From contig JBDGRE010000001.1 of NCBI GenBank assembly GCA_042218325.1, positions 132,356 to 196,355 on the forward strand: a stretch of 64,000 bases of DNA, given 5' to 3'. Source of the DNA: Candidatus Nanohaloarchaea archaeon (GTDB lineage: Archaea > Nanohalarchaeota > Nanosalinia > Nanosalinales > Nanosalinaceae). How positions within the stretch are numbered: position 1 is the stretch's first letter; each line of letters opens with the position of its first letter. Under the pieces are notes generated by a model. That model was not told the origin of the DNA. It worked only from the letters and a program-made list of their open reading frames with translations, and did no database searches. A program made the translations under genes and the position numbers. Below are positions 1-64,000 of this stretch, in pieces.

Positions 1-110
1 TCTATGTCATCCTCGGTTTCAAGCATCTCGATGTGGTCCTCAAGAGAATCCTTGAGCGATCCCTCGTCAGGAGCGACCGCCTCGAATACCATCCAGAGCT
101 GTATCGCCAT
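1..110 (-). CDS. Hypothetical protein, 5' part only (runs off the window start)
   Basis: ATG at 110 reads MAIQLWMVFEAVAPDEGSLKDSLEDHIEMLETEDDI with no stop to the edge. It has an acidic composition and a TTTAAA box about 25 nt upstream. Not in the ORF track. Confidence 0.6.
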   Translation of the reverse strand, partial: MAIQLWMVFEAVAPDEGSLKDSLEDHIEMLETEDDI

Positions 111-188
111 AAACTTTCCCGCGAGCCCTACCTTTAAACTGGTATCGCCGTGGAACCGTTTTAAACAAGAGCAGACGAGTTTTAAACC

Positions 189-629
189 ATGGGCACGAGG
201 AAGAAAATCGACGAGATAAAGGTCAAGATGGAGGACGCCCGCCGCCACTACGGTGTCGACCAGAGAGAGCTCGGCAAGCTGATGATCGTCGTCTCGACCA
301 CATTGCTCGTGGTGTCCGCCCACGCGGCCCTGAGCTTCCGTAGCGCCGCGGAATCAGTGGAGTCGTTGAACAGCGAGCTCGACACTGTTTCTGGAATAGT
401 GAACTCTCCCAACTTCCAGACCGCGGTCGATGTCATAAGCTCCCTGAACAGCCAGGCCGTAACGCAGCAGGTGAACGCGCTGACAAGCGCGATGCAAGGC
501 CTCGAAAGCTCGGTGCAGAGTTCGCGGGAGGTCGAACAGTCCCTGAGAGACCGTTACGAGATGTACCAGTGGCTGGCGCTTGTCGCGGTCATGGGAGAGG
601 TCGCCGGCTTCTCGATAATCTACCTGTAG
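189..629 (+). CDS. Membrane protein with two TM segments flanking a coiled-coil
   Basis: 146 aa with hydrophobic stretches LMIVVSTTLLVVSAHAAL and WLALVAVMGEVAGFSIIYL. TTTTAAA box upstream. Confidence 0.75.
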   Translation: MGTRKKIDEIKVKMEDARRHYGVDQRELGKLMIVVSTTLLVVSAHAALSFRSAAESVESLNSELDTVSGIVNSPNFQTAVDVISSLNSQAVTQQVNALTSAMQGLESSVQSSREVEQSLRDRYEMYQWLALVAVMGEVAGFSIIYL

Positions 630-666
630 CGATAGATAATTAAGACTCCAGAGAGCTATCTACGAT

Positions 667-2007
667 ATGGAAAGGTCCTCCGGTGCCTTTTTCGCTGTCT
701 TTATCCTGCTAATGGCGGCGGGTGCATCCGCGAGAACCACGTTCGGCACAGGTACCGGTGAACCGCTGCCTAACATCACATCGCTATCGATCTACGACGT
801 AACAGGGCTCTCCAGCAGCCAGAAAGAGACCGGTGGAACGCTGGAGGACTCTGGTATAAACGAGACGTTCTTGGTCAACCAGTCTGACTACGACCGCGTC
901 TACAGGTTCTCCTTCAGGATAAGGAACGACGGCGACACGACCTGGTATGTAAACGATACCTCGAGCGACGTGATGTTCCACGACGGCCTCGACACATCGT
1001 GGAGCGTCACCAAGATCTGGTACAACATCTCGCAGGACTACGACTCCGGAACCTTCAAATCGGGCAAGGTCGACTGGAACACCTCGAAGGGCGGCTCGCT
1101 ATCGCCGGGGGGAGTGATGTACGCCAAGTATCTGGTCAACATCTCGCTTTCCCAGTCATCTAGCTACTTCCAGCAGTTCAAGGTGAACGAGACGCTGGAG
1201 AACGCGGGCAGCTACGACTACCACATCCTGGACGCGAACAGGCTCGGCTTCCTGAACCTCACCCTGCAGGAGCCACCCAACGATACGGTGGTGGTTCAGA
1301 ACGAGACCTTTATCCAGAACGTATCTGTTACCTGTGAAAAGGGAGAATGCGGAACCGTAACGGTTTCTCCCCGTTACAATAAGTCATCGAGTGCGGACAC
1401 TCTGATACCCGGGTCCTCTGGAAATCCTTTCTATACAAATAGCTCGAACCTGCAGACCTGCGCTTCATCGCTTACGAAGGACGAGACTTGCTTCTCAACT
1501 TGGTTCGTCAACTCTACAGGAACCCTCGAATCTTGGCATCTTCTTGACGGAAATGCCTCTTCCTCCTACAGCCGGGTTCAACAAAACGACTCCGAGGACC
1601 ATCTGGTGCAGATAAATAAAGCGCTGATATTCGATCTCACCTGGAACACCAACCGTTTCGGAGTCCTCGACCCGGGTTCGCAGAACAACTCGGCGCTCGG
1701 CAACAATGACCTCGAGTACAACCTGACTGTCGACGAGGACTCGGAGCCGATAGACAAGCTCTGGATAAGGTCGACCGCTCTGGAGAACCAGACCTCCGGT
1801 TACTACATCAACGCTTCCAACATGAGCTACTCGACCACGAACGATATTGCGACCGAGAACTTCTTCTCGACCAGCTACGAGCTCGTCATGACCGATATCA
1901 GTCCGGGTACCATCATCAACTTCTTCTTCTGGATGGATGTCCCTACAGGCATCAAGAAAGGAGGCTACAACGGCACCTACTACTTCAAGGTGAACTCGAC
2001 CGGGTGA
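667..2007 (+). CDS. Secreted glycoprotein with C-terminal pilin-like beta-sandwich domain (putative tip/adhesin subunit)
   Basis: Sec signal peptide, many N-x-S/T sequons and Cys pairs. The C-terminal domain runs RFGVLDPG...FWMDVPTGIKKGGYNGTYYFKV. No TM anchor. Confidence 0.7.
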   Translation: MERSSGAFFAVFILLMAAGASARTTFGTGTGEPLPNITSLSIYDVTGLSSSQKETGGTLEDSGINETFLVNQSDYDRVYRFSFRIRNDGDTTWYVNDTSSDVMFHDGLDTSWSVTKIWYNISQDYDSGTFKSGKVDWNTSKGGSLSPGGVMYAKYLVNISLSQSSSYFQQFKVNETLENAGSYDYHILDANRLGFLNLTLQEPPNDTVVVQNETFIQNVSVTCEKGECGTVTVSPRYNKSSSADTLIPGSSGNPFYTNSSNLQTCASSLTKDETCFSTWFVNSTGTLESWHLLDGNASSSYSRVQQNDSEDHLVQINKALIFDLTWNTNRFGVLDPGSQNNSALGNNDLEYNLTVDEDSEPIDKLWIRSTALENQTSGYYINASNMSYSTTNDIATENFFSTSYELVMTDISPGTIINFFFWMDVPTGIKKGGYNGTYYFKVNSTG

Positions 2008-2011
2008 GAAA

Positions 2012-2701
2012 GTGAGGAAGCAGCTGTATCCTACAATTGTTCTCCTCCTGCTTCTCCCTGCTGCAGTTTCCTTCGGTTCCTTCCCGGTCCAGAGCCAGAA
2101 AACTACAGAAGACCTCAAGGCGAACTTCACCCTGGGCCTGATCAATCCGGGAAACGATACCGCAAGAGTAAACCTGCGCGCACGAGAATCACCTGATTAT
2201 GGTGTCGAATTTCCTGACTCGAGTTTCCTGCTCGAGCCAACACCGGTCTCCAGGAACCCACGGGGAAGCGGATGGTACCATCTCGGCGATGGAAGATACG
2301 TGAAGGTCAGGTACATGGAGTTCAGGGTGGAGGCCAGCGAGAACCGTAGCTCCAACAGCCTCTCGGTATCTGTAACCGTGGCCGCGTCCGCAGGTACCGA
2401 AGAGGGGCAGGGTTCCTCCAGCCGGGTTGTCTACGTTAGAGAGCACAGTTTCGACCTCGAAGTTGAGAGAAAGATCGAGGAAGACGGGGGAAGCAGCCCG
2501 GAGTGGATAGAGATAGAAGATGGGAACCGCTCAGGTATCCGGAGCAACCGGACTGCTGCCGGGAACGGTTCCGAGTCCGGGAAGAACTATAAACCGGGCG
2601 GAGAAAGTAAAAGCACGGGGGAATCGGGGGCTAACGGCACGACTTTCGTGCTGCTACTGGCGGTGTTGATGATGGCAGCTTACACTTACCGGGTGGCCTG
2701 A
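2012..2701 (+). CDS. Secreted Ig-like protein with C-terminal TM anchor
   Basis: Signal peptide, NFTLGLINPGN motif, G/S-rich linker and C-terminal FVLLLAVLMMAAY. Confidence 0.7.
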   Translation: MRKQLYPTIVLLLLLPAAVSFGSFPVQSQKTTEDLKANFTLGLINPGNDTARVNLRARESPDYGVEFPDSSFLLEPTPVSRNPRGSGWYHLGDGRYVKVRYMEFRVEASENRSSNSLSVSVTVAASAGTEEGQGSSSRVVYVREHSFDLEVERKIEEDGGSSPEWIEIEDGNRSGIRSNRTAAGNGSESGKNYKPGGESKSTGESGANGTTFVLLLAVLMMAAYTYRVA

Positions 2702-4546
2702 ATGGGCAGGAGACAGTACTTGCTGGTACTAGTTCCGGTGTTGCTCTTCACGGGCCCGGCCCTGACCGCGAGCTCGGATACCAGCGGCGATGGAACTGTG
2801 GGCGTGAGTATCGACAGGATCTGCCAGGTGGAGCAGAACGAGTTCGAACCACCGGGAGAAGAAACCTTCACGGTCGACAACAGCACGTACACACTTAACG
2901 CGATCGGAGTAAACGAGACAGGGGAATTCCTCTTCGATTTCTACAACACTGGCAACCGGAACGCAACAGTAACTGTCAACCTGACGGTTACTAACGAGAC
3001 CGATTTCTGGACTCCTGGAGAACCGAAGGGTAACTTCGTCAACCTCTCGAAGCAGGAAGAACTGGTCAAAGAATCATACGAGCCTTTCACGGTGCAGACC
3101 ACTTACTACATACCGCCGGGCGAGCTGGCCATCGGCAACACGTTCTACCTGATGACCAAGCTTTTCCAGGCCCAGTACCCGCCCGGCTTCTACGCAGGGA
3201 GGCTTAACATCAACTACACGTGCCCGAACCTGAACCGCAGCAAGAACATCTCTCGGCACGCCAACTTCTTGCTGGTCGAGTCCAAGATACTGACCGCGGG
3301 CGGAGAGGGCAACATAACAGGTGGAACTAAGGGAGACATACCTTCCGAGACACCTTTCCCGGCGCTGGCCAACTTCACGGGCAACCTTACGACGAACACA
3401 ACAGCTCCGAGGAGAGCCAACAAGTCAGGCAACTACACCTCGAACATCACCCGTCCCGAGGGGATCAGCGACCAGGGCAACTACTCCACCAACCAGACCG
3501 CCTACAGGGAGGACACGCCGCAGGGCGCGGAAGTGAACCAGACCTTCCCCGCGGACGCCAACAGGACAGGCGAAACATCGAACCAGACCGTCCAGCAGGA
3601 AGCGAACCGTACCGGCGGCCAGGGACAGACTGTACCGGGTGACAATCCTCAACCCGGTCGATCTCCAGAACCAAGGCCCCGTCTCCAGATAGACGTGGAA
3701 CCCTTCAAGAACGTTTACAGCGCCTCACCGGGCCAGTACGCTCCTGTCGCGCTTCAGGTCCAGAACCTCGGTGACACAGCGATACAGGACTTCCAGGTAA
3801 CCCCTTCGATAGGTGAGATAAGGCAGGGCTGGCAGGTGCGCTCCGCCAGCGTATCATCGATACCGGCGGGAGGGAACATCACGAGAGAGGTGTTCGTAAG
3901 ACCTCCAGCAGACGTGGCCACAGGGAAGTACGTTTCGCCGGTGGTCGCGGGCAACGGGACGGCCCGTTACGACCTCGACTACTTCACTGTCAAGGTGACC
4001 GAGCCGCCCGAGAGAAGCGCCCGTATATCGATACAGGAGTCTCCCAGCTCCGCCAGCCTGCCGACCAACTCGACCCGGAGGATACCTGTATTGGTAGAGA
4101 ACACTGGCAAGGTGCCGCTGACAGATGTCACCGCGAGGCTACAGAACGCGGAGAACTGCGCTGTCACGCGCTCCTCTACCGTGGACAGGGTGGATGTCAA
4201 CGAGACAGCTTCACTGAGCGTCGAGGTGGAGACAGCCTCCGAGGCCACGAGCTGTGACGCGCAGCTGATAGTTTCTTCCTCGGAGGGAGCCTACGCATTC
4301 GGAGATGTCCAGTTCTCGACCAGACCCGAGGGAGGTTTCATTCCTGTAAGGCAGCGCGTACCGTTCCTCGCTATAGCTTGGACGCTTGTACTTGCGGCCT
4401 ACGCTGTGCTGAAGAAACGCTATCAGCTTGAATCTGGTATCGTCAAGGCGCCGTTCGTGCTGCTGCTCACAGGAGAATCCGTCATCATCCTGTACCTCAT
4501 AGTGAACTACTACGGGTTCGTCAGCGTCGCCTTCCTGCCGTTCTGA
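2702..4546 (+). CDS. Membrane-anchored surface glycoprotein with CARDB/NEW3-like Ig domains
   Basis: Signal peptide, Ig-like motifs (VQNLGD, VENTGKVPLTDV, PPADVATGKY), a sequon-rich repeat stalk and two C-terminal TM helices. Confidence 0.75.
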   Translation: MGRRQYLLVLVPVLLFTGPALTASSDTSGDGTVGVSIDRICQVEQNEFEPPGEETFTVDNSTYTLNAIGVNETGEFLFDFYNTGNRNATVTVNLTVTNETDFWTPGEPKGNFVNLSKQEELVKESYEPFTVQTTYYIPPGELAIGNTFYLMTKLFQAQYPPGFYAGRLNINYTCPNLNRSKNISRHANFLLVESKILTAGGEGNITGGTKGDIPSETPFPALANFTGNLTTNTTAPRRANKSGNYTSNITRPEGISDQGNYSTNQTAYREDTPQGAEVNQTFPADANRTGETSNQTVQQEANRTGGQGQTVPGDNPQPGRSPEPRPRLQIDVEPFKNVYSASPGQYAPVALQVQNLGDTAIQDFQVTPSIGEIRQGWQVRSASVSSIPAGGNITREVFVRPPADVATGKYVSPVVAGNGTARYDLDYFTVKVTEPPERSARISIQESPSSASLPTNSTRRIPVLVENTGKVPLTDVTARLQNAENCAVTRSSTVDRVDVNETASLSVEVETASEATSCDAQLIVSSSEGAYAFGDVQFSTRPEGGFIPVRQRVPFLAIAWTLVLAAYAVLKKRYQLESGIVKAPFVLLLTGESVIILYLIVNYYGFVSVAFLPF

Positions 4547-5070
4547 CCCGCGAGCATCTCCACGCCGGAAAGGCTCACGGCCAACACAACCAGTATAAAG
4601 GCCAGGGAAACTGGCAGGGCCCAGCTCCTGCTGACTTCAGCTACGGACAGGAAGCTCTCCACGTCACCCTCGGAACCGATGGTGAGAAGTATCGACATCA
4701 GCATACCGGTTCCCGCCGCGGCGAGCGTATTGGCGCGGAAACTCTTCAACCTGCTGGCCGCCACGATAGCACCCCAGCCTGCCACGAGCGTGGAAAGGTA
4801 CCCCAGTGAGTAGAAGACGAGCAGGAACCCGTCGGATGGTGTGCATAAGGGCCGGACGATGGCGTGGGCCCCTCCCACGAAACTGAAACCTATCTCGGTG
4901 CTGTACGGGCACCCGATCAGCCACAGGGGCAGCACGTGGAAGAGTTCGTGTATGAACTGTCCTATCAACAGGAAGGATGCCAGGAACGTGGCTGACACGG
5001 TCACGTGGGAAAGTATCTTCCTGCGCTTCCGGGAGCTTTCAAGGTCTTTCAGGTGTTTCTCCGGCAGCAT
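4510..5070 (-). CDS. Small multi-TM protein with HExxH motif (M50-like/zincin intramembrane metallopeptidase candidate)
   Basis: FIHELFHV sits at the end of a TM helix, with a downstream GD (EGDV) and 4 hydrophobic segments. Confidence 0.6.
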   Translation of the reverse strand: MLPEKHLKDLESSRKRRKILSHVTVSATFLASFLLIGQFIHELFHVLPLWLIGCPYSTEIGFSFVGGAHAIVRPLCTPSDGFLLVFYSLGYLSTLVAGWGAIVAASRLKSFRANTLAAAGTGMLMSILLTIGSEGDVESFLSVAEVSRSWALPVSLAFILVVLAVSLSGVEMLAGQNGRKATLTNP

Positions 5071-6762
5071 CTATACCGCCTTCACGACCTTCTTCGCGGT
5101 TTCCACCATGGAATCTATCTCGTCCTCGTCTATGGTGCCGGCGTACTCGTCCTTTGCAAGTGCCCTGAAGAACTCGACCACCTCGTCGAGGTTCTTACCT
5201 TTCCTGCCCTCCAGCTTGTCCGCCAGCTCATTGTAGGTCATCTCCCGCTCTATCTCGAACTTGAACTCGAGGTAGCCTTTCAGTATGTGGGCTGTCTTTA
5301 TGGCGGCCTCCTTCTTCTCCAAGTCGCTGTATTCGTCAAGTAGCTGCAGCACTTTCTGCTTCCTGATATTCTTCTCCTCGCCTGAGCCGCCGCCCCTGCG
5401 GAATATCTCTCTCACCCGGTCTCCCACGCCGGCCACATGCCTGAGCTGGTCCCTGAGCCCTTCCCCGCTGTCCTCCTCTTCCTCTTCTTTCACGGCCCCC
5501 ATAAGCATCTGGAGGTCTTCCTCGGCCTCGGTCTCCATCTCTTCCCTGTCCTTGTCCTCCTCTTCCTCCTCAACAGTATCGGTGCTTCTTCTCTCCCGGG
5601 CTATCTTCTCGAGGTCCTCGAGACTGGCCTGGTTCAGGATGTCCTCGTCGAAGTCGTCCTCCAGTTCTTCTATCAGTTCCTCCCTCTTCTCCTTCTCCTG
5701 CCTTAGGCGTTCCAGCTCCTCGAGAGATACCTCCCGTAGCTGCTCATCAGGTATGTCGACCCCGAGGTCATCGGCTATCTCCCTCTTCTCCTCGAGTTCG
5801 CCGCCATCCTCTACCTCGCCCTCTTCGCTCTCTTCTTCCTCATTGGTCCCGTCTGTATCCCCATCGCCTTCGTCTCCGGGTTCCTCCCCGCTGTCTTCTT
5901 CCTCTTCCTCGCTGGACTGGTCTCCGGTCTCTCCCGGTGACTCTCCTCCGGGAGCCTCGTTACCGGGCCTGGTTTCCCCGGTGCTATCATCTCCGGGATC
6001 TTGGCCCCCGGTCCCCTGTGGTCCTGTCGACCCGGTTTCCCCTGTCTGCGAGGTTTCTCCTCCACCTGTTTCTTGCCCCCCTGTTTCCGCTTTATCCTCC
6101 TTTGCGCTGTCCTCAACCGATGTACCTTGTTCTCCCTCGCGGGATATCTCCCTCATGGCCTCCGAAAGCCTGCGGCTGCCGCCAGAGTTACTCCCATCTC
6201 CTGCGCCGCTTGCCGCGGTATCCATGTCGACCTGTTCTATATCCTGCTCGAGTTCGTGTATGTCCTGCTCGGTCTCGTGGACGTCCTCGGCCAGTTTTTT
6301 CTCCGCTCTCCGTTCATCAAGGAACTTTTTCGCGGTCTTCCTGTCCTTGAGCGATCTTTCGGCCTCGAGCAGTTCCCCGAGCTGCTCCCTGTCAAGCCTG
6401 TGGAACCTTACGAACTCCTTGAGCTCTTCCACGGTGCCCTTGACCGCCTCCATCATCTCGTTTCGGCCTACATCCTCGGGTGGTACAGGTTCCGCTATTT
6501 TCTCCACGTCCTCTATCTGCTTCATCGCGGCCTGTATCTCGTCTACGTCTTCCTTCGCTGTTTCGAGACCTTCCTTCAGGTCTTCATCATCTATCTGGTT
6601 CCTGAGAAAATTTTTGGCGGTCTTCCTGTTCTTGTGCGACTCTTCGGCGTCAAGCAGGTCGACAAGCATGTCGCGGTCAGGCTCGTTCTCCCTGACATAC
6701 TCCCTGAGGTCCTCGACTGTACCGTCAACGACTTCAAGTACTTCGAACTCGGTCTCCGCCAT
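5071..6762 (-). CDS. Highly acidic cytoplasmic protein with two N-terminal ~44-aa repeats and a DUF4129-like C-terminus
   Basis: Repeats GTVEDL...AEESHKNRKTAKNFL and GTVEEL...AERSLKDRKTAKKFL, an E/G-rich linker and C-terminal EMTYNEL...EYAG. Lies downstream of the vWA gene. Confidence 0.75.
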   Translation of the reverse strand: MAETEFEVLEVVDGTVEDLREYVRENEPDRDMLVDLLDAEESHKNRKTAKNFLRNQIDDEDLKEGLETAKEDVDEIQAAMKQIEDVEKIAEPVPPEDVGRNEMMEAVKGTVEELKEFVRFHRLDREQLGELLEAERSLKDRKTAKKFLDERRAEKKLAEDVHETEQDIHELEQDIEQVDMDTAASGAGDGSNSGGSRRLSEAMREISREGEQGTSVEDSAKEDKAETGGQETGGGETSQTGETGSTGPQGTGGQDPGDDSTGETRPGNEAPGGESPGETGDQSSEEEEEDSGEEPGDEGDGDTDGTNEEEESEEGEVEDGGELEEKREIADDLGVDIPDEQLREVSLEELERLRQEKEKREELIEELEDDFDEDILNQASLEDLEKIARERRSTDTVEEEEEDKDREEMETEAEEDLQMLMGAVKEEEEEDSGEGLRDQLRHVAGVGDRVREIFRRGGGSGEEKNIRKQKVLQLLDEYSDLEKKEAAIKTAHILKGYLEFKFEIEREMTYNELADKLEGRKGKNLDEVVEFFRALAKDEYAGTIDEDEIDSMVETAKKVVKAV

Positions 6763-6810
6763 CGCTTGAGTATTGTGACGCCTTAAATAAGGGTTTATGG
6801 CGCTTTCGGG

Positions 6811-7761
6811 TCAAGGCAGGATGCTGTAACGCGTGGTGCCCAGTATCCACTCCGCCAGCATCAGGGCGAGCGCAAGGAATATGAAGTAGATGGAGATATC
6901 CGTCCTCTGGGTCGACTTCTCGAAGCTGAGGAACGCTGATTCAAGCTCGGCGCGGTCGGTAACGGTCAGCAGCCGGCCTCCGGTCTTCTTCGCCGTCCTG
7001 TTCAGCTTTCCGGGGTTCAGGTTCGGGAACTCGGCGCGTGACGCGTTCTGGCCCTCCACGGTTCCGAACTGCTGCCCTCTTTCCTCTGTGCTCCCGATGC
7101 CTATAGCGGTAACGGTGACGTTCTGCTTCTGTGCGAACTGAATGGACTCGTTCAGCGAGCTGCCGACGTTGTTCCTGCCGTCGGTGACCAGTATCAGCCG
7201 CCGGGTCTCGTTGCTATCCATCAGCATGCTGGAGCCCGTGAATATGGCGTCTCCTATGGCTGTACCTGCGGCCTGACCCATCCCGATGTTCGAGATGCTC
7301 TCCTTCACAGCATCAGTATCAGGGGTGAGCTCCTGTTCTCTTTTGACGTCGCCCGAGAACGATATGACACCTATCTCCACGGAGTCGGACAGCCTGTTGA
7401 CGAACTGCCGGGAGACGTCCTTGGCGGCCTGCAACCTGTTCGGCTCGAAATCCGAAGTCAGCATAGAGCCGGAGGCATCTATCGCCACGACGTAATCGGA
7501 ACCGGTGGACGGTACCTCCCGGACGATGACAGGGTTGGATATACCGATTATCAACGCGGTAAGCGCCAGAAGACGGGCGACGAGTATGACGTTGCTCGAC
7601 TTGAGGAAGTTCTTGCCCGCGACTTTTTGTAATGTCTCGTAGTTCCCGAACTTCATCGCGCGCTGCTTTTTCTTCTTCTTGGCCCCGATGTAGAACAGTA
7701 TCGCCAGCCCGTTCACCAGGAACAGGATATTGGCGTACTGGTCGGTGAAGACGAGCTTCAT
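6811..7761 (-). CDS. BatA-like von Willebrand A domain membrane protein
   Basis: MIDAS DASGSM, GTAIGDAI and LVTDG motifs, with N- and C-terminal TM segments. Confidence 0.9.
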   Translation of the reverse strand: MKLVFTDQYANILFLVNGLAILFYIGAKKKKKQRAMKFGNYETLQKVAGKNFLKSSNVILVARLLALTALIIGISNPVIVREVPSTGSDYVVAIDASGSMLTSDFEPNRLQAAKDVSRQFVNRLSDSVEIGVISFSGDVKREQELTPDTDAVKESISNIGMGQAAGTAIGDAIFTGSSMLMDSNETRRLILVTDGRNNVGSSLNESIQFAQKQNVTVTAIGIGSTEERGQQFGTVEGQNASRAEFPNLNPGKLNRTAKKTGGRLLTVTDRAELESAFLSFEKSTQRTDISIYFIFLALALMLAEWILGTTRYSILP

Positions 7762-7873
7762 CGGTCGAAGTCACCTTCTATGCGACTTCTCCGTGAAGAT
7801 TTCCGGCCCAAATCTTCGACTAAAAACCTTCTCGCGGCGTGTTTTCTCAAGATGCTTTTTCGAGGAAAAACCA

Positions 7874-8776
7874 TCACCATTCACCCTGGTCCTGGTCGAA
7901 GAACTCGGCGAACTCGGCCGAGAAGTTGTCGCGGGTGTCGACCTTCATGAAGCTGGAGCCGCTGCCCTTGAGCTGTTCCTCGAGTTTTTCCTCCTGCTTC
8001 CGGGCCTCCTCGTTGAACTCTTCCCGGACTCGGTCCGTGTTAACCACCATCTCTCCGCCGCCCGAGGCCGACTCGAACCGGAAGTTGCCCGACTTCGGCA
8101 GCTCGTAATCCCGTTTATCTCTGACCATCACGCTCATGAAGTGCCGGAACTTCTTGTTCGCGAGCGTCACCTTGGTCTTCCAGTCGCCCTCGGTTTCAAG
8201 GAAGTCGGACACCAGGAATATCGCGGTGTTCTCCTTCACCTTTCCTATAACGTCGTTCATCGCGTCCTCGAGGTCGAACGTCCCGCCGTAGTTGTCGAAC
8301 TCGGAGAGCTCATCGAGGAAGCGGTCGTACTGTCTCGTACCTCCTGATGGCTCGAGGAACACGCTTTCCTCGCCCCACATCCCCATCCCGACGTCGATAC
8401 CAGCCTCGACTGACGCGTACGCTATCGCAGCGGTCACGATGGCCGCGTACTCTGACTTGAGTTTATCTGCGGTGCCGAACTCCATCGTGTCGGACACGTC
8501 GAGCATCACGAACGCGTCCATGTTCAGGTCCTCCTCGTACTGCTTCACGTAGAGGTCGGGCTTCCCCGCGCTGTTTTTCCAGTCGATACGTGAGGCGTCG
8601 TCGCTCGGCAGGTACTGCCTGAGGCCGGAGAACTCTACGCCGGAGGGCTGGAAGTGGCGCTGGTACTTCAGCACGAACCGGAAAAGGTTGGATATGCGTT
8701 TGACCTCCGCATCCATTTTGTCCCGGAGGTCTCTTCTCGAGATGAACTCCTCCTCCATCTCTTCAAGGTCTTCCAT
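7874..8776 (-). CDS. DUF58 family protein
   Basis: SGVEFSGLRQYLPSDDASRIDWK, LDVSDTM and LVSDFL motifs. Directly downstream of moxR. Confidence 0.9.
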   Translation of the reverse strand: MEDLEEMEEEFISRRDLRDKMDAEVKRISNLFRFVLKYQRHFQPSGVEFSGLRQYLPSDDASRIDWKNSAGKPDLYVKQYEEDLNMDAFVMLDVSDTMEFGTADKLKSEYAAIVTAAIAYASVEAGIDVGMGMWGEESVFLEPSGGTRQYDRFLDELSEFDNYGGTFDLEDAMNDVIGKVKENTAIFLVSDFLETEGDWKTKVTLANKKFRHFMSVMVRDKRDYELPKSGNFRFESASGGGEMVVNTDRVREEFNEEARKQEEKLEEQLKGSGSSFMKVDTRDNFSAEFAEFFDQDQGEW

Positions 8777-8777
8777 A

Positions 8778-9815
8778 CTATCTCACCGGTACATGGTCGA
8801 CGATGTCCTGTATGACGTCCTCGACCTCGATTCCCTGCGCCTCCCCCTCGTAGTTGAGTATGATACGGTGTATGAAAACGTCCTTGACTACCTCCCGGAT
8901 GTCCTCCGGTGTCACGTAGTGCCGGCCGTTGTACACAGCGTTGGCCCTTCCCGCGAGCGCCAGGTTGATGGATGCACGCGGTGTGCATCCCCAGTCGATG
9001 TACTCCGAGTACTCCATGCCGTAATCCTCCGGGTTCCGTGAAGCATCCACGAGGTCGACGATGTACGCCTTGATCTCCTCGTTCACCGTTACGACCTTGG
9101 AGAACTCCTGTACGTCCAGCACGTCCTGCCTCGAGACGACAGCGTTGACATCGAAGTCGTCCTCGTCCATGATGTTGGCGTTCATATCGATGATCTTCTG
9201 CTCGTTGTGCTTCTCCGGGTAGTCAAGGTATATCTTGAACAGGAAACGGTCGATCTGCGCCTCCGGTAGCGGATATGTACCTCCCTGCTCAACCGGGTTC
9301 TGCGTAGCCATGGTGAAGAACGGCTCCGGGAGGTGGAACGTCTCGTCGCCGATAGATACCTTGTGCTCCTGCATCGCCTCAAGCATAGCACTCTGTACCT
9401 TCGGCGGCGCCCTGTTTATCTCGTCGGCCAGGATGAAGTTCGCGAAGATAGGCCCTTTCTCGACGTAGAAACCCTTGTCCTCGTTGTAAGCCTCCGTACC
9501 GACGATGTCCGACGGCAGCAGATCCGGTGTGAACTGGATGCGGTGCATCTCCGTTCCCTCGACAACGCGGGCGAGGGTTTCAACAAGGAACGACTTGCCG
9601 AGGCCCGGAACCCCCTCGAGCAGGATGTTTCCGCCGGCAGAAACGGTCAGCAGTATCTTGTGGATAACGTCTTCCTGTCCGATGAAACCTTTCTGGACTT
9701 CTTTCTCCATCGTCCGCATGATGCCGGCTATCTCCTCGGCTTGCTCGGCTTTTTCCTCGTCAGAAAGGTCGGCGAACTTGGATGCCATCGCATTCAACAG
9801 TTGCGGAGGCCGCAA
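8778..9815 (-). CDS. moxR: MoxR family AAA+ ATPase
   Basis: GVPGLGKS, RIQFTPDLLPSDIVG, ADEINRAPPKVQSAMLEAMQE and ATQNPVEQGGTYPLPEAQIDRF. The true start may be the second Met (MASKF, 9788). Confidence 0.95.
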   Translation of the reverse strand: MRPPQLLNAMASKFADLSDEEKAEQAEEIAGIMRTMEKEVQKGFIGQEDVIHKILLTVSAGGNILLEGVPGLGKSFLVETLARVVEGTEMHRIQFTPDLLPSDIVGTEAYNEDKGFYVEKGPIFANFILADEINRAPPKVQSAMLEAMQEHKVSIGDETFHLPEPFFTMATQNPVEQGGTYPLPEAQIDRFLFKIYLDYPEKHNEQKIIDMNANIMDEDDFDVNAVVSRQDVLDVQEFSKVVTVNEEIKAYIVDLVDASRNPEDYGMEYSEYIDWGCTPRASINLALAGRANAVYNGRHYVTPEDIREVVKDVFIHRIILNYEGEAQGIEVEDVIQDIVDHVPVR

Positions 9816-9884
9816 TAAAAAGATTCCAACCAGGGGTTGTGCAGAAATCCTGAACTCTCATGTGCGTGTATGTTTCTTGTCAAG

Positions 9885-9903
9885 ATAGAAGAAAAAAAGG
9901 AAA
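9885..9903 (-). terminator. Putative oligo-U archaeal terminator after the 9929-11101 gene
   Basis: T-rich tract on the minus strand (TTTTTTTCTTCT) about 30 nt after the stop codon. Confidence 0.45.
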
Positions 9904-9928
9904 TGGAGGGTTCTACGAGCTAACTGCT

Positions 9929-11101
9929 CTATGCAGCGTTGCTCGTCGAGACTACTACTCTGAGGACTCCCTGTGAGACAACTCCCTGCGGGATTCCTCT
10001 CGGTACCATGACCCGGATACCAAGGTTGACTGCCTGGTTAGGGTCAAGCTGGTTGTTGCCAGCAATCAGGTACTGTGAGCGGTCTGCCGAACCGAAGTTC
10101 GCCAGGTCGCTGTAGTCTCCTGCCTCGACGTTGTACCGGGTCCTGATGGTGTGCGGCTTGTCGGTGTCCTGTTGACCGGAGTTACCTCCTGTGTCGCACT
10201 GCGTCAGGATGTCGTAGACACGAATCTGTCCGGATTCACTCGTGTCCTTAAGCGGTACGCCGTTCGTGTTGCTGTCGCTCCCGGCGCCAACGACACCGTA
10301 ATTGTTGCCGGCGTTGTTCGTGATGTTCTGGATGACGTAGTCGCGGCCGGGGATGGTGTTGTAACCTGCGTCTGTTCCTCCGTCAGGACCATTGCTTCCA
10401 TCCGTCGCCGTGAAGTCGACAGGAACAGTGTCCGTCGAGTTGTGCGGCTGCTTCGCGATCAGCAGTGTGTTGAACGTATTGGTGGAGTCACCGTTGCACG
10501 CTCCGTTACCTCCGACAGGGAGGGCCCAGAAGTACTCCTGGTCACCCATACGGAACCTGCCGATTGCTACCTCACTCGCGGATGTAGCGGTAGTACCTGA
10601 CACGTCGACGTAGTAGTCGCCGCTGTCAGGTGCGTGGATGTACTCCGGATTGAGGGAGTTGTTGTAGGCTCCGTAGTCCCTCCTGTTGACGTACGTCCAG
10701 TTGCCGGTGTCTCCCTGTAGAGGGGGAGAGTCAGAGGCCGCTGGCCGTATCTGGAGGAAGTTAGCTGAGTCGAAGCTTGAAGGGTTCGTCGAGCCGTAGA
10801 AAGCGCTCTGGGAAGTCGTCTGTGTCGCGTTCACCCAGACCCTTTCGATTACTCTCGAACCTACGTTCTCAAGCTCTACCGTCCCGAATCCTCTCTCCTC
10901 CTGGGTTTCGTCAGCTGTCTGTCCAGGGTTGAGGCCTGTGTACTTCAACCTCTGTGGGTGAACGTCTATCGCTACTTCGCTGCCGATAGTGACGTTCACT
11001 GTCGCATTTCTCTGCGAGCTGTCTGTTGCTGCTGTTACCGAGGATGTCATCCCTGTGGCAGCTACCAGAACGAGGAGTGCCGCAAAAATCTTGTTCTTCA
11101 T
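9929..11101 (-). CDS. Secreted surface protein, putative major subunit of a donor-strand-type filament
   Basis: Signal peptide, then ATVNVTI...IDV.P..LKYTGLNPG and ENVGS. Ends VMVPRGIPQGVVSQGVLRVVV with no TM anchor. Has a strong SD (GAGGTGA) and its own terminator. Confidence 0.7.
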   Translation of the reverse strand: MKNKIFAALLVLVAATGMTSSVTAATDSSQRNATVNVTIGSEVAIDVHPQRLKYTGLNPGQTADETQEERGFGTVELENVGSRVIERVWVNATQTTSQSAFYGSTNPSSFDSANFLQIRPAASDSPPLQGDTGNWTYVNRRDYGAYNNSLNPEYIHAPDSGDYYVDVSGTTATSASEVAIGRFRMGDQEYFWALPVGGNGACNGDSTNTFNTLLIAKQPHNSTDTVPVDFTATDGSNGPDGGTDAGYNTIPGRDYVIQNITNNAGNNYGVVGAGSDSNTNGVPLKDTSESGQIRVYDILTQCDTGGNSGQQDTDKPHTIRTRYNVEAGDYSDLANFGSADRSQYLIAGNNQLDPNQAVNLGIRVMVPRGIPQGVVSQGVLRVVVSTSNAA

Positions 11102-11418
11102 GTTGTCACCTCGTTTGTGTGGTTTTCGCTAGGTTTTGAAGATAAAACCAGCCCTATAGGGTTCTCAAATCGGGTAAGATGCTGTACAGCGTCCCCGTTA
11201 GCTGGTGAAGAATCATGAAAGTGAAAGCTATGACTAGCCGTGTCAACGCGAGATAGGCTCTCGCACGTGATTTTGGGGAATCTCATGATTGATACCTTCC
11301 ACTTGTCCCCCTCTCCCCCTTGTACGGCGTTTTAGGGAGCCTGTATAAAAAGGTTCGTGGACTCGTCGAGGCCCGTCTAAGATGTATAAAACAGCCTCTA
11401 CATATATTTTAACAGATT
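11102..11418. promoter_or_regulatory. Divergent promoter region with a long structured leader on the minus strand
   Basis: TTTTTATA on the minus strand at ~11344-11351 and TATAAAA on the plus strand at ~11385. Several hairpins/palindromes and a 62-codon upstream ORF (11098-11286). Confidence 0.5.
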
Positions 11419-12513
11419 ATGAGAAAGCTGTTTCTGGCCCTTTCCGTACTGGTTTTCTCGGCTTCTGCCGCTTCACAGTCTATAGGCGTGGCCCCCAGTG
11501 ATTACCAAATGCGGGATGTCAACCCGGGCGAAGAAGTAGACTTCACCGTCTACCTCTCTGTTTCGGGTACTTCCGAGAACTTCACTGTGAAACCGACTAT
11601 GAGTTCTCCGAGTTCCGGTTTCGTGTTCAATGACGAGGGTTTCATAGACGCTGATAGCTACTCGGAGCAGGAGGTGCAATCCTGGATAAACTGGGATAAA
11701 GAAAGCTTCAAGGTCAATCCCAAGACGTCCCAGACCTATACTCTTCCTAACGGCGCTCAGGTGGTGGCAGAGGGCAAGATGGAAGGAACCTTACAGGTCC
11801 CGTCCAGCGCGGAACCAGGATATCACTCCGTAGAGATAGGGATTTCACCACAGTTCCCTCGTGGCTCGGGGTTCGGGGCCTCGATTCTGGGGCTCGCGAG
11901 GATGGACTTCAGCTTCAGGGTACCGGGCCAGGCGGAGAGAAGCGTAGAGATATCTGATTTCTCGGCGCGCCGTGTCGCCGAGGACAGGGTCCAGTTCGTA
12001 TACACTATGGAAAACACAGGTACTGTGACAACAGGGGTCGTAGGCGGGAGTTTCGAGGTAATATCGCAGGGTCGCAGTATAGGTAGCGCTCAGGTCGGTT
12101 CGGCCACACTCTCTCCCGGCGAGGAGAGAAGAGTAGAAACCCTGTGGGTTAAGGACGGGCTTGAAGGGGGAAATTACCGGGTGAGAGGCTCCGCGGATTA
12201 CAGGACCGGCAAGGCTTTCTTCGATGAGACGGTCACGATAACGCAGGCTCCACGGGACCCGATACAGGTCGAAGAGCCGGATAACCAGGACAGGGATGAG
12301 CCTCAGCAGGCTTCTACACCTGTTCTTCTCGTGCTGGTCGCCTTCCTCGGTATAGGTTCCGTTCTCTACGCCTTTGGCTTGGATATGCTGTGGGCGTTCG
12401 TCATAGCCGGTGCAGCAGGAATCGCCATCTTTATAATAACAAGCGGGCTATCTCTCTACATGCTCCTGTTGATGGTTACAGGAGCAGGACTACTGGTATA
12501 TCTCAACTGGTGA
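11419..12513 (+). CDS. Secreted two-Ig-domain protein (DUF916/PapD-chaperone-like) with a three-TM C-terminal anchor
   Basis: Signal peptide, IGVAP...VNPGEEV...VPSSAEPGYH, a second domain with ENTGTV and LSPGEER, and a hydrophobic C-terminus. Confidence 0.65.
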   Translation: MRKLFLALSVLVFSASAASQSIGVAPSDYQMRDVNPGEEVDFTVYLSVSGTSENFTVKPTMSSPSSGFVFNDEGFIDADSYSEQEVQSWINWDKESFKVNPKTSQTYTLPNGAQVVAEGKMEGTLQVPSSAEPGYHSVEIGISPQFPRGSGFGASILGLARMDFSFRVPGQAERSVEISDFSARRVAEDRVQFVYTMENTGTVTTGVVGGSFEVISQGRSIGSAQVGSATLSPGEERRVETLWVKDGLEGGNYRVRGSADYRTGKAFFDETVTITQAPRDPIQVEEPDNQDRDEPQQASTPVLLVLVAFLGIGSVLYAFGLDMLWAFVIAGAAGIAIFIITSGLSLYMLLLMVTGAGLLVYLNW

Positions 12514-12986
12514 TTCGAATCGAAAGGAACACAGTGCTTGCGGTATCTGTCATAACTGCAAGCATCCTCGTTGGACTGGCACCTTTTGTAATAAAGGAGA
12601 CCTCTATCGAAGAGGTAACGGTAACTTTCAACAGCTCTGTCGACGTCCGTGATACAGGTCCAGCCAACATGACAAGTCTGGGTATCAACGCCGGCAAGAA
12701 CTTGAAGTTCGGCGAGATAGAGCAGAACGCCAACTATACAAAGTGGATCAACGTTGGTGTGAACGAGAGAAGCCGCGTGGAGATACGGAGCGAAGGGAAT
12801 ATATCGGAGCTCCTGCGCTACGATCGTGTCAGGTACATGAAGGGGCAGGGCCGGATCCCTGTCGAACTGTTCCCGCACACCACCGGTTACTACGAGGGCA
12901 AGGTCGTCCTGACCGTCTGGAGGCCCAGGAACAGGCTGGGCGAGCTGTATCTCGAGGCCTGGAAGAAGACCGAAGACGTGTTTTGA
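12510..12986 (+). CDS. N-terminally anchored beta-sandwich protein
   Basis: GTG start overlaps the upstream TGA. TM segment followed by LKFGEI...GYYEGKVVLTV. Confidence 0.65.
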   Translation: MIRIERNTVLAVSVITASILVGLAPFVIKETSIEEVTVTFNSSVDVRDTGPANMTSLGINAGKNLKFGEIEQNANYTKWINVGVNERSRVEIRSEGNISELLRYDRVRYMKGQGRIPVELFPHTTGYYEGKVVLTVWRPRNRLGELYLEAWKKTEDVF

Positions 12987-13021
12987 CAACCGGTTTAAAC
13001 CTGGCAGACAGGAATACCTGT

Positions 13022-13417
13022 ATGCGTAAAGGCCTGCTGTCTGTGGCGATAGTCCTGTTTCTTTCGTCCGTCACTGCCCAGGCTACAGGGGCTTTCTTGC
13101 ACAACGGCTCGCTGGAGGTCGAGGACTTTTCGGGTCTTGTGGAGGTCCAGCAGGGTGACCGGACAGAGTTCAACTGGACCAACGGGACGGTGAAGATATT
13201 CGACAGGGATGAGGGCCTGAACATGCCGACGGGTTACATACTGCTTATCCTGGCGTTCCTGCTCGTGGTCATCTACTCGGTGGACATCGATCCTTTCTGG
13301 ATAGCGATACTGCTCTTCATGGTGGCCTTCACTGCGGTAGTTTATTATCTCAAGTGGCCGAAATACGTCATACCTCTGATGCTTATCCTGGTAACGGTGG
13401 TGAAACACTACAGATGA
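13022..13417 (+). CDS. Small secreted protein with three-TM C-terminal anchor
   Basis: ATG 13022 (MRKGLLSVAIV) lies about 25 nt after TTTAAA. The C-terminus resembles that of 11419-12513. Confidence 0.7.
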   Translation: MRKGLLSVAIVLFLSSVTAQATGAFLHNGSLEVEDFSGLVEVQQGDRTEFNWTNGTVKIFDRDEGLNMPTGYILLILAFLLVVIYSVDIDPFWIAILLFMVAFTAVVYYLKWPKYVIPLMLILVTVVKHYR

Positions 13418-14184
13418 AATACCGAATAACTGTTATCGCGCTCCTGGCGCTGTTCATCGCTTCTCCAGCGGCCGCGCTGAGCTTCGACGTGTCGATAGGC
13501 GCTCTCGCAGATACAGAGGCGCATTTCGTCCAGTACCACGAGAACACCTCGGCGGTGCAGGATGTGAACGTATCCGTGGAGAACACCGGTTCGGTAGGAT
13601 GTGTCTACCGCCTCAAGGCAGAGTTCAGGTACCGCAACCAGACGCAGACCCGGTACTCGCGGCCCTATCCGCTGTTCCCGAACGAGATGGCGAACGCCCG
13701 GCTGCATTTCATACCGGAGAACTACACCGGGCCGGTGGAGGCATCGCTCTACTCAACCTACTGCGGCCAGCAGAAATCCGTGGAAAACATAACTTTCAGG
13801 TCCCTGAGGTCCAACACTGCTGAAAACAGTATCGAGTCCCGCGTGGTATCCGCGGACGAGGACTCCGCAACTGTAGAACTTGAAGAATCGGGCGGGCTGC
13901 TTGTCCCGCGCCAGACACCTCCTTACTGGAAGGCCTCCTCCGCCCGTATAAAGGAGGGCCGGGCCACGCTGCGGTACAGCCCGCCGATATTCACAAGGGA
14001 GTTGCTGAACTACACAGTCGTCAGGAACGGGTCGATAACTGGCTACACGACGGTCGACCTCGAAGTGGATAAGACCTACTGGGACCGGCTGCGCGAGAGG
14101 CTTCCCCGGATAATCGGCGTACTGCTCGGCTTTTCGCTGCTGCTGAACGCGAGACTGCTCCGCGACCGGTTCTCCGGTAATTAA
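13414..14184 (+). CDS. Secreted Ig-like protein with C-terminal TM
   Basis: ATGA overlap with the previous gene, signal peptide, VENTGSVGC motif and TM IIGVLLGFSLLL. Confidence 0.75.
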   Translation: MKYRITVIALLALFIASPAAALSFDVSIGALADTEAHFVQYHENTSAVQDVNVSVENTGSVGCVYRLKAEFRYRNQTQTRYSRPYPLFPNEMANARLHFIPENYTGPVEASLYSTYCGQQKSVENITFRSLRSNTAENSIESRVVSADEDSATVELEESGGLLVPRQTPPYWKASSARIKEGRATLRYSPPIFTRELLNYTVVRNGSITGYTTVDLEVDKTYWDRLRERLPRIIGVLLGFSLLLNARLLRDRFSGN

Positions 14185-14220
14185 AGCTTTAAAGCTCGGA
14201 AACACCAACTTTGGTTGTAG

Positions 14221-17208
14221 ATGACAGCGATGCCCTACTTTCTCGCCAGGTCAGTGATCGCCATCTCCGCTCTGATGCTTATCGGCGGGGCCTCCGCGGC
14301 ATCGCTCAACATAGAGGACGGCGACACGGTCATATGGAACAACTCCGACAGCGCCTCTGAGCTGACGCTCGACTGGAGTTCTGATACCGGTCTTGAGAAA
14401 GTAACTATCCGACATGAGTCTGGTAAGGCCCGGAACGTGACCATGGATTCGTATGATGTAACGCGTGGGATGGAGGCTCTGGGCGAGTACGAAGTCTACG
14501 GATGGTACAGCAACGGGAATATGACGAACAGGACAAATTCTGATAGTTTCTTCTTCGCAGGGATCAGGCCTGAGATCCTGAACCCGGACGACCATGACAT
14601 CGGCTACAGGAACCATTTCATGGGAGATGAGTCGAAGGGCGAGCTCTTCAAGGGCGAACCGGTAAGGCTGAATCTAAACGTGAAGGGTCTGGACGGAATC
14701 GAATCTGTAACGGATTACGAGGGTATGGAGAGCCTTGTCTACCAGAAGTCGAACTTCGATTTACCTTTAGTGATACCAAGTTACAGTAATCGACCTCTGG
14801 ATGCTGCACCTTTCGAATGGGAGGATCCGAGCGCGCCGAAGGAACCGAATATACTTCTTCACCCATACGTGCCTGCAGATATAACAGGAGGGAACAAAGA
14901 GATAACTACAACTGTGGAGTATAGCGGGCCCTACGGTGGGTTCTCGGAAAAGGTTTCGACGGATGAAGAGGCTCTTTATGTTACCGGCGTGAGAACGCTC
15001 GGCAAGCAACCTGAAGAAGATATCACGGAATCTCAGATAGGAGAAATATCGCTGCGTATATACGTTGAATCCAAGCACCGTAAACTGATCTCGGAGGGCA
15101 TGTTTGAGGCCCGGCTGGAGGGAAAGAACGGGGAGACTGTAGGCAGGAACGAGGCCAACGTCGATTTCTCCTTGACAGATGTTTCGGGCGAAAAAGGCGT
15201 TTACAGGTTAGAACTGGAAAAATTGCCTGATAAAAAACCCGATAGCGCCGAGTTCGACTTCGAAATCCTGTACGAAGACCCGCTATACTCCGGTCAGCAA
15301 CCGGTCGAGATAGCCTCCTACAACGTTTTCTCTGATTTCGTCAGATTCAGAGGCTATGTCTGGGATTCCCAGAAGCAACCGGTTGGCAGCAGTTTCACAG
15401 TTGATGGTAGAAGCTTCTCGACTAACGGTAACGGTTTTTTCCAGCAGAAGTTTGTACCGGGTGAGTACGATTTCAATATCAGCTTCAAGAAGGGAGGTAA
15501 GACCGCGTCCGTGAATCTTCATGATGTCGAGATGCAATCTCAATACAAACCTGGTAAGACAAAGATAAGGTATGAGTACGTGAATAATCCTTCGGGGGTC
15601 AGGGTTCCCGGCGTCAAACCCATGGACCTTGTTTCTTTCGTGTTCCGTAAACCTTTCGAGCAGACCGGGAGCACCGTCACAATCGACTACTCGGTTTCTG
15701 GTTCTGATCCTACAGAGGTGAGTGTGTTCAGTTGTGATAACTGGGCTATTTCGGACTCAAGATGTCTCTCCAGCTGGAAGAAGGTGGAGAAAACATCGTT
15801 CAGCCCGGGAGGAGGGTGGTCGGTCAGGGCGCCTGCAGAGACATTCGAGGCTAACTATAACGGTAGGCAAAAAGAGATAATGCGTTCGGCTTACGTCATC
15901 GGGACCCGTTCCGGTCTCCGGCTTAACAGCAACTTGAGGCTGGAGGGAACAACCGGTGGCCGGATAGTCGCGGGCAGCGAGCTGTCTGTGAGCGGGCAGA
16001 TACTGGCCGCGGGAGGCAAACAGGTCTCCGGCGTGGATGTACAGGTCGCCATGAAGGACGGCGGCGAGACAGTAAAGACCCTGACGGGTAAGACGGATGA
16101 TTCGGGTTCTTTCACGGTTTCAGGTGACGTGCCGGAGGAACCCGGCAACTTCACCCTTGAGCTGACGGCCTCGAAGAAGCCTTACGACACCTTTACGACA
16201 GAGAAAGATGGTGAGGTCTGGGTCTACAGGGAGAAAGAGCTGGAGTTGCGGAAGAAGGACAGCGGTCGCTGGACGCTTGAACCCGGGAAGAAAAGCAGCA
16301 GGACCGTGGTGGTGGAGAACACCGGACAGGTCAATATCGAGGATATCCAGCTCTCCGTGGCCGGTACCCGGAACATCAATCAGGACTACGTATCGCTCGC
16401 GACCGCCACCCTCGGGAGTTTATCGCCCGGTGAATCAAAGGAGGCGGAAGTCGTGTTCGACCTCCCGGACACCTGTCCCGGTAGCGGCTGCCCCGAGCTC
16501 TCTTCGAGCATCGATCTCCGGGTCACAGGCAGCCATGGAACTGCGGCAACCCTCAACCTTGGCCCGAAGGTAAGCACCGGCAGCGAGACCGGTGAAGATA
16601 GCACGACGAGTGAGAAGACCTCCGAGCAGAAAAACAGATCGGATAACGGTATGAGCTTCTCCACTCCGGAGATCCCGGGCGCGAAGGCCACGGGCCAGTT
16701 TCTCGCCGCCCAGAGCACGGTCAACATCGCTCTCGGCCTCATGTTCATCTTCCTGATGGTGCTGGCTGGCGCCCTCAAGAACAAGGACGATGACGACAGG
16801 ACAGTCAGGAGGAACGTAGTAAGAGGTAGCAATGGCGGAGGGTCACGCCCCGGCGTCCAGCCGCCACGGGTGTCACCGGCGCACCACGACAGCGACTCCG
16901 CCCCCCTCGACGGGCCGAAGACGGTGGAAACCGGCGGCGAGGAAACCGAAACAGGAGAAGTAGAGGAGGAAGAAGACGAGGATGAACAGGCGGCCGGGGA
17001 AGAGACCGGTGGGGAAGCCAGCGGGAAAGGCAAGGTTGACAAGCTCGCGGAGTCACTTACCGGGGAAGCAGATGAAGAGCAGGAAGAGGATGGCGAGAAC
17101 GGTGAGAGCTCAAGCGGTGGAGGGGAGGTTTCAGTCGAGTGCGATATCTGCGGTGAGGAGTTCGACACCGAGGCTGGCGTCAAGATACACAAGCAGACGG
17201 CCCATTAA
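14221..17208 (+). CDS. Large surface protein (multiple Ig/CARDB-like domains, TM, acidic tail, C-terminal C2H2 zinc finger)
   Basis: Signal peptide, VENTGQ...LSPGESK motif, TM at about aa 835-855 and terminal CDICGEEF...IHKQTAH. Confidence 0.8.
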   Translation: MTAMPYFLARSVIAISALMLIGGASAASLNIEDGDTVIWNNSDSASELTLDWSSDTGLEKVTIRHESGKARNVTMDSYDVTRGMEALGEYEVYGWYSNGNMTNRTNSDSFFFAGIRPEILNPDDHDIGYRNHFMGDESKGELFKGEPVRLNLNVKGLDGIESVTDYEGMESLVYQKSNFDLPLVIPSYSNRPLDAAPFEWEDPSAPKEPNILLHPYVPADITGGNKEITTTVEYSGPYGGFSEKVSTDEEALYVTGVRTLGKQPEEDITESQIGEISLRIYVESKHRKLISEGMFEARLEGKNGETVGRNEANVDFSLTDVSGEKGVYRLELEKLPDKKPDSAEFDFEILYEDPLYSGQQPVEIASYNVFSDFVRFRGYVWDSQKQPVGSSFTVDGRSFSTNGNGFFQQKFVPGEYDFNISFKKGGKTASVNLHDVEMQSQYKPGKTKIRYEYVNNPSGVRVPGVKPMDLVSFVFRKPFEQTGSTVTIDYSVSGSDPTEVSVFSCDNWAISDSRCLSSWKKVEKTSFSPGGGWSVRAPAETFEANYNGRQKEIMRSAYVIGTRSGLRLNSNLRLEGTTGGRIVAGSELSVSGQILAAGGKQVSGVDVQVAMKDGGETVKTLTGKTDDSGSFTVSGDVPEEPGNFTLELTASKKPYDTFTTEKDGEVWVYREKELELRKKDSGRWTLEPGKKSSRTVVVENTGQVNIEDIQLSVAGTRNINQDYVSLATATLGSLSPGESKEAEVVFDLPDTCPGSGCPELSSSIDLRVTGSHGTAATLNLGPKVSTGSETGEDSTTSEKTSEQKNRSDNGMSFSTPEIPGAKATGQFLAAQSTVNIALGLMFIFLMVLAGALKNKDDDDRTVRRNVVRGSNGGGSRPGVQPPRVSPAHHDSDSAPLDGPKTVETGGEETETGEVEEEEDEDEQAAGEETGGEASGKGKVDKLAESLTGEADEEQEEDGENGESSSGGGEVSVECDICGEEFDTEAGVKIHKQTAH

Positions 17209-17790
17209 CTACTGTTCTTCAAGTTTTTCTATCGCTTCCCGGTACCATGGCTCGGCTATCTCTCGCGCCTCTTCGCTCGAGATACGTTTGAACATCCAGT
17301 CGTACTTCTCCCGTACGTCCTGTTTCCGGAATACCTTTCCCGTGGCGTCGAGGAAGATATCCACGTTGCACTCGAAGAAGCTGAGGCTGTCCGCGTCCTT
17401 CAAGATGTCCTGTTCAGGGGTTCCGCCCTCCTCGTGTTTCCTTACGAGTTCCCGGACCTTTTCGACCAGTTCCCGGGGTGCGCCCGAGTCTTCGAGGAAA
17501 CTCGCGACTATCTCGGCGCTTCTCTCCTGGTGGCTCTCCAGCCTGTCGGGATCGGTAAAGTTTTTTTTCTCGTGTCGGTCTGCGTTATCGCTTTTATCTT
17601 CTTGCTGCCATCTCTCCGCGTGCTCCATGTCGTGGGCGTAACCCGCTATCTTCAATGCGTCGGTCGCGTCCGGTTCCAGCTGTTTTATCCAGTGCACTGT
17701 CCTGGCTAGATGCTCCAGGTGGTCGGGTCTCCCGGCTTTCCTGAACTCTTCGTCGACGAACTGTTTGACCTTTGAGAAGTAGCCGGTCAT
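17209..17790 (-). CDS. HD-domain protein (DUF4202-like)
   Basis: H...AHDMEH...HQERSA...HE...LKDADSLSFF. Confidence 0.8.
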   Translation of the reverse strand: MTGYFSKVKQFVDEEFRKAGRPDHLEHLARTVHWIKQLEPDATDALKIAGYAHDMEHAERWQQEDKSDNADRHEKKNFTDPDRLESHQERSAEIVASFLEDSGAPRELVEKVRELVRKHEEGGTPEQDILKDADSLSFFECNVDIFLDATGKVFRKQDVREKYDWMFKRISSEEAREIAEPWYREAIEKLEEQ

Positions 17791-17794
17791 TCTA

Positions 17795-18577
17795 TCAGCG
17801 GGTGATGTTTTCCTTGAACTTCTTGAACCCGCGCTTCAGCTTGGGGAAGCTCGGCTCCTCGAATTGTACACCCTCGAGGTCGTGGGCAAGCCTCTGTATC
17901 TCGAGCGACGCGGGCGATAGAGGTTCGCGCTGGACGAGAGGAGCTCCTTCGAAAAGGCTGCGCTTCATCTCCACGTCGTAGGGTATGGTCGCCATTATGT
18001 GTGATTCGGTCATCATCTCGACCTCCCTGTCGATAAGCTCCATCTCCGGGTCGCCCTCGGACATGTTGATAACTGTTCCGAGGACCGGCACGCGGAGCTG
18101 TTTCGCCTTCTGGATTATCTGCGCCGCGTTGGTGCCCGCGGTCTGGGTCGGCATGGTGATGATAATCAGTTCGTCGCACGCCTCCATGATGTTCTCCACC
18201 GTCGAGTTCAGGCCTGGCGGGCAGTCAACTATCACGTAGTCCGAGACCTCGCGGGCGTGCTCCAGCACCGGCTGTATCTGCGCAGTATCGGGTTCTGTCT
18301 GGCTTATCTCGTTAGACGCCACTATGGCCTTGATGCCTGCCGGATGCCGGAATATCGCGGAAGACGGGTGATCGTCGCCGTGCAGCACGTCCTGTATCTT
18401 CACAGGATGGTCGTACCGGCCCAGGTGCACCCCGAGATTGGATGCGGAGAAATCCGCGTCAACGACCGTTACCTCCTTGCCGAGTTGCTTCAGGCTGATC
18501 CCGAGGTTGACCGTCAGGCTGGTCTTGCCGACCCCGCCTTTCCCAGAAATCATGCCTATAACCCGTCCTTCGGTCAT
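17795..18577 (-). CDS. minD: MinD/ParA family ATPase
   Basis: Deviant Walker A SGKGGVGKT, VDAD, VDCPPG and IPYD. Start taken at MTEGRV. Confidence 0.85.
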   Translation of the reverse strand: MTEGRVIGMISGKGGVGKTSLTVNLGISLKQLGKEVTVVDADFSASNLGVHLGRYDHPVKIQDVLHGDDHPSSAIFRHPAGIKAIVASNEISQTEPDTAQIQPVLEHAREVSDYVIVDCPPGLNSTVENIMEACDELIIITMPTQTAGTNAAQIIQKAKQLRVPVLGTVINMSEGDPEMELIDREVEMMTESHIMATIPYDVEMKRSLFEGAPLVQREPLSPASLEIQRLAHDLEGVQFEEPSFPKLKRGFKKFKENITR

Positions 18578-18662
18578 GAACAGACAAGAATTTCGCTCAG
18601 ATGTTAATAAACCTGATGAGATGAACATTTGTTAAGCAAAGGTGGTTTAAAGTTTTCACTCC

Positions 18663-19088
18663 ATGAGAGTGATTATGAACTGGTTCTGGACTGCGGCGGT
18701 AGCACTCATCGTCGTGGCAGTTGCTCTTGTGGCGTTCCCGGGCAGCAGTTCAGGTATAACCTTCACGGACCTGGAGACAGAGTGCAGGTATGACCGTGTC
18801 GAGTCCGCTGATTTCACGCTCGAGGACCGGAGACTGGTTTTCGAGGGCATGTTCCCGGTCGACAACACGGACGTAAAACTGAGCCACGGGTACAGCAAGA
18901 GCAGCGACAAGATAGTGCTGAACGTGAAGTCATCGAAGATGGAGCAGCCGCGTTCCTTCGTGAACGAGTGTCTGGGGATGGTCATCTATGATGCACGGAC
19001 CCGCGAGCTTTCGCCGGGTTCCTATGATGTGCGGCTGAAGCACAACGGTGACCTCCAGAAGCGGCAGGTCATCCGGGTAACCCGGTAG
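18663..19088 (+). CDS. Secreted/membrane-anchored hypothetical protein
   Basis: N-terminal hydrophobic segment, two Cys and an LSPGSY.V motif. Confidence 0.7.
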   Translation: MRVIMNWFWTAAVALIVVAVALVAFPGSSSGITFTDLETECRYDRVESADFTLEDRRLVFEGMFPVDNTDVKLSHGYSKSSDKIVLNVKSSKMEQPRSFVNECLGMVIYDARTRELSPGSYDVRLKHNGDLQKRQVIRVTR

Positions 19089-19205
19089 CTACAGCACGTT
19101 CTGCATCTCGAGGTACGTCACGAGTAACGAAAGAAGATAGATAAAGGCTACTGTGCCGGCGATGACTTTCTGCTTCCGGTCCAGCCTTGAAATCCTCTCA
19201 AGCAT
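19089..19205 (-). CDS. Small single-TM protein (38 aa)
   Basis: MLERISRLDRKQKVIAGTVAFIYLLSLLVTYLEMQNVL fills the gap exactly, starting 9 nt after the ppsA stop. Below the ORF-track cutoff. Confidence 0.6.
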   Translation of the reverse strand: MLERISRLDRKQKVIAGTVAFIYLLSLLVTYLEMQNVL

Positions 19206-19214
19206 ACTTCCGTC

Positions 19215-21719
19215 CTACTTGAGACGGTAGCTTACCGCACCGCCCTTGTTTTCGACCTTTACCTTTCCCTCTCTTGCGAGCCAGCCGAGCGACTGGTGGA
19301 GTGTCTGCGCATCTATCGCGTCCTCGGTGTGCTTCAGAAGTTTCTCCGCGGTCGCCACGCCGTGCTCCTCCAGGATGCTGTAGATCTTGCCCGCGGGGCC
19401 TCCTATCATGCTCTCGTGGTCGAACTCCATGCTGCCTTCAGCCGAGTTATCCTCTGCCTCCGATACCTTGACTATCGTCTCGAGTGCGACGTCCGGTGAG
19501 ACCGATATCGCGTCGATACCTGCCTCCACGAGGAAGTCAGCGTAGCCCTCGTGAGTCGACGGTGCGTCGCCGCAGATGCCGACGTGTGCGTCTTTGGCGT
19601 GAGCCTGGCTGATGAGTCTTCTTATCGACTCCTTGACCGCAGGGTCACGCTCGTCGAACAGCTCCTTCAGCTTGTCGCTGTTCCGGTCGACCCCGAGGGT
19701 CAGCTGCGTCAGGTCGTTCGTGCCGACAGAGAAACCGTCGAACACGTCCGCGAACTCGCCTGCACGGATGATGTTCGCGGGGATCTCGGCCATGACGTAT
19801 ACATCGATGTCTCCTTCGTCGAGGCCGTACTCTTTCATCTTCGCACGCACGTTCTTGCCCTCCTCGACTGTCCGGCAGAACGGCACCATTATCGTAAGGT
19901 TGTCGAGCTCGAGCTCGTCGATGCACCGCCGCAAGGCCTGGCATTCCAGTTCGAAAGCCCTCGAGAACTGCTCGTCGTAGTAACGCGAGGCCCCGCGGAA
20001 CCCGAGCATAGGGTTCGCTTCATCTGGTTCGTACTCCTCGCCACCCTTCAGCTCCGCGTACTCGTCAGACTTGAAGTCCGATAGGCGGACGACGACCTGG
20101 TCGGGGTAGAACGCGGCACCGATCTTCCCGATACCGCTCCTCAAAGCTTCCACGTACTCTTCTTCCCGGTCATCTTCTATCAGCTTGAGCGGGTGCTCGC
20201 CCACGTGAGACGAGATTATGAACTCTTCACGGGCCAGTCCGACCCCCTCGACAGGGAGCTGTGCGACGTGGAAGACCTCGCTCGGCTCCCCGATGTTCAC
20301 CTGTACGTCAGTATCTGTTTCCGGTATCTCGTCGAGGTGATGTTCCTCGACCTCGAACTCCAGCTCGCCGTCCCATATCTTGCCAGTCGAGCTGCTGCAG
20401 TCCACGGTTACCTCCTGCTGGTCGTCCAGCTGTGACGTTGCATTTTCGGTTCCGATGACCGCCGGTACGCCGAGTTCACGGGAGACGATGGCCGCGTGAG
20501 AGGTGCGTCCGCCCTTGTTGGTTATTATCGCGCCCGCCTTCTTCATGATCGGTTCCCAGTCAGGGTCGGTCATGTCCGTTACGAGGACTTCTCCCTCCTC
20601 GAACTGGTCGATCTCCTTCGGGGACTCCAGTATGTGGGCCTTGCCAGCACCGATCTTCGAGCCGATGGCGCCTCCTTCAAGCACGACCTCGGATTCTTCT
20701 TTCATCCTGTGGTCCTTGATGACGTTCTCTTCCTCCTCCGCGTGCACAGTTTCCGGGCGGGCCTGGACGATGTAAAGCTCCCGTGTCTGGCCGTCATACA
20801 CCCACTCGATATCCATGTGCTTGCCGTAGTGGTCCTCGATACGTTCACCGTAGCGGGCGAGTTCCTTCACCTGGTTGTCGGTGATTGAGAACTTCTCCCG
20901 TTCATCCTTCGGTACCTTCTCCTTCTCGTTGTCTTCATCGCCCGAACCCCGCACCAGTTTTACCTCCTTGTCGCCGAGCTCCTTCTCTATTATGCCGAGG
21001 TTCTTCTTGAATACCGTGAACTCGTCCGGGTTGACCTCCCCCGCGACCACTAGGTCGCCGAGGCCGTACGCTGAGTTGATTGTTATGACCTCCTCGAAAC
21101 CGGAGTCCGGGTCGATAGTGAACATGACTCCTGCCGCACCAGTGTCGGAGCGGCCCATCTTCTGGATGACCGCGCTCAGCTTGACGTCGAAGTGGGAGAA
21201 GCCCTTGTCCTCCCGGTAGCTGATGGCGCGGTTGGTGAAGAGCGACGCGAAGCAATCCTTGATACGTTTTATCAGGTCCTGTTTGCCGGAGACGTTGAGG
21301 TAAGTATCTTGTTGACCGGCGAACGATGCACCGGGAAGGTCCTCCGCGGTCGCCGATGAGCGGACAGCGACCTCCGGGTTCTCGACGCCTATCTGCTCGC
21401 CGAGCTCCTCGTAGGCATCCATGAAAGCGTTTCGAAGGTCCTCTGGCATGTCGGCCTCCTGTATATGGGAGCGGATCTGCTTGCCGCGCCTCTGCAGGTC
21501 CTTCACGTCTTCAGTATCAAGGCCGTCCAGCAAGGTTTCTATCTTGTCCTTAAGGTCTGTCTCCTCTATGAAGTGATCGTACGCGCTGGCCGTGGTCGCG
21601 AAACCTGGTAGAACCGGTACGTCTATCTCGTTGTTGAGTTCGCCGAGGTTGGCGCTTTTTCCACCTACACGGTCAGTGTCGCTCGAGTCTATCTCGTCGA
21701 ACCAGAGAACCTTCTCCAT
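19215..21719 (-). CDS. ppsA: Phosphoenolpyruvate synthase with C-terminal winged-helix extension
   Basis: VGGKSANLGEL, AVRSSATAEDLPGASFAGQQDT, GGRTSHAAIVSRELG, NPMLGFRGASRY and FSVGTNDLTQ. Confidence 0.97.
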   Translation of the reverse strand: MEKVLWFDEIDSSDTDRVGGKSANLGELNNEIDVPVLPGFATTASAYDHFIEETDLKDKIETLLDGLDTEDVKDLQRRGKQIRSHIQEADMPEDLRNAFMDAYEELGEQIGVENPEVAVRSSATAEDLPGASFAGQQDTYLNVSGKQDLIKRIKDCFASLFTNRAISYREDKGFSHFDVKLSAVIQKMGRSDTGAAGVMFTIDPDSGFEEVITINSAYGLGDLVVAGEVNPDEFTVFKKNLGIIEKELGDKEVKLVRGSGDEDNEKEKVPKDEREKFSITDNQVKELARYGERIEDHYGKHMDIEWVYDGQTRELYIVQARPETVHAEEEENVIKDHRMKEESEVVLEGGAIGSKIGAGKAHILESPKEIDQFEEGEVLVTDMTDPDWEPIMKKAGAIITNKGGRTSHAAIVSRELGVPAVIGTENATSQLDDQQEVTVDCSSSTGKIWDGELEFEVEEHHLDEIPETDTDVQVNIGEPSEVFHVAQLPVEGVGLAREEFIISSHVGEHPLKLIEDDREEEYVEALRSGIGKIGAAFYPDQVVVRLSDFKSDEYAELKGGEEYEPDEANPMLGFRGASRYYDEQFSRAFELECQALRRCIDELELDNLTIMVPFCRTVEEGKNVRAKMKEYGLDEGDIDVYVMAEIPANIIRAGEFADVFDGFSVGTNDLTQLTLGVDRNSDKLKELFDERDPAVKESIRRLISQAHAKDAHVGICGDAPSTHEGYADFLVEAGIDAISVSPDVALETIVKVSEAEDNSAEGSMEFDHESMIGGPAGKIYSILEEHGVATAEKLLKHTEDAIDAQTLHQSLGWLAREGKVKVENKGGAVSYRLK

Positions 21720-21786
21720 ACCTCAGGTTTCCCGCCGGGAGGATTTAAAAGGCGCGTTGTGAGGTGGAAGTGAATAGGTCTCCGGT

Positions 21787-21916
21787 TTGCCTCCATCAGG
21801 ATGAATAACTTTTTCTGCTACAACGGCTGATGCGGCCTGATGCTTTGGCACGAACCTTTCGCATCCCGGGGTTAAGCTGTTCCAGGAAGCCCGCAGAGCT
21901 TTGTTCCCAGAGGCAA
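21787..21916 (-). ncRNA. Candidate structured ncRNA (~130 nt) of unknown family
   Basis: Closing stem TTGCCTC/GAGGCAA with inner stems CATCAGG/CCTGATG and TCCTGG/CCGGGA. G-U pairs favour the minus strand, and TTAAAG lies about 26 nt upstream. Confidence 0.55.
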
Positions 21917-21948
21917 GATGATTTTAACCCGTCTCCGTAAACTTTAAT

Positions 21949-22365
21949 GTGAAAAACAGAAGAGGACAGGCGGCGATAGAGTACATGACTGTGTTCGGTA
22001 TCGCGCTGCTGCTTTCCACACCGTTCATAATGCGGGCCCAGAGTTCCATCATGGATCTGAAGACCGGTTCGGAGATAATAGAGATGAGGGACTCGCTGAG
22101 CAAGATCGAGACGTCTGTCCAGACGGTGGGTGCGGCTGGCGAACCTGCGAGAAGGACGTTTCACGTTGAAATCCCGAGGTCAGTAGTGTCGTCAAGGATA
22201 GAAAACGATACCGTCGTATTTATACTGAGAGGCCCGGCCGGCAACTCGGATATGTCGAGGTCGTTTGAGACGAATGTAACCGGGACGCTTCCTGATACGC
22301 CGGGAATACACCGCCTTACTGTTTACGCTGAGAACGGAGCGGTGTATATAGAGGTGGTTGGATGA
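21949..22365 (+). CDS. Class III signal peptide pilin-like protein
   Basis: RRG/QAAIE followed by a hydrophobic helix. Confidence 0.85.
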   Translation: MKNRRGQAAIEYMTVFGIALLLSTPFIMRAQSSIMDLKTGSEIIEMRDSLSKIETSVQTVGAAGEPARRTFHVEIPRSVVSSRIENDTVVFILRGPAGNSDMSRSFETNVTGTLPDTPGIHRLTVYAENGAVYIEVVG

Positions 22366-22766
22366 GTTCCCAGGGGCAGAGCTCACTGGAGTTCCTCGCT
22401 TTCGTTTCGATGTCGGCGCTTCTGCTGGCTGCTCTTTACGGTGTTATGTCTACCAAGCAGACCGAAGCCTTCAGGCAGCAGAACACCGAGAAGGCGCAGA
22501 GGATAGCTGAACAGGTATCTTTCCAGGTCGAGCTTGCACTTATCCACGGTGACGGTTACTCGAGAGTATTCCCGGTCCCGTCCAGGATTGGAGGCAGCAG
22601 CTACACAGTGGAACTGTTCAATGGTACTTCCCGGGTTAGCTGGGCCAACCAGACTGTTCTCCAGCCTTCACGCTACGAGAGCGAGGAGATAAACATCACC
22701 ACACGGTCCGGGAACGTGTTCAGGGTGGTGAACCAGGACAGCGAGGTGACCTTCGTTGCCGAGTAA
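22362..22766 (+). CDS. Class III signal peptide pilin-like protein
   Basis: QG/QSSLEF followed by a hydrophobic helix and a GDGYSR motif. Confidence 0.85.
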   Translation: MSSQGQSSLEFLAFVSMSALLLAALYGVMSTKQTEAFRQQNTEKAQRIAEQVSFQVELALIHGDGYSRVFPVPSRIGGSSYTVELFNGTSRVSWANQTVLQPSRYESEEINITTRSGNVFRVVNQDSEVTFVAE

Positions 22767-23280
22767 GCTGGATGAGCGCCTGAGCACCGGCCAGACGTTT
22801 ATGCCTGACTACTTCGCAAGTATAGTGGTTTTCACTTTCCTGCTGATGATGTTTCTTTCAACCTGGAGCGCCGTGCTTGATAGCCAGTCATCTTTCGATG
22901 GTGCGGAGGCGATGAGGTTCAGGGCCCGCCACACAACATCCTTCCTGGTTTCAATGCCGGGATATCCGGAGAAATGGGAGAAACCTGGCGTGGATGTCAG
23001 GATACCAGGGTTCGCGTCGACGGACCACGTTCTCCAGGAGTCGAAGCTTGAAGCCTTCAGGGATCTGAGCTACCGGGAGCAGAGCGAGATACTGCTTGCA
23101 CGCGAGTTCTACATGAGTGTCAGGAACTCCACGGGTGTTATGCGGCTCAATGGGAAGCCTCTCGAGTTCGGCAAAAACTACTCTGGTGGCCGGACCGTCG
23201 TACCCATCACGCGCTCAGTTATGGTAAATCTTTCCGGAAACATGAGAACTGCGAAGCTGAGGTACGTGGTATGGAGATAG
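22756..23280 (+). CDS. Minor pilin-like protein
   Basis: TG/QTFMPD followed by a hydrophobic helix, with a PGYPEKW motif typical of archaeal minor pilins. Confidence 0.75.
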   Translation: MPSKLDERLSTGQTFMPDYFASIVVFTFLLMMFLSTWSAVLDSQSSFDGAEAMRFRARHTTSFLVSMPGYPEKWEKPGVDVRIPGFASTDHVLQESKLEAFRDLSYREQSEILLAREFYMSVRNSTGVMRLNGKPLEFGKNYSGGRTVVPITRSVMVNLSGNMRTAKLRYVVWR

Positions 23281-25175
23281 CTTCTGGTTCCGGGTCAAGA
23301 AAAGGGTTCTACTTCTCATTCGATGCTTTCCTGGCGCTGGCAGTGATGTCTGCCTCGCTGCTCGTTGTGGCGCAGGCGTCTGATGGTTCGCTGGGAGCGT
23401 TCAAGGCGCACAGCATACAGTACCGTGAAGCCAGTCTCCTGGGCCAGGACGCTATGAAACTGGCCTCCGAGCAAACCTTCATGAGCTTCAATAACTCGTT
23501 CAGGCAGGACCTGGTGTCAGATACAGTTATGAACAGGGACGACCTGGACAGGACGGTGCTCGACGGTGTATCGCTACTGTGGGCTGCCAGGAACTTCACC
23601 TATGCGCGTGAGGTGACCCGGAGGTACTTCGACCGCAGGCTTCCGGAAAGGTACGAGTACAGGTTGCAGGTAAACGAAGACGGGAACAGGACTATTATCT
23701 ACAGCACAGGTGATATGCCGGATACACCTAGCGCGGTATCGAGCATCTCCCGGCTCGTCTCAGGGCATAAGATCGACAGGCCGAGCGAGGGTTTCCAGGC
23801 CCGTGCCCGAGCCACCTCTTTCACGAAGAATGGGACCCGGATAGTATCGTTCCCGGCGATGGGTAACGCGTACAAGAACGGTAAGTTCGAGGTCAGGAAG
23901 GAGTTCAACCTCTCCGACATCGAGAAGATATGGAGCGGTACTTTCTACATCAACGTCGAGTACAACTCCGGCCAGTCAGTGGAGCAGTTCACGATCAACG
24001 GCGTGCAGAAGAAGACGGATATCGAGGAGATATACGATAACGGTGATACGCTTTACGCAAAGGTTGATGTGACCGGTGAGCTGCAGGAGGGCAGGAACAG
24101 CATCTACCTGCGTATGAAGGGAGAGGCAAGCCAGAGCCAGCCTAACGAGTTCCAGCCGGGCACCATGCTCAGGGTGAAGTACAGGAGGGATGGATTCGCG
24201 CCGGTCAAGAGGACAAGGCGGCACAGGAGGATCTACTTCGAGAACCTCACTGCTTCGACACCGGGTGGCGAGGCAGGAATTTTCAAGGTGGAGAGCTTTG
24301 AGCTCCCGAAAGGAGCTGACCTCGTAAACGCGTCTATCCATCTGGACGCACGCGGTATCAGCAGCTCCAGCTGCGGCTACAACGGCTGGTGGGTTGACTA
24401 CGACTGGGACGTGAAAACCATATTCAACGGAGAGGTTCTGGACGAGACCTGCGCGTCGGGCAGGTTCGAGAGGGAGTACATCCTGAATGAATCTAATGTG
24501 GACCCTGGTACCAACGTCTTTACCACCTACATCGAGAACTACGGGAACACGTTCTGGGGGAGCGATGAAGTAGGCATCTACTCCGACTTTGAAACCAGCA
24601 GGTCATCGCACATCGATGTCTGGTACAACGTTTCAGGGGATAACCTCAAGTTCGGACAGATAAAGGTGACTGCCTCGGAGAAGATGGGTGGTGGAGTGGA
24701 GGAACCCAAGGTGTATGAGAAAAGCTTTAATCACGGTGAGCTCTCAGGTTCTGAGGTTTACATCGCTCAGAAGTACAGCAACACGGTGCACCTGGAGGTT
24801 GACAATGGCACAGGTTACACCAGGATCTTCCAGTCACCGGGTGTCAGGGCGTCGCCGACCCGCATAACTGTACCGGATGACTACTACAGCAGGCGAAGCC
24901 TGAACCGCGTGCGCTTATCGGATTCAGGGCCGGATATCATAAAGTTCTATCCTGAATCGACGTTCCAGTGGACGGTCTGGGCTCCTTCGCAGGTCGGCTA
25001 CGGCCCGCTGTTCGAAAACCGTACAGCCGCTGTCGAGGACGCTAGAGAGCGGCTGAAGGATGCCCTGGGACCTTTCGTGGATGCGACAGGTATCTCCCAG
25101 GATACCTTATCTACAGGAGACCAGCCGTATCTCTGGGGTCCTGCGTCTATCAAGCTGGTGATATGGCGTGAGTAG
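23271..25175 (+). CDS. Large minor pilin/adhesin-like protein
   Basis: RKG/FYFSFD followed by a hydrophobic helix, a large inserted beta-rich region, and a pilin-like end KLVIW. Confidence 0.75.
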   Translation: MEIASGSGSRKGFYFSFDAFLALAVMSASLLVVAQASDGSLGAFKAHSIQYREASLLGQDAMKLASEQTFMSFNNSFRQDLVSDTVMNRDDLDRTVLDGVSLLWAARNFTYAREVTRRYFDRRLPERYEYRLQVNEDGNRTIIYSTGDMPDTPSAVSSISRLVSGHKIDRPSEGFQARARATSFTKNGTRIVSFPAMGNAYKNGKFEVRKEFNLSDIEKIWSGTFYINVEYNSGQSVEQFTINGVQKKTDIEEIYDNGDTLYAKVDVTGELQEGRNSIYLRMKGEASQSQPNEFQPGTMLRVKYRRDGFAPVKRTRRHRRIYFENLTASTPGGEAGIFKVESFELPKGADLVNASIHLDARGISSSSCGYNGWWVDYDWDVKTIFNGEVLDETCASGRFEREYILNESNVDPGTNVFTTYIENYGNTFWGSDEVGIYSDFETSRSSHIDVWYNVSGDNLKFGQIKVTASEKMGGGVEEPKVYEKSFNHGELSGSEVYIAQKYSNTVHLEVDNGTGYTRIFQSPGVRASPTRITVPDDYYSRRSLNRVRLSDSGPDIIKFYPESTFQWTVWAPSQVGYGPLFENRTAAVEDARERLKDALGPFVDATGISQDTLSTGDQPYLWGPASIKLVIWRE

Positions 25176-26409
25176 TTCGAAGACCGAGAGCATCCCCGCG
25201 GATTGTACTGGAACAGGGCGGAAGGGTATGGTATACACCAGTTTCGCGTTGATGGCCTCAAGTCTTATCCTGATGCTTGTCCTGGCACCGTCAGCCGAGG
25301 ATCTGGGCACAAGTTCAGGTGATGCAGCGCGTATCTCCGAGGCGTCTTTCTTCCTTGAATCAGTGCTGGCTGACATGGACCGCTCGTTATCCATAGCCAC
25401 CCGCCGGGCTCTTACAGGAGCAACCAACTACGTTATCGAGAACGGTGAGCCGCTGGTTGACCCGGGTGAGAATCTCACATCCGCCATGGTGAATGGAACG
25501 ATATCCGGGCAGGAACTGAACGCTACAGGCGATGCCTCGCTTTCGGTCTGGACCAGGAGGGTAGGCCGGATAGCGCAGAACTCGGGATACAGAGTCAAGA
25601 TAGATATAAGGGATTACTCCTTCAATCCGTCAGGCCTCGACGTGGCATCTTCCTACTCGGTCAGGGCATCGCTCTATGACCCTGCCACGCTAGTCCGGCT
25701 TAACCGTTCCAGGACCTCTCACGTGGAGGTATCGGCCTCGGGACTTGAAGACACGATGCTTCTTCTCCGCTCCGTAGGTCGGTACACGAACCAGTACACC
25801 CGGTGCAGGTTCGATGATCCTGCCGACAGGCTTTACACCGGTACAGGAACAGGGACTGCGCATGGTCTTGCCGCAGTCAATCCTGCTGACGCCTCTTCAG
25901 TGAGCAACAGTGGCGAAAAGGTGCTGGTTGCGGATGATATAGATAGCTACGCGGTCTCTGATGTGAACACCTTTGCGGGTGCTGTCTCGGCTCAACCGAA
26001 CTCTACCACCGGGTACACCGTTCCACGGGTGTTCGATACCGGGTCCATCGCCGGTGTGAAGCAGAACATGTCGCTCGTACTTCACTCCGGTGAGGTCTGG
26101 AGAACCGGCTTCAGGAGCATGTTCCAGGACGGCTGCTACGTCGAAACGGTGAGAGGGCCAGATGTCATGGACCGGTTTGAGAACGAACTGGTAAACGAGC
26201 CGGGTGAAACCGGGATCGCGACTCTCCTTGAATTGCCGCGACTACCACCCTCGCTCCAGCGGACAGGATCCGCGGTCGGTTATGTCTACTTCAACGGTAC
26301 CGGATACGGCGGATTGAATGAGGTAAGTGGAGTGAGCGGAGAGTATCCATGGTTCCGGCTGGACGATTACCACGTGGACCTGTGGGGCCTGGAGCCGCTG
26401 GCGCATTAA
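25168..26409 (+). CDS. Minor pilin-like protein
   Basis: RKG/MVYT followed by a hydrophobic helix. GP...DRFE and LD..H...G motifs near the C-terminus. Confidence 0.7.
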   Translation: MSSSKTESIPADCTGTGRKGMVYTSFALMASSLILMLVLAPSAEDLGTSSGDAARISEASFFLESVLADMDRSLSIATRRALTGATNYVIENGEPLVDPGENLTSAMVNGTISGQELNATGDASLSVWTRRVGRIAQNSGYRVKIDIRDYSFNPSGLDVASSYSVRASLYDPATLVRLNRSRTSHVEVSASGLEDTMLLLRSVGRYTNQYTRCRFDDPADRLYTGTGTGTAHGLAAVNPADASSVSNSGEKVLVADDIDSYAVSDVNTFAGAVSAQPNSTTGYTVPRVFDTGSIAGVKQNMSLVLHSGEVWRTGFRSMFQDGCYVETVRGPDVMDRFENELVNEPGETGIATLLELPRLPPSLQRTGSAVGYVYFNGTGYGGLNEVSGVSGEYPWFRLDDYHVDLWGLEPLAH

Positions 26410-26438
26410 AAATAAGAAAAAAAGTGGGTTTGAAGGGA

Positions 26439-26885
26439 CTAGCTGGACATCTTGTCCTTGATGGTGCCAGATACCTGCTGGGCTACACCTGCCGTGTACT
26501 CGATTTCTACATCGTAGCTGGTGCATGCGTCCGAACTGGTGATGGCTGGGAACGAGACTGAAGTCGTATCTCCCGCCCGTAGAGTGGTTCCTATGCCTGT
26601 CTGGCTAGCGATTGATGTCCCATCACTGGTGATGTTCACAGCGTTGAGCGTGACCTGCTCTCGCTTGTTGTTCTTGATCTGCAGGTTGAGCCCGGTATCC
26701 GTTGCACCGAACTCTGCGATGGCAACCGGAGTGGAGGCTAGACCGTTCTGCTTGGAGCACTGTCCCCTCACGGTTGCGAAAATCGCTCCGCCTACGATGG
26801 CTACTACGAGAAGCATCCATCCGTAGGTCATCAGGTACTCGATCGCTGACTGTCCCTTGCGTCTGTGGAAACTGGTTGATTTCAT
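26439..26885 (-). CDS. Probable major type IV pilin (DPANN type)
   Basis: RRKG/QSAIEYLMTYGWMLLVVAIVGG, with its own TATA box (TTTTATAAA ~26926-26934). Confidence 0.9.
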   Translation of the reverse strand: MKSTSFHRRKGQSAIEYLMTYGWMLLVVAIVGGAIFATVRGQCSKQNGLASTPVAIAEFGATDTGLNLQIKNNKREQVTLNAVNITSDGTSIASQTGIGTTLRAGDTTSVSFPAITSSDACTSYDVEIEYTAGVAQQVSGTIKDKMSS

Positions 26886-26976
26886 CAGGTTTTACACCCG
26901 AGCATATGCCTAAATACGCGAGGCCTTTATAAAAAAGGTTGTACTGTTTGCCGGGAAGAGGGACTCAATTCCTCTG

Positions 26977-27957
26977 CTACGAGAAGCCGCCCATAACGGA
27001 TGCGAGCGCGCCCTTTATGATGAAGAACAGGATCAGGGACACTGCTATCATCGGGGGTATGTACTTCGCGCCTTCCTTGACGTTCGCGTTCTTTATCTGC
27101 GAGATTATCAGCGCCGAAAAGAAGTTGATGACGATTATCGCCATGACGGAGAACTGCTCGAAGAACGCCGTGTTGACCTGTGGTTTCTGGAAGGTCAGGC
27201 CCAGCTGGCCTCCTGTCTGCAGGTCGCCGATGTTCGTGCCTGCCCACATCTCCGCTGTCGTCTGGGACATGTAGACTGATATGGAGAAAAGCAGTGGGGC
27301 ACCTATGACCGCGGCCATCACTATGAATATGACGTACATACGGATGTTGGAGTTGATCTCTTCTCTCAGCTCCATGGAGTTCCTGATGTCGTCTGCGCTG
27401 GATTCGAGGAGTTCGGCCGAGTTCCCACCCGCCTCGAGCCCGTCTATCAGCAGCTTTATGGTCTCCTTGAACAGGCCTGACTTGACCCTGTACTCCAGGT
27501 CGTCCAGCGCCTCCTCGACCGGTTTGCCTCCGAACATCTGCATCGCCGTCGTCCTAAGCTCTTCCGCAAGCGGCCCGAACTCATCTCTCGCGCTCAGGAG
27601 GAACGCCTTCTCGATGTTGAGACCGGATTTCATGTTCGCGCTTATTAGAAGTAAAGCGTCCGGGAGGACGTTCTCCATCTCCTTCCGTCTCCTCTCCGCT
27701 GCTATCGAGACTATGACGTAGGGAACGAGCGGCGGTACCGTGACCAGGCCCAGACCCAGCAGCGCCACTTTCCACGCAAGGCTGTAAGGCAGCAGCATGG
27801 AGCCTATCAGGATCGCGGCGGCCACGGCGACCATGCCATGAAGCACTATGCTCTCGTGGTTGTCCATCGAGGCGTAACGTGCCTCTCTTTCTACGCGGTC
27901 GCGGTATGCCTCCGGCAGTTTTTCGTAAATCCCTCTCTCGCTTACAGGTGTCTTCAT
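26977..27957 (-). CDS. Type II secretion system F / TadC-like platform protein
   Basis: LPDALLLISANMKSG, EFGPLAEEL and multiple TMs. Start at MKTPV overlaps the upstream stop. Confidence 0.9.
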   Translation of the reverse strand: MKTPVSERGIYEKLPEAYRDRVEREARYASMDNHESIVLHGMVAVAAAILIGSMLLPYSLAWKVALLGLGLVTVPPLVPYVIVSIAAERRRKEMENVLPDALLLISANMKSGLNIEKAFLLSARDEFGPLAEELRTTAMQMFGGKPVEEALDDLEYRVKSGLFKETIKLLIDGLEAGGNSAELLESSADDIRNSMELREEINSNIRMYVIFIVMAAVIGAPLLFSISVYMSQTTAEMWAGTNIGDLQTGGQLGLTFQKPQVNTAFFEQFSVMAIIVINFFSALIISQIKNANVKEGAKYIPPMIAVSLILFFIIKGALASVMGGFS

Positions 27958-28811
27958 CAGGTCTTCACCTCCGGTCTCTTGGACTTCACGAAGTTCAGGA
28001 AGAACAGCTGGAAAAGTATCAGGCCCACGATTATCTGGTAGAACGTGAATTTGCCAAGGCTCACACCGGTGAACGTGGAGAGCACGATCATGAAAGTTAC
28101 GCCGAGCGAAGGCACTATGACCGCTATCATAAGGTAGACGAGCACGTACGGGTTGAGCTCCTTGCCGTACCGCTTGACCTCCAGCTTCTGCTGCTTGACC
28201 ATCGCCTCGACAAGCGAGTCCAGCGTGTGAGAGATGTCGGTCCCGGACTTCAGCGCGTTTATCATCTGCCACATCGCTCTCCGGTACTGCGTACTCGGAT
28301 TCCTCACGATGGAGTCCTCCAGCGCTTCTACCTGCGGCTTCCCGCCGTTGATATCCTTCACTATCCGGTTGAACTCCCTGGAGGCCTCCCCGTAGTCCTC
28401 GCTGACCGATACCATGGCCTCGTACAGCGAGATGCCAGAACGGACCTCGATAAGCATGTGTCGCAGTGCGTACGGCAGGTCCCGCTCCAGTTTCCGTGAC
28501 CGCTTCTTGGCTTTTACCTTCGGGTAGTTCGCGAACGAGAGGAATCCGAAGAAGGACAGCAGCGGCGCTCCTATAAGGGAACCTATCATTATCTGTCTCT
28601 GCCCCGTCGAGAAACCGAAGGCGAGCAGCGCCAGCGTTATGGTGCCTCCTATCTGAAGGCCGCGGAAAAGAGCCGACGCGAGGAATATATCTGGATCGGT
28701 GTCTATACGGGCTCTCGTCAGGTCTCGCTGCACGTTGGGGACCAGTTTCTTCAGCCTCTGTGCGGCCGGGAGCAGGGGCTGTATGTATCTGTCCGAGACA
28801 CGGAGATCCAT
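27957..28811 (-). CDS. Type II secretion system F / TadB-like platform protein
   Basis: LPYALRHMLIEVRSGISLYEAM, YGEASREF and TM segments. Confidence 0.9.
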   Translation of the reverse strand: MDLRVSDRYIQPLLPAAQRLKKLVPNVQRDLTRARIDTDPDIFLASALFRGLQIGGTITLALLAFGFSTGQRQIMIGSLIGAPLLSFFGFLSFANYPKVKAKKRSRKLERDLPYALRHMLIEVRSGISLYEAMVSVSEDYGEASREFNRIVKDINGGKPQVEALEDSIVRNPSTQYRRAMWQMINALKSGTDISHTLDSLVEAMVKQQKLEVKRYGKELNPYVLVYLMIAVIVPSLGVTFMIVLSTFTGVSLGKFTFYQIIVGLILFQLFFLNFVKSKRPEVKT

Positions 28812-28891
28812 CTTAAGAGTTTTTTCTGGAGGCTCGAATAAAAAGTAGCCCGGCAAATCGTTTTTTATACCAGCGCCGGGAACACTGGAAC

Positions 28892-29212
28892 ATGAACGGT
28901 TTCAACCTTTTCCTGGAGTTCGTGGCCCTTATACTGTCCATATCCTCCCTCGGGCTGATATACATCGCCATAAGGGAATGCAGCGAGTCCCAGTTTGTGC
29001 CGATTTATTACTTCCTCGCGCTCAGCTCCGGCGGTGTGGCAGTCCTTTCCCTGGCCCGGATAGAGGCGATGTTCTGGGGGAACGGTTTCGTCGTGTCATC
29101 GGCTCTCCTGCAGGATCTTTTCATCTCGTATATCGCGCTGTTCCTGTTCGGCTCGCTCTGGCAGAGCTACGAGGCAGAGATGTGCGTGCCAAGGTTCGTC
29201 GACAGCGACTAG
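28892..29212 (+). CDS. Small three-TM membrane protein
   Basis: Three hydrophobic segments and a TTTTTATA box upstream. Confidence 0.65.
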   Translation: MNGFNLFLEFVALILSISSLGLIYIAIRECSESQFVPIYYFLALSSGGVAVLSLARIEAMFWGNGFVVSSALLQDLFISYIALFLFGSLWQSYEAEMCVPRFVDSD

Positions 29213-30825
29213 TCCTCGATGACGGGTGCGGGGTCAGAGCCCTCCTCTGCGAGCGTTACTATCTCTTCCGGATCGGAGTAGTACTCTGCTATGACCTTGC
29301 CGACGGTGTCGACCTCGTTAATCTCCTTGTCTTCCATCCACTCCAGTACAGTTTTCTTTTCCTCGAGGTTCTTGTCTATCTCTTCGCGGCTCATACCGGT
29401 GTGGAGGTTCAATGTACTGTATATCTGCTGTGATTCCTGCTTCTTCTCGACCTCGTCCTCCTTCGACTGCCACTCGTAGATGACGTTGGCATGGACCTCG
29501 TCTTCCTCGTTCTCACCTATCTCCGCTACTTCCATCACGCGGCGGAAGTTCCTCCTCCTGTCGCGGAACATGACCACGTTGACATCGACCGCGTCGACCA
29601 TGGTCTTCGGTACGTCGATGGGCGGGTTCACCAGCCTCCGCACGGTCTGCTCCGCGGTGTCGGCGTGGAGAGTGGAGTAGACGGAGTGGCCGGTGTGCAT
29701 CGCCTCGAACAGTACCTCGGCCTGCTGCTTCTTCCTTATCTCTCCTACAAGGATGCGGTCGGGACGCATACGGAGCGCGTTGACAAGCAGGTCAAGCATC
29801 GAAACACCGCCTTTTCCTTCCGGGTTCGGCTCCCGCGTGGTCAGCGGCACCCAGTGCAGGAAGTTCGGCAGCGAGACCTCACGCGTGTCCTCGATGGACA
29901 GCACGCGCTGGTTCGGAGGTATGAACGGCATAAGCACGTTCAACAGCGAGGTCTTTCCGGCGCCGGTACCTCCCGAGACTATGACGTTGAGCTCGTACTG
30001 GAGGCACAGCCACAGGAAGGCCGCGACCTCCCTGGTGATGGTCCCGTTCTGTATGAAGTCGGTTATCGTCCAGGGATCCCGCGCGAACTTACGTATGGTT
30101 ATAGTGTTGCCCTGCGTCGAGATGGGGTACAGCGTCGCGTTCGTCCTGTCTCCCGAGGGCAGGTGCGCGTCGAGCAGCGGATGCAGGGAGGATATGTTCT
30201 TCCCTACCCGGCGGCCGATCTCGGAGGCGTAGTTGTAGACCTGGTCCTCGTCGTCGAACTCGATATCCGTCTTCATCCAGCCGAGCTCCTTGTGGTACAC
30301 CCAGGCCGGTTCCTGGGAGGAGTTGATGACTATCTCCTCGAGGTGCTGGTCGTTCAGCAGTAACTCGATATCGCCGAGCCCCAGCATCTCGTGGATAAGA
30401 TTGCCTATCAGTATCTGTTTCACGCGTTCCTCTGTGGCGGGAAGCTCCTCTTCGAGCTGCGCCATGGCCTGGTCCCTGAACTTCTGCTTGACGTTCTCCA
30501 GCTCCTTCGCATTGACGAACTCCTCCGTCGAGAGATTTACCTCTCGGACAACCTGCTCCTTGAGGTCGCTGAGGACGGCCTCCGTCGCAGTCCGTATCTC
30601 CGGCCTCTGCACCTGGTACGTCAGGACGTACTCTTCTTCCTCGTCAAGTATCTTTACTCTCGCCGGTACACCGTCGGCCTCCACCTCGTACTCGTCCTCG
30701 AGCTCGGATTCTGTCTCGTCTTCACCAGACCTTTCGACTGCTTCTATACCTTTATCGTCGTCCGGCTCTCGCCCTTCCTCTGTCTCCTGCTGGTTCACCC
30801 GAGGCCTGTCGCTTCCATCACTCAT
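29209..30825 (-). CDS. Type IV pilus assembly ATPase (CpaF/VirB11 family)
   Basis: SGGTGAGKT, SIEDTRE, ALRMRPDRILVGEIR and AMHTGHSVYSTLHA. Confidence 0.95.
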   Translation of the reverse strand: MSDGSDRPRVNQQETEEGREPDDDKGIEAVERSGEDETESELEDEYEVEADGVPARVKILDEEEEYVLTYQVQRPEIRTATEAVLSDLKEQVVREVNLSTEEFVNAKELENVKQKFRDQAMAQLEEELPATEERVKQILIGNLIHEMLGLGDIELLLNDQHLEEIVINSSQEPAWVYHKELGWMKTDIEFDDEDQVYNYASEIGRRVGKNISSLHPLLDAHLPSGDRTNATLYPISTQGNTITIRKFARDPWTITDFIQNGTITREVAAFLWLCLQYELNVIVSGGTGAGKTSLLNVLMPFIPPNQRVLSIEDTREVSLPNFLHWVPLTTREPNPEGKGGVSMLDLLVNALRMRPDRILVGEIRKKQQAEVLFEAMHTGHSVYSTLHADTAEQTVRRLVNPPIDVPKTMVDAVDVNVVMFRDRRRNFRRVMEVAEIGENEEDEVHANVIYEWQSKEDEVEKKQESQQIYSTLNLHTGMSREEIDKNLEEKKTVLEWMEDKEINEVDTVGKVIAEYYSDPEEIVTLAEEGSDPAPVIED

Positions 30826-31717
30826 CTTTCCTGTCCTCCAGCCATCTCAGCAGCGTTTCACGGTTCTTACCCTGTTCTTCGAGTTCTATTACCCTTTCGT
30901 AGTCAGGGGAATCCATGTCCGCTATGTCCTCTTTCGCCTCCTCTACAGTTCCCTCAAGCGCCCGCCTGTACCGGCTCTTGCCGACGAGACCCTTTAGCCT
31001 GGATTTGAACGACGCGAAGATACCCCTGGCTTCCTCTTCCTCCTCTTCGAGGTCTTTCAGCTGTTCCTCGAACTCTTCAGCCGTCTCTGCATGCTTCTCC
31101 AGCTTCTTCATCGCCTTGATCTTTTTCCGTACCTCGTCTTTCTCCTGCTCGAACTCTTCCGCTTTTTCCTCCGCCTCCTCTATCCTTTCGAGCGCGGAAT
31201 CAATCTTGGATAACAGGTTAACCGAACGGGAACGCAGTTTCTCCTCTTTCTCGGCCTGCTGCGACAGCTCGTTCTCGAGCTCCTCTTCCAGGTCTTCCAG
31301 TTTTTCGAGCTTCTCCTTGACATCTTCCTCTTTCTCCCGGTTGTCCTCAAGCTCTTCCGCCATCTCCTTGAGATTTTCCCGGGCCTCCTGTATCTCGCTG
31401 CCTTTTTGTTCGAGCTCCCCCTCTACTTCTGCCGTCTTCTGCTCTACTTTTTCTCTTATCTCATCGAGTTTTTCCTCGGCCGCCTCCTTGTTCTGCTTCG
31501 TGTATTCAAGTATCATGCCCTGTCTCGCCGAGTACTCCTTCTCGACGAAATCGCTTTCATCGAGGGCCTTGGCCCACTCCTTTATACGGTCCTCAGAGAC
31601 ACCGAGGTCTTCCGATATCTTCGACACGGTGGCTTTCTGGTTCTCTGCAAGGTAGTTGAGGAGCGTGTCCACCCCGGTCTCTATAACAAGGTCTTCCCAG
31701 TCGTCGTCCTCGGCCAT
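30818..31717 (-). CDS. Coiled-coil protein with N-terminal wHTH-like domain, co-transcribed with the pilus ATPase
   Basis: IETGVD.LL...ISEDLGVS...IKEWAKAL followed by a long E/K heptad region. Confidence 0.8.
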   Translation of the reverse strand: MAEDDDWEDLVIETGVDTLLNYLAENQKATVSKISEDLGVSEDRIKEWAKALDESDFVEKEYSARQGMILEYTKQNKEAAEEKLDEIREKVEQKTAEVEGELEQKGSEIQEARENLKEMAEELEDNREKEEDVKEKLEKLEDLEEELENELSQQAEKEEKLRSRSVNLLSKIDSALERIEEAEEKAEEFEQEKDEVRKKIKAMKKLEKHAETAEEFEEQLKDLEEEEEEARGIFASFKSRLKGLVGKSRYRRALEGTVEEAKEDIADMDSPDYERVIELEEQGKNRETLLRWLEDRKDE

Positions 31718-31760
31718 CAGAACAGTATAGTTTTAACTCCATCCGGTTTTAAAGACTGTT

Positions 31761-32705
31761 ATGTTCGTGATTTTCTCCCATATACTGGCGTTCTCCACGC
31801 TTTTCGTCGCCGCCATCTCCGACCTCAAGACCACGGATGTGCCGGATATCTTCGGGGTCGCGGGAGTGATAGGAGGCGTATCGCTTCACGCCGCGCAGGC
31901 GTACACAACTGGGTCCATCGACCCGCTTCTCTGGAGTATAGGCGCAGGTACAGTTTTCTCTCTCTACGGCTGGGGCGCGTACCTCCTCGGTATGTGGGGA
32001 GGTGCTGACGCGTTTGCCATGTCGGTGCTCGGGTTCGCGGCACCTTATTCCACAGGAGGGCCGGGGTACGTCCACGGCCTGAACCTTTTCGTCAACATTA
32101 TGCTGCTCGGCTTCGTTTACTCGCTGCTGTTCGCGGCCTACAAGGCTTTCCAGGCGGGCGGAGTCGTAGCGGGTACGGTTGAAAGGATACAGGAGCAGGA
32201 GAGGCGTATAGCCCTGGAGCTGCTGGCGGCAGGTGCGGCCTCCGCTTTCCTCCAGGTCATGGGGATGAGCGGGTTCGTCTACTTCGGCGCCATGGTTTTT
32301 CTGGTCTTCATTTACAGGTTCTTCCTGGTGCTGCAGGAAGATGCCATGTCGGTCGAGAAACCGGTGCAGGAGTTAGAGCCGGGTGCTGTCATAGATCTTG
32401 AAGGGGTCGATATCAGTGTCGCCCGGGAGGAGAACCTGCTCGGGAGGTTCCTTGGAAGGCTCGGCTCCGGTGCGCGGAGAACAGGTTTCGCCCGGGCCGG
32501 TGCCTACATGGAGAGGATGGAGGAGAGGATGGGTTATCCAGAGGTAGTCGGGGTAAGGGAGGAGGAGATAGAGAAACTGCAGGATGAAGGTGTCGAAAAG
32601 GTTGGTGTAAAGACCGGTGCGCGTTTCGTCCCTGTTTTCCCTGCCGCGCTGTTCGTCACAGATGTTTTCGGTGGCGGCGTACTGCTACTCCTCGCCCTGT
32701 TCTAG
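31761..32705 (+). CDS. Prepilin peptidase (A24 family, PibD/EppA-like)
   Basis: SDLKTTDVPD and WGGADA catalytic Asp motifs, C-terminal RFVPVF, many TMs. Confidence 0.9.
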   Translation: MFVIFSHILAFSTLFVAAISDLKTTDVPDIFGVAGVIGGVSLHAAQAYTTGSIDPLLWSIGAGTVFSLYGWGAYLLGMWGGADAFAMSVLGFAAPYSTGGPGYVHGLNLFVNIMLLGFVYSLLFAAYKAFQAGGVVAGTVERIQEQERRIALELLAAGAASAFLQVMGMSGFVYFGAMVFLVFIYRFFLVLQEDAMSVEKPVQELEPGAVIDLEGVDISVAREENLLGRFLGRLGSGARRTGFARAGAYMERMEERMGYPEVVGVREEEIEKLQDEGVEKVGVKTGARFVPVFPAALFVTDVFGGGVLLLLALF

Positions 32706-34435
32706 CTGATTATCGTTATATCGTCGGAGCCTGATTTCTCCGGCTTGCCTGAAAGGTTCTGGGCCCGGAGCTGCTGCTCCAGCTCGTGTATCTTTTCCTG
32801 GTTAGATATCACGTGTTCGGCGAGGTTGTCTATCTTCCTCTCTATAGTGGAAAGGTCCTGTCCGCCCTGGTCCTGGCTTCCGCCTGTTGCCACGGGCTGC
32901 GGAAGCTCCTGCTGCCGCTCTGCCCGTTCCTCCTGCTTCTCGACCTTCTCGGCCACGTTCTCTATCCTTGTATCGACGAGCTGCTCCATGTCCTCCAGCT
33001 TCTGTTCCAGCCGCTCTACTTCGGCCTGCAGCCGGTTCTCGTTCCGGTTGACGCTCTGCGCTATCTCGCTTACCTTCGACTGGACGTTCCTCTGTCCCTG
33101 CCTCGCCTTCTGCTCTATCTCATCCAGCTTCTGCTCGACCTCCTGCGAGTTCTTCTCCAGCTGCGCGTCAACGGTCTCGAGCTCCTGCTCCAGCTTCTCG
33201 ACGTATTCTTGGTTGTCGTTTACGAGCTCCACGACTCGGTCGATACGCTCGGAGAAGTCTTCGTGGCTTCCCTGTATCTTTTCCAGCACCTCGGCCTCTA
33301 CAGTGTCCTCAAGGTTGCTTATACGCTTTTCTCCCTCGCGTACAGCGCGGTCGACCTCCGAGCTCAGCTGCCGGAGCCTGTCCTCGATATCCCCGCGCAT
33401 CTCTTCCAGCTCTTCGTCGAGCTCTTCCTCTTCGACAGTATCTTCCTCCAGTTCGTCTATCTTTTCCTCTACGTCGTTTCTCAGCTGCTCGAGCGCCTCA
33501 TGGTCCTTCCGGTCCATCTCCCGCTCCAGCTTCTTGATACGCCTGCGCAGTTCCTTGACCTGTGTCTGGTCCAGCTTCTGCGACAGGCCGTCCTTCTCTA
33601 TGGAGGACAGCCGTGACTTGATGGCGTTCAGGTCGAACCTGATGGCATCTATATTTTCCGGTTCCCTGCCGGGTTCCACCGGGTCGTCCGGCTTTTCCGG
33701 TAGCGGCCGCCTCTCCACGGTATCCGGTGAGTCTTCTATCCGTGAGACCTTGGATTCCAGGTCGATAACGCGGTCCTCGAGTCTTTCCTCGAATCCCTTG
33801 ACCTTGTCAAGCTTCTTCTCGAACTCTTCTATCTCTTCCAGTTTCTCGTCGAGCTCTTCAAGGGCCTCGCTTTCTACGCCGGTATCATTTTTGCCCGTCT
33901 CAATCTGTTTCATCTCCTTCCGGAGCTTCTTGACCTCTGCTGTAACCTTTTTCAGCTGGTTGTAGTTCGACCTGACAGCCTTCCGGTACTTGTCACTCAT
34001 CTCCCCTCCGGTTCCCTGTTCTGGAGCCTGTGGGGAGGAATTATCCATGTTCTCCAGCTGTTCCTCTACGCTCTGGATGCGTTTCTCCAGCTGCTGGTCG
34101 CGCTCGGTGGAGTCAAGGTCCATGTTCTCGCGGACGTCCTTTATCTGCCGGTACAGGTACTCCATCTTCTCGTGGACCTTGCCCTCCTTGTACTCCTGCT
34201 TGATTTGCTCCACCATGTTGAGCCGTTTCTCTAGCTCCTCCTTGTCCATGTGGTTGAGCATCTCTTCGACTTCCTTGACCTCGTCCTCGAGTGACATCGA
34301 CTCGAGCTGGGCCATCATATCCTTGTCCTCCAGGTCTTGGATACGGCTCTCCATCTCGCGGATGCGGTCCTCTATGCCCTGAAGCTCCTCTTCGAGCTTC
34401 GCCTTGCTTATTTCACCGGTGTCATCTTCGGGCAT
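32702..34435 (-). CDS. Long acidic coiled-coil protein
   Basis: 577 aa with near-continuous heptads and no TM. Confidence 0.8.
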   Translation of the reverse strand: MPEDDTGEISKAKLEEELQGIEDRIREMESRIQDLEDKDMMAQLESMSLEDEVKEVEEMLNHMDKEELEKRLNMVEQIKQEYKEGKVHEKMEYLYRQIKDVRENMDLDSTERDQQLEKRIQSVEEQLENMDNSSPQAPEQGTGGEMSDKYRKAVRSNYNQLKKVTAEVKKLRKEMKQIETGKNDTGVESEALEELDEKLEEIEEFEKKLDKVKGFEERLEDRVIDLESKVSRIEDSPDTVERRPLPEKPDDPVEPGREPENIDAIRFDLNAIKSRLSSIEKDGLSQKLDQTQVKELRRRIKKLEREMDRKDHEALEQLRNDVEEKIDELEEDTVEEEELDEELEEMRGDIEDRLRQLSSEVDRAVREGEKRISNLEDTVEAEVLEKIQGSHEDFSERIDRVVELVNDNQEYVEKLEQELETVDAQLEKNSQEVEQKLDEIEQKARQGQRNVQSKVSEIAQSVNRNENRLQAEVERLEQKLEDMEQLVDTRIENVAEKVEKQEERAERQQELPQPVATGGSQDQGGQDLSTIERKIDNLAEHVISNQEKIHELEQQLRAQNLSGKPEKSGSDDITIIS

Positions 34436-34531
34436 ACTGAAGATTTCGCAAGGCCGGAATAAAAAAGAAGAGGTTATCTGTATTCAGCCGGTATTTAGTC
34501 TGGTTAAGAAAAGAAAAAGGATGAGAAAAAT

Positions 34532-34954
34532 TTACGGTGTGTAGGTCGCGTCTGAAGCGCCCTGGCAGTTCACTGGTGAGGCACGGATTTCTTCAAGTGA
34601 GGCGCCAGAATTCCCGTTGTTTGGCGTCTGGACCGCTCCCCTGTTCCCAGTGATATCTACATAATCCTGAGCGGGACTGGTTCCGTCGTCGTAGAACCAG
34701 GTCACAGATACGTTGCCTACCGGCTCACTGCCGCTGGTCTGTTGAATCGTGGCGCTGTTCGCGTCACCACTTGTTATCTCAATGATTACCCCTGTACATC
34801 TTGATAGCTCTTCTGATGTGTTGGTCGTGTCTTGTTGGGCGTTCTGTATCAGCTGTGGTGCCCATTGTGCGAATAGGGATGCTACTGCCATCGTGAAAGC
34901 AATCAGCAATACAGCGGCAATCAGAGGAGATATACCCTTTCTTCTCATAGGCAA
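34532..34954 (-). CDS. Archaeal type IV pilin (archaellin/pilin N-terminal type)
   Basis: RKG/ISPLIAAVLLIAFTMAVA and a Cys pair. Confidence 0.9.
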   Translation of the reverse strand: MPMRRKGISPLIAAVLLIAFTMAVASLFAQWAPQLIQNAQQDTTNTSEELSRCTGVIIEITSGDANSATIQQTSGSEPVGNVSVTWFYDDGTSPAQDYVDITGNRGAVQTPNNGNSGASLEEIRASPVNCQGASDATYTP

Positions 34955-34990
34955 CAGTTCCCCGTGCTGTTATTTAAAGGTTCCCGAGAT

Positions 34991-35410
34991 TCACGGTGTG
35001 TAAGAAATCGTAGATGCGCCCTGACAGTTCGTCGGGCTGACTCTTACCTCGTCGATGCTCCCTCCGGAACCATCTCCGTAGATTACTGCGGTTCCCCGGG
35101 GACTGTCGATAGAGGTATCGTTCTGTACTGGGCCATTGCTGTAGAACCAGGTGACTTTGAGGTCCCCTATGCCTTGATCACCGGTGGTCTGCTGGATGGT
35201 GATGCTGGCTGGTGTGCTCGAAAGGTCGGCCTGGGCTACCTGTATATTGAGCCCAGTGCATCTCTGGAGTTCCTGTGATGTATTCGAGGTATCCTGCTGT
35301 GCGTTCTGCATCAGCTGTGGTGCCCACTGGGCGAACAGGGATGCTACCGCCATCGTGAACGCGATTAAAAGTACTGCGGCGATGAGCGGCGAGATACCTT
35401 TTCTTTTCAT
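34991..35410 (-). CDS. Archaeal type IV pilin, paralogue of 34532-34954
   Basis: Same N-terminus RKG/ISPLIAAVLLIAFTMAVASLFAQWAPQL. Confidence 0.9.
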   Translation of the reverse strand: MKRKGISPLIAAVLLIAFTMAVASLFAQWAPQLMQNAQQDTSNTSQELQRCTGLNIQVAQADLSSTPASITIQQTTGDQGIGDLKVTWFYSNGPVQNDTSIDSPRGTAVIYGDGSGGSIDEVRVSPTNCQGASTISYTP

Positions 35411-35423
35411 ATATGTACGATGC

Positions 35424-35963
35424 TTACTGACGCTGCATTAAAAGTGTTTCCTGTTCCTGCGCTCTCAGCCAGTACAGCCAAAGCACGAACACCACGGCTG
35501 TGAGACCCCACTTCCACAGCGTTCCGTGGATTATGTCGAAGGAGATTATGCCCTGGTGGCTGAGGTAGACGGTGGATACGACCCGGACCAGGTTGGCGGC
35601 TGCAAGAACCCCGATACCCGCGAACAGGTATCTCCAGTGCTTTCTCACCGGCCCGGAGGCGTACATCAGCCCGGTGAAGGCAGCCATGGACTTCCAGCCG
35701 AGGCAGTCCTGGGTTATCTGGTATGTGCCCGAGTCCAGGAATATGAAGTATCCGGTGTGAGTGGCCTGGATGCCAAGGAGTCCCAGAACCTGGGAGACGA
35801 TGCCGGCGAACCAGGCCTGTATCCCGTAGGTGGACGGGTAGAGAAAAAGAACCAGCTGGAAGATGGCGCCCGCGAGGAGAAGCTTGCCGAGGAACATAGA
35901 TGTGTATAGGAGTTTCCGCTGCCTGCGGTCCAGCTCCCCGGTGTCGAGTTTCTCCATGATCAT
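35424..35963 (-). CDS. Archaeosortase/exosortase family transpeptidase
   Basis: Catalytic-type triad Cys (ITQDCLG), Arg (ANLVRV) and His (FDIIHG) in a multi-TM protein. Confidence 0.85.
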   Translation of the reverse strand: MIMEKLDTGELDRRQRKLLYTSMFLGKLLLAGAIFQLVLFLYPSTYGIQAWFAGIVSQVLGLLGIQATHTGYFIFLDSGTYQITQDCLGWKSMAAFTGLMYASGPVRKHWRYLFAGIGVLAAANLVRVVSTVYLSHQGIISFDIIHGTLWKWGLTAVVFVLWLYWLRAQEQETLLMQRQ

Positions 35964-36415
35964 GAAGAGGCCTTGCGTTTGATGCTTGAGAGATCGTGCG
36001 AGAAGTAGCTGTCCGCTACCTCCGCGAGGTCTTCCCCGCTTACCTCCTGGAACTCTTTTATCTTCCTCACCTTCCTGTGCATGCTCTTGTAGGCGTGAAA
36101 GGCCGATGCCGCCGCATCCTTCTCGTGAGAGTTATCGCCTCTTCCAAGTTCCTCCTTCCGCTGTCTCGAAAGGTCTTCCTCTGGCTCGAACCTGTACGCG
36201 CCCAGCGAGCTCGCGATTTTCTCGACTGTCGAGGGCATCTTGCCGGTGTCGCAGGCGACCACCACAGGTTTTCCGGTGTCGATTATCATCCGTATTATCT
36301 CGTGTCTTGGCAGCTCCCTGTCGCTTTCTAGAAGCTCCAGCTCGCCGTCGAGGTTTACTGCGGCGACCGCGGAAGTATTGCCGGGGTCGATACCGACGAA
36401 CAGCGGTTCAGGCAT
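35960..36415 (-). CDS. DUF460 RNase H-fold protein (short form)
   Basis: VGIDPG.T.AVA.V.LDG, GKPVVVACD and NSHEKDA. Confidence 0.85.
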   Translation of the reverse strand: MPEPLFVGIDPGNTSAVAAVNLDGELELLESDRELPRHEIIRMIIDTGKPVVVACDTGKMPSTVEKIASSLGAYRFEPEEDLSRQRKEELGRGDNSHEKDAAASAFHAYKSMHRKVRKIKEFQEVSGEDLAEVADSYFSHDLSSIKRKASS

Positions 36416-38561
36416 CGTAGTCTTCCGCGATAAGGTCACGGATTTTGCCTGCGGTCTTGTCTCCTATCCCCTTCACGTTCATCAGTTCTGTCTTCGAAGC
36501 GGTAAATACTTTTTCGATGCTGCCGAACTCCTCGAGCAGCCGCTCCGCTATCTTGGTGTTCACGTCGGGCAGCCCCGCGACCACGAACTCCTTCATCTCC
36601 TTCCGGGCCTTTGGCGTCTTCTCGCCCCTGATCGCGAGCTCCCTCTCGTTCTCCTCCTGCTCGCGCTTCGCCAGCGACTTCAGCAGTTCCGCGGTCTCGT
36701 CCTCGTCGCTGCTCCACAGTATCGGCACCTGGTACTCTATACTGATGCTCGACAAAGCGCCGCGGATGGCGTTCGGGTGTACATCCCTGTGCTTGTAAAG
36801 GTCCTCACCCTCGATAAGGAGAACGGGCCGCTCGAACTGCTGCATCTCCTCCAGCTGCGTGAAAAGCCGCTGGTCCAGCATCGAGTCCACGAAGTCGTCC
36901 GCCCGCTTCCGCTCGACCGCGGTCCTGTCGGATACCAGGAAGTCGCCGATGTCCAGCCGTTTCTTCCTGACGGTAACCTCCATCTTCGACAGCTTTTTCG
37001 CCACGCTGTTTTCCCGGTCGTCGGCGTATATCACCAGCCCGGAGTCTTCGTCCCCGAAGCCGTCCAGCGTTCTCTGCTTTTCCTCTTCCATCTCTCTACC
37101 CGCGTCTTTCAACTCTTCAAGCACCTCGTTCATCCGTTTCTTCTTGTGGTGGGAGCTCCAGTAGTTGCCCTCGTCACGTGTGTTTTCGGCTATCAAGACA
37201 TAAACCTCTCCCTCCTGCTGCCGGCCTGTCCTCCCGGAGCGCTGGATGTCGCGGATGCCCGAGGCCACTGGCTCGTAGAATATGACGTAGTCGACCGCCG
37301 GTATGTCGAGTCCCTCCTCGCCTATCGACGTGGAGACCAGGACGTCAAACTTCCCGGAGTCGAACGCCTCCAGCACCTCCAGCTGCTTGTTCTGCGTCAT
37401 CCCATTATCGCCCTGCTGGCCGACGAACATCACCGCGTTATGCCCTGAGGAGTTCAGCTCCTCGGCGATCTTCTCCGCCGAGCTCCGGTACTCGGTGAAC
37501 ACCATCGCCTTCTCATCGCTGTCTTTCTCCTCCAGTATCTCCCGCAGTCTGTCGAGCTTGGGGTGCTCCTCACCCCTCTTCTTGAGGTACTCCACCATCG
37601 ATTTTGCGCCCTGGAAATCCTCGTCGTTCAGCGCCCGTGACGCGGCTTTTGAATCGTCGCGTTTCAGGCCGTCGATGTAGTTGTACGCCTGTGAGACTCC
37701 CTGTGTCTCCAGCAGCTCTATGGCCTGAGATATCTTCAGCGCGGTGGCGACCCGTGAGACCGCGGAGTAAAGCTTCGGGTCGTCCTCCGTCGATAGCCGG
37801 GAGCTCAGCTCGCCTCTCAGTTTCAGCAGGTCCTTCTTGTACACACTGCTGGCGGAGTCGATGATACCCATAGATTTCAGTTTCTCGAGCTGCGTCCTCT
37901 TGGCTTTCTCCATGCCGTTCTTGGCCTCCTCGAACCGGTTGTCGAGCGATACCCGGGTCCAGTTGACGTTCTTCTCCTCCATGTAGGGCTCCACGTCCGG
38001 GTCGTCCTCGGTGCGGACCTCGAAGTTCTCGATGTCCAGGTTGTCCGCCACCCTCATTATCTTCTCTTTGTCGCCGCCCGGTGAAGCGGTCAGCGCGAGC
38101 TTGTGCGCCGCGAACTTTTCCGATATGAAGACGTAGCTGTACTCTCCTGTGGCGCGGTGGGCCTCGTCGAATATCACCAGCTCGAACTCTTCCCGCGGTA
38201 TCTCGTCTGCTATCAGGTCGTTCTCAACCACCTGCGGAGTCGCGAAGAACGCCTTTTTCTGCTTCCACAGCTCGTACCGTTTATCAGGCCGCGTGTCACC
38301 GGTCATCACCACCATCTCGTCGCGGTCCACCTCGAGCAGGTCGTCGAAGGTCTCGAGGTGCTGCTCCACCAGCGGCCGTGTCGGCGCGAGGAAAAGAACC
38401 TTGCCCGAGTCGAGTTTCTGGGAGGCGACCATCGCCGCGATGACGGTCTTTCCTAGGCCGGTGGGAAGTACGACGAGGGTGTTCGAGTCGCGGGCGGAGG
38501 CGGCTATGACCTCCTGGTAGGTCCTCGACTCAAGTTCACCGGTTTTCAGAAGCTGGCTCAC
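36408..38561 (-). CDS. hef: Hef helicase-nuclease (FANCM-like SF2 helicase plus ERCC4 nuclease plus HhH)
   Basis: LPTGLGKT, FDEAHRA, LTASPG, QRSGRTGR, DDRE, GDF...VERK and HhH VKGIG. Confidence 0.95.
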   Translation of the reverse strand: MSQLLKTGELESRTYQEVIAASARDSNTLVVLPTGLGKTVIAAMVASQKLDSGKVLFLAPTRPLVEQHLETFDDLLEVDRDEMVVMTGDTRPDKRYELWKQKKAFFATPQVVENDLIADEIPREEFELVIFDEAHRATGEYSYVFISEKFAAHKLALTASPGGDKEKIMRVADNLDIENFEVRTEDDPDVEPYMEEKNVNWTRVSLDNRFEEAKNGMEKAKRTQLEKLKSMGIIDSASSVYKKDLLKLRGELSSRLSTEDDPKLYSAVSRVATALKISQAIELLETQGVSQAYNYIDGLKRDDSKAASRALNDEDFQGAKSMVEYLKKRGEEHPKLDRLREILEEKDSDEKAMVFTEYRSSAEKIAEELNSSGHNAVMFVGQQGDNGMTQNKQLEVLEAFDSGKFDVLVSTSIGEEGLDIPAVDYVIFYEPVASGIRDIQRSGRTGRQQEGEVYVLIAENTRDEGNYWSSHHKKKRMNEVLEELKDAGREMEEEKQRTLDGFGDEDSGLVIYADDRENSVAKKLSKMEVTVRKKRLDIGDFLVSDRTAVERKRADDFVDSMLDQRLFTQLEEMQQFERPVLLIEGEDLYKHRDVHPNAIRGALSSISIEYQVPILWSSDEDETAELLKSLAKREQEENERELAIRGEKTPKARKEMKEFVVAGLPDVNTKIAERLLEEFGSIEKVFTASKTELMNVKGIGDKTAGKIRDLIAEDYDA

Positions 38562-38597
38562 GTCTGGTATTTGCCCGTGAAATTTGATAAACCGGTA

Positions 38598-39110
38598 TCA
38601 TCGTACCTGGATCCCTGGCCGGGCAGGTACCTCTATCATCCTGAGAGCCCGGAAGAACACCAGGCTTCCCAGTATAAACGCTCCTGAGGCCTTCATCATC
38701 GTGGCATCCACCGGGAGACCGGTCTGGACCACGACCACGGTGACGTACGCCAGCGGATAGACTATGTCGGCGCTGGAGGCCCTGAACGCGATCCCGGGAG
38801 ACCATTTATGGTAGAAGTCCATGTAGCCGACGAAGGCTCCCGCGGTGACGAGGAAGTATGCGGCGTATCGTTCCGTGGCGGTGTCGATGGCGCCGGCCAG
38901 CAGAAGGTTGAGACCTGTCGCGACCCAGAGGACCGCGTTGCCGACGGACGTGTTCCATCCGAGCGACTCGTTCACATGCTTCCCGAAGTAGAGCTCTATC
39001 ACGAAAGCACCGAGTATCAGCGGAAGCAGCTCCGGTAACAGTCCCGGGTTCTCCAACGGCGCGAACACGAGCTCGAGTACGCGCTCCTGCAGGCTGGCTC
39101 CTGTATGCAT
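38598..39110 (-). CDS. Multi-TM membrane protein
   Basis: About 5 TMs and an ELYFG...E.LGWNT motif. Start overlaps the stop of the ATPase gene. Confidence 0.75.
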   Translation of the reverse strand: MHTGASLQERVLELVFAPLENPGLLPELLPLILGAFVIELYFGKHVNESLGWNTSVGNAVLWVATGLNLLLAGAIDTATERYAAYFLVTAGAFVGYMDFYHKWSPGIAFRASSADIVYPLAYVTVVVVQTGLPVDATMMKASGAFILGSLVFFRALRMIEVPARPGIQVR

Positions 39111-40369
39111 CAGTCTTCGAAAGCGTCCGGTGTTCCTCCGGCGTGCCAGGATTTTCTGGGCCGTATCTGCAGCGGGTAGATGCGTTCCGAGTTATCGTCC
39201 AGTATCAGGCCGGTTCCCACGCGGTCCGGCAGCGCGTCGATGTAGTGGTCTATATCGTGCCGCATGTAGGTGTGCATGATGTTGCCGAGCGCGTCGATGT
39301 CCTGGCTCGCGGTCAGCCGATGGGAAAGGATGAGATCGCACTGCGAAAGCGCGTCCGGGTGCAGTTTCGCGGGCTGCTGCGTCGCCAGCCCCAGGCAAAC
39401 GCCGGGTTCACGACCGATTTTCACCCACCGCATCAACGGGTGCGACGCCGCGGTCTCGCCCTCCGCAGGTAAGAACTCGTGGGCCTCGTCTATCAGCATC
39501 CATACGATAGGCATCTCGTTCTCCGCGATGCCCTCCATCTCATCGATCTCCTCTATTCTTCTCGCCGTCATGCGTTCCCTGAGTATCTTTTTCGCCAATA
39601 ACCCTACCACGAGCGCTCTTACCGACCAGCCAGAGCCCATCTCGCCGAAAACCGAGACGTCCAGAACGGAGAGGCCGCCGCGCTGCGTCAGCTTGTCAAG
39701 CGAAGATTCCTCGCCGAATATACCCCAGTCCTTCGCGCTCATGAAACGGTTCTCCAGCCGTCTCTTGACCTCCTCCGGGAAGTCGAACCTGTCGATAAGC
39801 CTCATCATGTCGTCGATACTGTAATCATCCATCTCCTCCTCCAGCTTTGTCAGCATCCGCTCAAGCAGGATACCCGCCTCCGAGTTCATCTCGATGCCGA
39901 ACGCCATCGCCCATTCCTGGGCCGACAGCTCCGCCGGGTTCAGCGTGAACGTGTCGTCATACGGCATCTCCCTCTCCTCGAAGTGCTGAGTCTTGCCCTC
40001 CGGGATGAAGACCTCTGCCTCAAATGCTTCCGGCTTCTGGTCCCAGTTCTCGAGCTCCGTCGCCTGCCTGTCGTTAGGTCTCTTCATCGACCAGTAGATA
40101 CCCATCGGGTCGACGATGATGGTCGAAAGATTGTCCGCGATATCCGCGTTCTGGAGCTCCTCCGCGATGACACCCATCGAGTACGATTTACCGGTGCCAC
40201 GTTTCCCGAAGATGCCCATGACGTGTGGCCGTGCGAGGTCGAAGTAGATAGGGTTGGCCTTGTGTGCCTCCTCGTTCTCCCCGACGAGATGCTTGCCGAT
40301 CACGCCGGTGCCTTTCAGGCCGTGCTCCTCCCTGTCCTCTTCGTCGCGGCCGACGGATATCTTGGGCAT
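39110..40369 (-). CDS. HerA/FtsK-superfamily ATPase (DUF87 type)
   Basis: GKRGTGKSY, VDPMG, LIDEAHEF, GREPG and ATQQP. Confidence 0.9.
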   Translation of the reverse strand: MPKISVGRDEEDREEHGLKGTGVIGKHLVGENEEAHKANPIYFDLARPHVMGIFGKRGTGKSYSMGVIAEELQNADIADNLSTIIVDPMGIYWSMKRPNDRQATELENWDQKPEAFEAEVFIPEGKTQHFEEREMPYDDTFTLNPAELSAQEWAMAFGIEMNSEAGILLERMLTKLEEEMDDYSIDDMMRLIDRFDFPEEVKRRLENRFMSAKDWGIFGEESSLDKLTQRGGLSVLDVSVFGEMGSGWSVRALVVGLLAKKILRERMTARRIEEIDEMEGIAENEMPIVWMLIDEAHEFLPAEGETAASHPLMRWVKIGREPGVCLGLATQQPAKLHPDALSQCDLILSHRLTASQDIDALGNIMHTYMRHDIDHYIDALPDRVGTGLILDDNSERIYPLQIRPRKSWHAGGTPDAFED

Positions 40370-40401
40370 ACGGAAGGTTTGCCTGCCGCGAATATAAAAT
40401 C

Positions 40402-41007
40402 TCAGACGGTGAGCACGGCGCCGATGATTGAAAGACCCATCAATAAGAGCCAGGTGAAACCGCCCCATCTAAGGATGTAGGCGCCGTCAAGTGCTCCTGT
40501 GGGTATGTCCTCGTAGTCGAATGGAAGCAGCTGGAACAGGGTGAAAAGGATGTATCCTGTTGCAAGCCTGTCGAAGCCGAGCTGCCACGTGGCCAGCCAG
40601 CCCGCGAACAGCGCGATTATGCCCCCGAGGACTATCCAGAACTGCCGTTTCATCCAGATAGCGTCTATTGTTTTGCCCCAGTGCTCGTAGCTCTTCCCGG
40701 AGAAGCTGGATGTAAGAGGCAAAAGCGCCACGATAGGAGTGCTGGTGAGGTAGGCGGTCATGGCGGCCAGGACCGTGATGGATGCTCCCTCCATGGAGAG
40801 CTCCACGTCGATGTACGCGTCTATCCACTCTGCTACTGTCCTCTGCCCGAACTCCCGCGTCAGTATGACGGCTGCCGACACGCCGAGCCAGGCCAGTGCC
40901 GGGACCACGTCCCGGGTCTGGCTGAAGGCCGCAAGTCCCGCGGCGACGACGAGAACGGCGACCGCGAGGTTCTTGACCTCTTCCTCCGACAGGAGGTAGC
41001 TGTCCAT
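40402..41007 (-). CDS. Site-2 protease (M50)-like membrane protein with degenerate active site
   Basis: REFGQ occupies the HExxH position, and QLLP...LDG matches the NxxP...LDG motif. Confidence 0.6.
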   Translation of the reverse strand: MDSYLLSEEEVKNLAVAVLVVAAGLAAFSQTRDVVPALAWLGVSAAVILTREFGQRTVAEWIDAYIDVELSMEGASITVLAAMTAYLTSTPIVALLPLTSSFSGKSYEHWGKTIDAIWMKRQFWIVLGGIIALFAGWLATWQLGFDRLATGYILFTLFQLLPFDYEDIPTGALDGAYILRWGGFTWLLLMGLSIIGAVLTV

Positions 41008-41042
41008 AACTGGGAATTCGTCCGCGCCGGTTAAAAAAACGA

Positions 41043-41522
41043 CTATATATCCAGGTTGAGGCAGAGCTCGGCTATCGAGTAGCTCTCGCTGTCCCTCAGT
41101 ATCTCGGGATGCTCCCGTATCTCGTCTAGATGCAGCCCGGTCTCGTCCTCCTCGAAACGCTGTCTCACTATCTCCCACGGCACGATGTACGCCTCCCTCG
41201 GCCTTCCACGGCCTTTCTTGATCTCCACCGCGAGAAGTCCTTTGCGACCGGAGCGGTCGAGGAAGTCGCTGATGCGGTCAATTTGGTGGCCGCCGTCGCT
41301 CATGGAGAAATGCTGCGAGAAGTACAGTTTGTTGGTCGAGGACTCCTTGACTGATTTGTTCTCGATGGCGAGGTAGAACATCTCGTGCTCCGAGTCGACC
41401 AGCACGTCGCACAGCTGGGAGCTGAAACGGTGCTGCTTCTTCCGGTGTGCGATACCGTCGATATCCTCATCCTCGAAGAAGTCGTTGAAGGCGTTGACGA
41501 GCTCCCGCTCGAACTCTGTCAT
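41043..41522 (-). CDS. PD-(D/E)xK nuclease, Holliday junction resolvase-like
   Basis: FERELV...CDVLVD...AIENKS, and the G..AVE pattern. Confidence 0.7.
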   Translation of the reverse strand: MTEFERELVNAFNDFFEDEDIDGIAHRKKQHRFSSQLCDVLVDSEHEMFYLAIENKSVKESSTNKLYFSQHFSMSDGGHQIDRISDFLDRSGRKGLLAVEIKKGRGRPREAYIVPWEIVRQRFEEDETGLHLDEIREHPEILRDSESYSIAELCLNLDI

Positions 41523-41545
41523 GTAGAAAAGTAGGCCGCGCAAGG

Positions 41546-42370
41546 TTAAAAGCGTTCCAGAGAATCCTCCACAATCTCCACGGCCTCGTCGTGGAACTCT
41601 TCTGAAGACGCCACCACCATGTCTTGGTCGGTAGCTGTCCCGAGCACGTCTATCTCCCCGCCGGCCTCCTCAAGTATGGTCCTGCCCGCGGCGTAGTCCC
41701 ACTCGCCCAGGAAGTCCGCCAGTAGCGACATGTCGCCACCTGCTATCCGGCATATATCAAGCGCCGCGGCTCCCGACGCACGGTGGACCATCTCCCTGCC
41801 GCTGAACCTCGATATAGTCTCGAGCTGCACTTCCCTCTTGTCGGGCTCCCCGTCCCGGACGTAGGTGGTGTAAAGCTCTCCCTTCATCTCCCCGGTCGAG
41901 ACCGATAACCGCTCGCCTTCCTCCGCATTGATATCTTCCAACCGGAACGCACCGTGGTCCTCAAGCCCAATAAACGTCTCGTCCAGCCCGGTAACCGGGG
42001 AGTGCACCACTCCGAGAACGCCGCTTTTCCCGATTCTCAGGCCTATCGAGGTGCAGAAGTAGTCGAGGCCGTGGAAGAAGTTCATGGTGCCGTCGATGGG
42101 GTCGATGACCCAGACGCGGTCGCTGTGGTCCTCTGAAAGCTGCTGTTCCTCGGCCTTTATCGCGTCGCCGGGGAAACGGTCCCGGATGACCTCGACTATC
42201 TTCTCCTGGACCTCAAGGTCAGCCTCCGTCACTATATCGCTGTAAGATGCCTTCCTGCCGTCGACCTCTATCTTCCCGCGGCGGTACCTGTCGATTATCT
42301 TTCCCGCCTTCCGCGCCGCGTCCCTCGCGGCCTCCAGCTCCTCGCTGTACGGGCTGTCGTCGAAGTTCAC
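41546..42370 (-). CDS. Inositol monophosphatase family protein
   Basis: VTEAD, AEE, WVIDPIDGTMNF, GAAALD and WDYAAG. Confidence 0.92.
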   Translation of the reverse strand: MNFDDSPYSEELEAARDAARKAGKIIDRYRRGKIEVDGRKASYSDIVTEADLEVQEKIVEVIRDRFPGDAIKAEEQQLSEDHSDRVWVIDPIDGTMNFFHGLDYFCTSIGLRIGKSGVLGVVHSPVTGLDETFIGLEDHGAFRLEDINAEEGERLSVSTGEMKGELYTTYVRDGEPDKREVQLETISRFSGREMVHRASGAAALDICRIAGGDMSLLADFLGEWDYAAGRTILEEAGGEIDVLGTATDQDMVVASSEEFHDEAVEIVEDSLERF

Positions 42371-42990
42371 TTGCCGCCCTCCACCTCCAGCATCTCTACC
42401 AGGTCTTTACGGTGTGCCGCGCCCACGAACGCAACGATATCCGCGTCCGGCTCCTGCTCCTCGAGACTCCGCAGGTACTCCGCCATCACCTGGTTCCGCT
42501 CCACCACGAGAACGCGGTAAAGGCCCGGGTAGCGGTCCTCCAGCTCGTCCAGAAGCTCCTGTATAAGCTGCTCGTCCGGTATCTCCGACACGTCGAAACT
42601 GTCGCCGGGCATCAGGAAGCCAAGGCCCGACTCCATGACGGCACGGACCTTCTCCTTCCGCGACACTTCTTTCAGCCTGTCCACGGTGAACCTGATATCC
42701 TGGTCGATAAGCGCGACCTCTCGGCCCTCGGCGATAGATTTCCTGTACGCGTAAAGCATCTCCTCCCCCGGCATCACACCGGTCTTCTCGCCGATGAAGT
42801 CCTGGAACTTCTTCACCAGCTTCAGGAACACAGGGCTTCCCTCGGTCGAATCATAACCGTTCAGAAGCGCGTCGAGGCGGGTCATGTCGAGCTCCAGCGC
42901 CACTATATCCGGGTCGTGCTGCTCTATCTTCTCGTTTATCAGCTCCATGCTGTCCTCCGAGACGTGAGAGGTGCCGTAGATGTGTATCAA
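42367..42990 (-). CDS. TraB/GumN family protein
   Basis: GTSHVS, VALELD..R, PGEEM, LIDQDI, ERNQVMA and VGAAH. TTG start with a GAGGAG SD. Confidence 0.88.
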   Translation of the reverse strand: MIHIYGTSHVSEDSMELINEKIEQHDPDIVALELDMTRLDALLNGYDSTEGSPVFLKLVKKFQDFIGEKTGVMPGEEMLYAYRKSIAEGREVALIDQDIRFTVDRLKEVSRKEKVRAVMESGLGFLMPGDSFDVSEIPDEQLIQELLDELEDRYPGLYRVLVVERNQVMAEYLRSLEEQEPDADIVAFVGAAHRKDLVEMLEVEGGK

Positions 42991-43055
42991 GGAATCAACT
43001 CCTCGGGAACACGGTTCGACCTCAAAAGTTGTAAAACCAACAGTGCGGGAAAAAT

Positions 43056-43322
43056 AGTGGTTCCCGGGGGTGGACGCCTCCCTGCGGCTGGTACCGCGGA
43101 CTGGCCTCGGGCCCGCCACCCTCCGAACAGACTGGACGATGCTTAGGGCTGCTCCCGTCAGGGCCTGGCCCGGTTCACACCGTACAGGCTCCCGGAGGAC
43201 GCGCCGTCAGCAGCCAGCGACCACGGCCCTGGCCACAGCGAGAACGCCGCCCACCCGGTTGACGGCCCCGGCATCACGAGGATCTCCGGTTACAGGCGAC
43301 CCCAACCGCCCGGCCTACCACC
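43056..43322 (-). ncRNA. ffs: Archaeal signal recognition particle RNA
   Basis: 5' GGUGGUAGGCCGGGCGG Alu-type start and helix 8 GAACCGGGCCAGGCCC-UGAC-GGGAGCAGCCCUA. The ends pair (GGUGGU/ACCACU) and a T-run follows. Confidence 0.9.
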
Positions 43323-43399
43323 TAAAAAAGCGGAGGTGAAGCTTAAAGGAAGATGGGGACGGGAAAGAGATTTAAATATTGTCGCTACTAAGAGGTAAT

Positions 43400-43780
43400 A
43401 TGAGAACGGAGACTTTCTCAAACCCTGAAATCTATGAGTTAAGTGGAACTCAGTACTTTGACTTTGTGGTGGCTAAAGCAGACGACTTGGAAGATGTTGC
43501 CCAAGAGCTCGATTACCATAGAGAGTTTCTGGATGAGGGTTATCCAATTCAGTTTAGATATGAGGAACTCCCGAAAGGTCCGGCTGAAACTGGTGAATTT
43601 CTGGCAGATGTTCAGGTAGGGAATAAGTCAGTTAGCGTTAAGGAGACGGAAGAATCTGAACTTTTCGATTTCGCACAACAGGTCCGGGCAGACAACGAGG
43701 AACTTGATGAGCAGATTTACTTCGGGGGAGCGGTAAAGTCTACTTCACCTCTTGAGCGTCTTAGATCTCTGCTTTCCTGA
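43400..43780 (+). CDS. Hypothetical acidic protein (AT-richer codon usage)
   Basis: ORF with a GAGGT SD and an upstream TTTAAATA box. Confidence 0.65.
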   Translation: MRTETFSNPEIYELSGTQYFDFVVAKADDLEDVAQELDYHREFLDEGYPIQFRYEELPKGPAETGEFLADVQVGNKSVSVKETEESELFDFAQQVRADNEELDEQIYFGGAVKSTSPLERLRSLLS

Positions 43781-43781
43781 C

Positions 43782-44588
43782 CTATATCTCAAACGTGTCG
43801 CCTTTTTCGACGATGTCAAAGCCGCGGGCCTGCATCTCTTCGCGTTCTTCTGTGCCTTCCCGGAGGACGGGGTTGGTGTGGTTCATGTGGATGAAGTAGA
43901 TATCTGTATCGAAGTCCTCCATCCGGTCCATCGTGTCTTCGATAGTGGGGTGTGGGACTTCTTCGTACCGGTCGAGCTCCTGCTTGTCCCAGAATGTGCC
44001 GTCGACGATGGCGATGTCGGCTTCTTTCACGGACTCTATGGTTTCGCCCGTCCATTCGTCGATGTCGCTCATGTAGAACAGTTTCTCTTCCTCTCCCTGT
44101 ATCATGAAGGAGACGGTGTCCGTGTTGACGTAGCGGTGGAGCACGTTCCTTATCTCGACGGATCCTCCCTGTATCTCCACTTTTTCGCCGTTCTTGACCT
44201 CGTTTATCTCTATCTGGTTCCTGTCGGATAGAAGCCGGAACGGGTCATTGTTCATCAGGAACTGCCGCATCTCTGGTGTGCAGTAGACCGGTAGGTCGTC
44301 CGTGTCGAGGCATTCGGTGCCGAAGAAGGGCAGTCCTGCGACGTGGCCGAGATGGCCGTGGGATACGAATACGCCGTCGAGGTAGTCTCCTTTTATCTGG
44401 AACCTTATGTCCGGTGTGGCGTCGATAAGATATCTTACGGTGTTGTCATCGCTGGTCTCTTTCAGCATGAGGGCGCCAACGTATCGCTGCTCTCTCGGGT
44501 CTTCCCTTGCTGCCTCGCATACGTCACATTCGCAGCCGAGGTGCGGCACTCCCCCGTCTTGAACGTTTCCAAGGACTTCTACTCTCAT
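43782..44588 (-). CDS. Metallo-beta-lactamase-fold hydrolase (PqqB-like)
   Basis: LGNVQDGGVPHLGC.C..C, IDATPD, SHGHLGHVAGL, DGTFW and HMNHTNP. Confidence 0.88.
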   Translation of the reverse strand: MRVEVLGNVQDGGVPHLGCECDVCEAAREDPREQRYVGALMLKETSDDNTVRYLIDATPDIRFQIKGDYLDGVFVSHGHLGHVAGLPFFGTECLDTDDLPVYCTPEMRQFLMNNDPFRLLSDRNQIEINEVKNGEKVEIQGGSVEIRNVLHRYVNTDTVSFMIQGEEEKLFYMSDIDEWTGETIESVKEADIAIVDGTFWDKQELDRYEEVPHPTIEDTMDRMEDFDTDIYFIHMNHTNPVLREGTEEREEMQARGFDIVEKGDTFEI

Positions 44589-44810
44589 TTCTTGGCCCTC
44601 CCCCGGTTTATCTGGGATGGTTTCCCCAGTCAACTGTTATAAAGGAAACCCGTTGCTGGCCTGTGCCCGGCACACTTAAGAAGTTAAAAGGCTCCCGCGC
44701 CAATTTTTGGGTATGAACAGTGATCGTTTTTGTCTGCGCCACAGTTTTTGAGCCTGCGAACTCCTCGATTCCTGTTATAAAATCTGGCTTCGACCGTTTC
44801 CATATCGATT

Positions 44811-44883
44811 TGCCGGGATGGCAGAGAACGCACCTTTCGGTGCTCGATCTGCGCACCCGAGAGAAGATGCCGGGATGGCAGAG
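44811..44883 (+). repeat. 16-bp direct repeat of the tRNA-Cys 5' end
   Basis: TGCCGGGATGGCAGAG at 44811-44826 and 44868-44883. Confidence 0.9.
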
Positions 44884-44939
44884 TAGTTATGCGACCGCCT
44901 GCAGAGCGGTCGACCCGGGTGCAAATCCCGGTCCCGGCT
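44869..44939 (+). tRNA. tRNA-Cys(GCA)
   Basis: Acceptor GCCGGGA/TCCCGGC with U73, anticodon arm ACCGC-CTGCAGA-GCGGT and T arm CCGGG-TGCAAAT-CCCGG. CCA not encoded. Confidence 0.95.
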
Positions 44940-44955
44940 TTTACGGGGTGGTGGC

Positions 44956-45384
44956 GTGAAGAGCTACGAGGATACCACCGATGTAGTCGTACTCGCTATA
45001 TACCATGCGGAGGAGGACGGCAACTACTATCTCATAGCGCGGAAAAGGAAGAACGAGTTCTGGGAGTTCGTCGGCGGGAAGGTCAAGAAGGGAGAGTCAT
45101 ACGAGGAAGCAGCGTTGCGGGAGCTGGAGGACGAGATAGAGATCGACTGGGACCTCGATGCTGTAGAGGTGAAGAAGGTCGGCGAACCGTACAAGAGCCC
45201 GGAGAACCCGGTGTACAATCTTTACCCGGTGCTGCTAGAGATCCCTTCGGAGACCGCCTGGGAGCTCGGGGACGAGGACCTGGGAAAGGAGCATGACAGC
45301 CTTGCGTGGATAACTGTCGACCAGCTCGACGACTACGATACGATGCACCAGGAGAAGGCGCTTGAACTGCTCGGCATCACCTGA
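44956..45384 (+). CDS. Nudix hydrolase
   Basis: WEFVGGKVKKGESYEEAALRELEDEI. Confidence 0.9.
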   Translation: MKSYEDTTDVVVLAIYHAEEDGNYYLIARKRKNEFWEFVGGKVKKGESYEEAALRELEDEIEIDWDLDAVEVKKVGEPYKSPENPVYNLYPVLLEIPSETAWELGDEDLGKEHDSLAWITVDQLDDYDTMHQEKALELLGIT

Positions 45385-45399
45385 ACCGGGCTATCGGTT

Positions 45400-46245
45400 G
45401 TGATAAAAAGTTTTACCAGTTATTTTACGCCCGTGAGAGGCTTAAGGACGGCGGAGGAAAGGATAGAGTACAAGCTTCCTGACGCCTGGGATTTTACCGG
45501 TTCGAACGTCGTCTACGGTTATCCTGTGCCCTCGGATTCTTTCCCGGACGGCTTCCTGCTATCCAACAGCGACCACCAACTGTACAACAGCCCGGTAGGA
45601 GAGAAAGATGTCGTGGCGTACGTTTCCCGGGAGGGAAGGGATGATATCGTGGCCTATATCGAGGTCAAGGAAAACGGGGGTCTGGAGGAAAGGGCCGAGG
45701 ACCAGGTAGAACGGGCCTGCGAGTTCTGGAACTCGCGCGGCTACGCGTTCGCCGGTGGCTTCTCGACAGGCGAGACGATAAGACCGTGGGAGGGCGAGGT
45801 CTTCGGGGACGAAGAGATAGCACCTGCTGATTTCGACTTCCGGGAGGCCGAAGTTATACCGGCAGCCGCTGGCGACGGCCAAGAACCGCCCAGCGGCAAA
45901 GGCTTCGACCACCCGATGGTGGAGGGATGGGAAGAGGTGATCACCGACCTCGTTTACGGGGAACCACTCGACTCGAGCATCCCTCGAGGCCTGGTCGGCA
46001 GCAACGATAGAGGCCGGCATTTCGGCCAGATGGACGCAGCTCTCTACAGCGATGAAGCCGATGTGATCGGGCAGATAGAGCTGAAGAAGGACGGTGAGGA
46101 CATGGAGACCATAGAGGGGCGTCTTGACTCGGCCCACGAGTTCTGGACCGGCAAGGGTTACAGTTTCCAGGGAGGGCTGTTTGTGACCGGCGAGATAGTG
46201 CAGCGGGATTTCGATTCCGGTGAGTGGGTCGGCGCCCGGCTTTAA
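45400..46245 (+). CDS. Hypothetical protein with two tandem PD-(D/E)xK-like repeats
   Basis: GEKDVVAY...YIEVK...EFWNSRGY.F.GG is repeated as GQMDAALY...QIELK...EFWTGKGY.F.GG. Start uncertain. Confidence 0.65.
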   Translation: MIKSFTSYFTPVRGLRTAEERIEYKLPDAWDFTGSNVVYGYPVPSDSFPDGFLLSNSDHQLYNSPVGEKDVVAYVSREGRDDIVAYIEVKENGGLEERAEDQVERACEFWNSRGYAFAGGFSTGETIRPWEGEVFGDEEIAPADFDFREAEVIPAAAGDGQEPPSGKGFDHPMVEGWEEVITDLVYGEPLDSSIPRGLVGSNDRGRHFGQMDAALYSDEADVIGQIELKKDGEDMETIEGRLDSAHEFWTGKGYSFQGGLFVTGEIVQRDFDSGEWVGARL

Positions 46246-46289
46246 CCCGACGGTTTTAGGCTTTCCCTGCCGGATAATCAACTAAAGCT

Positions 46290-46700
46290 ATGACCGTGGA
46301 CGTGGAAGACGATATCGCAGTACCAGTGACTTACAGCCCGGAGAGGGACCGTTTCCTGCTGCTGAAACGTGGAGCTGATGCGGATGTCTTCCCGGGGAGA
46401 TGGGACTTCCCGGGCGGCTATTTGAACGAAAGAGAGGACCCGGAGGACGCGGTGATGCGCGAATTGAAGGAGGAGACAGGTCTTCTCGGAACCATGATGA
46501 GGACTGGTGAGCCCCACGTCGTCGACACGCAGTACGGCAAGTACCGGCTGCACTTGTTTCTCGTGAAGGTGGAGGGCGACGATGTCGATCTTAGCTATCA
46601 GCACGTCGATTATCGATGGGTGGAGCCCTCGGAGGTCCCGGAGATGGAAACTGTTAAGGCCATAGAGAAAGATTTCGAACTTGTCGGTGTCGAGATATGA
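46290..46700 (+). CDS. Nudix hydrolase
   Basis: WDFPGGYLNEREDPEDAVMRELKEETGL. Confidence 0.92.
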   Translation: MTVDVEDDIAVPVTYSPERDRFLLLKRGADADVFPGRWDFPGGYLNEREDPEDAVMRELKEETGLLGTMMRTGEPHVVDTQYGKYRLHLFLVKVEGDDVDLSYQHVDYRWVEPSEVPEMETVKAIEKDFELVGVEI

Positions 46701-47152
46701 GCAGGAGCGAGTACAGGACCGTGGTCAAGGCGCTGATAACGTACCAGGGCCAGGTCTTGATAGGGCAGAAGGAGGAGGGTGACCAACCGCATTCCGGTGA
46801 ATGGCATTTCCTCGGCGGTCACTTGGAGGACGACGAATCGCTGGAAGAGGCTGTTGCCCGCGAGGTCGAAGAGGAGACAGGTCTCTCGGTTGATGTCCAC
46901 CAGATAATAGATGCGATGGTTTTCTCCTGGAAGAAAGACGGCAGGACGGACTCGCTGCAGCTTCTTTACCACTGTGAAGCCTGGTCCCCGGAGGCTGAAG
47001 CCCGAGATGACCTTCAGGACGTGAAGTGGGTCGACCCTGACGAACTCGTGGATGAGCTCTGGGACGAGGAAGTGAAGAGGATCGAGAACCGCGATGAGCG
47101 GGCGAAGTTCGTTGAAAAGCTAAAAAAGATGCCGTCGAGAGGTGAAGTATGA
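46697..47152 (+). CDS. Nudix hydrolase
   Basis: WHFLGGHLEDDESLEEAVAREVEEETGL. Confidence 0.92.
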   Translation: MSRSEYRTVVKALITYQGQVLIGQKEEGDQPHSGEWHFLGGHLEDDESLEEAVAREVEEETGLSVDVHQIIDAMVFSWKKDGRTDSLQLLYHCEAWSPEAEARDDLQDVKWVDPDELVDELWDEEVKRIENRDERAKFVEKLKKMPSRGEV

Positions 47153-48666
47153 CCTTGAAACTTTACAACACGCTGACCCGTGAAAAAAAGGAGTTCGAGC
47201 CGATCGAGAAGGACAAGGTCAGGTTCTACAGCTGCGGCCAGACGATATACGACGACCTCCACGTCGGTAATGCGAGGCCGTACGTCTACTGGGACACGCT
47301 TACACGGTACCTGCGTTGGAAGGGCTACACGGTCAGGCACGTCCAGAACATAACCGACGTCGGCCACCTGACAGATGATGGCGACCAGGGCGAGGACAAG
47401 GTCGAGAAACGCGCGAAAGAGACGGGGCTCGAGCCGATGGAGCTCGTCGAAGACCAGGTGGAGCGGTACTTCGAGGATACGAAAGCGCTGAACGTGCAGA
47501 GGCAGGACATCGTGCCCCGGGCCACCGGCCACATAAACGAGATGATAGAGTACGTACAGGAGATAATCGACAACGGCTTCGCGTACGATAGAGAGGGTAA
47601 CATCTACTTCGACCTCGAGAAGTTTGCGGAGGCCGACTTCGAGGACGTCGACGGAGAACCTTACCGTTACGGCAGGCTCGCAAAGAAAGATATAGAGGAG
47701 CTGAAGGAAGAGGCAGAAAGCCGTGTGGAGGAAGACGAAAACAAAAAGCGGCAGTACGACTTCGCGCTCTGGTTAAATGCGGAGGGAACCGGCCACCTCA
47801 TGAAGTGGAACGCCACGTTCGAGGTGGACGGCGAGACAGTAGAATCAGAGGGATACCCGGGCTGGCACCTCGAATGCAGTGTCATGGGCCGGAAGTACCT
47901 CAGCGACGTCTTCGACATCCATGCCGGTGGAAAGGACCATATCTTCCCGCACCACCCGAACGAGCGCGCGCAGAGCTTCGCCGCTACCGGAAAGGGCCAG
48001 GCCCGGTACTGGCTGCACAACGAGTTCGTCACCATCGAGGGCGAGAAGATGTCGAAGTCGAAGGGCAACTTCTACACCGTCCGCGAACTACTTGACGAGG
48101 GCTACTCCGGCGACGCCATCCGGCTGTACATCCTGTCCTCGCATTACCGCAGCGAGACCGACTTCTCGAAGGAAGGCGTGGAGAAGGCGGAGAAGGAGCT
48201 GAAGAAGGCGAGGAAGACGGTCCAGAGGATAGGATACGACGAGGATTACGAGGGCCGGCACCAGTTCGGAAGCCCAGGTGGGGAAGGCGGTGGTCACACC
48301 GAGGAGTTTGTGAAGTTCATGGATGACGACCTCAACACCGCGAAAGCGAAGCAGTTCCTGATGGAGCTGGTTTCCGAGGTAAACGAGGCCCTGGAGAAGA
48401 ACCCTGAAGAAGAAAGAGAGAGCTTCAGGGCTATAGGCATGGGGAACTTCCTTGTCGAGGCCTTCGGTGTGCTCGGTATCGATGTCCGTCCAGACTTCTC
48501 TGAGGAGGAGTCGGAGTTGATGGACGAGCTACTTGAGATAAGAGAGGAGTACCGCGAGCAGGAAGACTACGAGAAGGCGGACCGCATCCGTTCGCTGATG
48601 GACAAGAACGGTTTCGAGGTCGAGGACACGGATGGAGGTGCTCGATGGTTCAAGGTCGAGAGGTAG
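47149..48666 (+). CDS. cysS: Cysteine--tRNA ligase
   Basis: CG.T.YD..HVGNAR, NITDVGH, PGWHLECS, DIHAGG.D..FPHH.NE and KMSKS. Confidence 0.97.
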   Translation: MTLKLYNTLTREKKEFEPIEKDKVRFYSCGQTIYDDLHVGNARPYVYWDTLTRYLRWKGYTVRHVQNITDVGHLTDDGDQGEDKVEKRAKETGLEPMELVEDQVERYFEDTKALNVQRQDIVPRATGHINEMIEYVQEIIDNGFAYDREGNIYFDLEKFAEADFEDVDGEPYRYGRLAKKDIEELKEEAESRVEEDENKKRQYDFALWLNAEGTGHLMKWNATFEVDGETVESEGYPGWHLECSVMGRKYLSDVFDIHAGGKDHIFPHHPNERAQSFAATGKGQARYWLHNEFVTIEGEKMSKSKGNFYTVRELLDEGYSGDAIRLYILSSHYRSETDFSKEGVEKAEKELKKARKTVQRIGYDEDYEGRHQFGSPGGEGGGHTEEFVKFMDDDLNTAKAKQFLMELVSEVNEALEKNPEEERESFRAIGMGNFLVEAFGVLGIDVRPDFSEEESELMDELLEIREEYREQEDYEKADRIRSLMDKNGFEVEDTDGGARWFKVER

Positions 48667-48667
48667 G

Positions 48668-49047
48668 ATGAAGATATACGTCGGTCATCCCACGGATTTC
48701 GATTTCGATTTCGAGGAGGAGCTTTACAGGCCTCTGAAAGAGAGCTCCATAGCGGAAGAGCACGAACTCGTCTTTCCCCACGATTCCGGGGAATTCTTCG
48801 AATCCAAAAGATTCCTGCGGGATGAGTGCGACCTGTTCGTCGCAGAGGTTTCCGGGCCTCGACAGGCCTCGGCATAGAACTCGGGTGGGCTGAAGAGTTC
48901 GGGGTCCCGGTTCTCTGCGTTTACAGGGAAGGAGCGGAGCCTTCAAGCGCAGTTGGCACGGACACCAGCGAGATCCGGGTGTACAGCGACGTGGAGGAGC
49001 TGACCAGGGTGGTCAGGGATAAATCGAGGTCGATATCAAGTGGTTGA
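48668..49047 (+). pseudogene. Nucleoside 2-deoxyribosyltransferase-like protein, frameshifted (probably a sequence error)
   Basis: MKIYVGH...CDLFVAEVS continues in another frame as ASTGLGIELGWA. One base is missing near 48852-48856. Confidence 0.75.
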
Positions 49048-49761
49048 GTGCCCGATTTTCTGCTACCATGGCGTCAGCGAGGAACCGCGGCAGTGGGACG
49101 TGAAGCCGGGCGATTTCCGGGACCAGGTCGAGTGGCTGGACAGCAACTATAGCCTGATGCCGCTCGAAGAGTTTTTCACGCGTTTCCACGAGGAAGACCT
49201 GCCGGAGGACCCGGCGGTGCTGACGTTCAACGACGGCCTCAAGTCCTCCTACAGGGCCGCTGATGTACTTGAAGATTTAGGCGCCAGGGCGACTTTCTAC
49301 ATCATAACAGGTCTCATGGGAGAGCTCTGGGATGGCGCCGAAGTCATGTCGTTGTCGCAGATGAAGGAGCTCGACGACAGGGGGCACGAGGTAGGCGCCC
49401 ACACGGTCAGCCACCCAACCTGCCGAAATACAGTGACAGCCGTGTGAGGAAAGAGGTGGAAGGATTCGTCCGCGAGATTGAGGAAAGGCTGGGCTTGCGC
49501 CCGACATCCTTCGCCTATCCCTACGGCGACTACAGCAGCCGGGTCGTTGAAACCGTCCGGGAGCAGGGCTTTCAGGCCGCGGTCACGACTTCTCCGTCGG
49601 TCGAGGTGGATCTTGACAGGCCTCTCCGGCTCCCGAGGGTGCCAGTTCTGGAATGGCACAGTCTCGGCGACGTGAAGAGGCTTGCGGAGGACAGAAACTA
49701 TCTTTATAGGTGTTACTGGCCCCGCGCCTACCACTACCTCAGGCACCGGTTCCCGTTATAG
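49040..49761 (+). pseudogene. Polysaccharide deacetylase (NodB family), frameshifted (probably a sequence error)
   Basis: YHGV, LTFNDG, ATFYI and VGAHTVSHP, then FAYPYG and LPRV in another frame. Shift at the C-run 49414-49416. Confidence 0.8.
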
Positions 49762-49793
49762 GTTTTTAGCTCCAGGAGAGAAAAACTCTCTTT

Positions 49794-50408
49794 ATGGACA
49801 GGAAGATAGGGGAGGGCCTGCAGTACCGTGTCTACCGCGAGGGTGGAGGCCTGGCCCGCAAGGAACCGAAGAAACGGGAAGAGATGGTGGAGACGCTGAG
49901 GAAATGGCATGACTCCAGGCAGGAGGTGCAGGAAAACGCGGACAGGGCCGTGGAGAGGCGCAGAAAAGCGGTGGAAAGACTGGAGGAAGGAGGGTTCGAT
50001 TTCTCGCTGCTCGGCGACCCGGAGTTCTGTGAGGACGGCACTGTTTTACAGGACCGCGCACAGGTCGCGGGTGAAGTGATGTCGGGCGCCAGACTTTCCA
50101 AAAAGAAAGAAGTAGTAGATGACTACGTGCAGCTGCTCCTGCAGTTATGGGAGCAGGGGATAGGGGATACTATCTACAATTTCACTGAGAACACCGGCTA
50201 CGTGGACGGCAGGCTCGTACACCTGGATTTCGGTGAGTTAGTTTTCTCGAAGAACAGGGTGAAGGAAGAGATCAGGGAAAGGAAATGGCTCGAGAAGTGG
50301 AGCTACACGGACGACCTGTCCGGAGATATCCGGCCCTACTTCCGGGAGCGGATGGCGGAAGAGATAACTGTAGAGGCGCTTGAGAGCCGCTGGAAAGAAA
50401 AAGTATAG
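49794..50408 (+). CDS. Kinase-like hypothetical protein
   Basis: IGEG...VY, K, and D....N.G...LDFG resemble protein-kinase-like motifs. Confidence 0.6.
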   Translation: MDRKIGEGLQYRVYREGGGLARKEPKKREEMVETLRKWHDSRQEVQENADRAVERRRKAVERLEEGGFDFSLLGDPEFCEDGTVLQDRAQVAGEVMSGARLSKKKEVVDDYVQLLLQLWEQGIGDTIYNFTENTGYVDGRLVHLDFGELVFSKNRVKEEIRERKWLEKWSYTDDLSGDIRPYFRERMAEEITVEALESRWKEKV

Positions 50409-50412
50409 TGAA

Positions 50413-50775
50413 TCAGTGGACCTGGCTCTTGTGGACCTTCATGCCCCGGCTTGAGTCGAACTCGTCGCCGCACTCGGGGCAGGCCACCAGCTCTACTTCT
50501 TCATCTTCTTCGGTATCGTTTTCCTCTGTCCCGGCCTCTTTGGCTGCTGTTTCCTCTGTTTCTGGCTCTGGTTCTTCCGTGGTCTGCTCGACAGTTTCCG
50601 GCTCAGACTGGGTGCGGCCCTCGACCTGTTCAAGCTTGCCCTCTTCCTTCAGTTTCTCCCGTTTCTGCTGTTTGCGGTCGGGCTGTTCCTCGAAGATTTC
50701 CTTGGCGCGGTCGTCGGAGATTCCGAGCATCTCCTTGGCTTTCTGCTTCTGCTTCTCGGCCTTCTCTCTTACCAT
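50413..50775 (-). CDS. Small acidic protein with C-terminal C2H2 zinc finger
   Basis: CPECGDEFDSSRGMKVHKSQVH. Confidence 0.8.
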   Translation of the reverse strand: MVREKAEKQKQKAKEMLGISDDRAKEIFEEQPDRKQQKREKLKEEGKLEQVEGRTQSEPETVEQTTEEPEPETEETAAKEAGTEENDTEEDEEVELVACPECGDEFDSSRGMKVHKSQVH

Positions 50776-50811
50776 CGTATCATGAAAAACGGTCTTCAGG
50801 TTTTAAACAGA

Positions 50812-51915
50812 TTAGGGTACCAGCTCCGTGAAGTTCTCTTTGAACTCCTCGTAGTACTCGGGCTTCATCGACGCGCCCGCGGCCTTTCTGTGGCCTCCTG
50901 CCTCCGCTCCCTCTTCTACCGCCTCTTCCGGCAGCGCCTGCTGCATCAGGTCGCCGAGGTCAACCCTTCCGGATTGACACCGTGCCGAGATGTTGACTTC
51001 GTCTTCGTCCTTCTGCACCACGAGATGTATCCACTCTGGTGTCTTGGTCGACTTGTTGGTCGCTATCGACGAGGTGATGTGGAAGTCGCTTTCGAGGTCG
51101 AAGAATATTATCATCTTCTCCCTGTCGATCTCCCGGTCCTCGTCGTAGTCCTCCACCGCTCTATTGAACTCATCCTGCATCTCGAGGTAGACCTCGTAGA
51201 CCTGGCGGTACTCCTCCTGTGCCTCCAGCTCCTTCAGGTCCTCCGATTTCATCAGGGCCTGGTAGGCGAGCTTCGCGAAGTGCGCCGAGTCGCGGTACGG
51301 CTTGATGTTCAGTACGCTCGAGTACCGGCCGTACTCGCAGTTCTTCGCGAGCTGCTGCTGTGAAAGCTCTTCAGGAAGGTACTTGTCGTACTCCTCCGCC
51401 AGTTCCTCGAATAGCTCCGGGCAGGAGTCGACGCCGAAGTCCTGGATAACCCCGAGTCCCGCTATCCACCGGACGTCGTCCTCGATGCCGAATTTGGAGG
51501 CGATGTCCAGGCAGATCTTGCTGCAGGGCACGTAGTCCTCCTCGTGCTCGATACGTGGATTGACGAAGGGTACGTCCGGGACGCGGTCGAATGTGTGATG
51601 GTCGACCACGAGCACCTCGAGGTCGAAGTCTTGGTCGATGGATTCCAGCTCGTCCGCCCCGAGGTTGAAGTCCAGCACGATGAGCCTGTCCGTTTCCTCG
51701 AGCTTTTCGTGGTCCTCTTCGCCGAGGTGGTAGGCCCGGGTGTGAGGTATCATGACCTCCTCTGCGGGTTCGCCCCTGACTTCCTCCAGTATCTTGGATG
51801 TGATGACCGCTGACGAGCTGCCGTCCATGTCCCAGTGGTGGATGATGGTGACGTGGTCGTCCTCGCCCACGTTTTCGAGATAGTCTATAGCTGGCTGTAG
51901 TTCTTTCTGTTGCAT
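50812..51915 (-). CDS. DHH/DHHA1 phosphoesterase (RecJ/NrnA-like)
   Basis: HHWDMDG, VLD, VDHH, ISAR and GGHRKAAG. Confidence 0.9.
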   Translation of the reverse strand: MQQKELQPAIDYLENVGEDDHVTIIHHWDMDGSSSAVITSKILEEVRGEPAEEVMIPHTRAYHLGEEDHEKLEETDRLIVLDFNLGADELESIDQDFDLEVLVVDHHTFDRVPDVPFVNPRIEHEEDYVPCSKICLDIASKFGIEDDVRWIAGLGVIQDFGVDSCPELFEELAEEYDKYLPEELSQQQLAKNCEYGRYSSVLNIKPYRDSAHFAKLAYQALMKSEDLKELEAQEEYRQVYEVYLEMQDEFNRAVEDYDEDREIDREKMIIFFDLESDFHITSSIATNKSTKTPEWIHLVVQKDEDEVNISARCQSGRVDLGDLMQQALPEEAVEEGAEAGGHRKAAGASMKPEYYEEFKENFTELVP

Positions 51916-51920
51916 AGTAT

Positions 51921-54900
51921 CTATTTGACCGGCTCCGAGAAGCTGAACTGAATTTTCCTGCCCCTGAACTCGACCTCGCCGCCGTGCTCGTGCTCCTCAC
52001 CGCTGTAATTTATCTCCGAGACGTTCACGCGGCTCTCCACGCGGTCCTCGAACCTTTCGACCGCATCCGTGTCGCCGGAGAAGCTGAGTTTCACGCGGTC
52101 CTCCACATCGAGGCCCGCCTCCTTCCTCTGCTGCTGGATCGCGCGGACGACCTCGTTGGCGAACGCCTCGTCGAGCAGATCCTCTGTTCTCTCTGTGTCG
52201 AGGTATACTGCCCCGCTGGAGAACTCCTCGCCCTCCATGCCCTCGGGAATCGAGGTCCGGACGTCGAACATCTCCGGTCCGAGCGCGTTGCCGGCGAGCT
52301 CCACTTCCTCGCCGTCCTCTATCCTGGAGGCCAGCTCGTCGTGGTCCTCTTCCGCGAGCGCCTGCTCGACCTCGCCGACCGCGCCGCCAAGCTCCGGGCC
52401 GGCTTTCTGGTAATCCAGCTTCACGGTGTGGTCGAGGTCCATCTGCTCGAACTCGACCTCCTTCGCGTTCAGCCGGTTCTCCATCAGCTCTTCCAGCCTG
52501 TCGACCGCCTCCTCGACGTTTTCGTCGCCGCTGACGGTCACCTTCTTGACTGGGTGGCGGAGGCTGATACCGTTCTCCTGGCGCAGCCTAGCGACAGCCT
52601 CCTCGATATCCTGGTAGATATCCATAGATAGCTCCAGTTCTTCGTCCACCACCTCTTCATCTATCTCCGGCATCTCCTCCAGGTGGACTGTTTCTTCCTC
52701 GTAGAGGTAGTCTGCGAGGAACGGTGTGAACGGCGCAAGCACCTTGAGCAGCTGTTCTGTTACGTGACGGAGCGTCCACTCAGCCGCCTTTCTGTCATCG
52801 CCGTCGTAACCCGGTCTCAGCCGGTCGCGCACCATCTTGACGTAGCCGCGGGAGAGGTCGTTCTTGGTGAAGTTCTCCACCAGTTCCGCGGCCCTGTATC
52901 CCTCGTAGCGTGGCTCCGTCGAGGCTTCTTTGACCTCCTTCACGAGCGTGTTGAGCCGGGAGATTATCCACCGGTCCTCCAGCTCAAGCTCATCCGGTCT
53001 TTCCACTTCCTCGGTGTAGGTGTCACGGTAGTTGTACGTGTTCCAGAGGATGTTCATGAAGTCGAGGTTCTCCTCCATCTCGTCCCATTGGAAGCTCCAA
53101 TCCTCGCTCGGGTCCTTAGATATTATGTAGAACCTCAAGATGTCGCGGCCGTACTTCTCGATCGCCTCCTCAGGGGATACGACGATTCCCTTCGACTTGG
53201 ACATCTCCTGTCCTTCGAGCATGACTTTTCCGTGGTAGATGACGTCGCGGAACGGTTTCTGGTCGTGGGTCATCATCGATGTGATGAACTGGCTGTTCCA
53301 CCATCCACGTATCTGGTCGAATCCCTCCAGCTCTAGGTCGACAGGTCCTTCCTCCTCGAACGTGAAGTCGACCTCCGGGTTCTTCAGCGATGCCCACGGC
53401 GCGACCCCTGAGTCGAACCAGACGTCGAGCACGTCGGGAATCCTTTTCATCGTTCCGCCGCACTCGTCGCAGTCGAGCTTGACGCGGTCGATGTACGGTC
53501 GGTGCAGGTCATCTGGAACCTCCGGTAGCTCGTCCCTGCTTCCGATTACCCGGGTGTGGTCGCAGTCGTTGCATTCCCAGATGGGTAGCGGGATGCCCCA
53601 GTAGCGCTGCCTGGAGACGGGCCAGTCGCCGAGCTGCTCCAGCCATTCGTGGAACTTCTGGCCGGCCCAGTCCGGCACCCAGTTGACCTCGTCGTTAGCA
53701 TCGATTAAATCTTCGCGGAACTGGGTGGCGCCGAAGAACCACTGCGGGACAGCGAGCTGGATGAGGGGAGTGTCGCATCTCCAGCACTTCGGGTACTCGT
53801 GGTGGAGCGTTCCCGAGTGCAGCAGCGCGCCTTTCTGTTCCAGGTCTTTCATGATTTCGTCGTCGGCGTCCTTTACGTGCATCCCCTCGTATTTCCCGGC
53901 GTCCTCGGTGTACTCGCCCTTCAGGTTAACAGGGTTAAACAGCGGCAGGTCCTCCTCCTTCCCGACCTCGTAGTCCTCCTGTCCGTGTCCCGGTGCGGAG
54001 TGGACCAGGCCGGTGCCCTCGTCTAGCGTGACGTACCGCTCGGAGAGCACGACCTTTCCTGTGATGTCCTTCTGCTGGTCGACCTCTTCCTTCAGAGGGT
54101 TCTGGTACGTCTTTCCCTCGAGCTCGTCGCCGCTGACCTCTTCGAGTATCTCGTAGCTGTCGACACCGAACTTCGCCATCAGGTCGTCGACCAGTTCTGA
54201 CGCCATCCATACCTTCCGGCCGTTGAAAGATACGAGGGAGTACTGGAACTCCGGGTTGACCATGATGCCGGTGTTCGACGGGATGGTCCACGGCGTCGTA
54301 GTATAGATAAGGAACTCCTCGTCAGAGTCTTCCGCGGGCATCGTGACGTACACGGTCGGGTCGGTCAGATCGGTGTACTCTATCTCGTTGTACGCCACCG
54401 CTGTCTCGCAACGGGAGCAGACGTGAACGCTGTACCTGTCCTTGTAGAGGTAGCCTTTCTCGTACGCCTTCGCGAACGTCTCCCAGGCGCCCTCGATGTA
54501 GTAGTTGTGGTAGGTGACGTACGGGTTCTCCCAGTCCATCCAGACGCCCATGTCGTTGAAGTCGTGGTTCATCTCGTCGATGTGCTGGTCGACGAATTCT
54601 CTGCAGCGCTCGACGAAGTTATCGACGCCGAAGTCCTCGATGTCCTGCTTCTTCTCGAAGCCTTCCTCTTCCTCGACCTTGTTCTCGATGGGGAGACCGT
54701 GAACATCGTAACCCGGCTGCGCATGAACGTCGTAACCCAGCATCCGGTGGAACCGCAGGTAGTAGTCCTTCAGTATCTTGTTCATACCGGTCCCCATGTG
54801 GATAGAGCCGGTCGCGTATGGCGGACCGTCGAGGAAGTAGAAACTTTCCGAGCCCTCGTTCTGCTCCAGGACCTTCCGCCTGAGGTTCTTTTCTCTCCAC

Positions 54901-54947
54901 TCACTGGAAACCTGTTCTTCGACTTCTTCAGGATTGTACTGGGCCAT
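51921..54947 (-). CDS. ileS: Isoleucine--tRNA ligase
   Basis: DGPPYATGSIHMG, TTTPWT, GTGLVHSAPGHG, WPVSRQRYWG, DQIRGWW and EMSKSKG. Confidence 0.97.
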   Translation of the reverse strand: MAQYNPEEVEEQVSSEWREKNLRRKVLEQNEGSESFYFLDGPPYATGSIHMGTGMNKILKDYYLRFHRMLGYDVHAQPGYDVHGLPIENKVEEEEGFEKKQDIEDFGVDNFVERCREFVDQHIDEMNHDFNDMGVWMDWENPYVTYHNYYIEGAWETFAKAYEKGYLYKDRYSVHVCSRCETAVAYNEIEYTDLTDPTVYVTMPAEDSDEEFLIYTTTPWTIPSNTGIMVNPEFQYSLVSFNGRKVWMASELVDDLMAKFGVDSYEILEEVSGDELEGKTYQNPLKEEVDQQKDITGKVVLSERYVTLDEGTGLVHSAPGHGQEDYEVGKEEDLPLFNPVNLKGEYTEDAGKYEGMHVKDADDEIMKDLEQKGALLHSGTLHHEYPKCWRCDTPLIQLAVPQWFFGATQFREDLIDANDEVNWVPDWAGQKFHEWLEQLGDWPVSRQRYWGIPLPIWECNDCDHTRVIGSRDELPEVPDDLHRPYIDRVKLDCDECGGTMKRIPDVLDVWFDSGVAPWASLKNPEVDFTFEEEGPVDLELEGFDQIRGWWNSQFITSMMTHDQKPFRDVIYHGKVMLEGQEMSKSKGIVVSPEEAIEKYGRDILRFYIISKDPSEDWSFQWDEMEENLDFMNILWNTYNYRDTYTEEVERPDELELEDRWIISRLNTLVKEVKEASTEPRYEGYRAAELVENFTKNDLSRGYVKMVRDRLRPGYDGDDRKAAEWTLRHVTEQLLKVLAPFTPFLADYLYEEETVHLEEMPEIDEEVVDEELELSMDIYQDIEEAVARLRQENGISLRHPVKKVTVSGDENVEEAVDRLEELMENRLNAKEVEFEQMDLDHTVKLDYQKAGPELGGAVGEVEQALAEEDHDELASRIEDGEEVELAGNALGPEMFDVRTSIPEGMEGEEFSSGAVYLDTERTEDLLDEAFANEVVRAIQQQRKEAGLDVEDRVKLSFSGDTDAVERFEDRVESRVNVSEINYSGEEHEHGGEVEFRGRKIQFSFSEPVK

Positions 54948-54991
54948 GTTCTTGAGCAGGCAAATGAAAGTTAAAAGGATTGCCGGCAGGT

Positions 54992-55444
54992 CTACAGCTT
55001 CTTCTCCATCCTGAATACTTTCAGTTCCTCGCCCCCGGTCTCGTACATCTCGGCTCCGAGGTTTTCGAATCCTTTCTTCTCATAGAAGCCCTTGGCGGTA
55101 ACAGTCGAGTGACACCAGAGTTCCTTTAGTCCTCGCTCTCTCGCATCGCTCACTATTTTCTTCAGTAACTCTGTTGCAATTCCCTCACCTTGATGTTCGG
55201 GATGCACGTAGAGACCTGTTATCTCTCCGCTCTCCGGGTCATAATCCCCGAATCCTATTATTTCGCCGTTCTCCTCTGCAACCCAGCGCGGTCTGTCATC
55301 GTCTTCAGCATTGTCCGGGTCGTAGGTCAGCCACGCCTCTATCTTCTCGTCAGAGTAATCTCTGGAGTTGACCTCCCGCACGGTTTTCTCGTGCATTTCC
55401 TCTTTCTCTTCCCGGTCATCTTCTGTATATTCTCTTATCTCCAT
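54992..55444 (-). CDS. GNAT family acetyltransferase
   Basis: LYVHPEHQGEGIAT and AKGFYEKKGF. Confidence 0.9.
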   Translation of the reverse strand: MEIREYTEDDREEKEEMHEKTVREVNSRDYSDEKIEAWLTYDPDNAEDDDRPRWVAEENGEIIGFGDYDPESGEITGLYVHPEHQGEGIATELLKKIVSDARERGLKELWCHSTVTAKGFYEKKGFENLGAEMYETGGEELKVFRMEKKL

Positions 55445-55457
55445 ACTGCTTTCACTT

Positions 55458-56249
55458 TCAGATTTGAGCCGACTCGAAGTCGCTCCAGACTTCGTAACCC
55501 TTCTCTCTGGCTGCTTCCTCAAGCTCTTCTGTGTGCATCTGGTTAAGGTGTTCGCTTATGTTGACCAGAACGGTTCTTTCAGCATCTACCTGTTCGATGT
55601 TTTCTTCTATTTCTTCTGTGTGTCCGTGACTCTCGGCACCGAACAGTTGTCCCTCCATCAAAGCAATATCGGCATCTTCATAGCAGTCCTCGTCTCCAGT
55701 GAGGTTGCGGACATCAGGCAGATATACTACCTTCGTATCCTCTTTCTGGATTACATAGCCTTGCGTTTCTTCTCCATGCTCAACCTCGAAAGCCTCTACT
55801 GCGACATCACCTATCTCCACTATATCTCCTGAACCCATAATCTGGAACTTGATATTTTCGTTCCCGGCGATATGGCCCTGCTTCTCCTGAAGATGGTTCC
55901 AGGCAGTCTGGTTCCCGTATACTGATATTTCTCGTCCGTGCCAGCCGTTGTAGTCGAAATCCTCAGTATTCAGAACATGCTCCTCTATCGCGATATGATC
56001 AAGTTCACGGATTCCTGCGAAATGGTCAAAATGGTGGTGCGTAACAAAGAAAGCGTCGACTTTAAAGACCTCTACATCATGCATCTGCTCTTTGATCTCT
56101 GGACTCATCTCAAAAACCAGGGTGGCTTCATCTGTCTCAACCAGCAGGCCAGGTCTTCTTCTCCTCTCCGACTCCTGACAGTATTCGCAGTCACAGAGTG
56201 GAACAGGCATGCCTATGGCGTCACCAGAACCTAACAGAGTTACTTTCAT
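55458..56249 (-). CDS. MBL-fold hydrolase (PhnP-like)
   Basis: LLGSGDAIGMP...C.C..C and THHHFDHFAG. AT-richer than flanking genes. Confidence 0.88.
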   Translation of the reverse strand: MKVTLLGSGDAIGMPVPLCDCEYCQESERRRRPGLLVETDEATLVFEMSPEIKEQMHDVEVFKVDAFFVTHHHFDHFAGIRELDHIAIEEHVLNTEDFDYNGWHGREISVYGNQTAWNHLQEKQGHIAGNENIKFQIMGSGDIVEIGDVAVEAFEVEHGEETQGYVIQKEDTKVVYLPDVRNLTGDEDCYEDADIALMEGQLFGAESHGHTEEIEENIEQVDAERTVLVNISEHLNQMHTEELEEAAREKGYEVWSDFESAQI

Positions 56250-56250
56250 A

Positions 56251-56979
56251 CTACCGCCACTCGAAGCTCTTGCCGTCCCAGTGGCCCTCTCCCTTGAGCT
56301 CGTCTTCATCTTCTTCGGCTTCCTGCTCCCGTTCTTCCCTCCCGCCTTTCTCTTCTTCTGCGGATCTGTTCTCTTCTTTATCTGCTTCTGGCTCTTCTTC
56401 CTGCTGTTTCTCTTCTCTGCCCTCTTCGTCGCTGACCTCGTTGCGGTCCACGAGCCTTGAGCCGAAGCCGCCGTCGCTCTTCTCTTCCGTATGTCGCTGG
56501 CCTTCCGGGTGCGCCTTCTTGGGTGCGCCCGAGTCGAAGTCGACGGAAACAGACGACATCGACTCCTGTATCTCCTCGAGCTGCTGCTGCGCCTCCTCGT
56601 CCTGCGGGAATATAGCTCCGGTAGGTGTGCCGGCGTTCTCGTCATCCTTGAAACGCGGGAACACGGAGATGTACGCGTGCGGCAGCATCTGGCCGCCGGC
56701 CTCGCCGATGTTCATCGTAACCGAGGCACCGTCGGCGCCGAGACCTTTCTCTGCCTTCTCGATGACCTTCCTCACTACCGTCATCGCCTCGTCGTACTCC
56801 TCCGGTGTGAAGTCAAGCACCGACTCCTTGTGCTCCTTCGGTACGACCTGTGTGTGTCCTCTGGCCCGGGGCTGTATCTCCAGCCAGGCGTAGAAGTTCT
56901 CCGTCTCCGAAACCACGAGCAGCTGCTCGGGATTGTCTATCAGCTGGCAGTAGGGGCACTGGCCCTGTTGCTGCGGCAT
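56251..56979 (-). CDS. HIT family protein with acidic C-terminal extension
   Basis: [14 protein letters not shown] and [10 protein letters not shown] (degenerate HxHxH). Confidence 0.85.
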
Positions 56980-57130
56980 ACCTATCTTGAAGGTTTCACC
57001 GGTTTTAACTGTCAGGGGTCGCTCTTTGCGGGCCGAAACCTTCCTCGAGCAGGGTCCGTTCTATCCTGCGGCCGCCTTTTATAAAGCTGAGCCTGCATCT
57101 TCTTACTACACTTTGAAGGTGCATTTCCAG

Positions 57131-57487
57131 ATGTCAGACGATTTTGACTCACAGTTCGACGACGATTTCGACGACGATTTTGAAACCGAGGAAGACGAGT
57201 TCGAGGACGACTTCGACGACGAAGAGGAAGAGGTCCAGGAAGAGCCGGAAGAAGAGGAATCCTTCGAGGCTTCCGAAGAGGAAGAAGAGGAGGAAGACTT
57301 CGACAAGCCGGTCTCGGAGGGCGAGACAGTAGAAGTAGAAATCGAAGACCTCGGCTCGAAAGGCGACGGGATCGCCAGGGTAGAAGGCTTCGTAGTCTTC
57401 GTGCCCGGCGGAGAAGTCGGCGAGAGCTACGACGTAGAGGTCACCTCTGTCGGCCGCAAGTTCGCCTTCGCGGAGATCGTCGACTAA
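57131..57487 (+). CDS. TRAM domain RNA-binding protein with acidic N-terminus
   Basis: [33 protein letters not shown]. Confidence 0.9.
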
Positions 57488-57527
57488 CGGGCGGCTTTTT
57501 ACCTTTTCCCTTTCCATTTTCCTTTCT

Positions 57528-58112
57528 ATGAAACCATCCAGGATAGCTGTACCGGTTATCGCGGTCGCTATAGTCGCTGGTTTCCTGCTGGCCTCCCAGC
57601 CCCGGTTGATAGAGAAGCCGGAGCTACAGAGCTGGACGCCAGGAGACATGAATCCAGGCCAGGCGGAAAACGAGACCGTTGATAGCCCGAACTCGAGCTT
57701 CGAGTACGGCTCGGCCCATGAGCACGCGCTGTTCTACGTGGTCGTGAACGGGACGCCGCTCGACTTCACCGCGGACCGGTACGAGCTCAACTCCCGGTAC
57801 GTGCACCTTGAGGCCGACCAGTCCCGGATAGTCCACAAACACGCGAAAGGCGTTACCTGGAGCTACTTCCTCGACACCATCAACGCCTCGGTAAGTCGTG
57901 GTGAAGAATTATGTTTCACACGGTTCGATGAGAGATACTGTGGCAACGGTACAGTGGCCTTCAAGGGTCCTGAAGACCTCGGTTCAGAGATACAGCAGGG
58001 CGATAAACTGGTGATAGTGATAGGAGGAGACGTGAACTCGACCGTGAGCGAATACCTGGAGAAGGAGCTGCCGGAGAGTTTCAGGCCGCAGACGCCGGGA
58101 CGCAGGGTGTGA
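57528..58112 (+). CDS. Membrane-anchored His-motif protein
   Basis: N-terminal TM, then HEHA, VHLE and VHKHA.GVT...FL. Confidence 0.7.
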   Translation: MKPSRIAVPVIAVAIVAGFLLASQPRLIEKPELQSWTPGDMNPGQAENETVDSPNSSFEYGSAHEHALFYVVVNGTPLDFTADRYELNSRYVHLEADQSRIVHKHAKGVTWSYFLDTINASVSRGEELCFTRFDERYCGNGTVAFKGPEDLGSEIQQGDKLVIVIGGDVNSTVSEYLEKELPESFRPQTPGRRV

Positions 58113-58113
58113 C

Positions 58114-59264
58114 GTGATGCGGTACGTCCTTGTCAGGTACAGTGATATAGGCACGAAGTCGAGGCCTGTCAGGAAACGCATGCAGCACGTTTTGAGACAG
58201 CGCGTCCAGGACAGGCTGCGATACGAGGAGATGGAGCCGGAAAAAGTGTCCTCACAGCCCGGCAGGATAATCGTGGAGTTCGAGGATGCACCGGAGGCTT
58301 CCAGTACCATAGCTGAGCTGCCGGGCGTGGCCTCGACATCGTCAGCTTTCAGGGTTGATGCCGAGTTAGAGGCGATGAAAGACGCCGCCGAAAGGTTCGA
58401 GTACGGTGATACCTTCGGGGTCGACGCGAACCGGGCCAGGGAACACAGCTTCGACAGCCAGCAGGTGAAAGAGCAGCTCGGCGAACACGTCCAGGAGGGG
58501 ACGGGTGCGGAGGTCGACCTCGACAGGCCTGAAACTCTGCTTGAGGTGGATATCAGGAACGAGGACGCCTACCTGTTCACGCAGCGTTTCGAGGGGCCTG
58601 GCGGCCTCCCTGTCGGGACACAGGACCAGCTCGCGGCGCTTATCAGCGGCGGTATCGATTCACCGGTCGCAGCGTTCGAGGTGATGAAACGCGGGGCTGA
58701 CATACTGCCGGTATACTTCTACGATAAACCTGTAGCGGCGGAAGACCACCTTCTAAGGTTCGAATCCTCGGTGCAGAAACTGGCGAGGTTCCATCCTGGT
58801 AAGGACTGGGATTACTACCGCGTCGACATGGAGGAGGTAAACCGCGAGCTCATGAAGGTCGGTAGGGGCAGGATGGTACTGCACCGCATCGTGATGTTCC
58901 GCGCCGCCGCCCGGATAGCGGAAAAGGAAGGTCTTCCCGGGATCGTTACTGGTGAGGCGCTCGGCCAGAAATCCTCGCAGACCCTCTCCAACCTTGACCT
59001 GACCTCGTCGCAGGCAGGTAAGACGATTCACCGGCCCCCGTTCTCGTGGAACAAGGAGGAGATAACCCGGAAGGCGAGGGAGATAGGCACCTACGAGGAC
59101 GCGAAGATAGCCTCCGCCTGCAGCACTATGGCTCCGGATAACCTGCCACCCGGCTCAGCGAGAAAGACTTCGAGGAACTTGTGGCGAAGATCGATATCGG
59201 TTCGCTGGTGGAGAAGGCGGTCGCTTCCGCCGAGAAATGTAGTCTCGACCACCGTAAAGGTTAA
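58114..59264 (+). CDS. thiI: tRNA 4-thiouridine sulfurtransferase ThiI (apparent frameshift near the C-terminus)
   Basis: THUMP domain, PP-loop LISGGIDSPVA and TGEALGQKSSQT. Adding one C at ~59142 restores NPATRL...EELVAKID with stop at 59262-59264. Confidence 0.9.
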
Positions 59265-59290
59265 ATAGGCTGCGGGTCCGCAGGAACAAT

Positions 59291-59578
59291 ATGTCTATAC
59301 AGGAGCGCAGAGAGGAAGCGGAGGCTGTACTGGACTCCGCCGAGATGATGCTCGAGACCTACCCTGGTGCGGGCGAGAAAGCACGCGAACTCGAGGGAAA
59401 GATAAATGAGCTCGAGCAGGAGCTGCAGGACCCGGAGTCGGAGGCGAAGCTTAGAGAGCTGATCAACGATATCCGGGACCTGATGGAGGACATGAAGGAC
59501 GAGCCGATGGAACCCGACATGGGGCCCGAGGAAGAGATGGGCGGCATGGGCCCGGGAGACGACATGCCTCCGATTTAG
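59291..59578 (+). CDS. Small acidic helical protein
   Basis: 95 aa ORF with acidic composition and a TTAAATA box upstream. Confidence 0.7.
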   Translation: MSIQERREEAEAVLDSAEMMLETYPGAGEKARELEGKINELEQELQDPESEAKLRELINDIRDLMEDMKDEPMEPDMGPEEEMGGMGPGDDMPPI

Positions 59579-59699
59579 GACTCCTCGATTTCTCTTGCCC
59601 GGCGGAAGGATATTCTTCGACACCTCTACTAGAAATCTTTTTATCCGGCCAGGACCAACTATCTTCACATTCTTTCCTGTAAAGGAGGGGCGGAGAAGC

Positions 59700-60689
59700 A
59701 TGGAAGTAGCGTGGTTCGATACCGACGGCTGGGAGGAAGAATACTTCAAGGGCCGCGACACGGGCATGGACATCGACTTCTATGACCAGCCTCTCGACAG
59801 CGAAAACGTCGAGAAAGCAGAGGGTTACGACGCCGTCTCTGTGTTCGTAACCTCCCGTATAGACGAAGAGGTGGTGCAGCAGCTGGACTGCAACCTTATC
59901 GCATGCCGCTCCACAGGTTACGACCACGTCGCCGTAGAGAAGGCCGCTGAGCAGGGCATACCGGTGTGCAACGTCCCGGAGTACGGAGGAACTACCGTCG
60001 CGGAGCACACCTTCGGCCTTGTACTGGCGCTTTCACGCAACATCTACACCGCCGTGGAAAAGGTGGAAGAAGGAGAGTTCGACCACGAGGGCCTCCGTGG
60101 CTTCGACCTGAAAGGCAAGAAACTCGGCGTCGTCGGCACAGGCGCCATCGGCAGGAACGTGATACGCATAGCCAACGGCTTCGACATGCACGTCATCGCG
60201 CACGACCCGCAGCCAGACAGGCAGGCCGCACACGAGCAGGGCTTCATGTACGTCTCGATGGAGGACCTTCTTTCGCAGTCTGACATCGTAACACTTCACT
60301 GCCCTCTCACCGACGAGACAGAGCACATGCTATCGGAGGACGAGTTCGAAATGATGGACGACACGTTACTGATCAACACCGCAAGAGGAGGACTGGTAGA
60401 CCAGGAGGCCCTGATAGAGGCGCTCGAGGACGGGAACGTTAGGGCCGCGGGCCTCGACGTTCTCGAGGAGGAGTGCTACATCGAGGACGACATACGGTAT
60501 CTCGACGAACTCGAGGAGAAATGTGATCCCCGTGTCATCCTGGAGGACCACATACTGATGGAACGCGAAGACGTCCTGGTAACGCCGCACAACGCGTTCA
60601 ACTCCCGGGAGGCCATGCAGCGCATAGCCGAGACTACGCTCGAGAACATCCGGACCAGCAGCAACGTTGTCAACTCTCCCTGGAACTGA
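59700..60689 (+). CDS. D-2-hydroxyacid (D-lactate-type) dehydrogenase
   Basis: RSTGYDH, VAEH, GVVGTGAIG, LHCPLT, INTARG, LDV.E.E and TPHNAF. Confidence 0.93.
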   Translation: MEVAWFDTDGWEEEYFKGRDTGMDIDFYDQPLDSENVEKAEGYDAVSVFVTSRIDEEVVQQLDCNLIACRSTGYDHVAVEKAAEQGIPVCNVPEYGGTTVAEHTFGLVLALSRNIYTAVEKVEEGEFDHEGLRGFDLKGKKLGVVGTGAIGRNVIRIANGFDMHVIAHDPQPDRQAAHEQGFMYVSMEDLLSQSDIVTLHCPLTDETEHMLSEDEFEMMDDTLLINTARGGLVDQEALIEALEDGNVRAAGLDVLEEECYIEDDIRYLDELEEKCDPRVILEDHILMEREDVLVTPHNAFNSREAMQRIAETTLENIRTSSNVVNSPWN

Positions 60690-61215
60690 ACTTCCACATC
60701 AGCACGAGGATCGCGACCATCGCGGTGAGCGCCATCATCGGTACGTTGATGTAGCCGAAGTAGAACGTGTACTCGGTCGAGCACGATACGGAGAGCACGG
60801 AGCAGCCGGCGGAGTGGAACTGCTGGATGCGCTGCACCATGTAGTGATACACCGATACCGGGATACCGGCCATCATCAGGGGTAGCACGTAGTCCTCGAC
60901 GTCGAACCTCTTAAGGACGAGTGCAGTGCCGACCAGCAAGACGATGGGATAGATTGCTATCCGCTGGAACCAGCAAAGCCTGCAGGGGGTCCACCCGAGC
61001 ACGTTGGACATGTACAGGCTTCCCGAGGTCGCTGTCAGTGCGAGCAGGAACGCCAGCTCCCGGTAACGCTCGCCTGTGAAGCGCTCCAGCCTTTCGAGGT
61101 ACACACTCTTGAGTTCGAGACCGGTCTTCCCGAGAACGTACAGTATGAATCCTGAAAGCAGCAGGAGCTGGACCATCAGGGTGCCGTAGGCCAGCCCGCT
61201 CACGACCATACTCAT
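60670..61215 (-). CDS. dsbB: Disulfide bond formation protein DsbB/BdbC
   Basis: GSLY.S...PCRLCWFQR, a second Cys pair CS...SC, and 4 TMs. Confidence 0.9.
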   Translation of the reverse strand: MSMVVSGLAYGTLMVQLLLLSGFILYVLGKTGLELKSVYLERLERFTGERYRELAFLLALTATSGSLYMSNVLGWTPCRLCWFQRIAIYPIVLLVGTALVLKRFDVEDYVLPLMMAGIPVSVYHYMVQRIQQFHSAGCSVLSVSCSTEYTFYFGYINVPMMALTAMVAILVLMWKFSSRES

Positions 61216-61261
61216 ACTCCTACAGACGCCGCCTGTATTGAAAACGGTTCTGGTACAGCTC

Positions 61262-61627
61262 TCAATCCAGCCGGAACAGGTGCGACTTGCAACCGCAGTC
61301 GCTGCATCCGAAACCGTTTACTGGCTCGCCCACCCGGGAAACCGCCTTCGCGAGCAGACACTCGAACTCGGAGCTTTCGGGCAGCACGAGGTAGTCTACA
61401 GGCTCGGCAGCGGAGGATAGATAGTCTATATGCCAGTGCTTTTTCCCGGCGCCGGAGAGATGCCGGCCAAGCCGCTTCTCGACCGAGTTCATCGCCGAGC
61501 CGGTGTACACGTAGATGCCCGGCGGGAACCTGATTTTCCCGAGCGCTCCGACATGTATGGAAGCTTCCTCCTCCAGCCCAAGCATCAGGGCGTAGACCGC
61601 TTTCACGGTTTGAACAGTGTACCACAA
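61262..61627 (-). CDS. DUF123 GIY-YIG (Uri superfamily) endonuclease
   Basis: GIYVYTGSA...RLGRH...KHWHIDYL...EC...GFGCSDC.C.SHL. Start uncertain. Confidence 0.88.
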   Translation of the reverse strand: MWYTVQTVKAVYALMLGLEEEASIHVGALGKIRFPPGIYVYTGSAMNSVEKRLGRHLSGAGKKHWHIDYLSSAAEPVDYLVLPESSEFECLLAKAVSRVGEPVNGFGCSDCGCKSHLFRLD

Positions 61628-61660
61628 CAGACTAAATACCTCGTTCTCTCATCGTTGTTT

Positions 61661-62464
61661 ATGGAATGCGATTTCTGCGGTGAGGAGTTCGAGGACGAGC
61701 GTGAGCTTCACCTCCACTGGGGCGAGGAACACGAGGAGGGGCTCACCTCCCACCAACAGGAGAAGGTCAAGAAAGCCGAGAGGAAGACGGAAGAGGAGGA
61801 ACAGGTAAGGAGGAAGAAACGCAGGCGTACCGCCGGCTGGGCGTTCACGGCGCTTATAGCAGTCTCTTTCGTGGCGCTCGTAGGGCCGCAACTGCTCGGC
61901 TCCATGCTCCAGTCACGCCAGAGCTTCGACCTCTCCGAGGAACCGATGCTCGGCTCGCAGGACGCCAACGTCACGGTCGTGGCGTTCGAGGACTTCAAGT
62001 GCCCGTACTGCGCCCAGTTCACGGCCGGGCCCTACCAGCAGCTGAAAACAGAGTACATCCAGACCGGCAAAGTCAAGTTCTACTTCGTCAACAACCCGCT
62101 GCCGCTCGGCCAAGACTCGTATACTGCCGCGGCAGCCGGAGAATGCGTTCTCGAACAGGACGAGTAGCAGTTCTGGAACTTCAAGGAGGCGGTGTTCGCC
62201 AACCAGGGCCCTGAAACCCAGCGGTGGGCGACGGTCGACAGGCTGATGGAGATAGCCCGGCAGTCCACTGAAGGCCTGGACTACACCCAGCTCAGGACCT
62301 GTATAGCCGAGGAGCAGACGATGTCCGAGGTAAGGCAAGATCGGCAGATGGCTCATAGCCACGGCATTACCTCTACGCCGACGGTCTTCGTCAACGGAAA
62401 AGAGGTCTCCAACCCGCTCAACTACCAGGTCCTGAAATCCGCGGTAGAAAGAGAGCTGGAATAA
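61661..62464 (+). pseudogene. DsbA/BdbD thiol oxidoreductase with N-terminal C2H2 finger; in-frame TAG at 62165 (probably a sequence error)
   Basis: CDFC...H...H, TM, DFKCPYC, and GITSTPTVFVNG in the same frame after the TAG. Confidence 0.8.
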
Positions 62465-62476
62465 AAAGGCTTGAAT

Positions 62477-62565
62477 CGCCGGCGCTGGGATTTGAACCCA
62501 GGAGGGCCGTCACAGCCCAGCAGATCTCGAATCTGCCGCGTTCAACCAGGCTCCGCCACGCCGGC
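62477..62565 (-). tRNA. tRNA-Ser(CGA)
   Basis: GCCGGCG acceptor, anticodon arm GCAGA-TTCGAGA-TCTGC, long variable arm, T arm CTGGG-TTCAAAT-CCCAG and G73. Confidence 0.95.
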
Positions 62566-62693
62566 AGCGAACTTCTGAAAGTTCGAACATCATGCTCTGC
62601 GTCCGCGCTAGCGCAGAGCAGGCTTCAGAAGGTTCCGCCTGTTTAGCGTTGGCTCGCCTAAGCTTTTATTTAGTTAGCCGAAAGTTGTTCTCC

Positions 62694-63365
62694 GTGAGCT
62701 ACGGCTCGATAGTTCTTGACATGGATGGAGTGATACTTGATTTCGAGGGCGACGACTTCCGGTGGAAGTACGACGCGGTGCGGGAGGTGCTGCGGAGCAG
62801 GGGCGTCGATCCCTCGGACTTCTCGAGACCCCAGCTTGATGTTTTTCTCGGGGATGAAGGCGTGGATGCGTGCGTCGAGTCCTGCGAGGAGCTGGGCCTG
62901 GACGCCGGCGAGGTCTGGGAGGAGATCGCGAGGAAGACGACGGAGGCCCGGATAGAAAAGGTGAAGACCGGAGAGTTCACGCTTTACCCCGAGGTGAAGG
63001 ATGTCTTGGAGCAGCTGGAGAACATGAAACTCGGGCTCGGCGTCATCAGCAACGCGCCGGAGAAGGCGGTCGAGGCTGTCATAACGCATTACGACTTGAG
63101 GAGGCATCTCAAGTACTTCCGCGGCGTGACGGGCTTCGACGACCTCACCGCCCGGAAGCCACATCCCGATCACTTGAAGCTGGCGCAGGCTGAGCTCAAG
63201 CGGGAACCGTACGCCTATGCGGGCGACGCAGAATCCGACCTCATCGCGGCCCGGGAGGCGGGCATGGATTCCGTCTGGGTCAGGAGAAACGATGCAAAGG
63301 TCGATGTAAGGCCTGATTACGAGATAGAAAACCTCCGAGAGTTCCTTGATATCGTGGAAGGATGA
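62694..63365 (+). CDS. HAD superfamily hydrolase
   Basis: LDMDGVI, ISN, RKPHP and GDAESD. GTG start. Confidence 0.9.
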   Translation: MSYGSIVLDMDGVILDFEGDDFRWKYDAVREVLRSRGVDPSDFSRPQLDVFLGDEGVDACVESCEELGLDAGEVWEEIARKTTEARIEKVKTGEFTLYPEVKDVLEQLENMKLGLGVISNAPEKAVEAVITHYDLRRHLKYFRGVTGFDDLTARKPHPDHLKLAQAELKREPYAYAGDAESDLIAAREAGMDSVWVRRNDAKVDVRPDYEIENLREFLDIVEG

Positions 63366-64000
63366 GTTACGAGGGCGTTATCTTTGACTTCGACGGCGTC
63401 CTGCTGGACGCTGCTTTCGACGACTGGAAGTGGGCAGAGAAGGCGCGGAGGGAGAAGGCCCGCGAACTCGACTACGAGATAGACGGTAACGGCAGGCACG
63501 GCTTCCTTTTCCAGACCGACTCTCTCGACGAGATGAAGCAGATGGTGGAGGAGAACGGTTTCACGTGGCACGACTAAATAGAGGTCGAGAAGGCCGCGGC
63601 TGCCCGGAAGGCGGAGATGGTGAGGAACGGCGAGATGGAGCTTTTCCCGGATGCCCGGCAGGTGCTGCGGGAGATAGAAGCCCCGAAAGCCGTGGTCAGC
63701 AACGCTTTCGGCGCCACGCTCGACGACATAGTGCTCCACCTCGGGATAGACGAGCACCTGGAGTTCTGGGCCGCGCCCAGCCTCTCCGAGATAGAGAGGT
63801 ACCACGAAATCATGAAGCCCGAGACCCACATGCTGGAGGACGCGCTCGAGGTGCTCGGAACCAGGAACGTGGTCATGATAGGCGACAGCGACTTCGATAT
63901 CCGGGCCGCGAAGAACGCCGGCATCGACTCCGTCCTCATCGACCGCGGGAAGAAGGTGGACGTGGAGCCTGACCACGTGGTCGACAGCCTGGAAGAGTTT
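63362..64000 (+). pseudogene. HAD superfamily hydrolase, tandem paralogue; in-frame TAA at 63575 (probably a sequence error); runs off the window end
   Basis: FDFDGVL, then VSN, MKPE and IGDSDFDI in the same frame after the TAA. Confidence 0.8.

Follow-up and report, generated by a model that had tools for sequence, protein, structure and literature searches.

Does the cluster of secreted proteins found at one locus of a nanohaloarchaeon build a surface filament, and by which route? The window analysed (64,000 nucleotides) contains an island of about 18 kb (189-18628), inherited all-or-none in relatives. We estimate at roughly 0.6 the probability that this island encodes an usher-less surface fibre made by chaperone-guided donor-strand complementation and exchange. 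Its features are as follows (coordinates are those of the window).

189-629, plus strand: g0189, small protein at the island's left edge, two hydrophobic segments (hydropathy, homologues)
667-2007, plus: A667, secreted protein of 446 aa, 24 N-glycosylation sequons (hhalign, homologues)
2012-2701, plus: B2012, signal peptide, beta domain of ~140 aa, low-complexity linker, C-terminal TM (hydropathy)
2702-4546, plus: C2702, signal peptide, N-terminal strand, CARDB-like domains, two C-terminal TMs, 26 sequons
4510-5070, minus: D4510, polytopic membrane protein encoded at the end of the MoxR operon (hydropathy; kept in 7 of 12 loci)
5071-6762, minus: E5071, cytoplasmic, very acidic (32% D+E), duplicated N-terminal motif (position kept in 12 of 12 loci)
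6811-7761, minus: BatA-like vWA membrane protein with two N-terminal TMs, vWA domain and C-terminal TM (VWA_2 2e-19, BatA 9.4e-05)
7874-8776, minus: DUF58 protein (Pfam DUF58 4.2e-39)
8778-9815, minus: MoxR AAA+ ATPase, island-specific copy (Pfam AAA_3 3.3e-58)
9929-11101, minus: F9929, secreted 390-aa protein, anchorless, monocistronic, candidate major subunit (hydropathy, AF2)
11102-11418, no strand: intergenic region from which F9929 and the G11419 operon diverge, with TATA-like boxes and the F9929 SD
11419-12513, plus: G11419, signal peptide and two beta-sandwich domains (20-170, 175-275), then a linker and three TM helices (AF2 pLDDT 79)
12510-12986, plus: H12510, N-terminal TM and beta domain of ~125 aa (kept in 11 of 12 loci)
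13022-13417, plus: I13022, small protein, TM part similar to the G11419 TM region
13414-14184, plus: J13414, signal peptide, L-x-F-x-V-x-I mature N-terminus, beta domains, short C-terminal hydrophobic segment
14221-17208, plus: K14221, 995-aa surface protein, CarboxypepD_reg/CARDB-like domains (weak Pfam matches), TM 834-852 (hydropathy)
17795-18628, minus: MinD/ParA-like ATPase, right edge of the island (Pfam ParA 9.1e-22)

Nine ORFs between 667 and 17208 (A667, B2012, C2702, F9929, G11419, H12510, I13022, J13414 and K14221) begin with a hydrophobic Sec-type segment according to hydropathy, close to the ten or so secreted proteins of the initial annotation. As had been claimed, none of the nine has an apparent class III signal, judged by eye, and a type IV pilus-like locus lies separately in the window (26977-32705). 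At the left edge, g0189 matches nothing above the Pfam cut-off; its homologue occupies the same position in 6 of 12 compared loci, and several of the others stop before that point. The MinD/ParA-like ATPase on the right possibly belongs to the conserved neighbourhood: a MinD-like gene lies at most 3 kb from the G11419-like gene in four of the five distant-family loci that hold the latter.

The distribution of the island in relatives was analyzed with F9929 and G11419 profiles in 70 genomes of the phylum. Both are present in 32 and neither in 35; G11419 occurs without F9929 in two, both times at contig ends, and F9929 alone in one, as a fragment. J13414 was found in 35 of the 70. These genomes are related and non-independent, and adjacent genes co-occur whenever the island is lost as a whole. 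Four complete genomes lack the entire block beside the PPS gene. The G-, J- and F-like genes remain clustered, in a changed order, in a more distant family. The synteny in relatives that the initial annotation proposed to check is thus observed, with co-inheritance, over the 70 genomes and the 12 loci, the latter picked because each holds an F9929 match.

From its predicted fold, G11419 is a candidate membrane-tethered PapD/DUF916-like chaperone. Foldseek against the PDB places three WxLIP chains first (9i25_C 1e-10, 9i1y_A 1.8e-10, 9i1y_B 1.9e-09), followed by FimC (7.4e-8), CsuC (1.8e-7) and CupB2 (4.1e-7). With VIA, 9i25_C aligns 219 of 251 residues over both domains at Z 12.5 (rmsd 7.0); FimC, Caf1M and SfaE also span both domains at Z 9.0-9.3, FimC and Caf1M at 9.3 with an rmsd of about 7, and the remaining two-domain matches have an rmsd of 12-16. 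The chaperone likeness claimed for 11419-12513 is thereby confirmed by fold. In sequence searches, Pfam WxLIP_HBD matches 3 of 13 family members under the cut-off, WxLIP models giving only sub-cut-off scores with this family, and hmmsearch with the G11419 profile against PDB sequences did not retrieve WxLIP. No membership was found in the WxL, DUF916, PapD or usher families of Pfam, nor with the DUF3324 model. WxL, PapD_N and usher were not found in the island's source genome (G000), the last in agreement with the label "usher-less". The three TM helices are conserved.

Three segments bear on how G11419 and F9929 would fit together.

9947-9967, minus: F9929 residues 379-385, last strand, predicted partner of the chaperone strand (complex contacts)
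10985-11005, minus: ATVNVTI, F9929 residues 33-39, putative N-terminal donor strand
11878-11907, plus: G11419 residues 154-163, predicted donor strand past a Gly-rich loop

F9929 has no second hydrophobic segment, which agrees with its description as unanchored. GGTGA stands 5 nt before its ATG and a T-run follows its stop, so the SD and terminator attributed to it are present; TTTTATC lies about 45 nt upstream of the ATG. Its AF2 monomer (pLDDT 75.5, pTM 0.77, residues 1-37 below 50) has an Ig-like core made of residues ~43-95 and ~355-385, the two parts being separated by an insertion of about 250 aa. The ATVNVTI strand, described as following the signal peptide, is indeed at the mature N-terminus. 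V35, V37 and I39 are hydrophobic in 0.98, 0.99 and 1.00 of 122 homologues, with polar residues in between (hydrophobic fraction at positions 34, 36, 38 and 40 at most 0.03), and in the monomer model this strand is free and unpacked up to residue 37. The family comprises 312 clusters at E<=1e-3. F9929 belongs to no family of Pfam (no match even at E<=0.1) or NCBIfam, and Foldseek with the model gave no match at E<=0.001. Its structural matches are weak and generic (PapD/MSP/pilin/TasA-like, Z 5-7.5, best 7.5). The fold comparison proposed earlier is favourable for G11419, which resembles WxLIP and chaperone-usher chaperones, and weak for F9929.

Evidence for the fibre includes the predicted complex of G11419 (20-285) with F9929 (25-390). 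The ipSAE was 0.83, 0.85 and 0.87, compared with 0.00 for the best of three controls, which were drawn from unrelated proteins rather than from the island's other Ig-like proteins. Of 80 solved complexes 58 attain this mark, as do 2 of 110 mismatched pairs; these counts apply only roughly here because own alignments were used. At least 88% of contacts agree among runs, with partner pLDDT of at least 80. The lowest-error G11419-F9929 contacts (156-380, 158-382, 160-384 and 161-385) are in parallel register and G11419 residue 156 also contacts F9929 residue 47, which would place the chaperone strand between the first and last strands of F9929. Residues 154-163 of G11419 become ordered against F9929 379-385, the same loop being disordered alone (149-156 have pLDDT <50 in the monomer); G158 is G, A or S in 60 of 61 sequences. 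The model thus predicts donor-strand complementation, with G11419 strand 155-161 parallel to the last strand of F9929 and touching its first. The idea that the chaperone complements an Ig-like subunit gains support from this run (ipSAE 0.85, strand inserted), on the level of a model which may reproduce memorised solved chaperone-pilin complexes.

The same complex fits equally well a reading in which G11419 is a permanent anchor that holds F9929 by stable strand complementation, so that F9929 would make up a surface coat, a layer of S-layer type or an adhesin that stays monomeric, instead of a fibre. F9929 has neither TM nor other anchor, and three conserved TM helices in G11419 suggest more than a transient tether. 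We nevertheless consider it unlikely: it leaves the V-x-V-x-V strand of F9929, conserved in 122 sequences, without a role. A similar N-terminal strand is borne by J13414 (F24, V26 and I28 hydrophobic in 12 of 12 sequences) and by C2702 (V-x-V-x-V/I; V33, V35 and I37 hydrophobic in 1.0, 0.9 and 0.89 of family rows). Tandem F9929 paralogues, in five genomes, recall pilus loci. F9929 is missing from four complete genomes of the family and is therefore not its universal S-layer protein.

The other surface proteins were examined by hhalign without signal peptides. At its C-terminus A667 has a domain (~305-446) that shares homology with the core of F9929, 305-370 aligning with F9929 28-93 (87.8%) and 410-445 with 351-387 (85%), as the initial annotation had placed it. 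The frame said to be shared by several proteins exceeds chance only in part: it is supported for this pair and not for H12510, J13414 and C2702, each below 26% against F9929; H12510 does have the TM and beta domain ascribed to it, and its profile match to F9929 is not significant without the TM. A667 has no Pfam match and its N-terminal part (24-300) no named family; its homologue occurs in 9 of 12 loci, the remaining three stopping short of that position. It is a candidate tip adhesin or decorated subunit. C2702 (Pfam CARDB 1.2e-05) has GTVGVSI past the signal peptide and TM segments at 553-571 and 583-601 by hydropathy, as was noted earlier, and is a candidate membrane base. J13414, whose C-terminal hydrophobic segment falls below the 19-residue hydropathy threshold, is a candidate terminator or anchor. 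For B2012 the chaperone likeness is weak: it aligns with G11419 1-175 at 94.7% with signal peptides and 24% without, and it is possibly a second tethered chaperone. I13022 is matched by the G11419 profile (E 1.3e-9, model positions 266-364), and its blastp matches are the C-terminal region of G11419 homologues. K14221 has an acidic cytoplasmic tail with a conserved C2H2-like motif at its end, the final 22-23 residues being conserved even where the rest diverges.

A more sceptical reading takes these proteins as ordinary archaeal surface glycoproteins of CARDB/NEW3 type, with the MoxR-DUF58-BatA operon as an unrelated neighbour, the frame being a generic Ig-like sandwich signature and the complex a meaningless edge-to-edge beta augmentation. 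It can point to Pfam, which gives only weak CARDB, NPCBM_assoc and CarboxypepD_reg matches, to the disappearance of most pairwise profile matches without signal peptides, to Atlas leads for A667 that are generic Ig-like families alone (<0.9) and to F9929 fold matches below Z 8. We judge it quite improbable, since the complex scores 0.85 versus 0.00 in 3 of 3 controls with specific, ordered contacts which use the one G11419 loop disordered when modelled alone, WxLIP tops the matches over both G11419 domains, and chaperone-, subunit- and J-like genes stay together in the distant family despite rearrangement. A third alternative, in which F9929 builds a fibre without a chaperone, by strand donation as in TasA, archaeal bundling pili, threads or cannulae, and G11419 plays no part in its assembly, is highly improbable: TLP-1b, TasA and the bundling pilus (ABP) match F9929 at Z 7.1, 5.9 and 5.5 over 131-145 residues and the known archaeal strand-donation filaments are described as chaperone-free in the available text of bioRxiv 10.64898/2026.10.17.759780, but these scores lie inside the noise band, F9929 has no Pfam match and hence none to the TasA family (Peptidase_M73), the G11419-F9929 prediction is strong and the two genes co-occur strictly.

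The MoxR, DUF58 and vWA module announced earlier is recovered by the Pfam matches listed above; D4510 has none above the cut-off. Island MoxR orthologues are 68-88% identical, whereas island-free genomes hold just a 44-48% paralogue, also present in the source genome on contig C2. The trio accompanies the island within one family, and the more distant family gave no match in 7 of 7 loci, all on short contigs; the operon may lie outside the fibre core.

For the chaperone-guided fibre we propose the following scheme. F9929 would be exported by Sec, as its signal peptide indicates. Its Ig-like core, predicted to be short of a final strand, would be filled by G11419 154-163 at the outer face of the membrane, G11419 staying tethered by its three TM helices. 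The conserved free N-terminal strand of the next F9929 would then displace the chaperone strand, joining subunits head to tail. A667, in which a glycosylated N-terminal part precedes a C-terminal version of this core, would be a distal adhesin or decorated subunit; J13414 and/or C2702, with a similar N-terminal strand and C-terminal hydrophobic segments, would end and anchor the fibre, and B2012 might act as a second chaperone.

The system is probably an archaeal analogue of the Elr/WxL and Pam pili. Elr/WxL pili (Enterococcus faecalis and other Bacillota) are reported as confined to Bacillota and, like the island, have no usher, according to the available text of bioRxiv 10.64898/2026.10.17.759780. 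As described there in part, their chaperone, like G11419, consists of two beta domains followed by a membrane anchor at the C-terminus, and it donates a strand parallel to the last strand of the subunit; the pilin has an N-terminal donor strand of ~15 residues with alternating small and hydrophobic positions, to be compared with that of F9929, and the adhesin a C-terminal pilin-type domain, like A667. WxLIP is also the best structural match of G11419. In contrast, island proteins fail the WxL, DUF916 and DUF3324 models, and the F9929 core is split by its insertion. The island's host, being archaeal, lacks peptidoglycan and therefore LPxTG/sortase anchoring, so that TM proteins would anchor the fibre. 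G11419 has three TM helices, the Elr/WxL and Pam chaperones one in the accessible parts of bioRxiv 10.64898/2026.10.17.759780 and PMC13278184.

Pam pilins are reported as exclusive to CPR bacteria in the portion of PMC13278184 available, from which the Pam likenesses below are taken by description, not by sequence. The Pam host Ca. Mycosynbacter amalyticus, an episymbiont, is ultra-small with a single membrane, like the island host. Pam has two membrane-anchored FimC/PapD-like chaperones and pilins with truncated Ig-like domains, as predicted for the island subunit. Its terminator PamR, which gains one strand at the N-terminus and ends in a TM helix, has the architecture of J13414 and C2702, and A667, with its N-terminal domain, linker strand and truncated domain at the C-terminus, resembles PamA/B in layout. 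Unlike Pam as described there, the island also includes MoxR-DUF58-vWA together with a MinD-like ATPase.

Classical chaperone-usher systems (Fim, Pap, Caf1, Csu) share with the island a two-domain boomerang chaperone, a chaperone strand parallel to the subunit's last strand and a subunit N-terminal extension, but their chaperone is soluble where G11419 is membrane-tethered, and the archaeon has no outer membrane and gave no usher or PapD_N match. Archaeal threads, bundling pili (AbpA, TasA-like) and cannulae have Sec-exported Ig-like or beta-sandwich subunits, like F9929, joined by a donated strand as proposed here, and differ from the island in being described as chaperone-free (available text of bioRxiv 10.64898/2026.10.17.759780, and titles and abstracts of other papers); F9929 resembles TasA and ABP only weakly. 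If the island does encode a fibre, fibre building with a membrane-tethered helper, so far reported only in bacteria, would also take place in a salt-lake archaeon.

The island (window positions 189-18628) belongs to a genome of 1.07 Mb in 35 contigs, 96% complete, and the close protein relatives named in the sources come from Candidatus Nanohaloarchaea, Nanosalina, Nanosalinarum, Nanohalobium and Nanohalovita. Its genes, numbered by their start in the window, form four transcription units. They are distributed as follows:

Plus strand: g0189, A667 (candidate tip adhesin or decorated subunit), B2012 (weak second-chaperone candidate) and C2702 (candidate membrane base), with starts touching stops
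Minus strand: MoxR, DUF58 and vWA, then E5071 and D4510
9929-11101, minus strand: F9929 (candidate major subunit) alone, with a TTTTATC box some 45 nt upstream, GGTGA 5 nt before the ATG and, past the stop, a run of T
11419-12513 onwards, plus strand: G11419 (candidate membrane-tethered chaperone), H12510, I13022, J13414 (candidate terminator/anchor) and K14221, with stops overlapping starts
Beyond the G11419-K14221 unit: a DUF4202 gene, then a MinD/ParA-like ATPase (Pfam)

By hydropathy, nine island proteins have a Sec-type hydrophobic N-terminal segment. C-terminal transmembrane (TM) segments are present in B2012, C2702, G11419, I13022 and K14221; F9929 and A667 have no second hydrophobic segment, and the sole one of H12510 is N-terminal. 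N-glycosylation sequons number 24 in A667 and 26 in C2702. Pfam and NCBIfam gave only weak matches of CARDB, NEW3 and CarboxypepD_reg type on the island surface proteins, and zero for F9929, A667, B2012, H12510, I13022 and J13414. E5071 (5071-6762; 563 aa, 32% D+E) has a duplicated N-terminal motif of about 40 residues and a conserved C-terminal domain; it is without a Pfam family and keeps its position in 12 of 12 compared loci. Elsewhere in the window are a PEP synthase/PPDK-type enzyme with a fused C-terminal DUF2582 winged-helix domain (19215-21719, Pfam), two large ORFs at 23271-26409 without Pfam family, and a type IV pilus-like locus at 26977-32705, composed by Pfam of:

26977-28272, minus strand: T2SSF/PilC-like protein
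29209-30825, minus strand: T2SSE/PilB-like ATPase
30818-31717, minus strand: TrmB-like HTH protein
31761-32705, plus strand: prepilin peptidase A24

The inheritance of the island was analyzed in 12 related loci, picked for having an F9929 match. As far as each locus extends, the gene order from A667 to PPS is conserved in all 12, and G11419 always adjoins F9929. The MoxR-DUF58-vWA genes adjoin F9929 in all 12 as well, with two departures: L022 has only MoxR and DUF58 remnants, and in L016 MoxR is in two pieces. Among 70 genomes of the phylum, profile matches were found in 33 for F9929, 34 for G11419 and 35 for J13414; F9929 comes together with G11419 in 32 of the genomes and 35 have neither, counts in which kin are not independent and neighbouring genes are lost together, so that co-inheritance shows a module, not a mechanism. 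G11419 occurs without F9929 in two genomes (G012 and G050), at contig ends in both, and F9929 without G11419 in one (G021), as a 108-aa frame. Four single-contig genomes (G002, G007, G011 and G058) are without island genes: none was found in the 20 kb beside PPS, and their only MoxR is a 44-48% paralogue, also present on contig C2 of the window's own genome. G016 is only apparently negative, its contig ending inside MoxR. The idea that F9929 is the family's S-layer protein, which would have undone the filament proposal, was rejected because four complete genomes are without it.

A more distant family was represented by seven loci, five of which contain G11419-like genes. A MinD-like gene lies less than 3 kb away in four of these five, and K14221-like genes are found in three to four. 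On one contig of this family (C52 of G044), G11419-, J13414- and F9929-like genes are grouped inside 3 kb in an order that differs from that of the island. MoxR, DUF58 and vWA had no match in any of the seven loci, on contigs of 4.9-18 kb. The core that stays together is made of the chaperone-like, subunit-like, J13414-like, K14221-like and MinD-like genes, and the MoxR trio is linked to it only in the window's own family. The expected synteny was therefore found in relatives, as a conserved order in the 12 loci and as a cluster of G11419-, J13414- and F9929-like genes despite rearrangement in the distant family.

G11419 had been singled out in the initial annotation for its chaperone-like look, and its predicted fold bears this out. 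The AF2 model, built from 13 sequences (pLDDT 79), comprises two beta domains (20-170 and 175-275), a linker that is disordered and, within 302-363, three TM helices; an internal loop, 149-156, has pLDDT <50 in this monomer. A Foldseek search of the whole PDB placed Enterococcus faecium WxLIP chains in the top three positions (9i25_C, 'bound to long WxL', 1e-10; 9i1y_A, 1.8e-10; 9i1y_B, 1.9e-09), followed by a crowd of two-Ig-domain proteins at about 1e-8; FimC scored 7.4e-8, CsuC 1.8e-7 and CupB2 4.1e-7. Exhaustive structural alignment (VIA) gave Z 12.5 and 12.3 for WxLIP, in alignments of 219-223 residues that span both domains (rmsd 7.0-7.5), and Z 9.0-9.3 at rmsd about 7 for FimC, Caf1M and SfaE; transglutaminase- and RbmA-type two-domain matches needed rmsd 12-16. 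The link to WxLIP fails in sequence. PF11797 (DUF3324; WxLIP_HBD) scores 17.5 bits on G11419 for a cut-off of 28.9, and matches three of the 13 family members, all below cut-off (best 1.6e-4). PF06030 (DUF916; WxLIP_PGBD) did not match G11419, and in PDB sequences the G11419 profile (hmmsearch) picked up no WxLIP, only spurious engineered ETV6 repeat fusions. A weak PF06030 match on contig C4 of the same genome was discarded, the protein being a multi-CARDB surface protein of ordinary type and no chaperone. The TM region of G11419 is conserved (MYxFExDPxWI) and may be more than an anchor. The two-TM part of I13022 (13022-13417) matches this C-terminal region (profile E 1.3e-9, model positions 266-364), and small I13022-like ORFs follow the chaperone gene in G003, G006 and G057.

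The AF2 model of the candidate subunit F9929, built on a 22-sequence alignment, has pLDDT 75.5 and pTM 0.77, with residues 1-37, including the strand ATVNVTI, at pLDDT <50. Foldseek with this model returned nothing at E<=0.001 (rows for copper amine oxidase and adenovirus fibre, at TM 0.1, are meaningless) and phmmer against PDB sequences gave 0 matches. F9929 and A667 have no Pfam match at E<=0.1, hence none to the WxL domain PF13731. In VIA, the N- and C-terminal segments of F9929 form an Ig-like sandwich matching, at Z 5-7.5, MSP/PapD-like domains, TLP-1b (7.1), WxLIP (6.6), FimA (6.5), TasA (5.9), PapA and the bundling pilus ABP (5.5), all scores that fall inside the tool's own noise band.

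The family of F9929 is large: 312 clusters at 50% identity match with E<=1e-3, and 191 of these with E<=1e-30. Across an alignment of 122 members, hydrophobic residues occupy positions 35, 37 and 39 in 98%, 99% and 100% (V37 is V in 111 of the 122) and positions 34, 36, 38 and 40 in at most 3%. This strand is preceded by a variable acidic stretch, and followed by the first core strand, I45-D46-V47, and an invariant P49. A conserved amphipathic strand near the mature N-terminus, unplaced in the monomer model, looks like a donor strand, short of proof. Inside the insertion domain, 90% or more of 22 homologues keep C202 and C302, and a disulfide is possible.

To compare the secreted proteins with one another, profiles (hhalign) were aligned from family alignments built on the 12 related loci. 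When signal peptides were kept several pairs scored well, much of the score being due to the signal peptides themselves. After their removal, two matches survived between F9929 and A667 (28-93 with 305-370, 87.8%; 351-387 with 410-445, 85%), and the last 140 residues of A667 thus correspond to the F9929 core minus an insertion of about 250 residues. The frame said to be shared by several secreted proteins, and placed at the C-terminus of A667, is therefore confirmed for this pair, but not for H12510, J13414 and C2702, each at 26% or less against F9929; H12510 was accordingly rejected as a clear F9929-type domain, with its signal peptide/TM segment left out. For B2012, also proposed as chaperone-like, the score against domain one of G11419 fell to 24%. 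Between C2702 and K14221, the CARDB-like mid regions match at 92%. For the N-terminal part of A667, Atlas scores of 0.81-0.86 to generic Ig families are a lead only.

The pairing of the two candidates was examined by modelling mature F9929 (25-390, alignment of 122 rows) together with the G11419 ectodomain (20-285, 61 rows). The ipSAE was 0.83, 0.85 and 0.87, versus 0.00 for the best of three controls, which were unrelated proteins rather than other Ig-like proteins. In calibration, 58 of 80 solved complexes attain this mark, as do 2 of 110 mismatched pairs; both figures are only rough here because our own alignments were used. The runs have at least 88% of contacts in common, with partner pLDDT of at least 80. 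The lowest-error contacts join G11419 155-161 to F9929 379-385 (156-380, 158-382, 160-384 and 161-385), a rising register and therefore a parallel pairing; residue 156 also touches F9929 residue 47, which places the predicted chaperone strand between the first and last core strands of the subunit. The complementing strand comes from the loop that is disordered when G11419 is modelled alone, and both G11419 domains line the interface. Solved complexes of chaperone and pilin may have informed the model. On these predictions, it is quite probable that the island holds the gene for a chaperone tethered in the membrane, and that this chaperone complements the Ig-like core of a subunit which is secreted and has no anchor. 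The best reading, to which we give a probability of roughly 0.5-0.6, is that the complemented F9929 would go on to form a putative donor-strand fibre.

Known systems were then considered. Chaperone-usher pili share with G11419 a structural likeness (FimC/Caf1M, Z 9.3), but not their defining sequences: neither the usher PF00577 nor PapD_N PF00345 was found at E<=1 in the window's own genome (96% complete). The WxL/Elr systems are closer, with a chaperone of two beta domains and a C-terminal membrane anchor, WxLIP-like in fold, and a groove complementation that is predicted here. Their sequence definitions (WxL pilin domain, DUF916/DUF3324 chaperone) do not apply to the island proteins, and PF13731 was not found in the genome at E<=1, the only trace being an Atlas lead of 0.78. 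LPxTG/sortase anchoring is not expected in an archaeon without peptidoglycan. Where the Elr base subunit has it, the island has candidate anchors with TM or hydrophobic C-termini. Pili built by strand exchange without an usher, with chaperones anchored in the membrane, are described in two 2026 preprints: Elr/WxL from Bacillota (bioRxiv 10.64898/2026.10.17.759780) and Pam from CPR bacteria (PMC13278184). According to the former, in ElrE-ElrD as in chaperone-usher complexes the chaperone strand runs parallel to the subunit C-terminal strand and the incoming pilin strand antiparallel; the chaperone geometry is that of the predicted G11419-F9929 complex. The likeness to Pam rests on architecture as described in the latter. 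In every modelled feature the island is predicted to work like the Elr/WxL and Pam systems, yet it falls outside the sequence definitions of the former.

The layout of the other candidate parts can be read along the same lines. J13414 has an L-x-F-x-V-x-I strand straight after the signal-peptide cleavage site (residues F24, V26 and I28 are hydrophobic in each of 12 sequences) and a short C-terminal hydrophobic segment, under the hydropathy threshold used. C2702 shows the opening strand and terminal TMs previously noted, namely V33-x-V35-x-I37, preceded by a short run of polar residues, and a pair of TM segments at the C-terminus. Both proteins share the layout that PMC13278184 gives for PamR, the Pam terminator, with a strand added at the N-terminus and a TM helix at the C-terminus. 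In A667, V314-Q-I316, aligned to the F9929 N-terminal strand, sits between the N-terminal part and the core, which resembles PamA/PamB as described there (N-terminal domain, linker strand, truncated Ig domain), so that A667 could be a decorated subunit rather than a tip. We infer these three roles from layout. C63 and C117 of J13414 are invariant. In K14221 (14221-17208), residues 853-995 are an acidic tail of 143 residues on the cytoplasmic side, with a C2H2-like motif at its end, and the last 22-23 residues keep 48-64% identity even where the rest is undetectable (L013, L018). In the distant family, K14221-like and MinD-like genes recur next to the chaperone-like one, a hint of a cytoplasmic partner.

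The MoxR-DUF58-vWA module itself is real: the genes (AAA_3 MoxR 3.3e-58, DUF58 4.2e-39, vWA 2e-19, BatA 9.4e-05, Pfam) are adjacent on the minus strand at 6811-9815, as in a one-operon Bat-like module. It stays next to F9929 in the window's family, had no match in the seven distant loci with their short contigs, and a part for it in assembly appears unlikely. A second MoxR-DUF58 pair is present on contig C2 (about 27069-28509), with a MoxR 45.6% identical to the island copy; it is the copy kept also by genomes without the island. In L016 (G001, same genus), the two MoxR pieces at 5002-7806 match query ranges that overlap (1-228 and 179-345) and are separated by about 1.6 kb, which suggests an insertion or duplication inside the gene. 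In L022 (G013; genome 79% complete, 7% contamination), DUF58 and MoxR remnants of 25 aa and 31 aa at 8536-9461 stand beside intact F9929- and G11419-like genes, the G11419 match being inside a 2399-aa open frame. The locus is a possible natural example of surface genes present without MoxR and DUF58.

The Elr authors screened 4,698 genera, report their system as confined to Bacillota, and state in the Discussion that archaeal strand-donation pili assemble without chaperone or usher (bioRxiv 10.64898/2026.10.17.759780); according to PMC13278184, only CPR bacteria have Pam pilins. A 2022 paper on nanohaloarchaeal genomics deals with type IV pili and with secreted hypothetical proteins that it leaves unnamed. 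No account of the island cluster or of an archaeal chaperone-assisted strand-exchange fibre was found in the literature covered by the searches; the supplements of both preprints could hold wider taxonomic screens. That the island system is the first of its kind in Archaea, and a third branch beside Elr/WxL and Pam, is a tentative proposal with slightly less than even odds.

An archaeal counterpart in a DPANN symbiont would extend the membrane-anchored-chaperone assembly route to both domains. If so, the assembly principle would be either ancient and common to both, or reached repeatedly by ultra-small single-membrane symbionts, and the MinD-like ATPase, the zinc-finger tail of K14221 and MoxR-vWA might add a cytoplasmic control absent from the bacterial systems. 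Homologues are named in sources from cultivated nanohaloarchaeal co-cultures, and the hypothesis is thus directly testable. If true, it would give a role to about nine 'hypothetical' proteins, present in about half the genomes sampled from the phylum, and a concrete candidate for the contact of nanohaloarchaea with their haloarchaeal hosts.

Follow-up and report, generated by a model that had tools for sequence, protein, structure and literature searches.

Elements that carry an integrase leave partial tRNA-gene duplicates (att sites), and partial tRNA genes have been described as the products of 9-23-kb integrations (PMC9897764, whose references include Williams 2002 and Reiter 1989); the word 'hairpin' is absent from the accessible part of that paper. 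In a Candidatus Nanohaloarchaea genome we found a small insertion of which about half is homologous to hairpin-built cassettes that lie beside tRNA genes in this phylum. As in an integrase att arrangement, the wider class of these cassettes is bracketed by an intact tRNA and by a direct copy of its 3' end, of ~16-24 nt, that starts in the T-loop. However, the cassettes measure only ~50-110 nt, against 9-23 kb for the elements treated in the accessible part of PMC9897764. They also share a regular layout, occur in tandem arrays and have mirror-image versions at the 5' ends of tRNAs, and the copy studied here has neither a tRNA nor a flanking duplicate. An att-type direct repeat was not found: neither the pilin-TATA flank nor any tRNA 3' end recurs at the distal border of the insertion. 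The cassettes also recall MITE and REP palindromic repeats (PMC3184786 and PMC11602168, as far as their accessible parts describe these), being short, protein-less, hairpin-forming and intergenic, with a presence that varies between close genomes. In contrast to MITEs, our copy lacks terminal inverted repeats and a target-site duplication; its 7-bp 'terminal' complement pairs the ancestral flank with the far end of the insert. Copy numbers differ from those of MITE and REP families as well, the subfamily having one copy in our genome and one or two per genome in the sister genus g9, and its relatives are tied strongly to tRNA ends. Inverted terminal repeats of parvoviruses are T-shaped hairpins with flip and flop orientations. 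The g9 cassette shares with them a closing stem with two small internal palindromes and the occurrence, in one genome, of two copies with opposite interior orientation. However, it is archaeal, chromosomal and located beside tRNA genes, and the likeness is one of shape only. We know of no replication role for a cassette of the g9 type, and template switching at an inverted repeat would equally give an inversion of the interior.

The window analyzed here is a stretch of 64,000 nt (contig C1, 132356-196355) from a genome of 1.07 Mb in 35 contigs, which is 96% complete; near-identical DNA is contained in salt-lake metagenomes. The candidate sequence (21787-21916) sits between ppsA on the minus strand and a divergent pilin-like operon on the plus strand. 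The gene ppsA (19215-21719) encodes a phosphoenolpyruvate synthase of 834 aa, with Pfam matches to PPDK_N (6.8e-127), PEP-utilizers_C (4.1e-60) and PEP-utilizers (2.1e-29). The first gene of the pilin-like operon (21949-22365, 138 aa, GTG start at 21949) has no Pfam match, but its tblastn homologues in relatives begin at the same GTG-encoded residue and have in common with it an N-terminus that resembles a class III signal peptide. The second gene of the operon has a DUF7266 match below the Pfam cut-off. An ORF of 122 aa antisense to the pilin gene has neither a Pfam match nor conservation and was judged spurious. Two blocks of the intergenic region are conserved in the syntenic relatives: GTTAAAATCA (the pilin TATA reversed), ~20 nt from the pilin start, and, 24-43 nt away from the ATG of ppsA, CACAACGC..TTTTTAAAT. 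Both are present in the window. The one at 21920-21928 (GATTTTAAC, plus strand), ~21 nt 5' of the GTG, is presumably the TATA box of the pilin operon, given its position and archaeal promoter rules, and would imply a transcript that is leaderless or nearly so. The other (TCACAACGC .. TTTTAAAT, 21743-21762, minus strand) probably acts as the BRE/TATA of ppsA, with the TATA at 21743-21750 and the ATG at 21719, and its distance to the ATG is kept in the syntenic relatives together with its sequence.

The start region of ppsA was compared in 29 relatives. A pilin homologue lies directly upstream of ppsA and divergent from it in 14 of them, while the other 15 loci have a different neighbour or are truncated upstream (L049, L056); in L036 the sole match to the query was located 521 nt upstream (E = 0.001). 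The ppsA/pilin spacer measures ~97-149 nt in all 14 syntenic relatives, including 105 nt in a genome of the same genus (G001), as against 229 nt in the window; these lengths are good to a few bases, with starts adjusted from the tblastn offsets. The spacer of the window consists of both conserved promoter blocks plus ~125 extra bases, and the window therefore carries a lineage-specific insertion of ~125 bp between the two promoters (21778-21902, minus strand), the borders of which, aligned by eye with the 14 syntenic relatives, are also good to a few bases. Five metagenome loci contain both genes. In three of these the spacer is 93-112 nt long, and in the other two it is 761 and 950 nt, each with a membrane-protein ORF of 205-221 aa; these two inserts have no similarity to that of the window. 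The ppsA/pilin spacer is a spot that accepts insertions. The G+C content of our insertion (52.8%) is near the genome mean of 55.4%, and that of the adjoining spacer is lower. No target duplication was seen at the borders.

With 21775-21915 as query, blastn found no match at E <= 0.01 in 69 other genomes of the phylum. When the whole intergenic region was compared by blastn with 60 relatives, the candidate had only chance-level matches of 17-30 nt, the better ones being on the pilin promoter and start. Within its own genome the insert had only chance-level matches by blastn and tblastx. The best non-self tblastx match (E = 0.03) is spurious because both sides are full of stops, and it gives no indication of a gene fragment in the insert. 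Phage BLAST returned 15 records, all of them one chance-level match of 31 nt (87%, E = 0.5) in Pseudomonas phage lysozyme genes, and plasmid BLAST returned no match. The distal half of the insertion (21778-21838, minus strand), which contains the CATCAGG/CCTGATG stem and the GAGGCAA arm of the candidate, gave only self-matches in an nhmmer search of 164 loci. A decayed tRNA 3'-end copy at the far end of the insert was considered and rejected, no tRNA-like match being found in the genome.

The insertion is real DNA and not an assembly artefact. It is covered by contigs of four further runs from two studies with 0-4 differences: over 21744-22300, a contig of 5068 nt has 3 differences and one of 5043 nt has 4, with none in two short contigs. 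The sole difference listed within 21744-21948 is A>C at 21947, which alters a TTAAAG box throughout the contig depth of runs X2 and X3, both of which still carry the insertion. The insertion is invariant in the four runs, compared with 3-4 differences in the flanking ~385 nt of the same contigs (p ~0.2, by our own estimate), and this points weakly toward constraint. A junction of 21773 to 21967 was also present in contigs of ~79% identity from X2 and X3; it may belong to a co-resident relative with a shorter spacer and was not counted.

The pilin-proximal part of the insertion has relatives. The candidate by itself, folded according to the preliminary description, served to build a covariance model, which gave three matches of 26-30 bits, all in genus g9 (G024:C9, G009:C27 and G009:C31). 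In the reciprocal search, an HMM of the three g9 copies only was run by nhmmer against the whole 1.07-Mb genome, and the candidate was the top match (33.9 bits, E = 1.5e-8; C1:154268-154194, corresponding to window 21913-21839). The second match was a lone hairpin with E = 0.015, and the best score in a reversed-genome control was 16.4 bits. Over 72 nt the candidate is 65-75% identical to the g9 copies; the family on which this homology is based is small, with three copies in two genomes. The homologous segment (21839-21913, minus strand) covers ~60 nt at the beginning of the insert together with ~11 nt of flank. Its left boundary is uncertain, as is the apparent loss of its left arm, because the nhmmer alignment at 21903-21913 overlaps the putative ancestral flank.

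The g9 element is a three-way junction of 26 pairs, of which its g9 copies retain 24-26; it has a 10-bp closing stem, a 7-bp hairpin (GAAGCTC..GAGCTTC) and a 9-bp hairpin. The right arm of the closing stem resembles a tRNA T-loop (GGTTCGAGCC) and pairs with the upstream arm. Two of the three copies start 1-3 nt past the 3' end of an Rfam-scored tRNA, one of them tRNA-Met according to ARAGORN; a T-arm-like remnant precedes the third. If the tRNA, the closing arms and the AGCCAAAG behind them are taken as reference, G009:C31 and G009:C27 have interiors that are reverse complements of each other; the two are identical at 46/49 positions when one is inverted, with an alignment score of 41 versus -10 when read directly. 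The loop of the second hairpin is also inverted between G009 and G024.

In the window copy this architecture has decayed. It retains 14 of the 26 family pairs and has lost 12, with 4/10 remaining in the closing stem, 6/7 in the first hairpin (H1) and 4/9 in the second (H2). H1 (21887-21901, minus strand; AAGCTC / GGGCTT, loop TGC) is the only family helix still largely intact; it includes one G-U pair, which works only on the minus strand. The T-loop-like right arm (GAAAGGTTCG.GCCAAAGCA, 21841-21860, minus strand) is the block best conserved with respect to the g9 copies, and its inverted partner arm is missing. There is no tRNA nearby: ARAGORN found neither a tRNA nor a tmRNA in 21500-22200, and within the window Rfam tRNAs come no closer than 44869 and 62477. 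No second copy was detected in the same genome by blastn, blastn-short or tblastx. An exact 26-mer of the g9 cassette was found, among genome contigs, only in the two known g9 contigs and was not found in viral contigs. Across the four members of the family one pair has changed on both sides, and with these four sequences 164 of 500 shuffles reach the observed covariation score.

The preliminary description had presented 21787-21916 as a closed multi-stem RNA of ~130 nt read from the minus strand, and its inventory of sequence features proved accurate. Every complementary pair of segments is present (TTGCCTC/GAGGCAA, TGG+GAAC/GTTC..CCA, TCCTGG/CCGGGA with a 12-nt loop, GCTC/GGGC and CATCAGG/CCTGATG), all 31 proposed pairs are standard with two G-U among them, and GATGC occurs once and GCATC twice. 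TTAAAG (21942-21947) ends 26 nt before 21916, the ppsA ATG lies 68 nt from 21787, and ppsA has its own TATA. The structure built from these segments did not hold up. It has an energy of -28.4 kcal/mol, whereas the MFE structure is a different fold at -41.7 kcal/mol, 13 kcal/mol lower. The MFE itself has a z of -0.71 on the minus strand, where 41 of 200 dinucleotide shuffles fold at least as well, and of -0.33 on the plus strand. Values of z between -0.90 and +1.09 were obtained for six other boundaries or sub-domains. In addition, the 5' closing arm TTGCCTC (21910-21916, minus strand) is part of the ancestral pilin-TATA flank and lies outside the insertion, and a similar sequence follows GTTAAAATCA in insertion-free relatives (L039, L060, L046 and L028). 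By a back-of-envelope estimate, a 7-bp complement is expected roughly once by chance within ~200 nt. Small ORFs of 42 aa (minus strand) and ~36 aa (plus strand) in the insert are not conserved and were judged spurious. The complementarity of the segments is real, and the fold is no more than chance.

Other genera contain cassettes that are related in layout. A model named R2, which includes the window and g9 sequences and scores these by construction, gave matches of 24-34 bits in other genera, in which the two hairpins differ in sequence and still pair. Several of these matches are 0-80 nt from a tRNA 3' end; at least one (G027:C108) falls in a coding-looking stretch and is probably false. 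In the recurrent layout a tRNA and a short spacer are followed by an inverted part of the T-loop, then by a hairpin, and lastly by a direct repeat of the tRNA portion that runs from T-loop to 3' end. In the genome of the window, the last 16 nt of 5 of the 24 Rfam tRNA hits recur 54-109 nt downstream with <=1 mismatch, behind an inverted T-loop piece and a hairpin. For three tRNAs of this genome the first 10 nt are repeated 56-95 nt upstream, and hairpins follow the repeat. The motif GAAGCTC-N3-10-GAGCTTC occurs 71 times, in 32 of 70 genomes, versus 8 times for the reversed control. When 30 GAAGCTC..GAGCTTC hairpins were sampled, 26 were <=90 nt from a T-loop motif, compared with 71 of 600 random windows from the same loci.

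The contents of these flanks change between genomes. One tRNA-Met that is 99-100% identical in six genomes is followed by five different cassette contents. It is followed by the T-shaped cassette in G009, by two tandem cassettes, each ending in a tRNA-end copy, in G024, by the same single cassette type plus a tRNA-end copy in the genome of the window and in G012, which belong to different genera, by another combination in G005 and by no such cassette in G001, from the genus of the window. Such turnover at a fixed tRNA is what mobile or recombination-prone DNA looks like, and these patterns of presence and absence suggest that the cassette family is mobile. The genome also has seven tyrosine-recombinase matches, one of which adjoins a tRNA whose 3' 15-mer recurs 22.6 kb away, and therefore ordinary integrated elements exist too. 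In five genomes no Pfam GIY-YIG match above the cut-off was found. Our literature search, which included passages of 10.1101/2025.02.15.638363 and PMC9897764, found no account of mini cassettes in Nanohaloarchaeota.

We consider it probable that the candidate is not an RNA gene. It would instead be a species-specific insertion of ~125 bp between back-to-back promoters, whose pilin-proximal part is a decayed and misplaced hairpin cassette and which is likely inert. Among the alternatives in which the sequence acts as RNA, a leader of ppsA resembling a riboswitch or attenuator, or a highly derived 5S rRNA, can be taken as most improbable. The candidate shares its strand with ppsA, which begins 68 nt downstream, and its length of ~120-130 nt and the branched fold drawn in the preliminary description recall 5S rRNA. 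However, it has no RF00001 match at E <= 10, the conserved 5S motifs were already reported there as absent, and the check for a canonical 5S gene elsewhere, recommended in the same description, located one at C1:198881-198996 (68.8 bits, RF00001), 2.5 kb past the window. We rejected the derived 5S on these grounds, and the canonical gene rules out the candidate as the only 5S gene of the genome. As for a leader, a conserved BRE/TATA intervenes between the element and the ATG, with a spacing to the ATG that fits a leaderless transcript; because it is downstream of the element, the element would lie outside the ppsA transcript and is probably not a leader. The element is missing upstream of ppsA in 14 of 14 syntenic relatives and in three of the five metagenome loci, and the other two hold an unrelated gene. 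No strong Rfam match was obtained that would take away the novelty of the candidate. At gathering score, Rfam 15 found only an SRP RNA and two tRNAs in the whole window, and at E <= 10 the region 21600-22100 gave two chance-level matches (E = 4.2 and 6.1) and no riboswitch; the g9 relative had nothing relevant, the best being a miRNA model at E = 0.025. A different proposal, which we regard as unlikely, is that the cassette remnant was exapted as a young small RNA particular to this species; its minus-strand transcription would be driven, for example, by the A/T-rich box at 21942-21947 or by that at 21920-21928, in reverse reading. In its favour, the helices exist and two G-U pairs prefer the minus strand, a TATA-like box is found 26 nt upstream, H1 is preserved in an insertion of gene-like G+C, and the insertion is present, without variants, in contigs of runs from two studies. 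Against this, the fold is no better than that of shuffles, with the proposed structure 13 kcal/mol above the MFE, and the fold of the family has decayed. The A/T boxes are conserved in relatives that have no insertion and are therefore explained by the pilin promoter and start, and the change at 21947 alters one of them in X2 and X3. On the minus strand no T-run was seen after the element, nor an oligo-T terminator before the ppsA TATA. A homologue of the whole 130-nt element was found nowhere in the searches: only ~75 nt have homologues, and these fold differently, as a three-way junction. What stands of the novel ncRNA is a non-coding, hairpin-forming element that has relatives, belongs to no Rfam family and keeps one family helix, the GCTC/GGGC hairpin contained in H1; the other helices that had been drawn are not family helices and the closed fold is not conserved. 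The earlier interpretation is partly supported, insofar as a novel non-coding hairpin element is involved.

The insertion may alternatively act as DNA. A cis-acting element of 125 bp that spaces or insulates the divergent promoters, or carries a binding site, and so gives species-specific regulation would agree with a position exactly between two conserved promoter blocks, neither of them disturbed, and with the invariance of the insertion across the runs compared. The same spot takes insertions elsewhere, namely the membrane-protein ORFs of two metagenome relatives. However, no repeated or palindromic operator-like site beyond chance was detected, there is no conservation, spacers of ~93-149 nt suffice in relatives, and none of our tests favours an effect; we find this function improbable. 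Our preferred reading is that of a decayed insertion, in which a piece of a tRNA-flank cassette and ~60 nt of other sequence would have entered between both promoters in this lineage. In related Nanohaloarchaeota, where it is located immediately 3' of tRNA genes, the cassette comprises one or two perfect hairpins between an arm complementary to a T-loop and an arm that itself resembles a T-loop; these parts fold into a T-shaped three-way junction. In our copy the left arm and the second hairpin would have been lost, with 14 of 26 pairs kept and no tRNA in the vicinity. Both promoters were left intact, and the insertion therefore most likely persists as inert spacer DNA, presumably untranscribed or functionless. 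It may have arrived by off-target insertion beside GGGTTAAAATC, a T-loop look-alike of the pilin TATA region, or by capture in break repair. Off-target insertion is attractive because GGGTTAAAATC, beside the insertion, resembles a T-loop, and repair capture would fit as well. Filler DNA from break repair or recombination, with the cassette fragment copied from elsewhere, differs from our preferred reading only in this route of arrival and, taken by itself, does not seem likely. The cassette is partial, with its left arm missing, the other half has no relatives, the borders show no target duplication, and the flank GGGAAC resembles the GAAAC junction of the cassette, a possible microhomology. 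On the other hand, the present genome has no donor copy, the next nhmmer match (E = 0.015) covering a hairpin only, and the neighbouring GGGTTAAAATC fits a targeted off-site insertion. More tentatively, the candidate can be seen as the off-target insertion, then decay, of a member of an undescribed class of mobile cassettes, protein-less, hairpin-built and ~50-110 nt long, that normally land at the T-loop/3' end of a tRNA, or sometimes at its 5' end, and are not ordinary integrase scars; we hold this possible, though doubtful. Such cassettes would bring their own copy of the tRNA end, which would keep the gene complete and displace the former end outward. A mechanism based on hairpins or cruciforms would be suggested by the T-shaped variant with its flip/flop interior.

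With these results the candidacy of the sequence as an RNA gene falls, and the locus offers no new 5S rRNA, riboswitch or conserved sRNA. Annotators should not label remnants of this kind as ncRNA genes when a fold is the sole ground. The candidate itself is of modest interest, and the copy in the window represents a dated and clean case of a small hairpin cassette landing between two promoters with neither broken. The cassette class deserves a separate study. Many tRNA genes of the phylum are trailed, and some preceded, by hairpin cassettes and a copy of the tRNA end, and the content varies at an identical tRNA. If the cassettes are a mobile-element class of their own, this would bear on the under-calling or mis-calling of tRNAs by tRNA finders in these genomes (24 Rfam hits, 23 of them over the cut-off, in a genome that is 96% complete), on which enzyme recognises T-loop DNA, and on the turnover of ultra-small archaeal genomes.

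The last 16 nt of five tRNA genes in the genome of this archaeon (C31:77402, C31:74089, C1:107217, C1:201754 and C7:6236) recur, with at most one mismatch, 54-109 nt downstream of the gene. Ahead of each of these copies come an inverted T-loop piece and a hairpin of the GAAAAYC..GRTTTTC type. A 5'-side mirror of this layout of tRNA-end copy plus hairpin is found at 44812-44843 of the window, where the first 15 nt of the tRNA at 44869-44939 (plus strand) are copied 57 nt upstream of it (44812-44826); a small hairpin, GCACC-TTTC-GGTGC (44830-44843), comes after the copy. A further hairpin, CGAACTT-TCAG-AAGTTCG (62568-62585, minus strand), stops 2 nt short of the 5' end of the tRNA at 62477-62565 (minus strand). 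Near-identical hairpins stand ahead of other tRNAs, one at C31:77402 of the same genome and another on C31 of G009, a genome of the sister genus g9, and the same type occurs inverted after tRNA 3' ends, or after copies of them, in G024 (also g9) and in G005, a further genome of the phylum. Since these hairpins lie at the tRNA 5' side and, inverted, at the 3' side, the sequences suggest that tRNA leader and trailer could pair with each other. Inversion is also seen in the T-shaped cassette that g9 carries beside tRNA genes: its 49-nt interior is inverted in locus L074 (G009:C27) relative to L071 (G009:C31), a flip/flop within one genome, with the closing arms and outer flank unchanged in orientation.

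Elsewhere in the same genome, the tRNA at C30:24977-25122, whose 3' 15-mer is repeated 22.6 kb off, has a tyrosine-recombinase gene a short way downstream (C30:24022-24531); C30:2398-25122 is likely an integrated element. In the window, a 121-aa ORF (61262-61627, minus strand), putatively of the archaeal DUF123 type, lies about 0.9 kb from the tRNA at 62477-62565, in a stretch that gave a GIY-YIG match of 20.1 bits in a profile search of the genome, below the 22.6-bit cut-off.

Two metagenome relatives (L058 and L062), whose ppsA/pilin spacers measure 761 and 950 nt, have a hydrophobic ORF of 205-221 aa at the same intergenic spot, and the spot is thus a recurrent insertion site. In the contigs of two sequencing runs (X2 and X3) that cover the ppsA/pilin spacer of the window, position 21947 is changed from A to C throughout the contig depth, within the TTAAAG box of the preliminary description and 2 nt ahead of the pilin GTG start. 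An SRP RNA is present at 43056-43322 of the window (minus strand). Its best score, 77.1 bits, is with the bacterial large SRP model; a weaker match to another model from that clan was omitted. A conserved double hairpin (CTGAAAACGAAG..CTTCTTGGA..) occurs at two loci of relatives, L101 (G067:C26) and L104 (G004:C7), and no tRNA piece was found within 170 nt of it at either. The L104 copy sits some 35 nt upstream of a divergent gene, which on visual inspection resembles ribosomal protein L10/P0. This double hairpin may be a different element, caught by R2, a model that includes the cassette sequences of the window and of g9.

The whole genome, which is 96%-complete, gave only 24 Rfam tRNA matches, 23 of them above the cut-off. 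Many contain long insertions, and the matches listed include some of 132-190 nt. Several more tRNA 3'-end 15-mers in this genome look like pieces of undetected, multiply interrupted tRNA genes.
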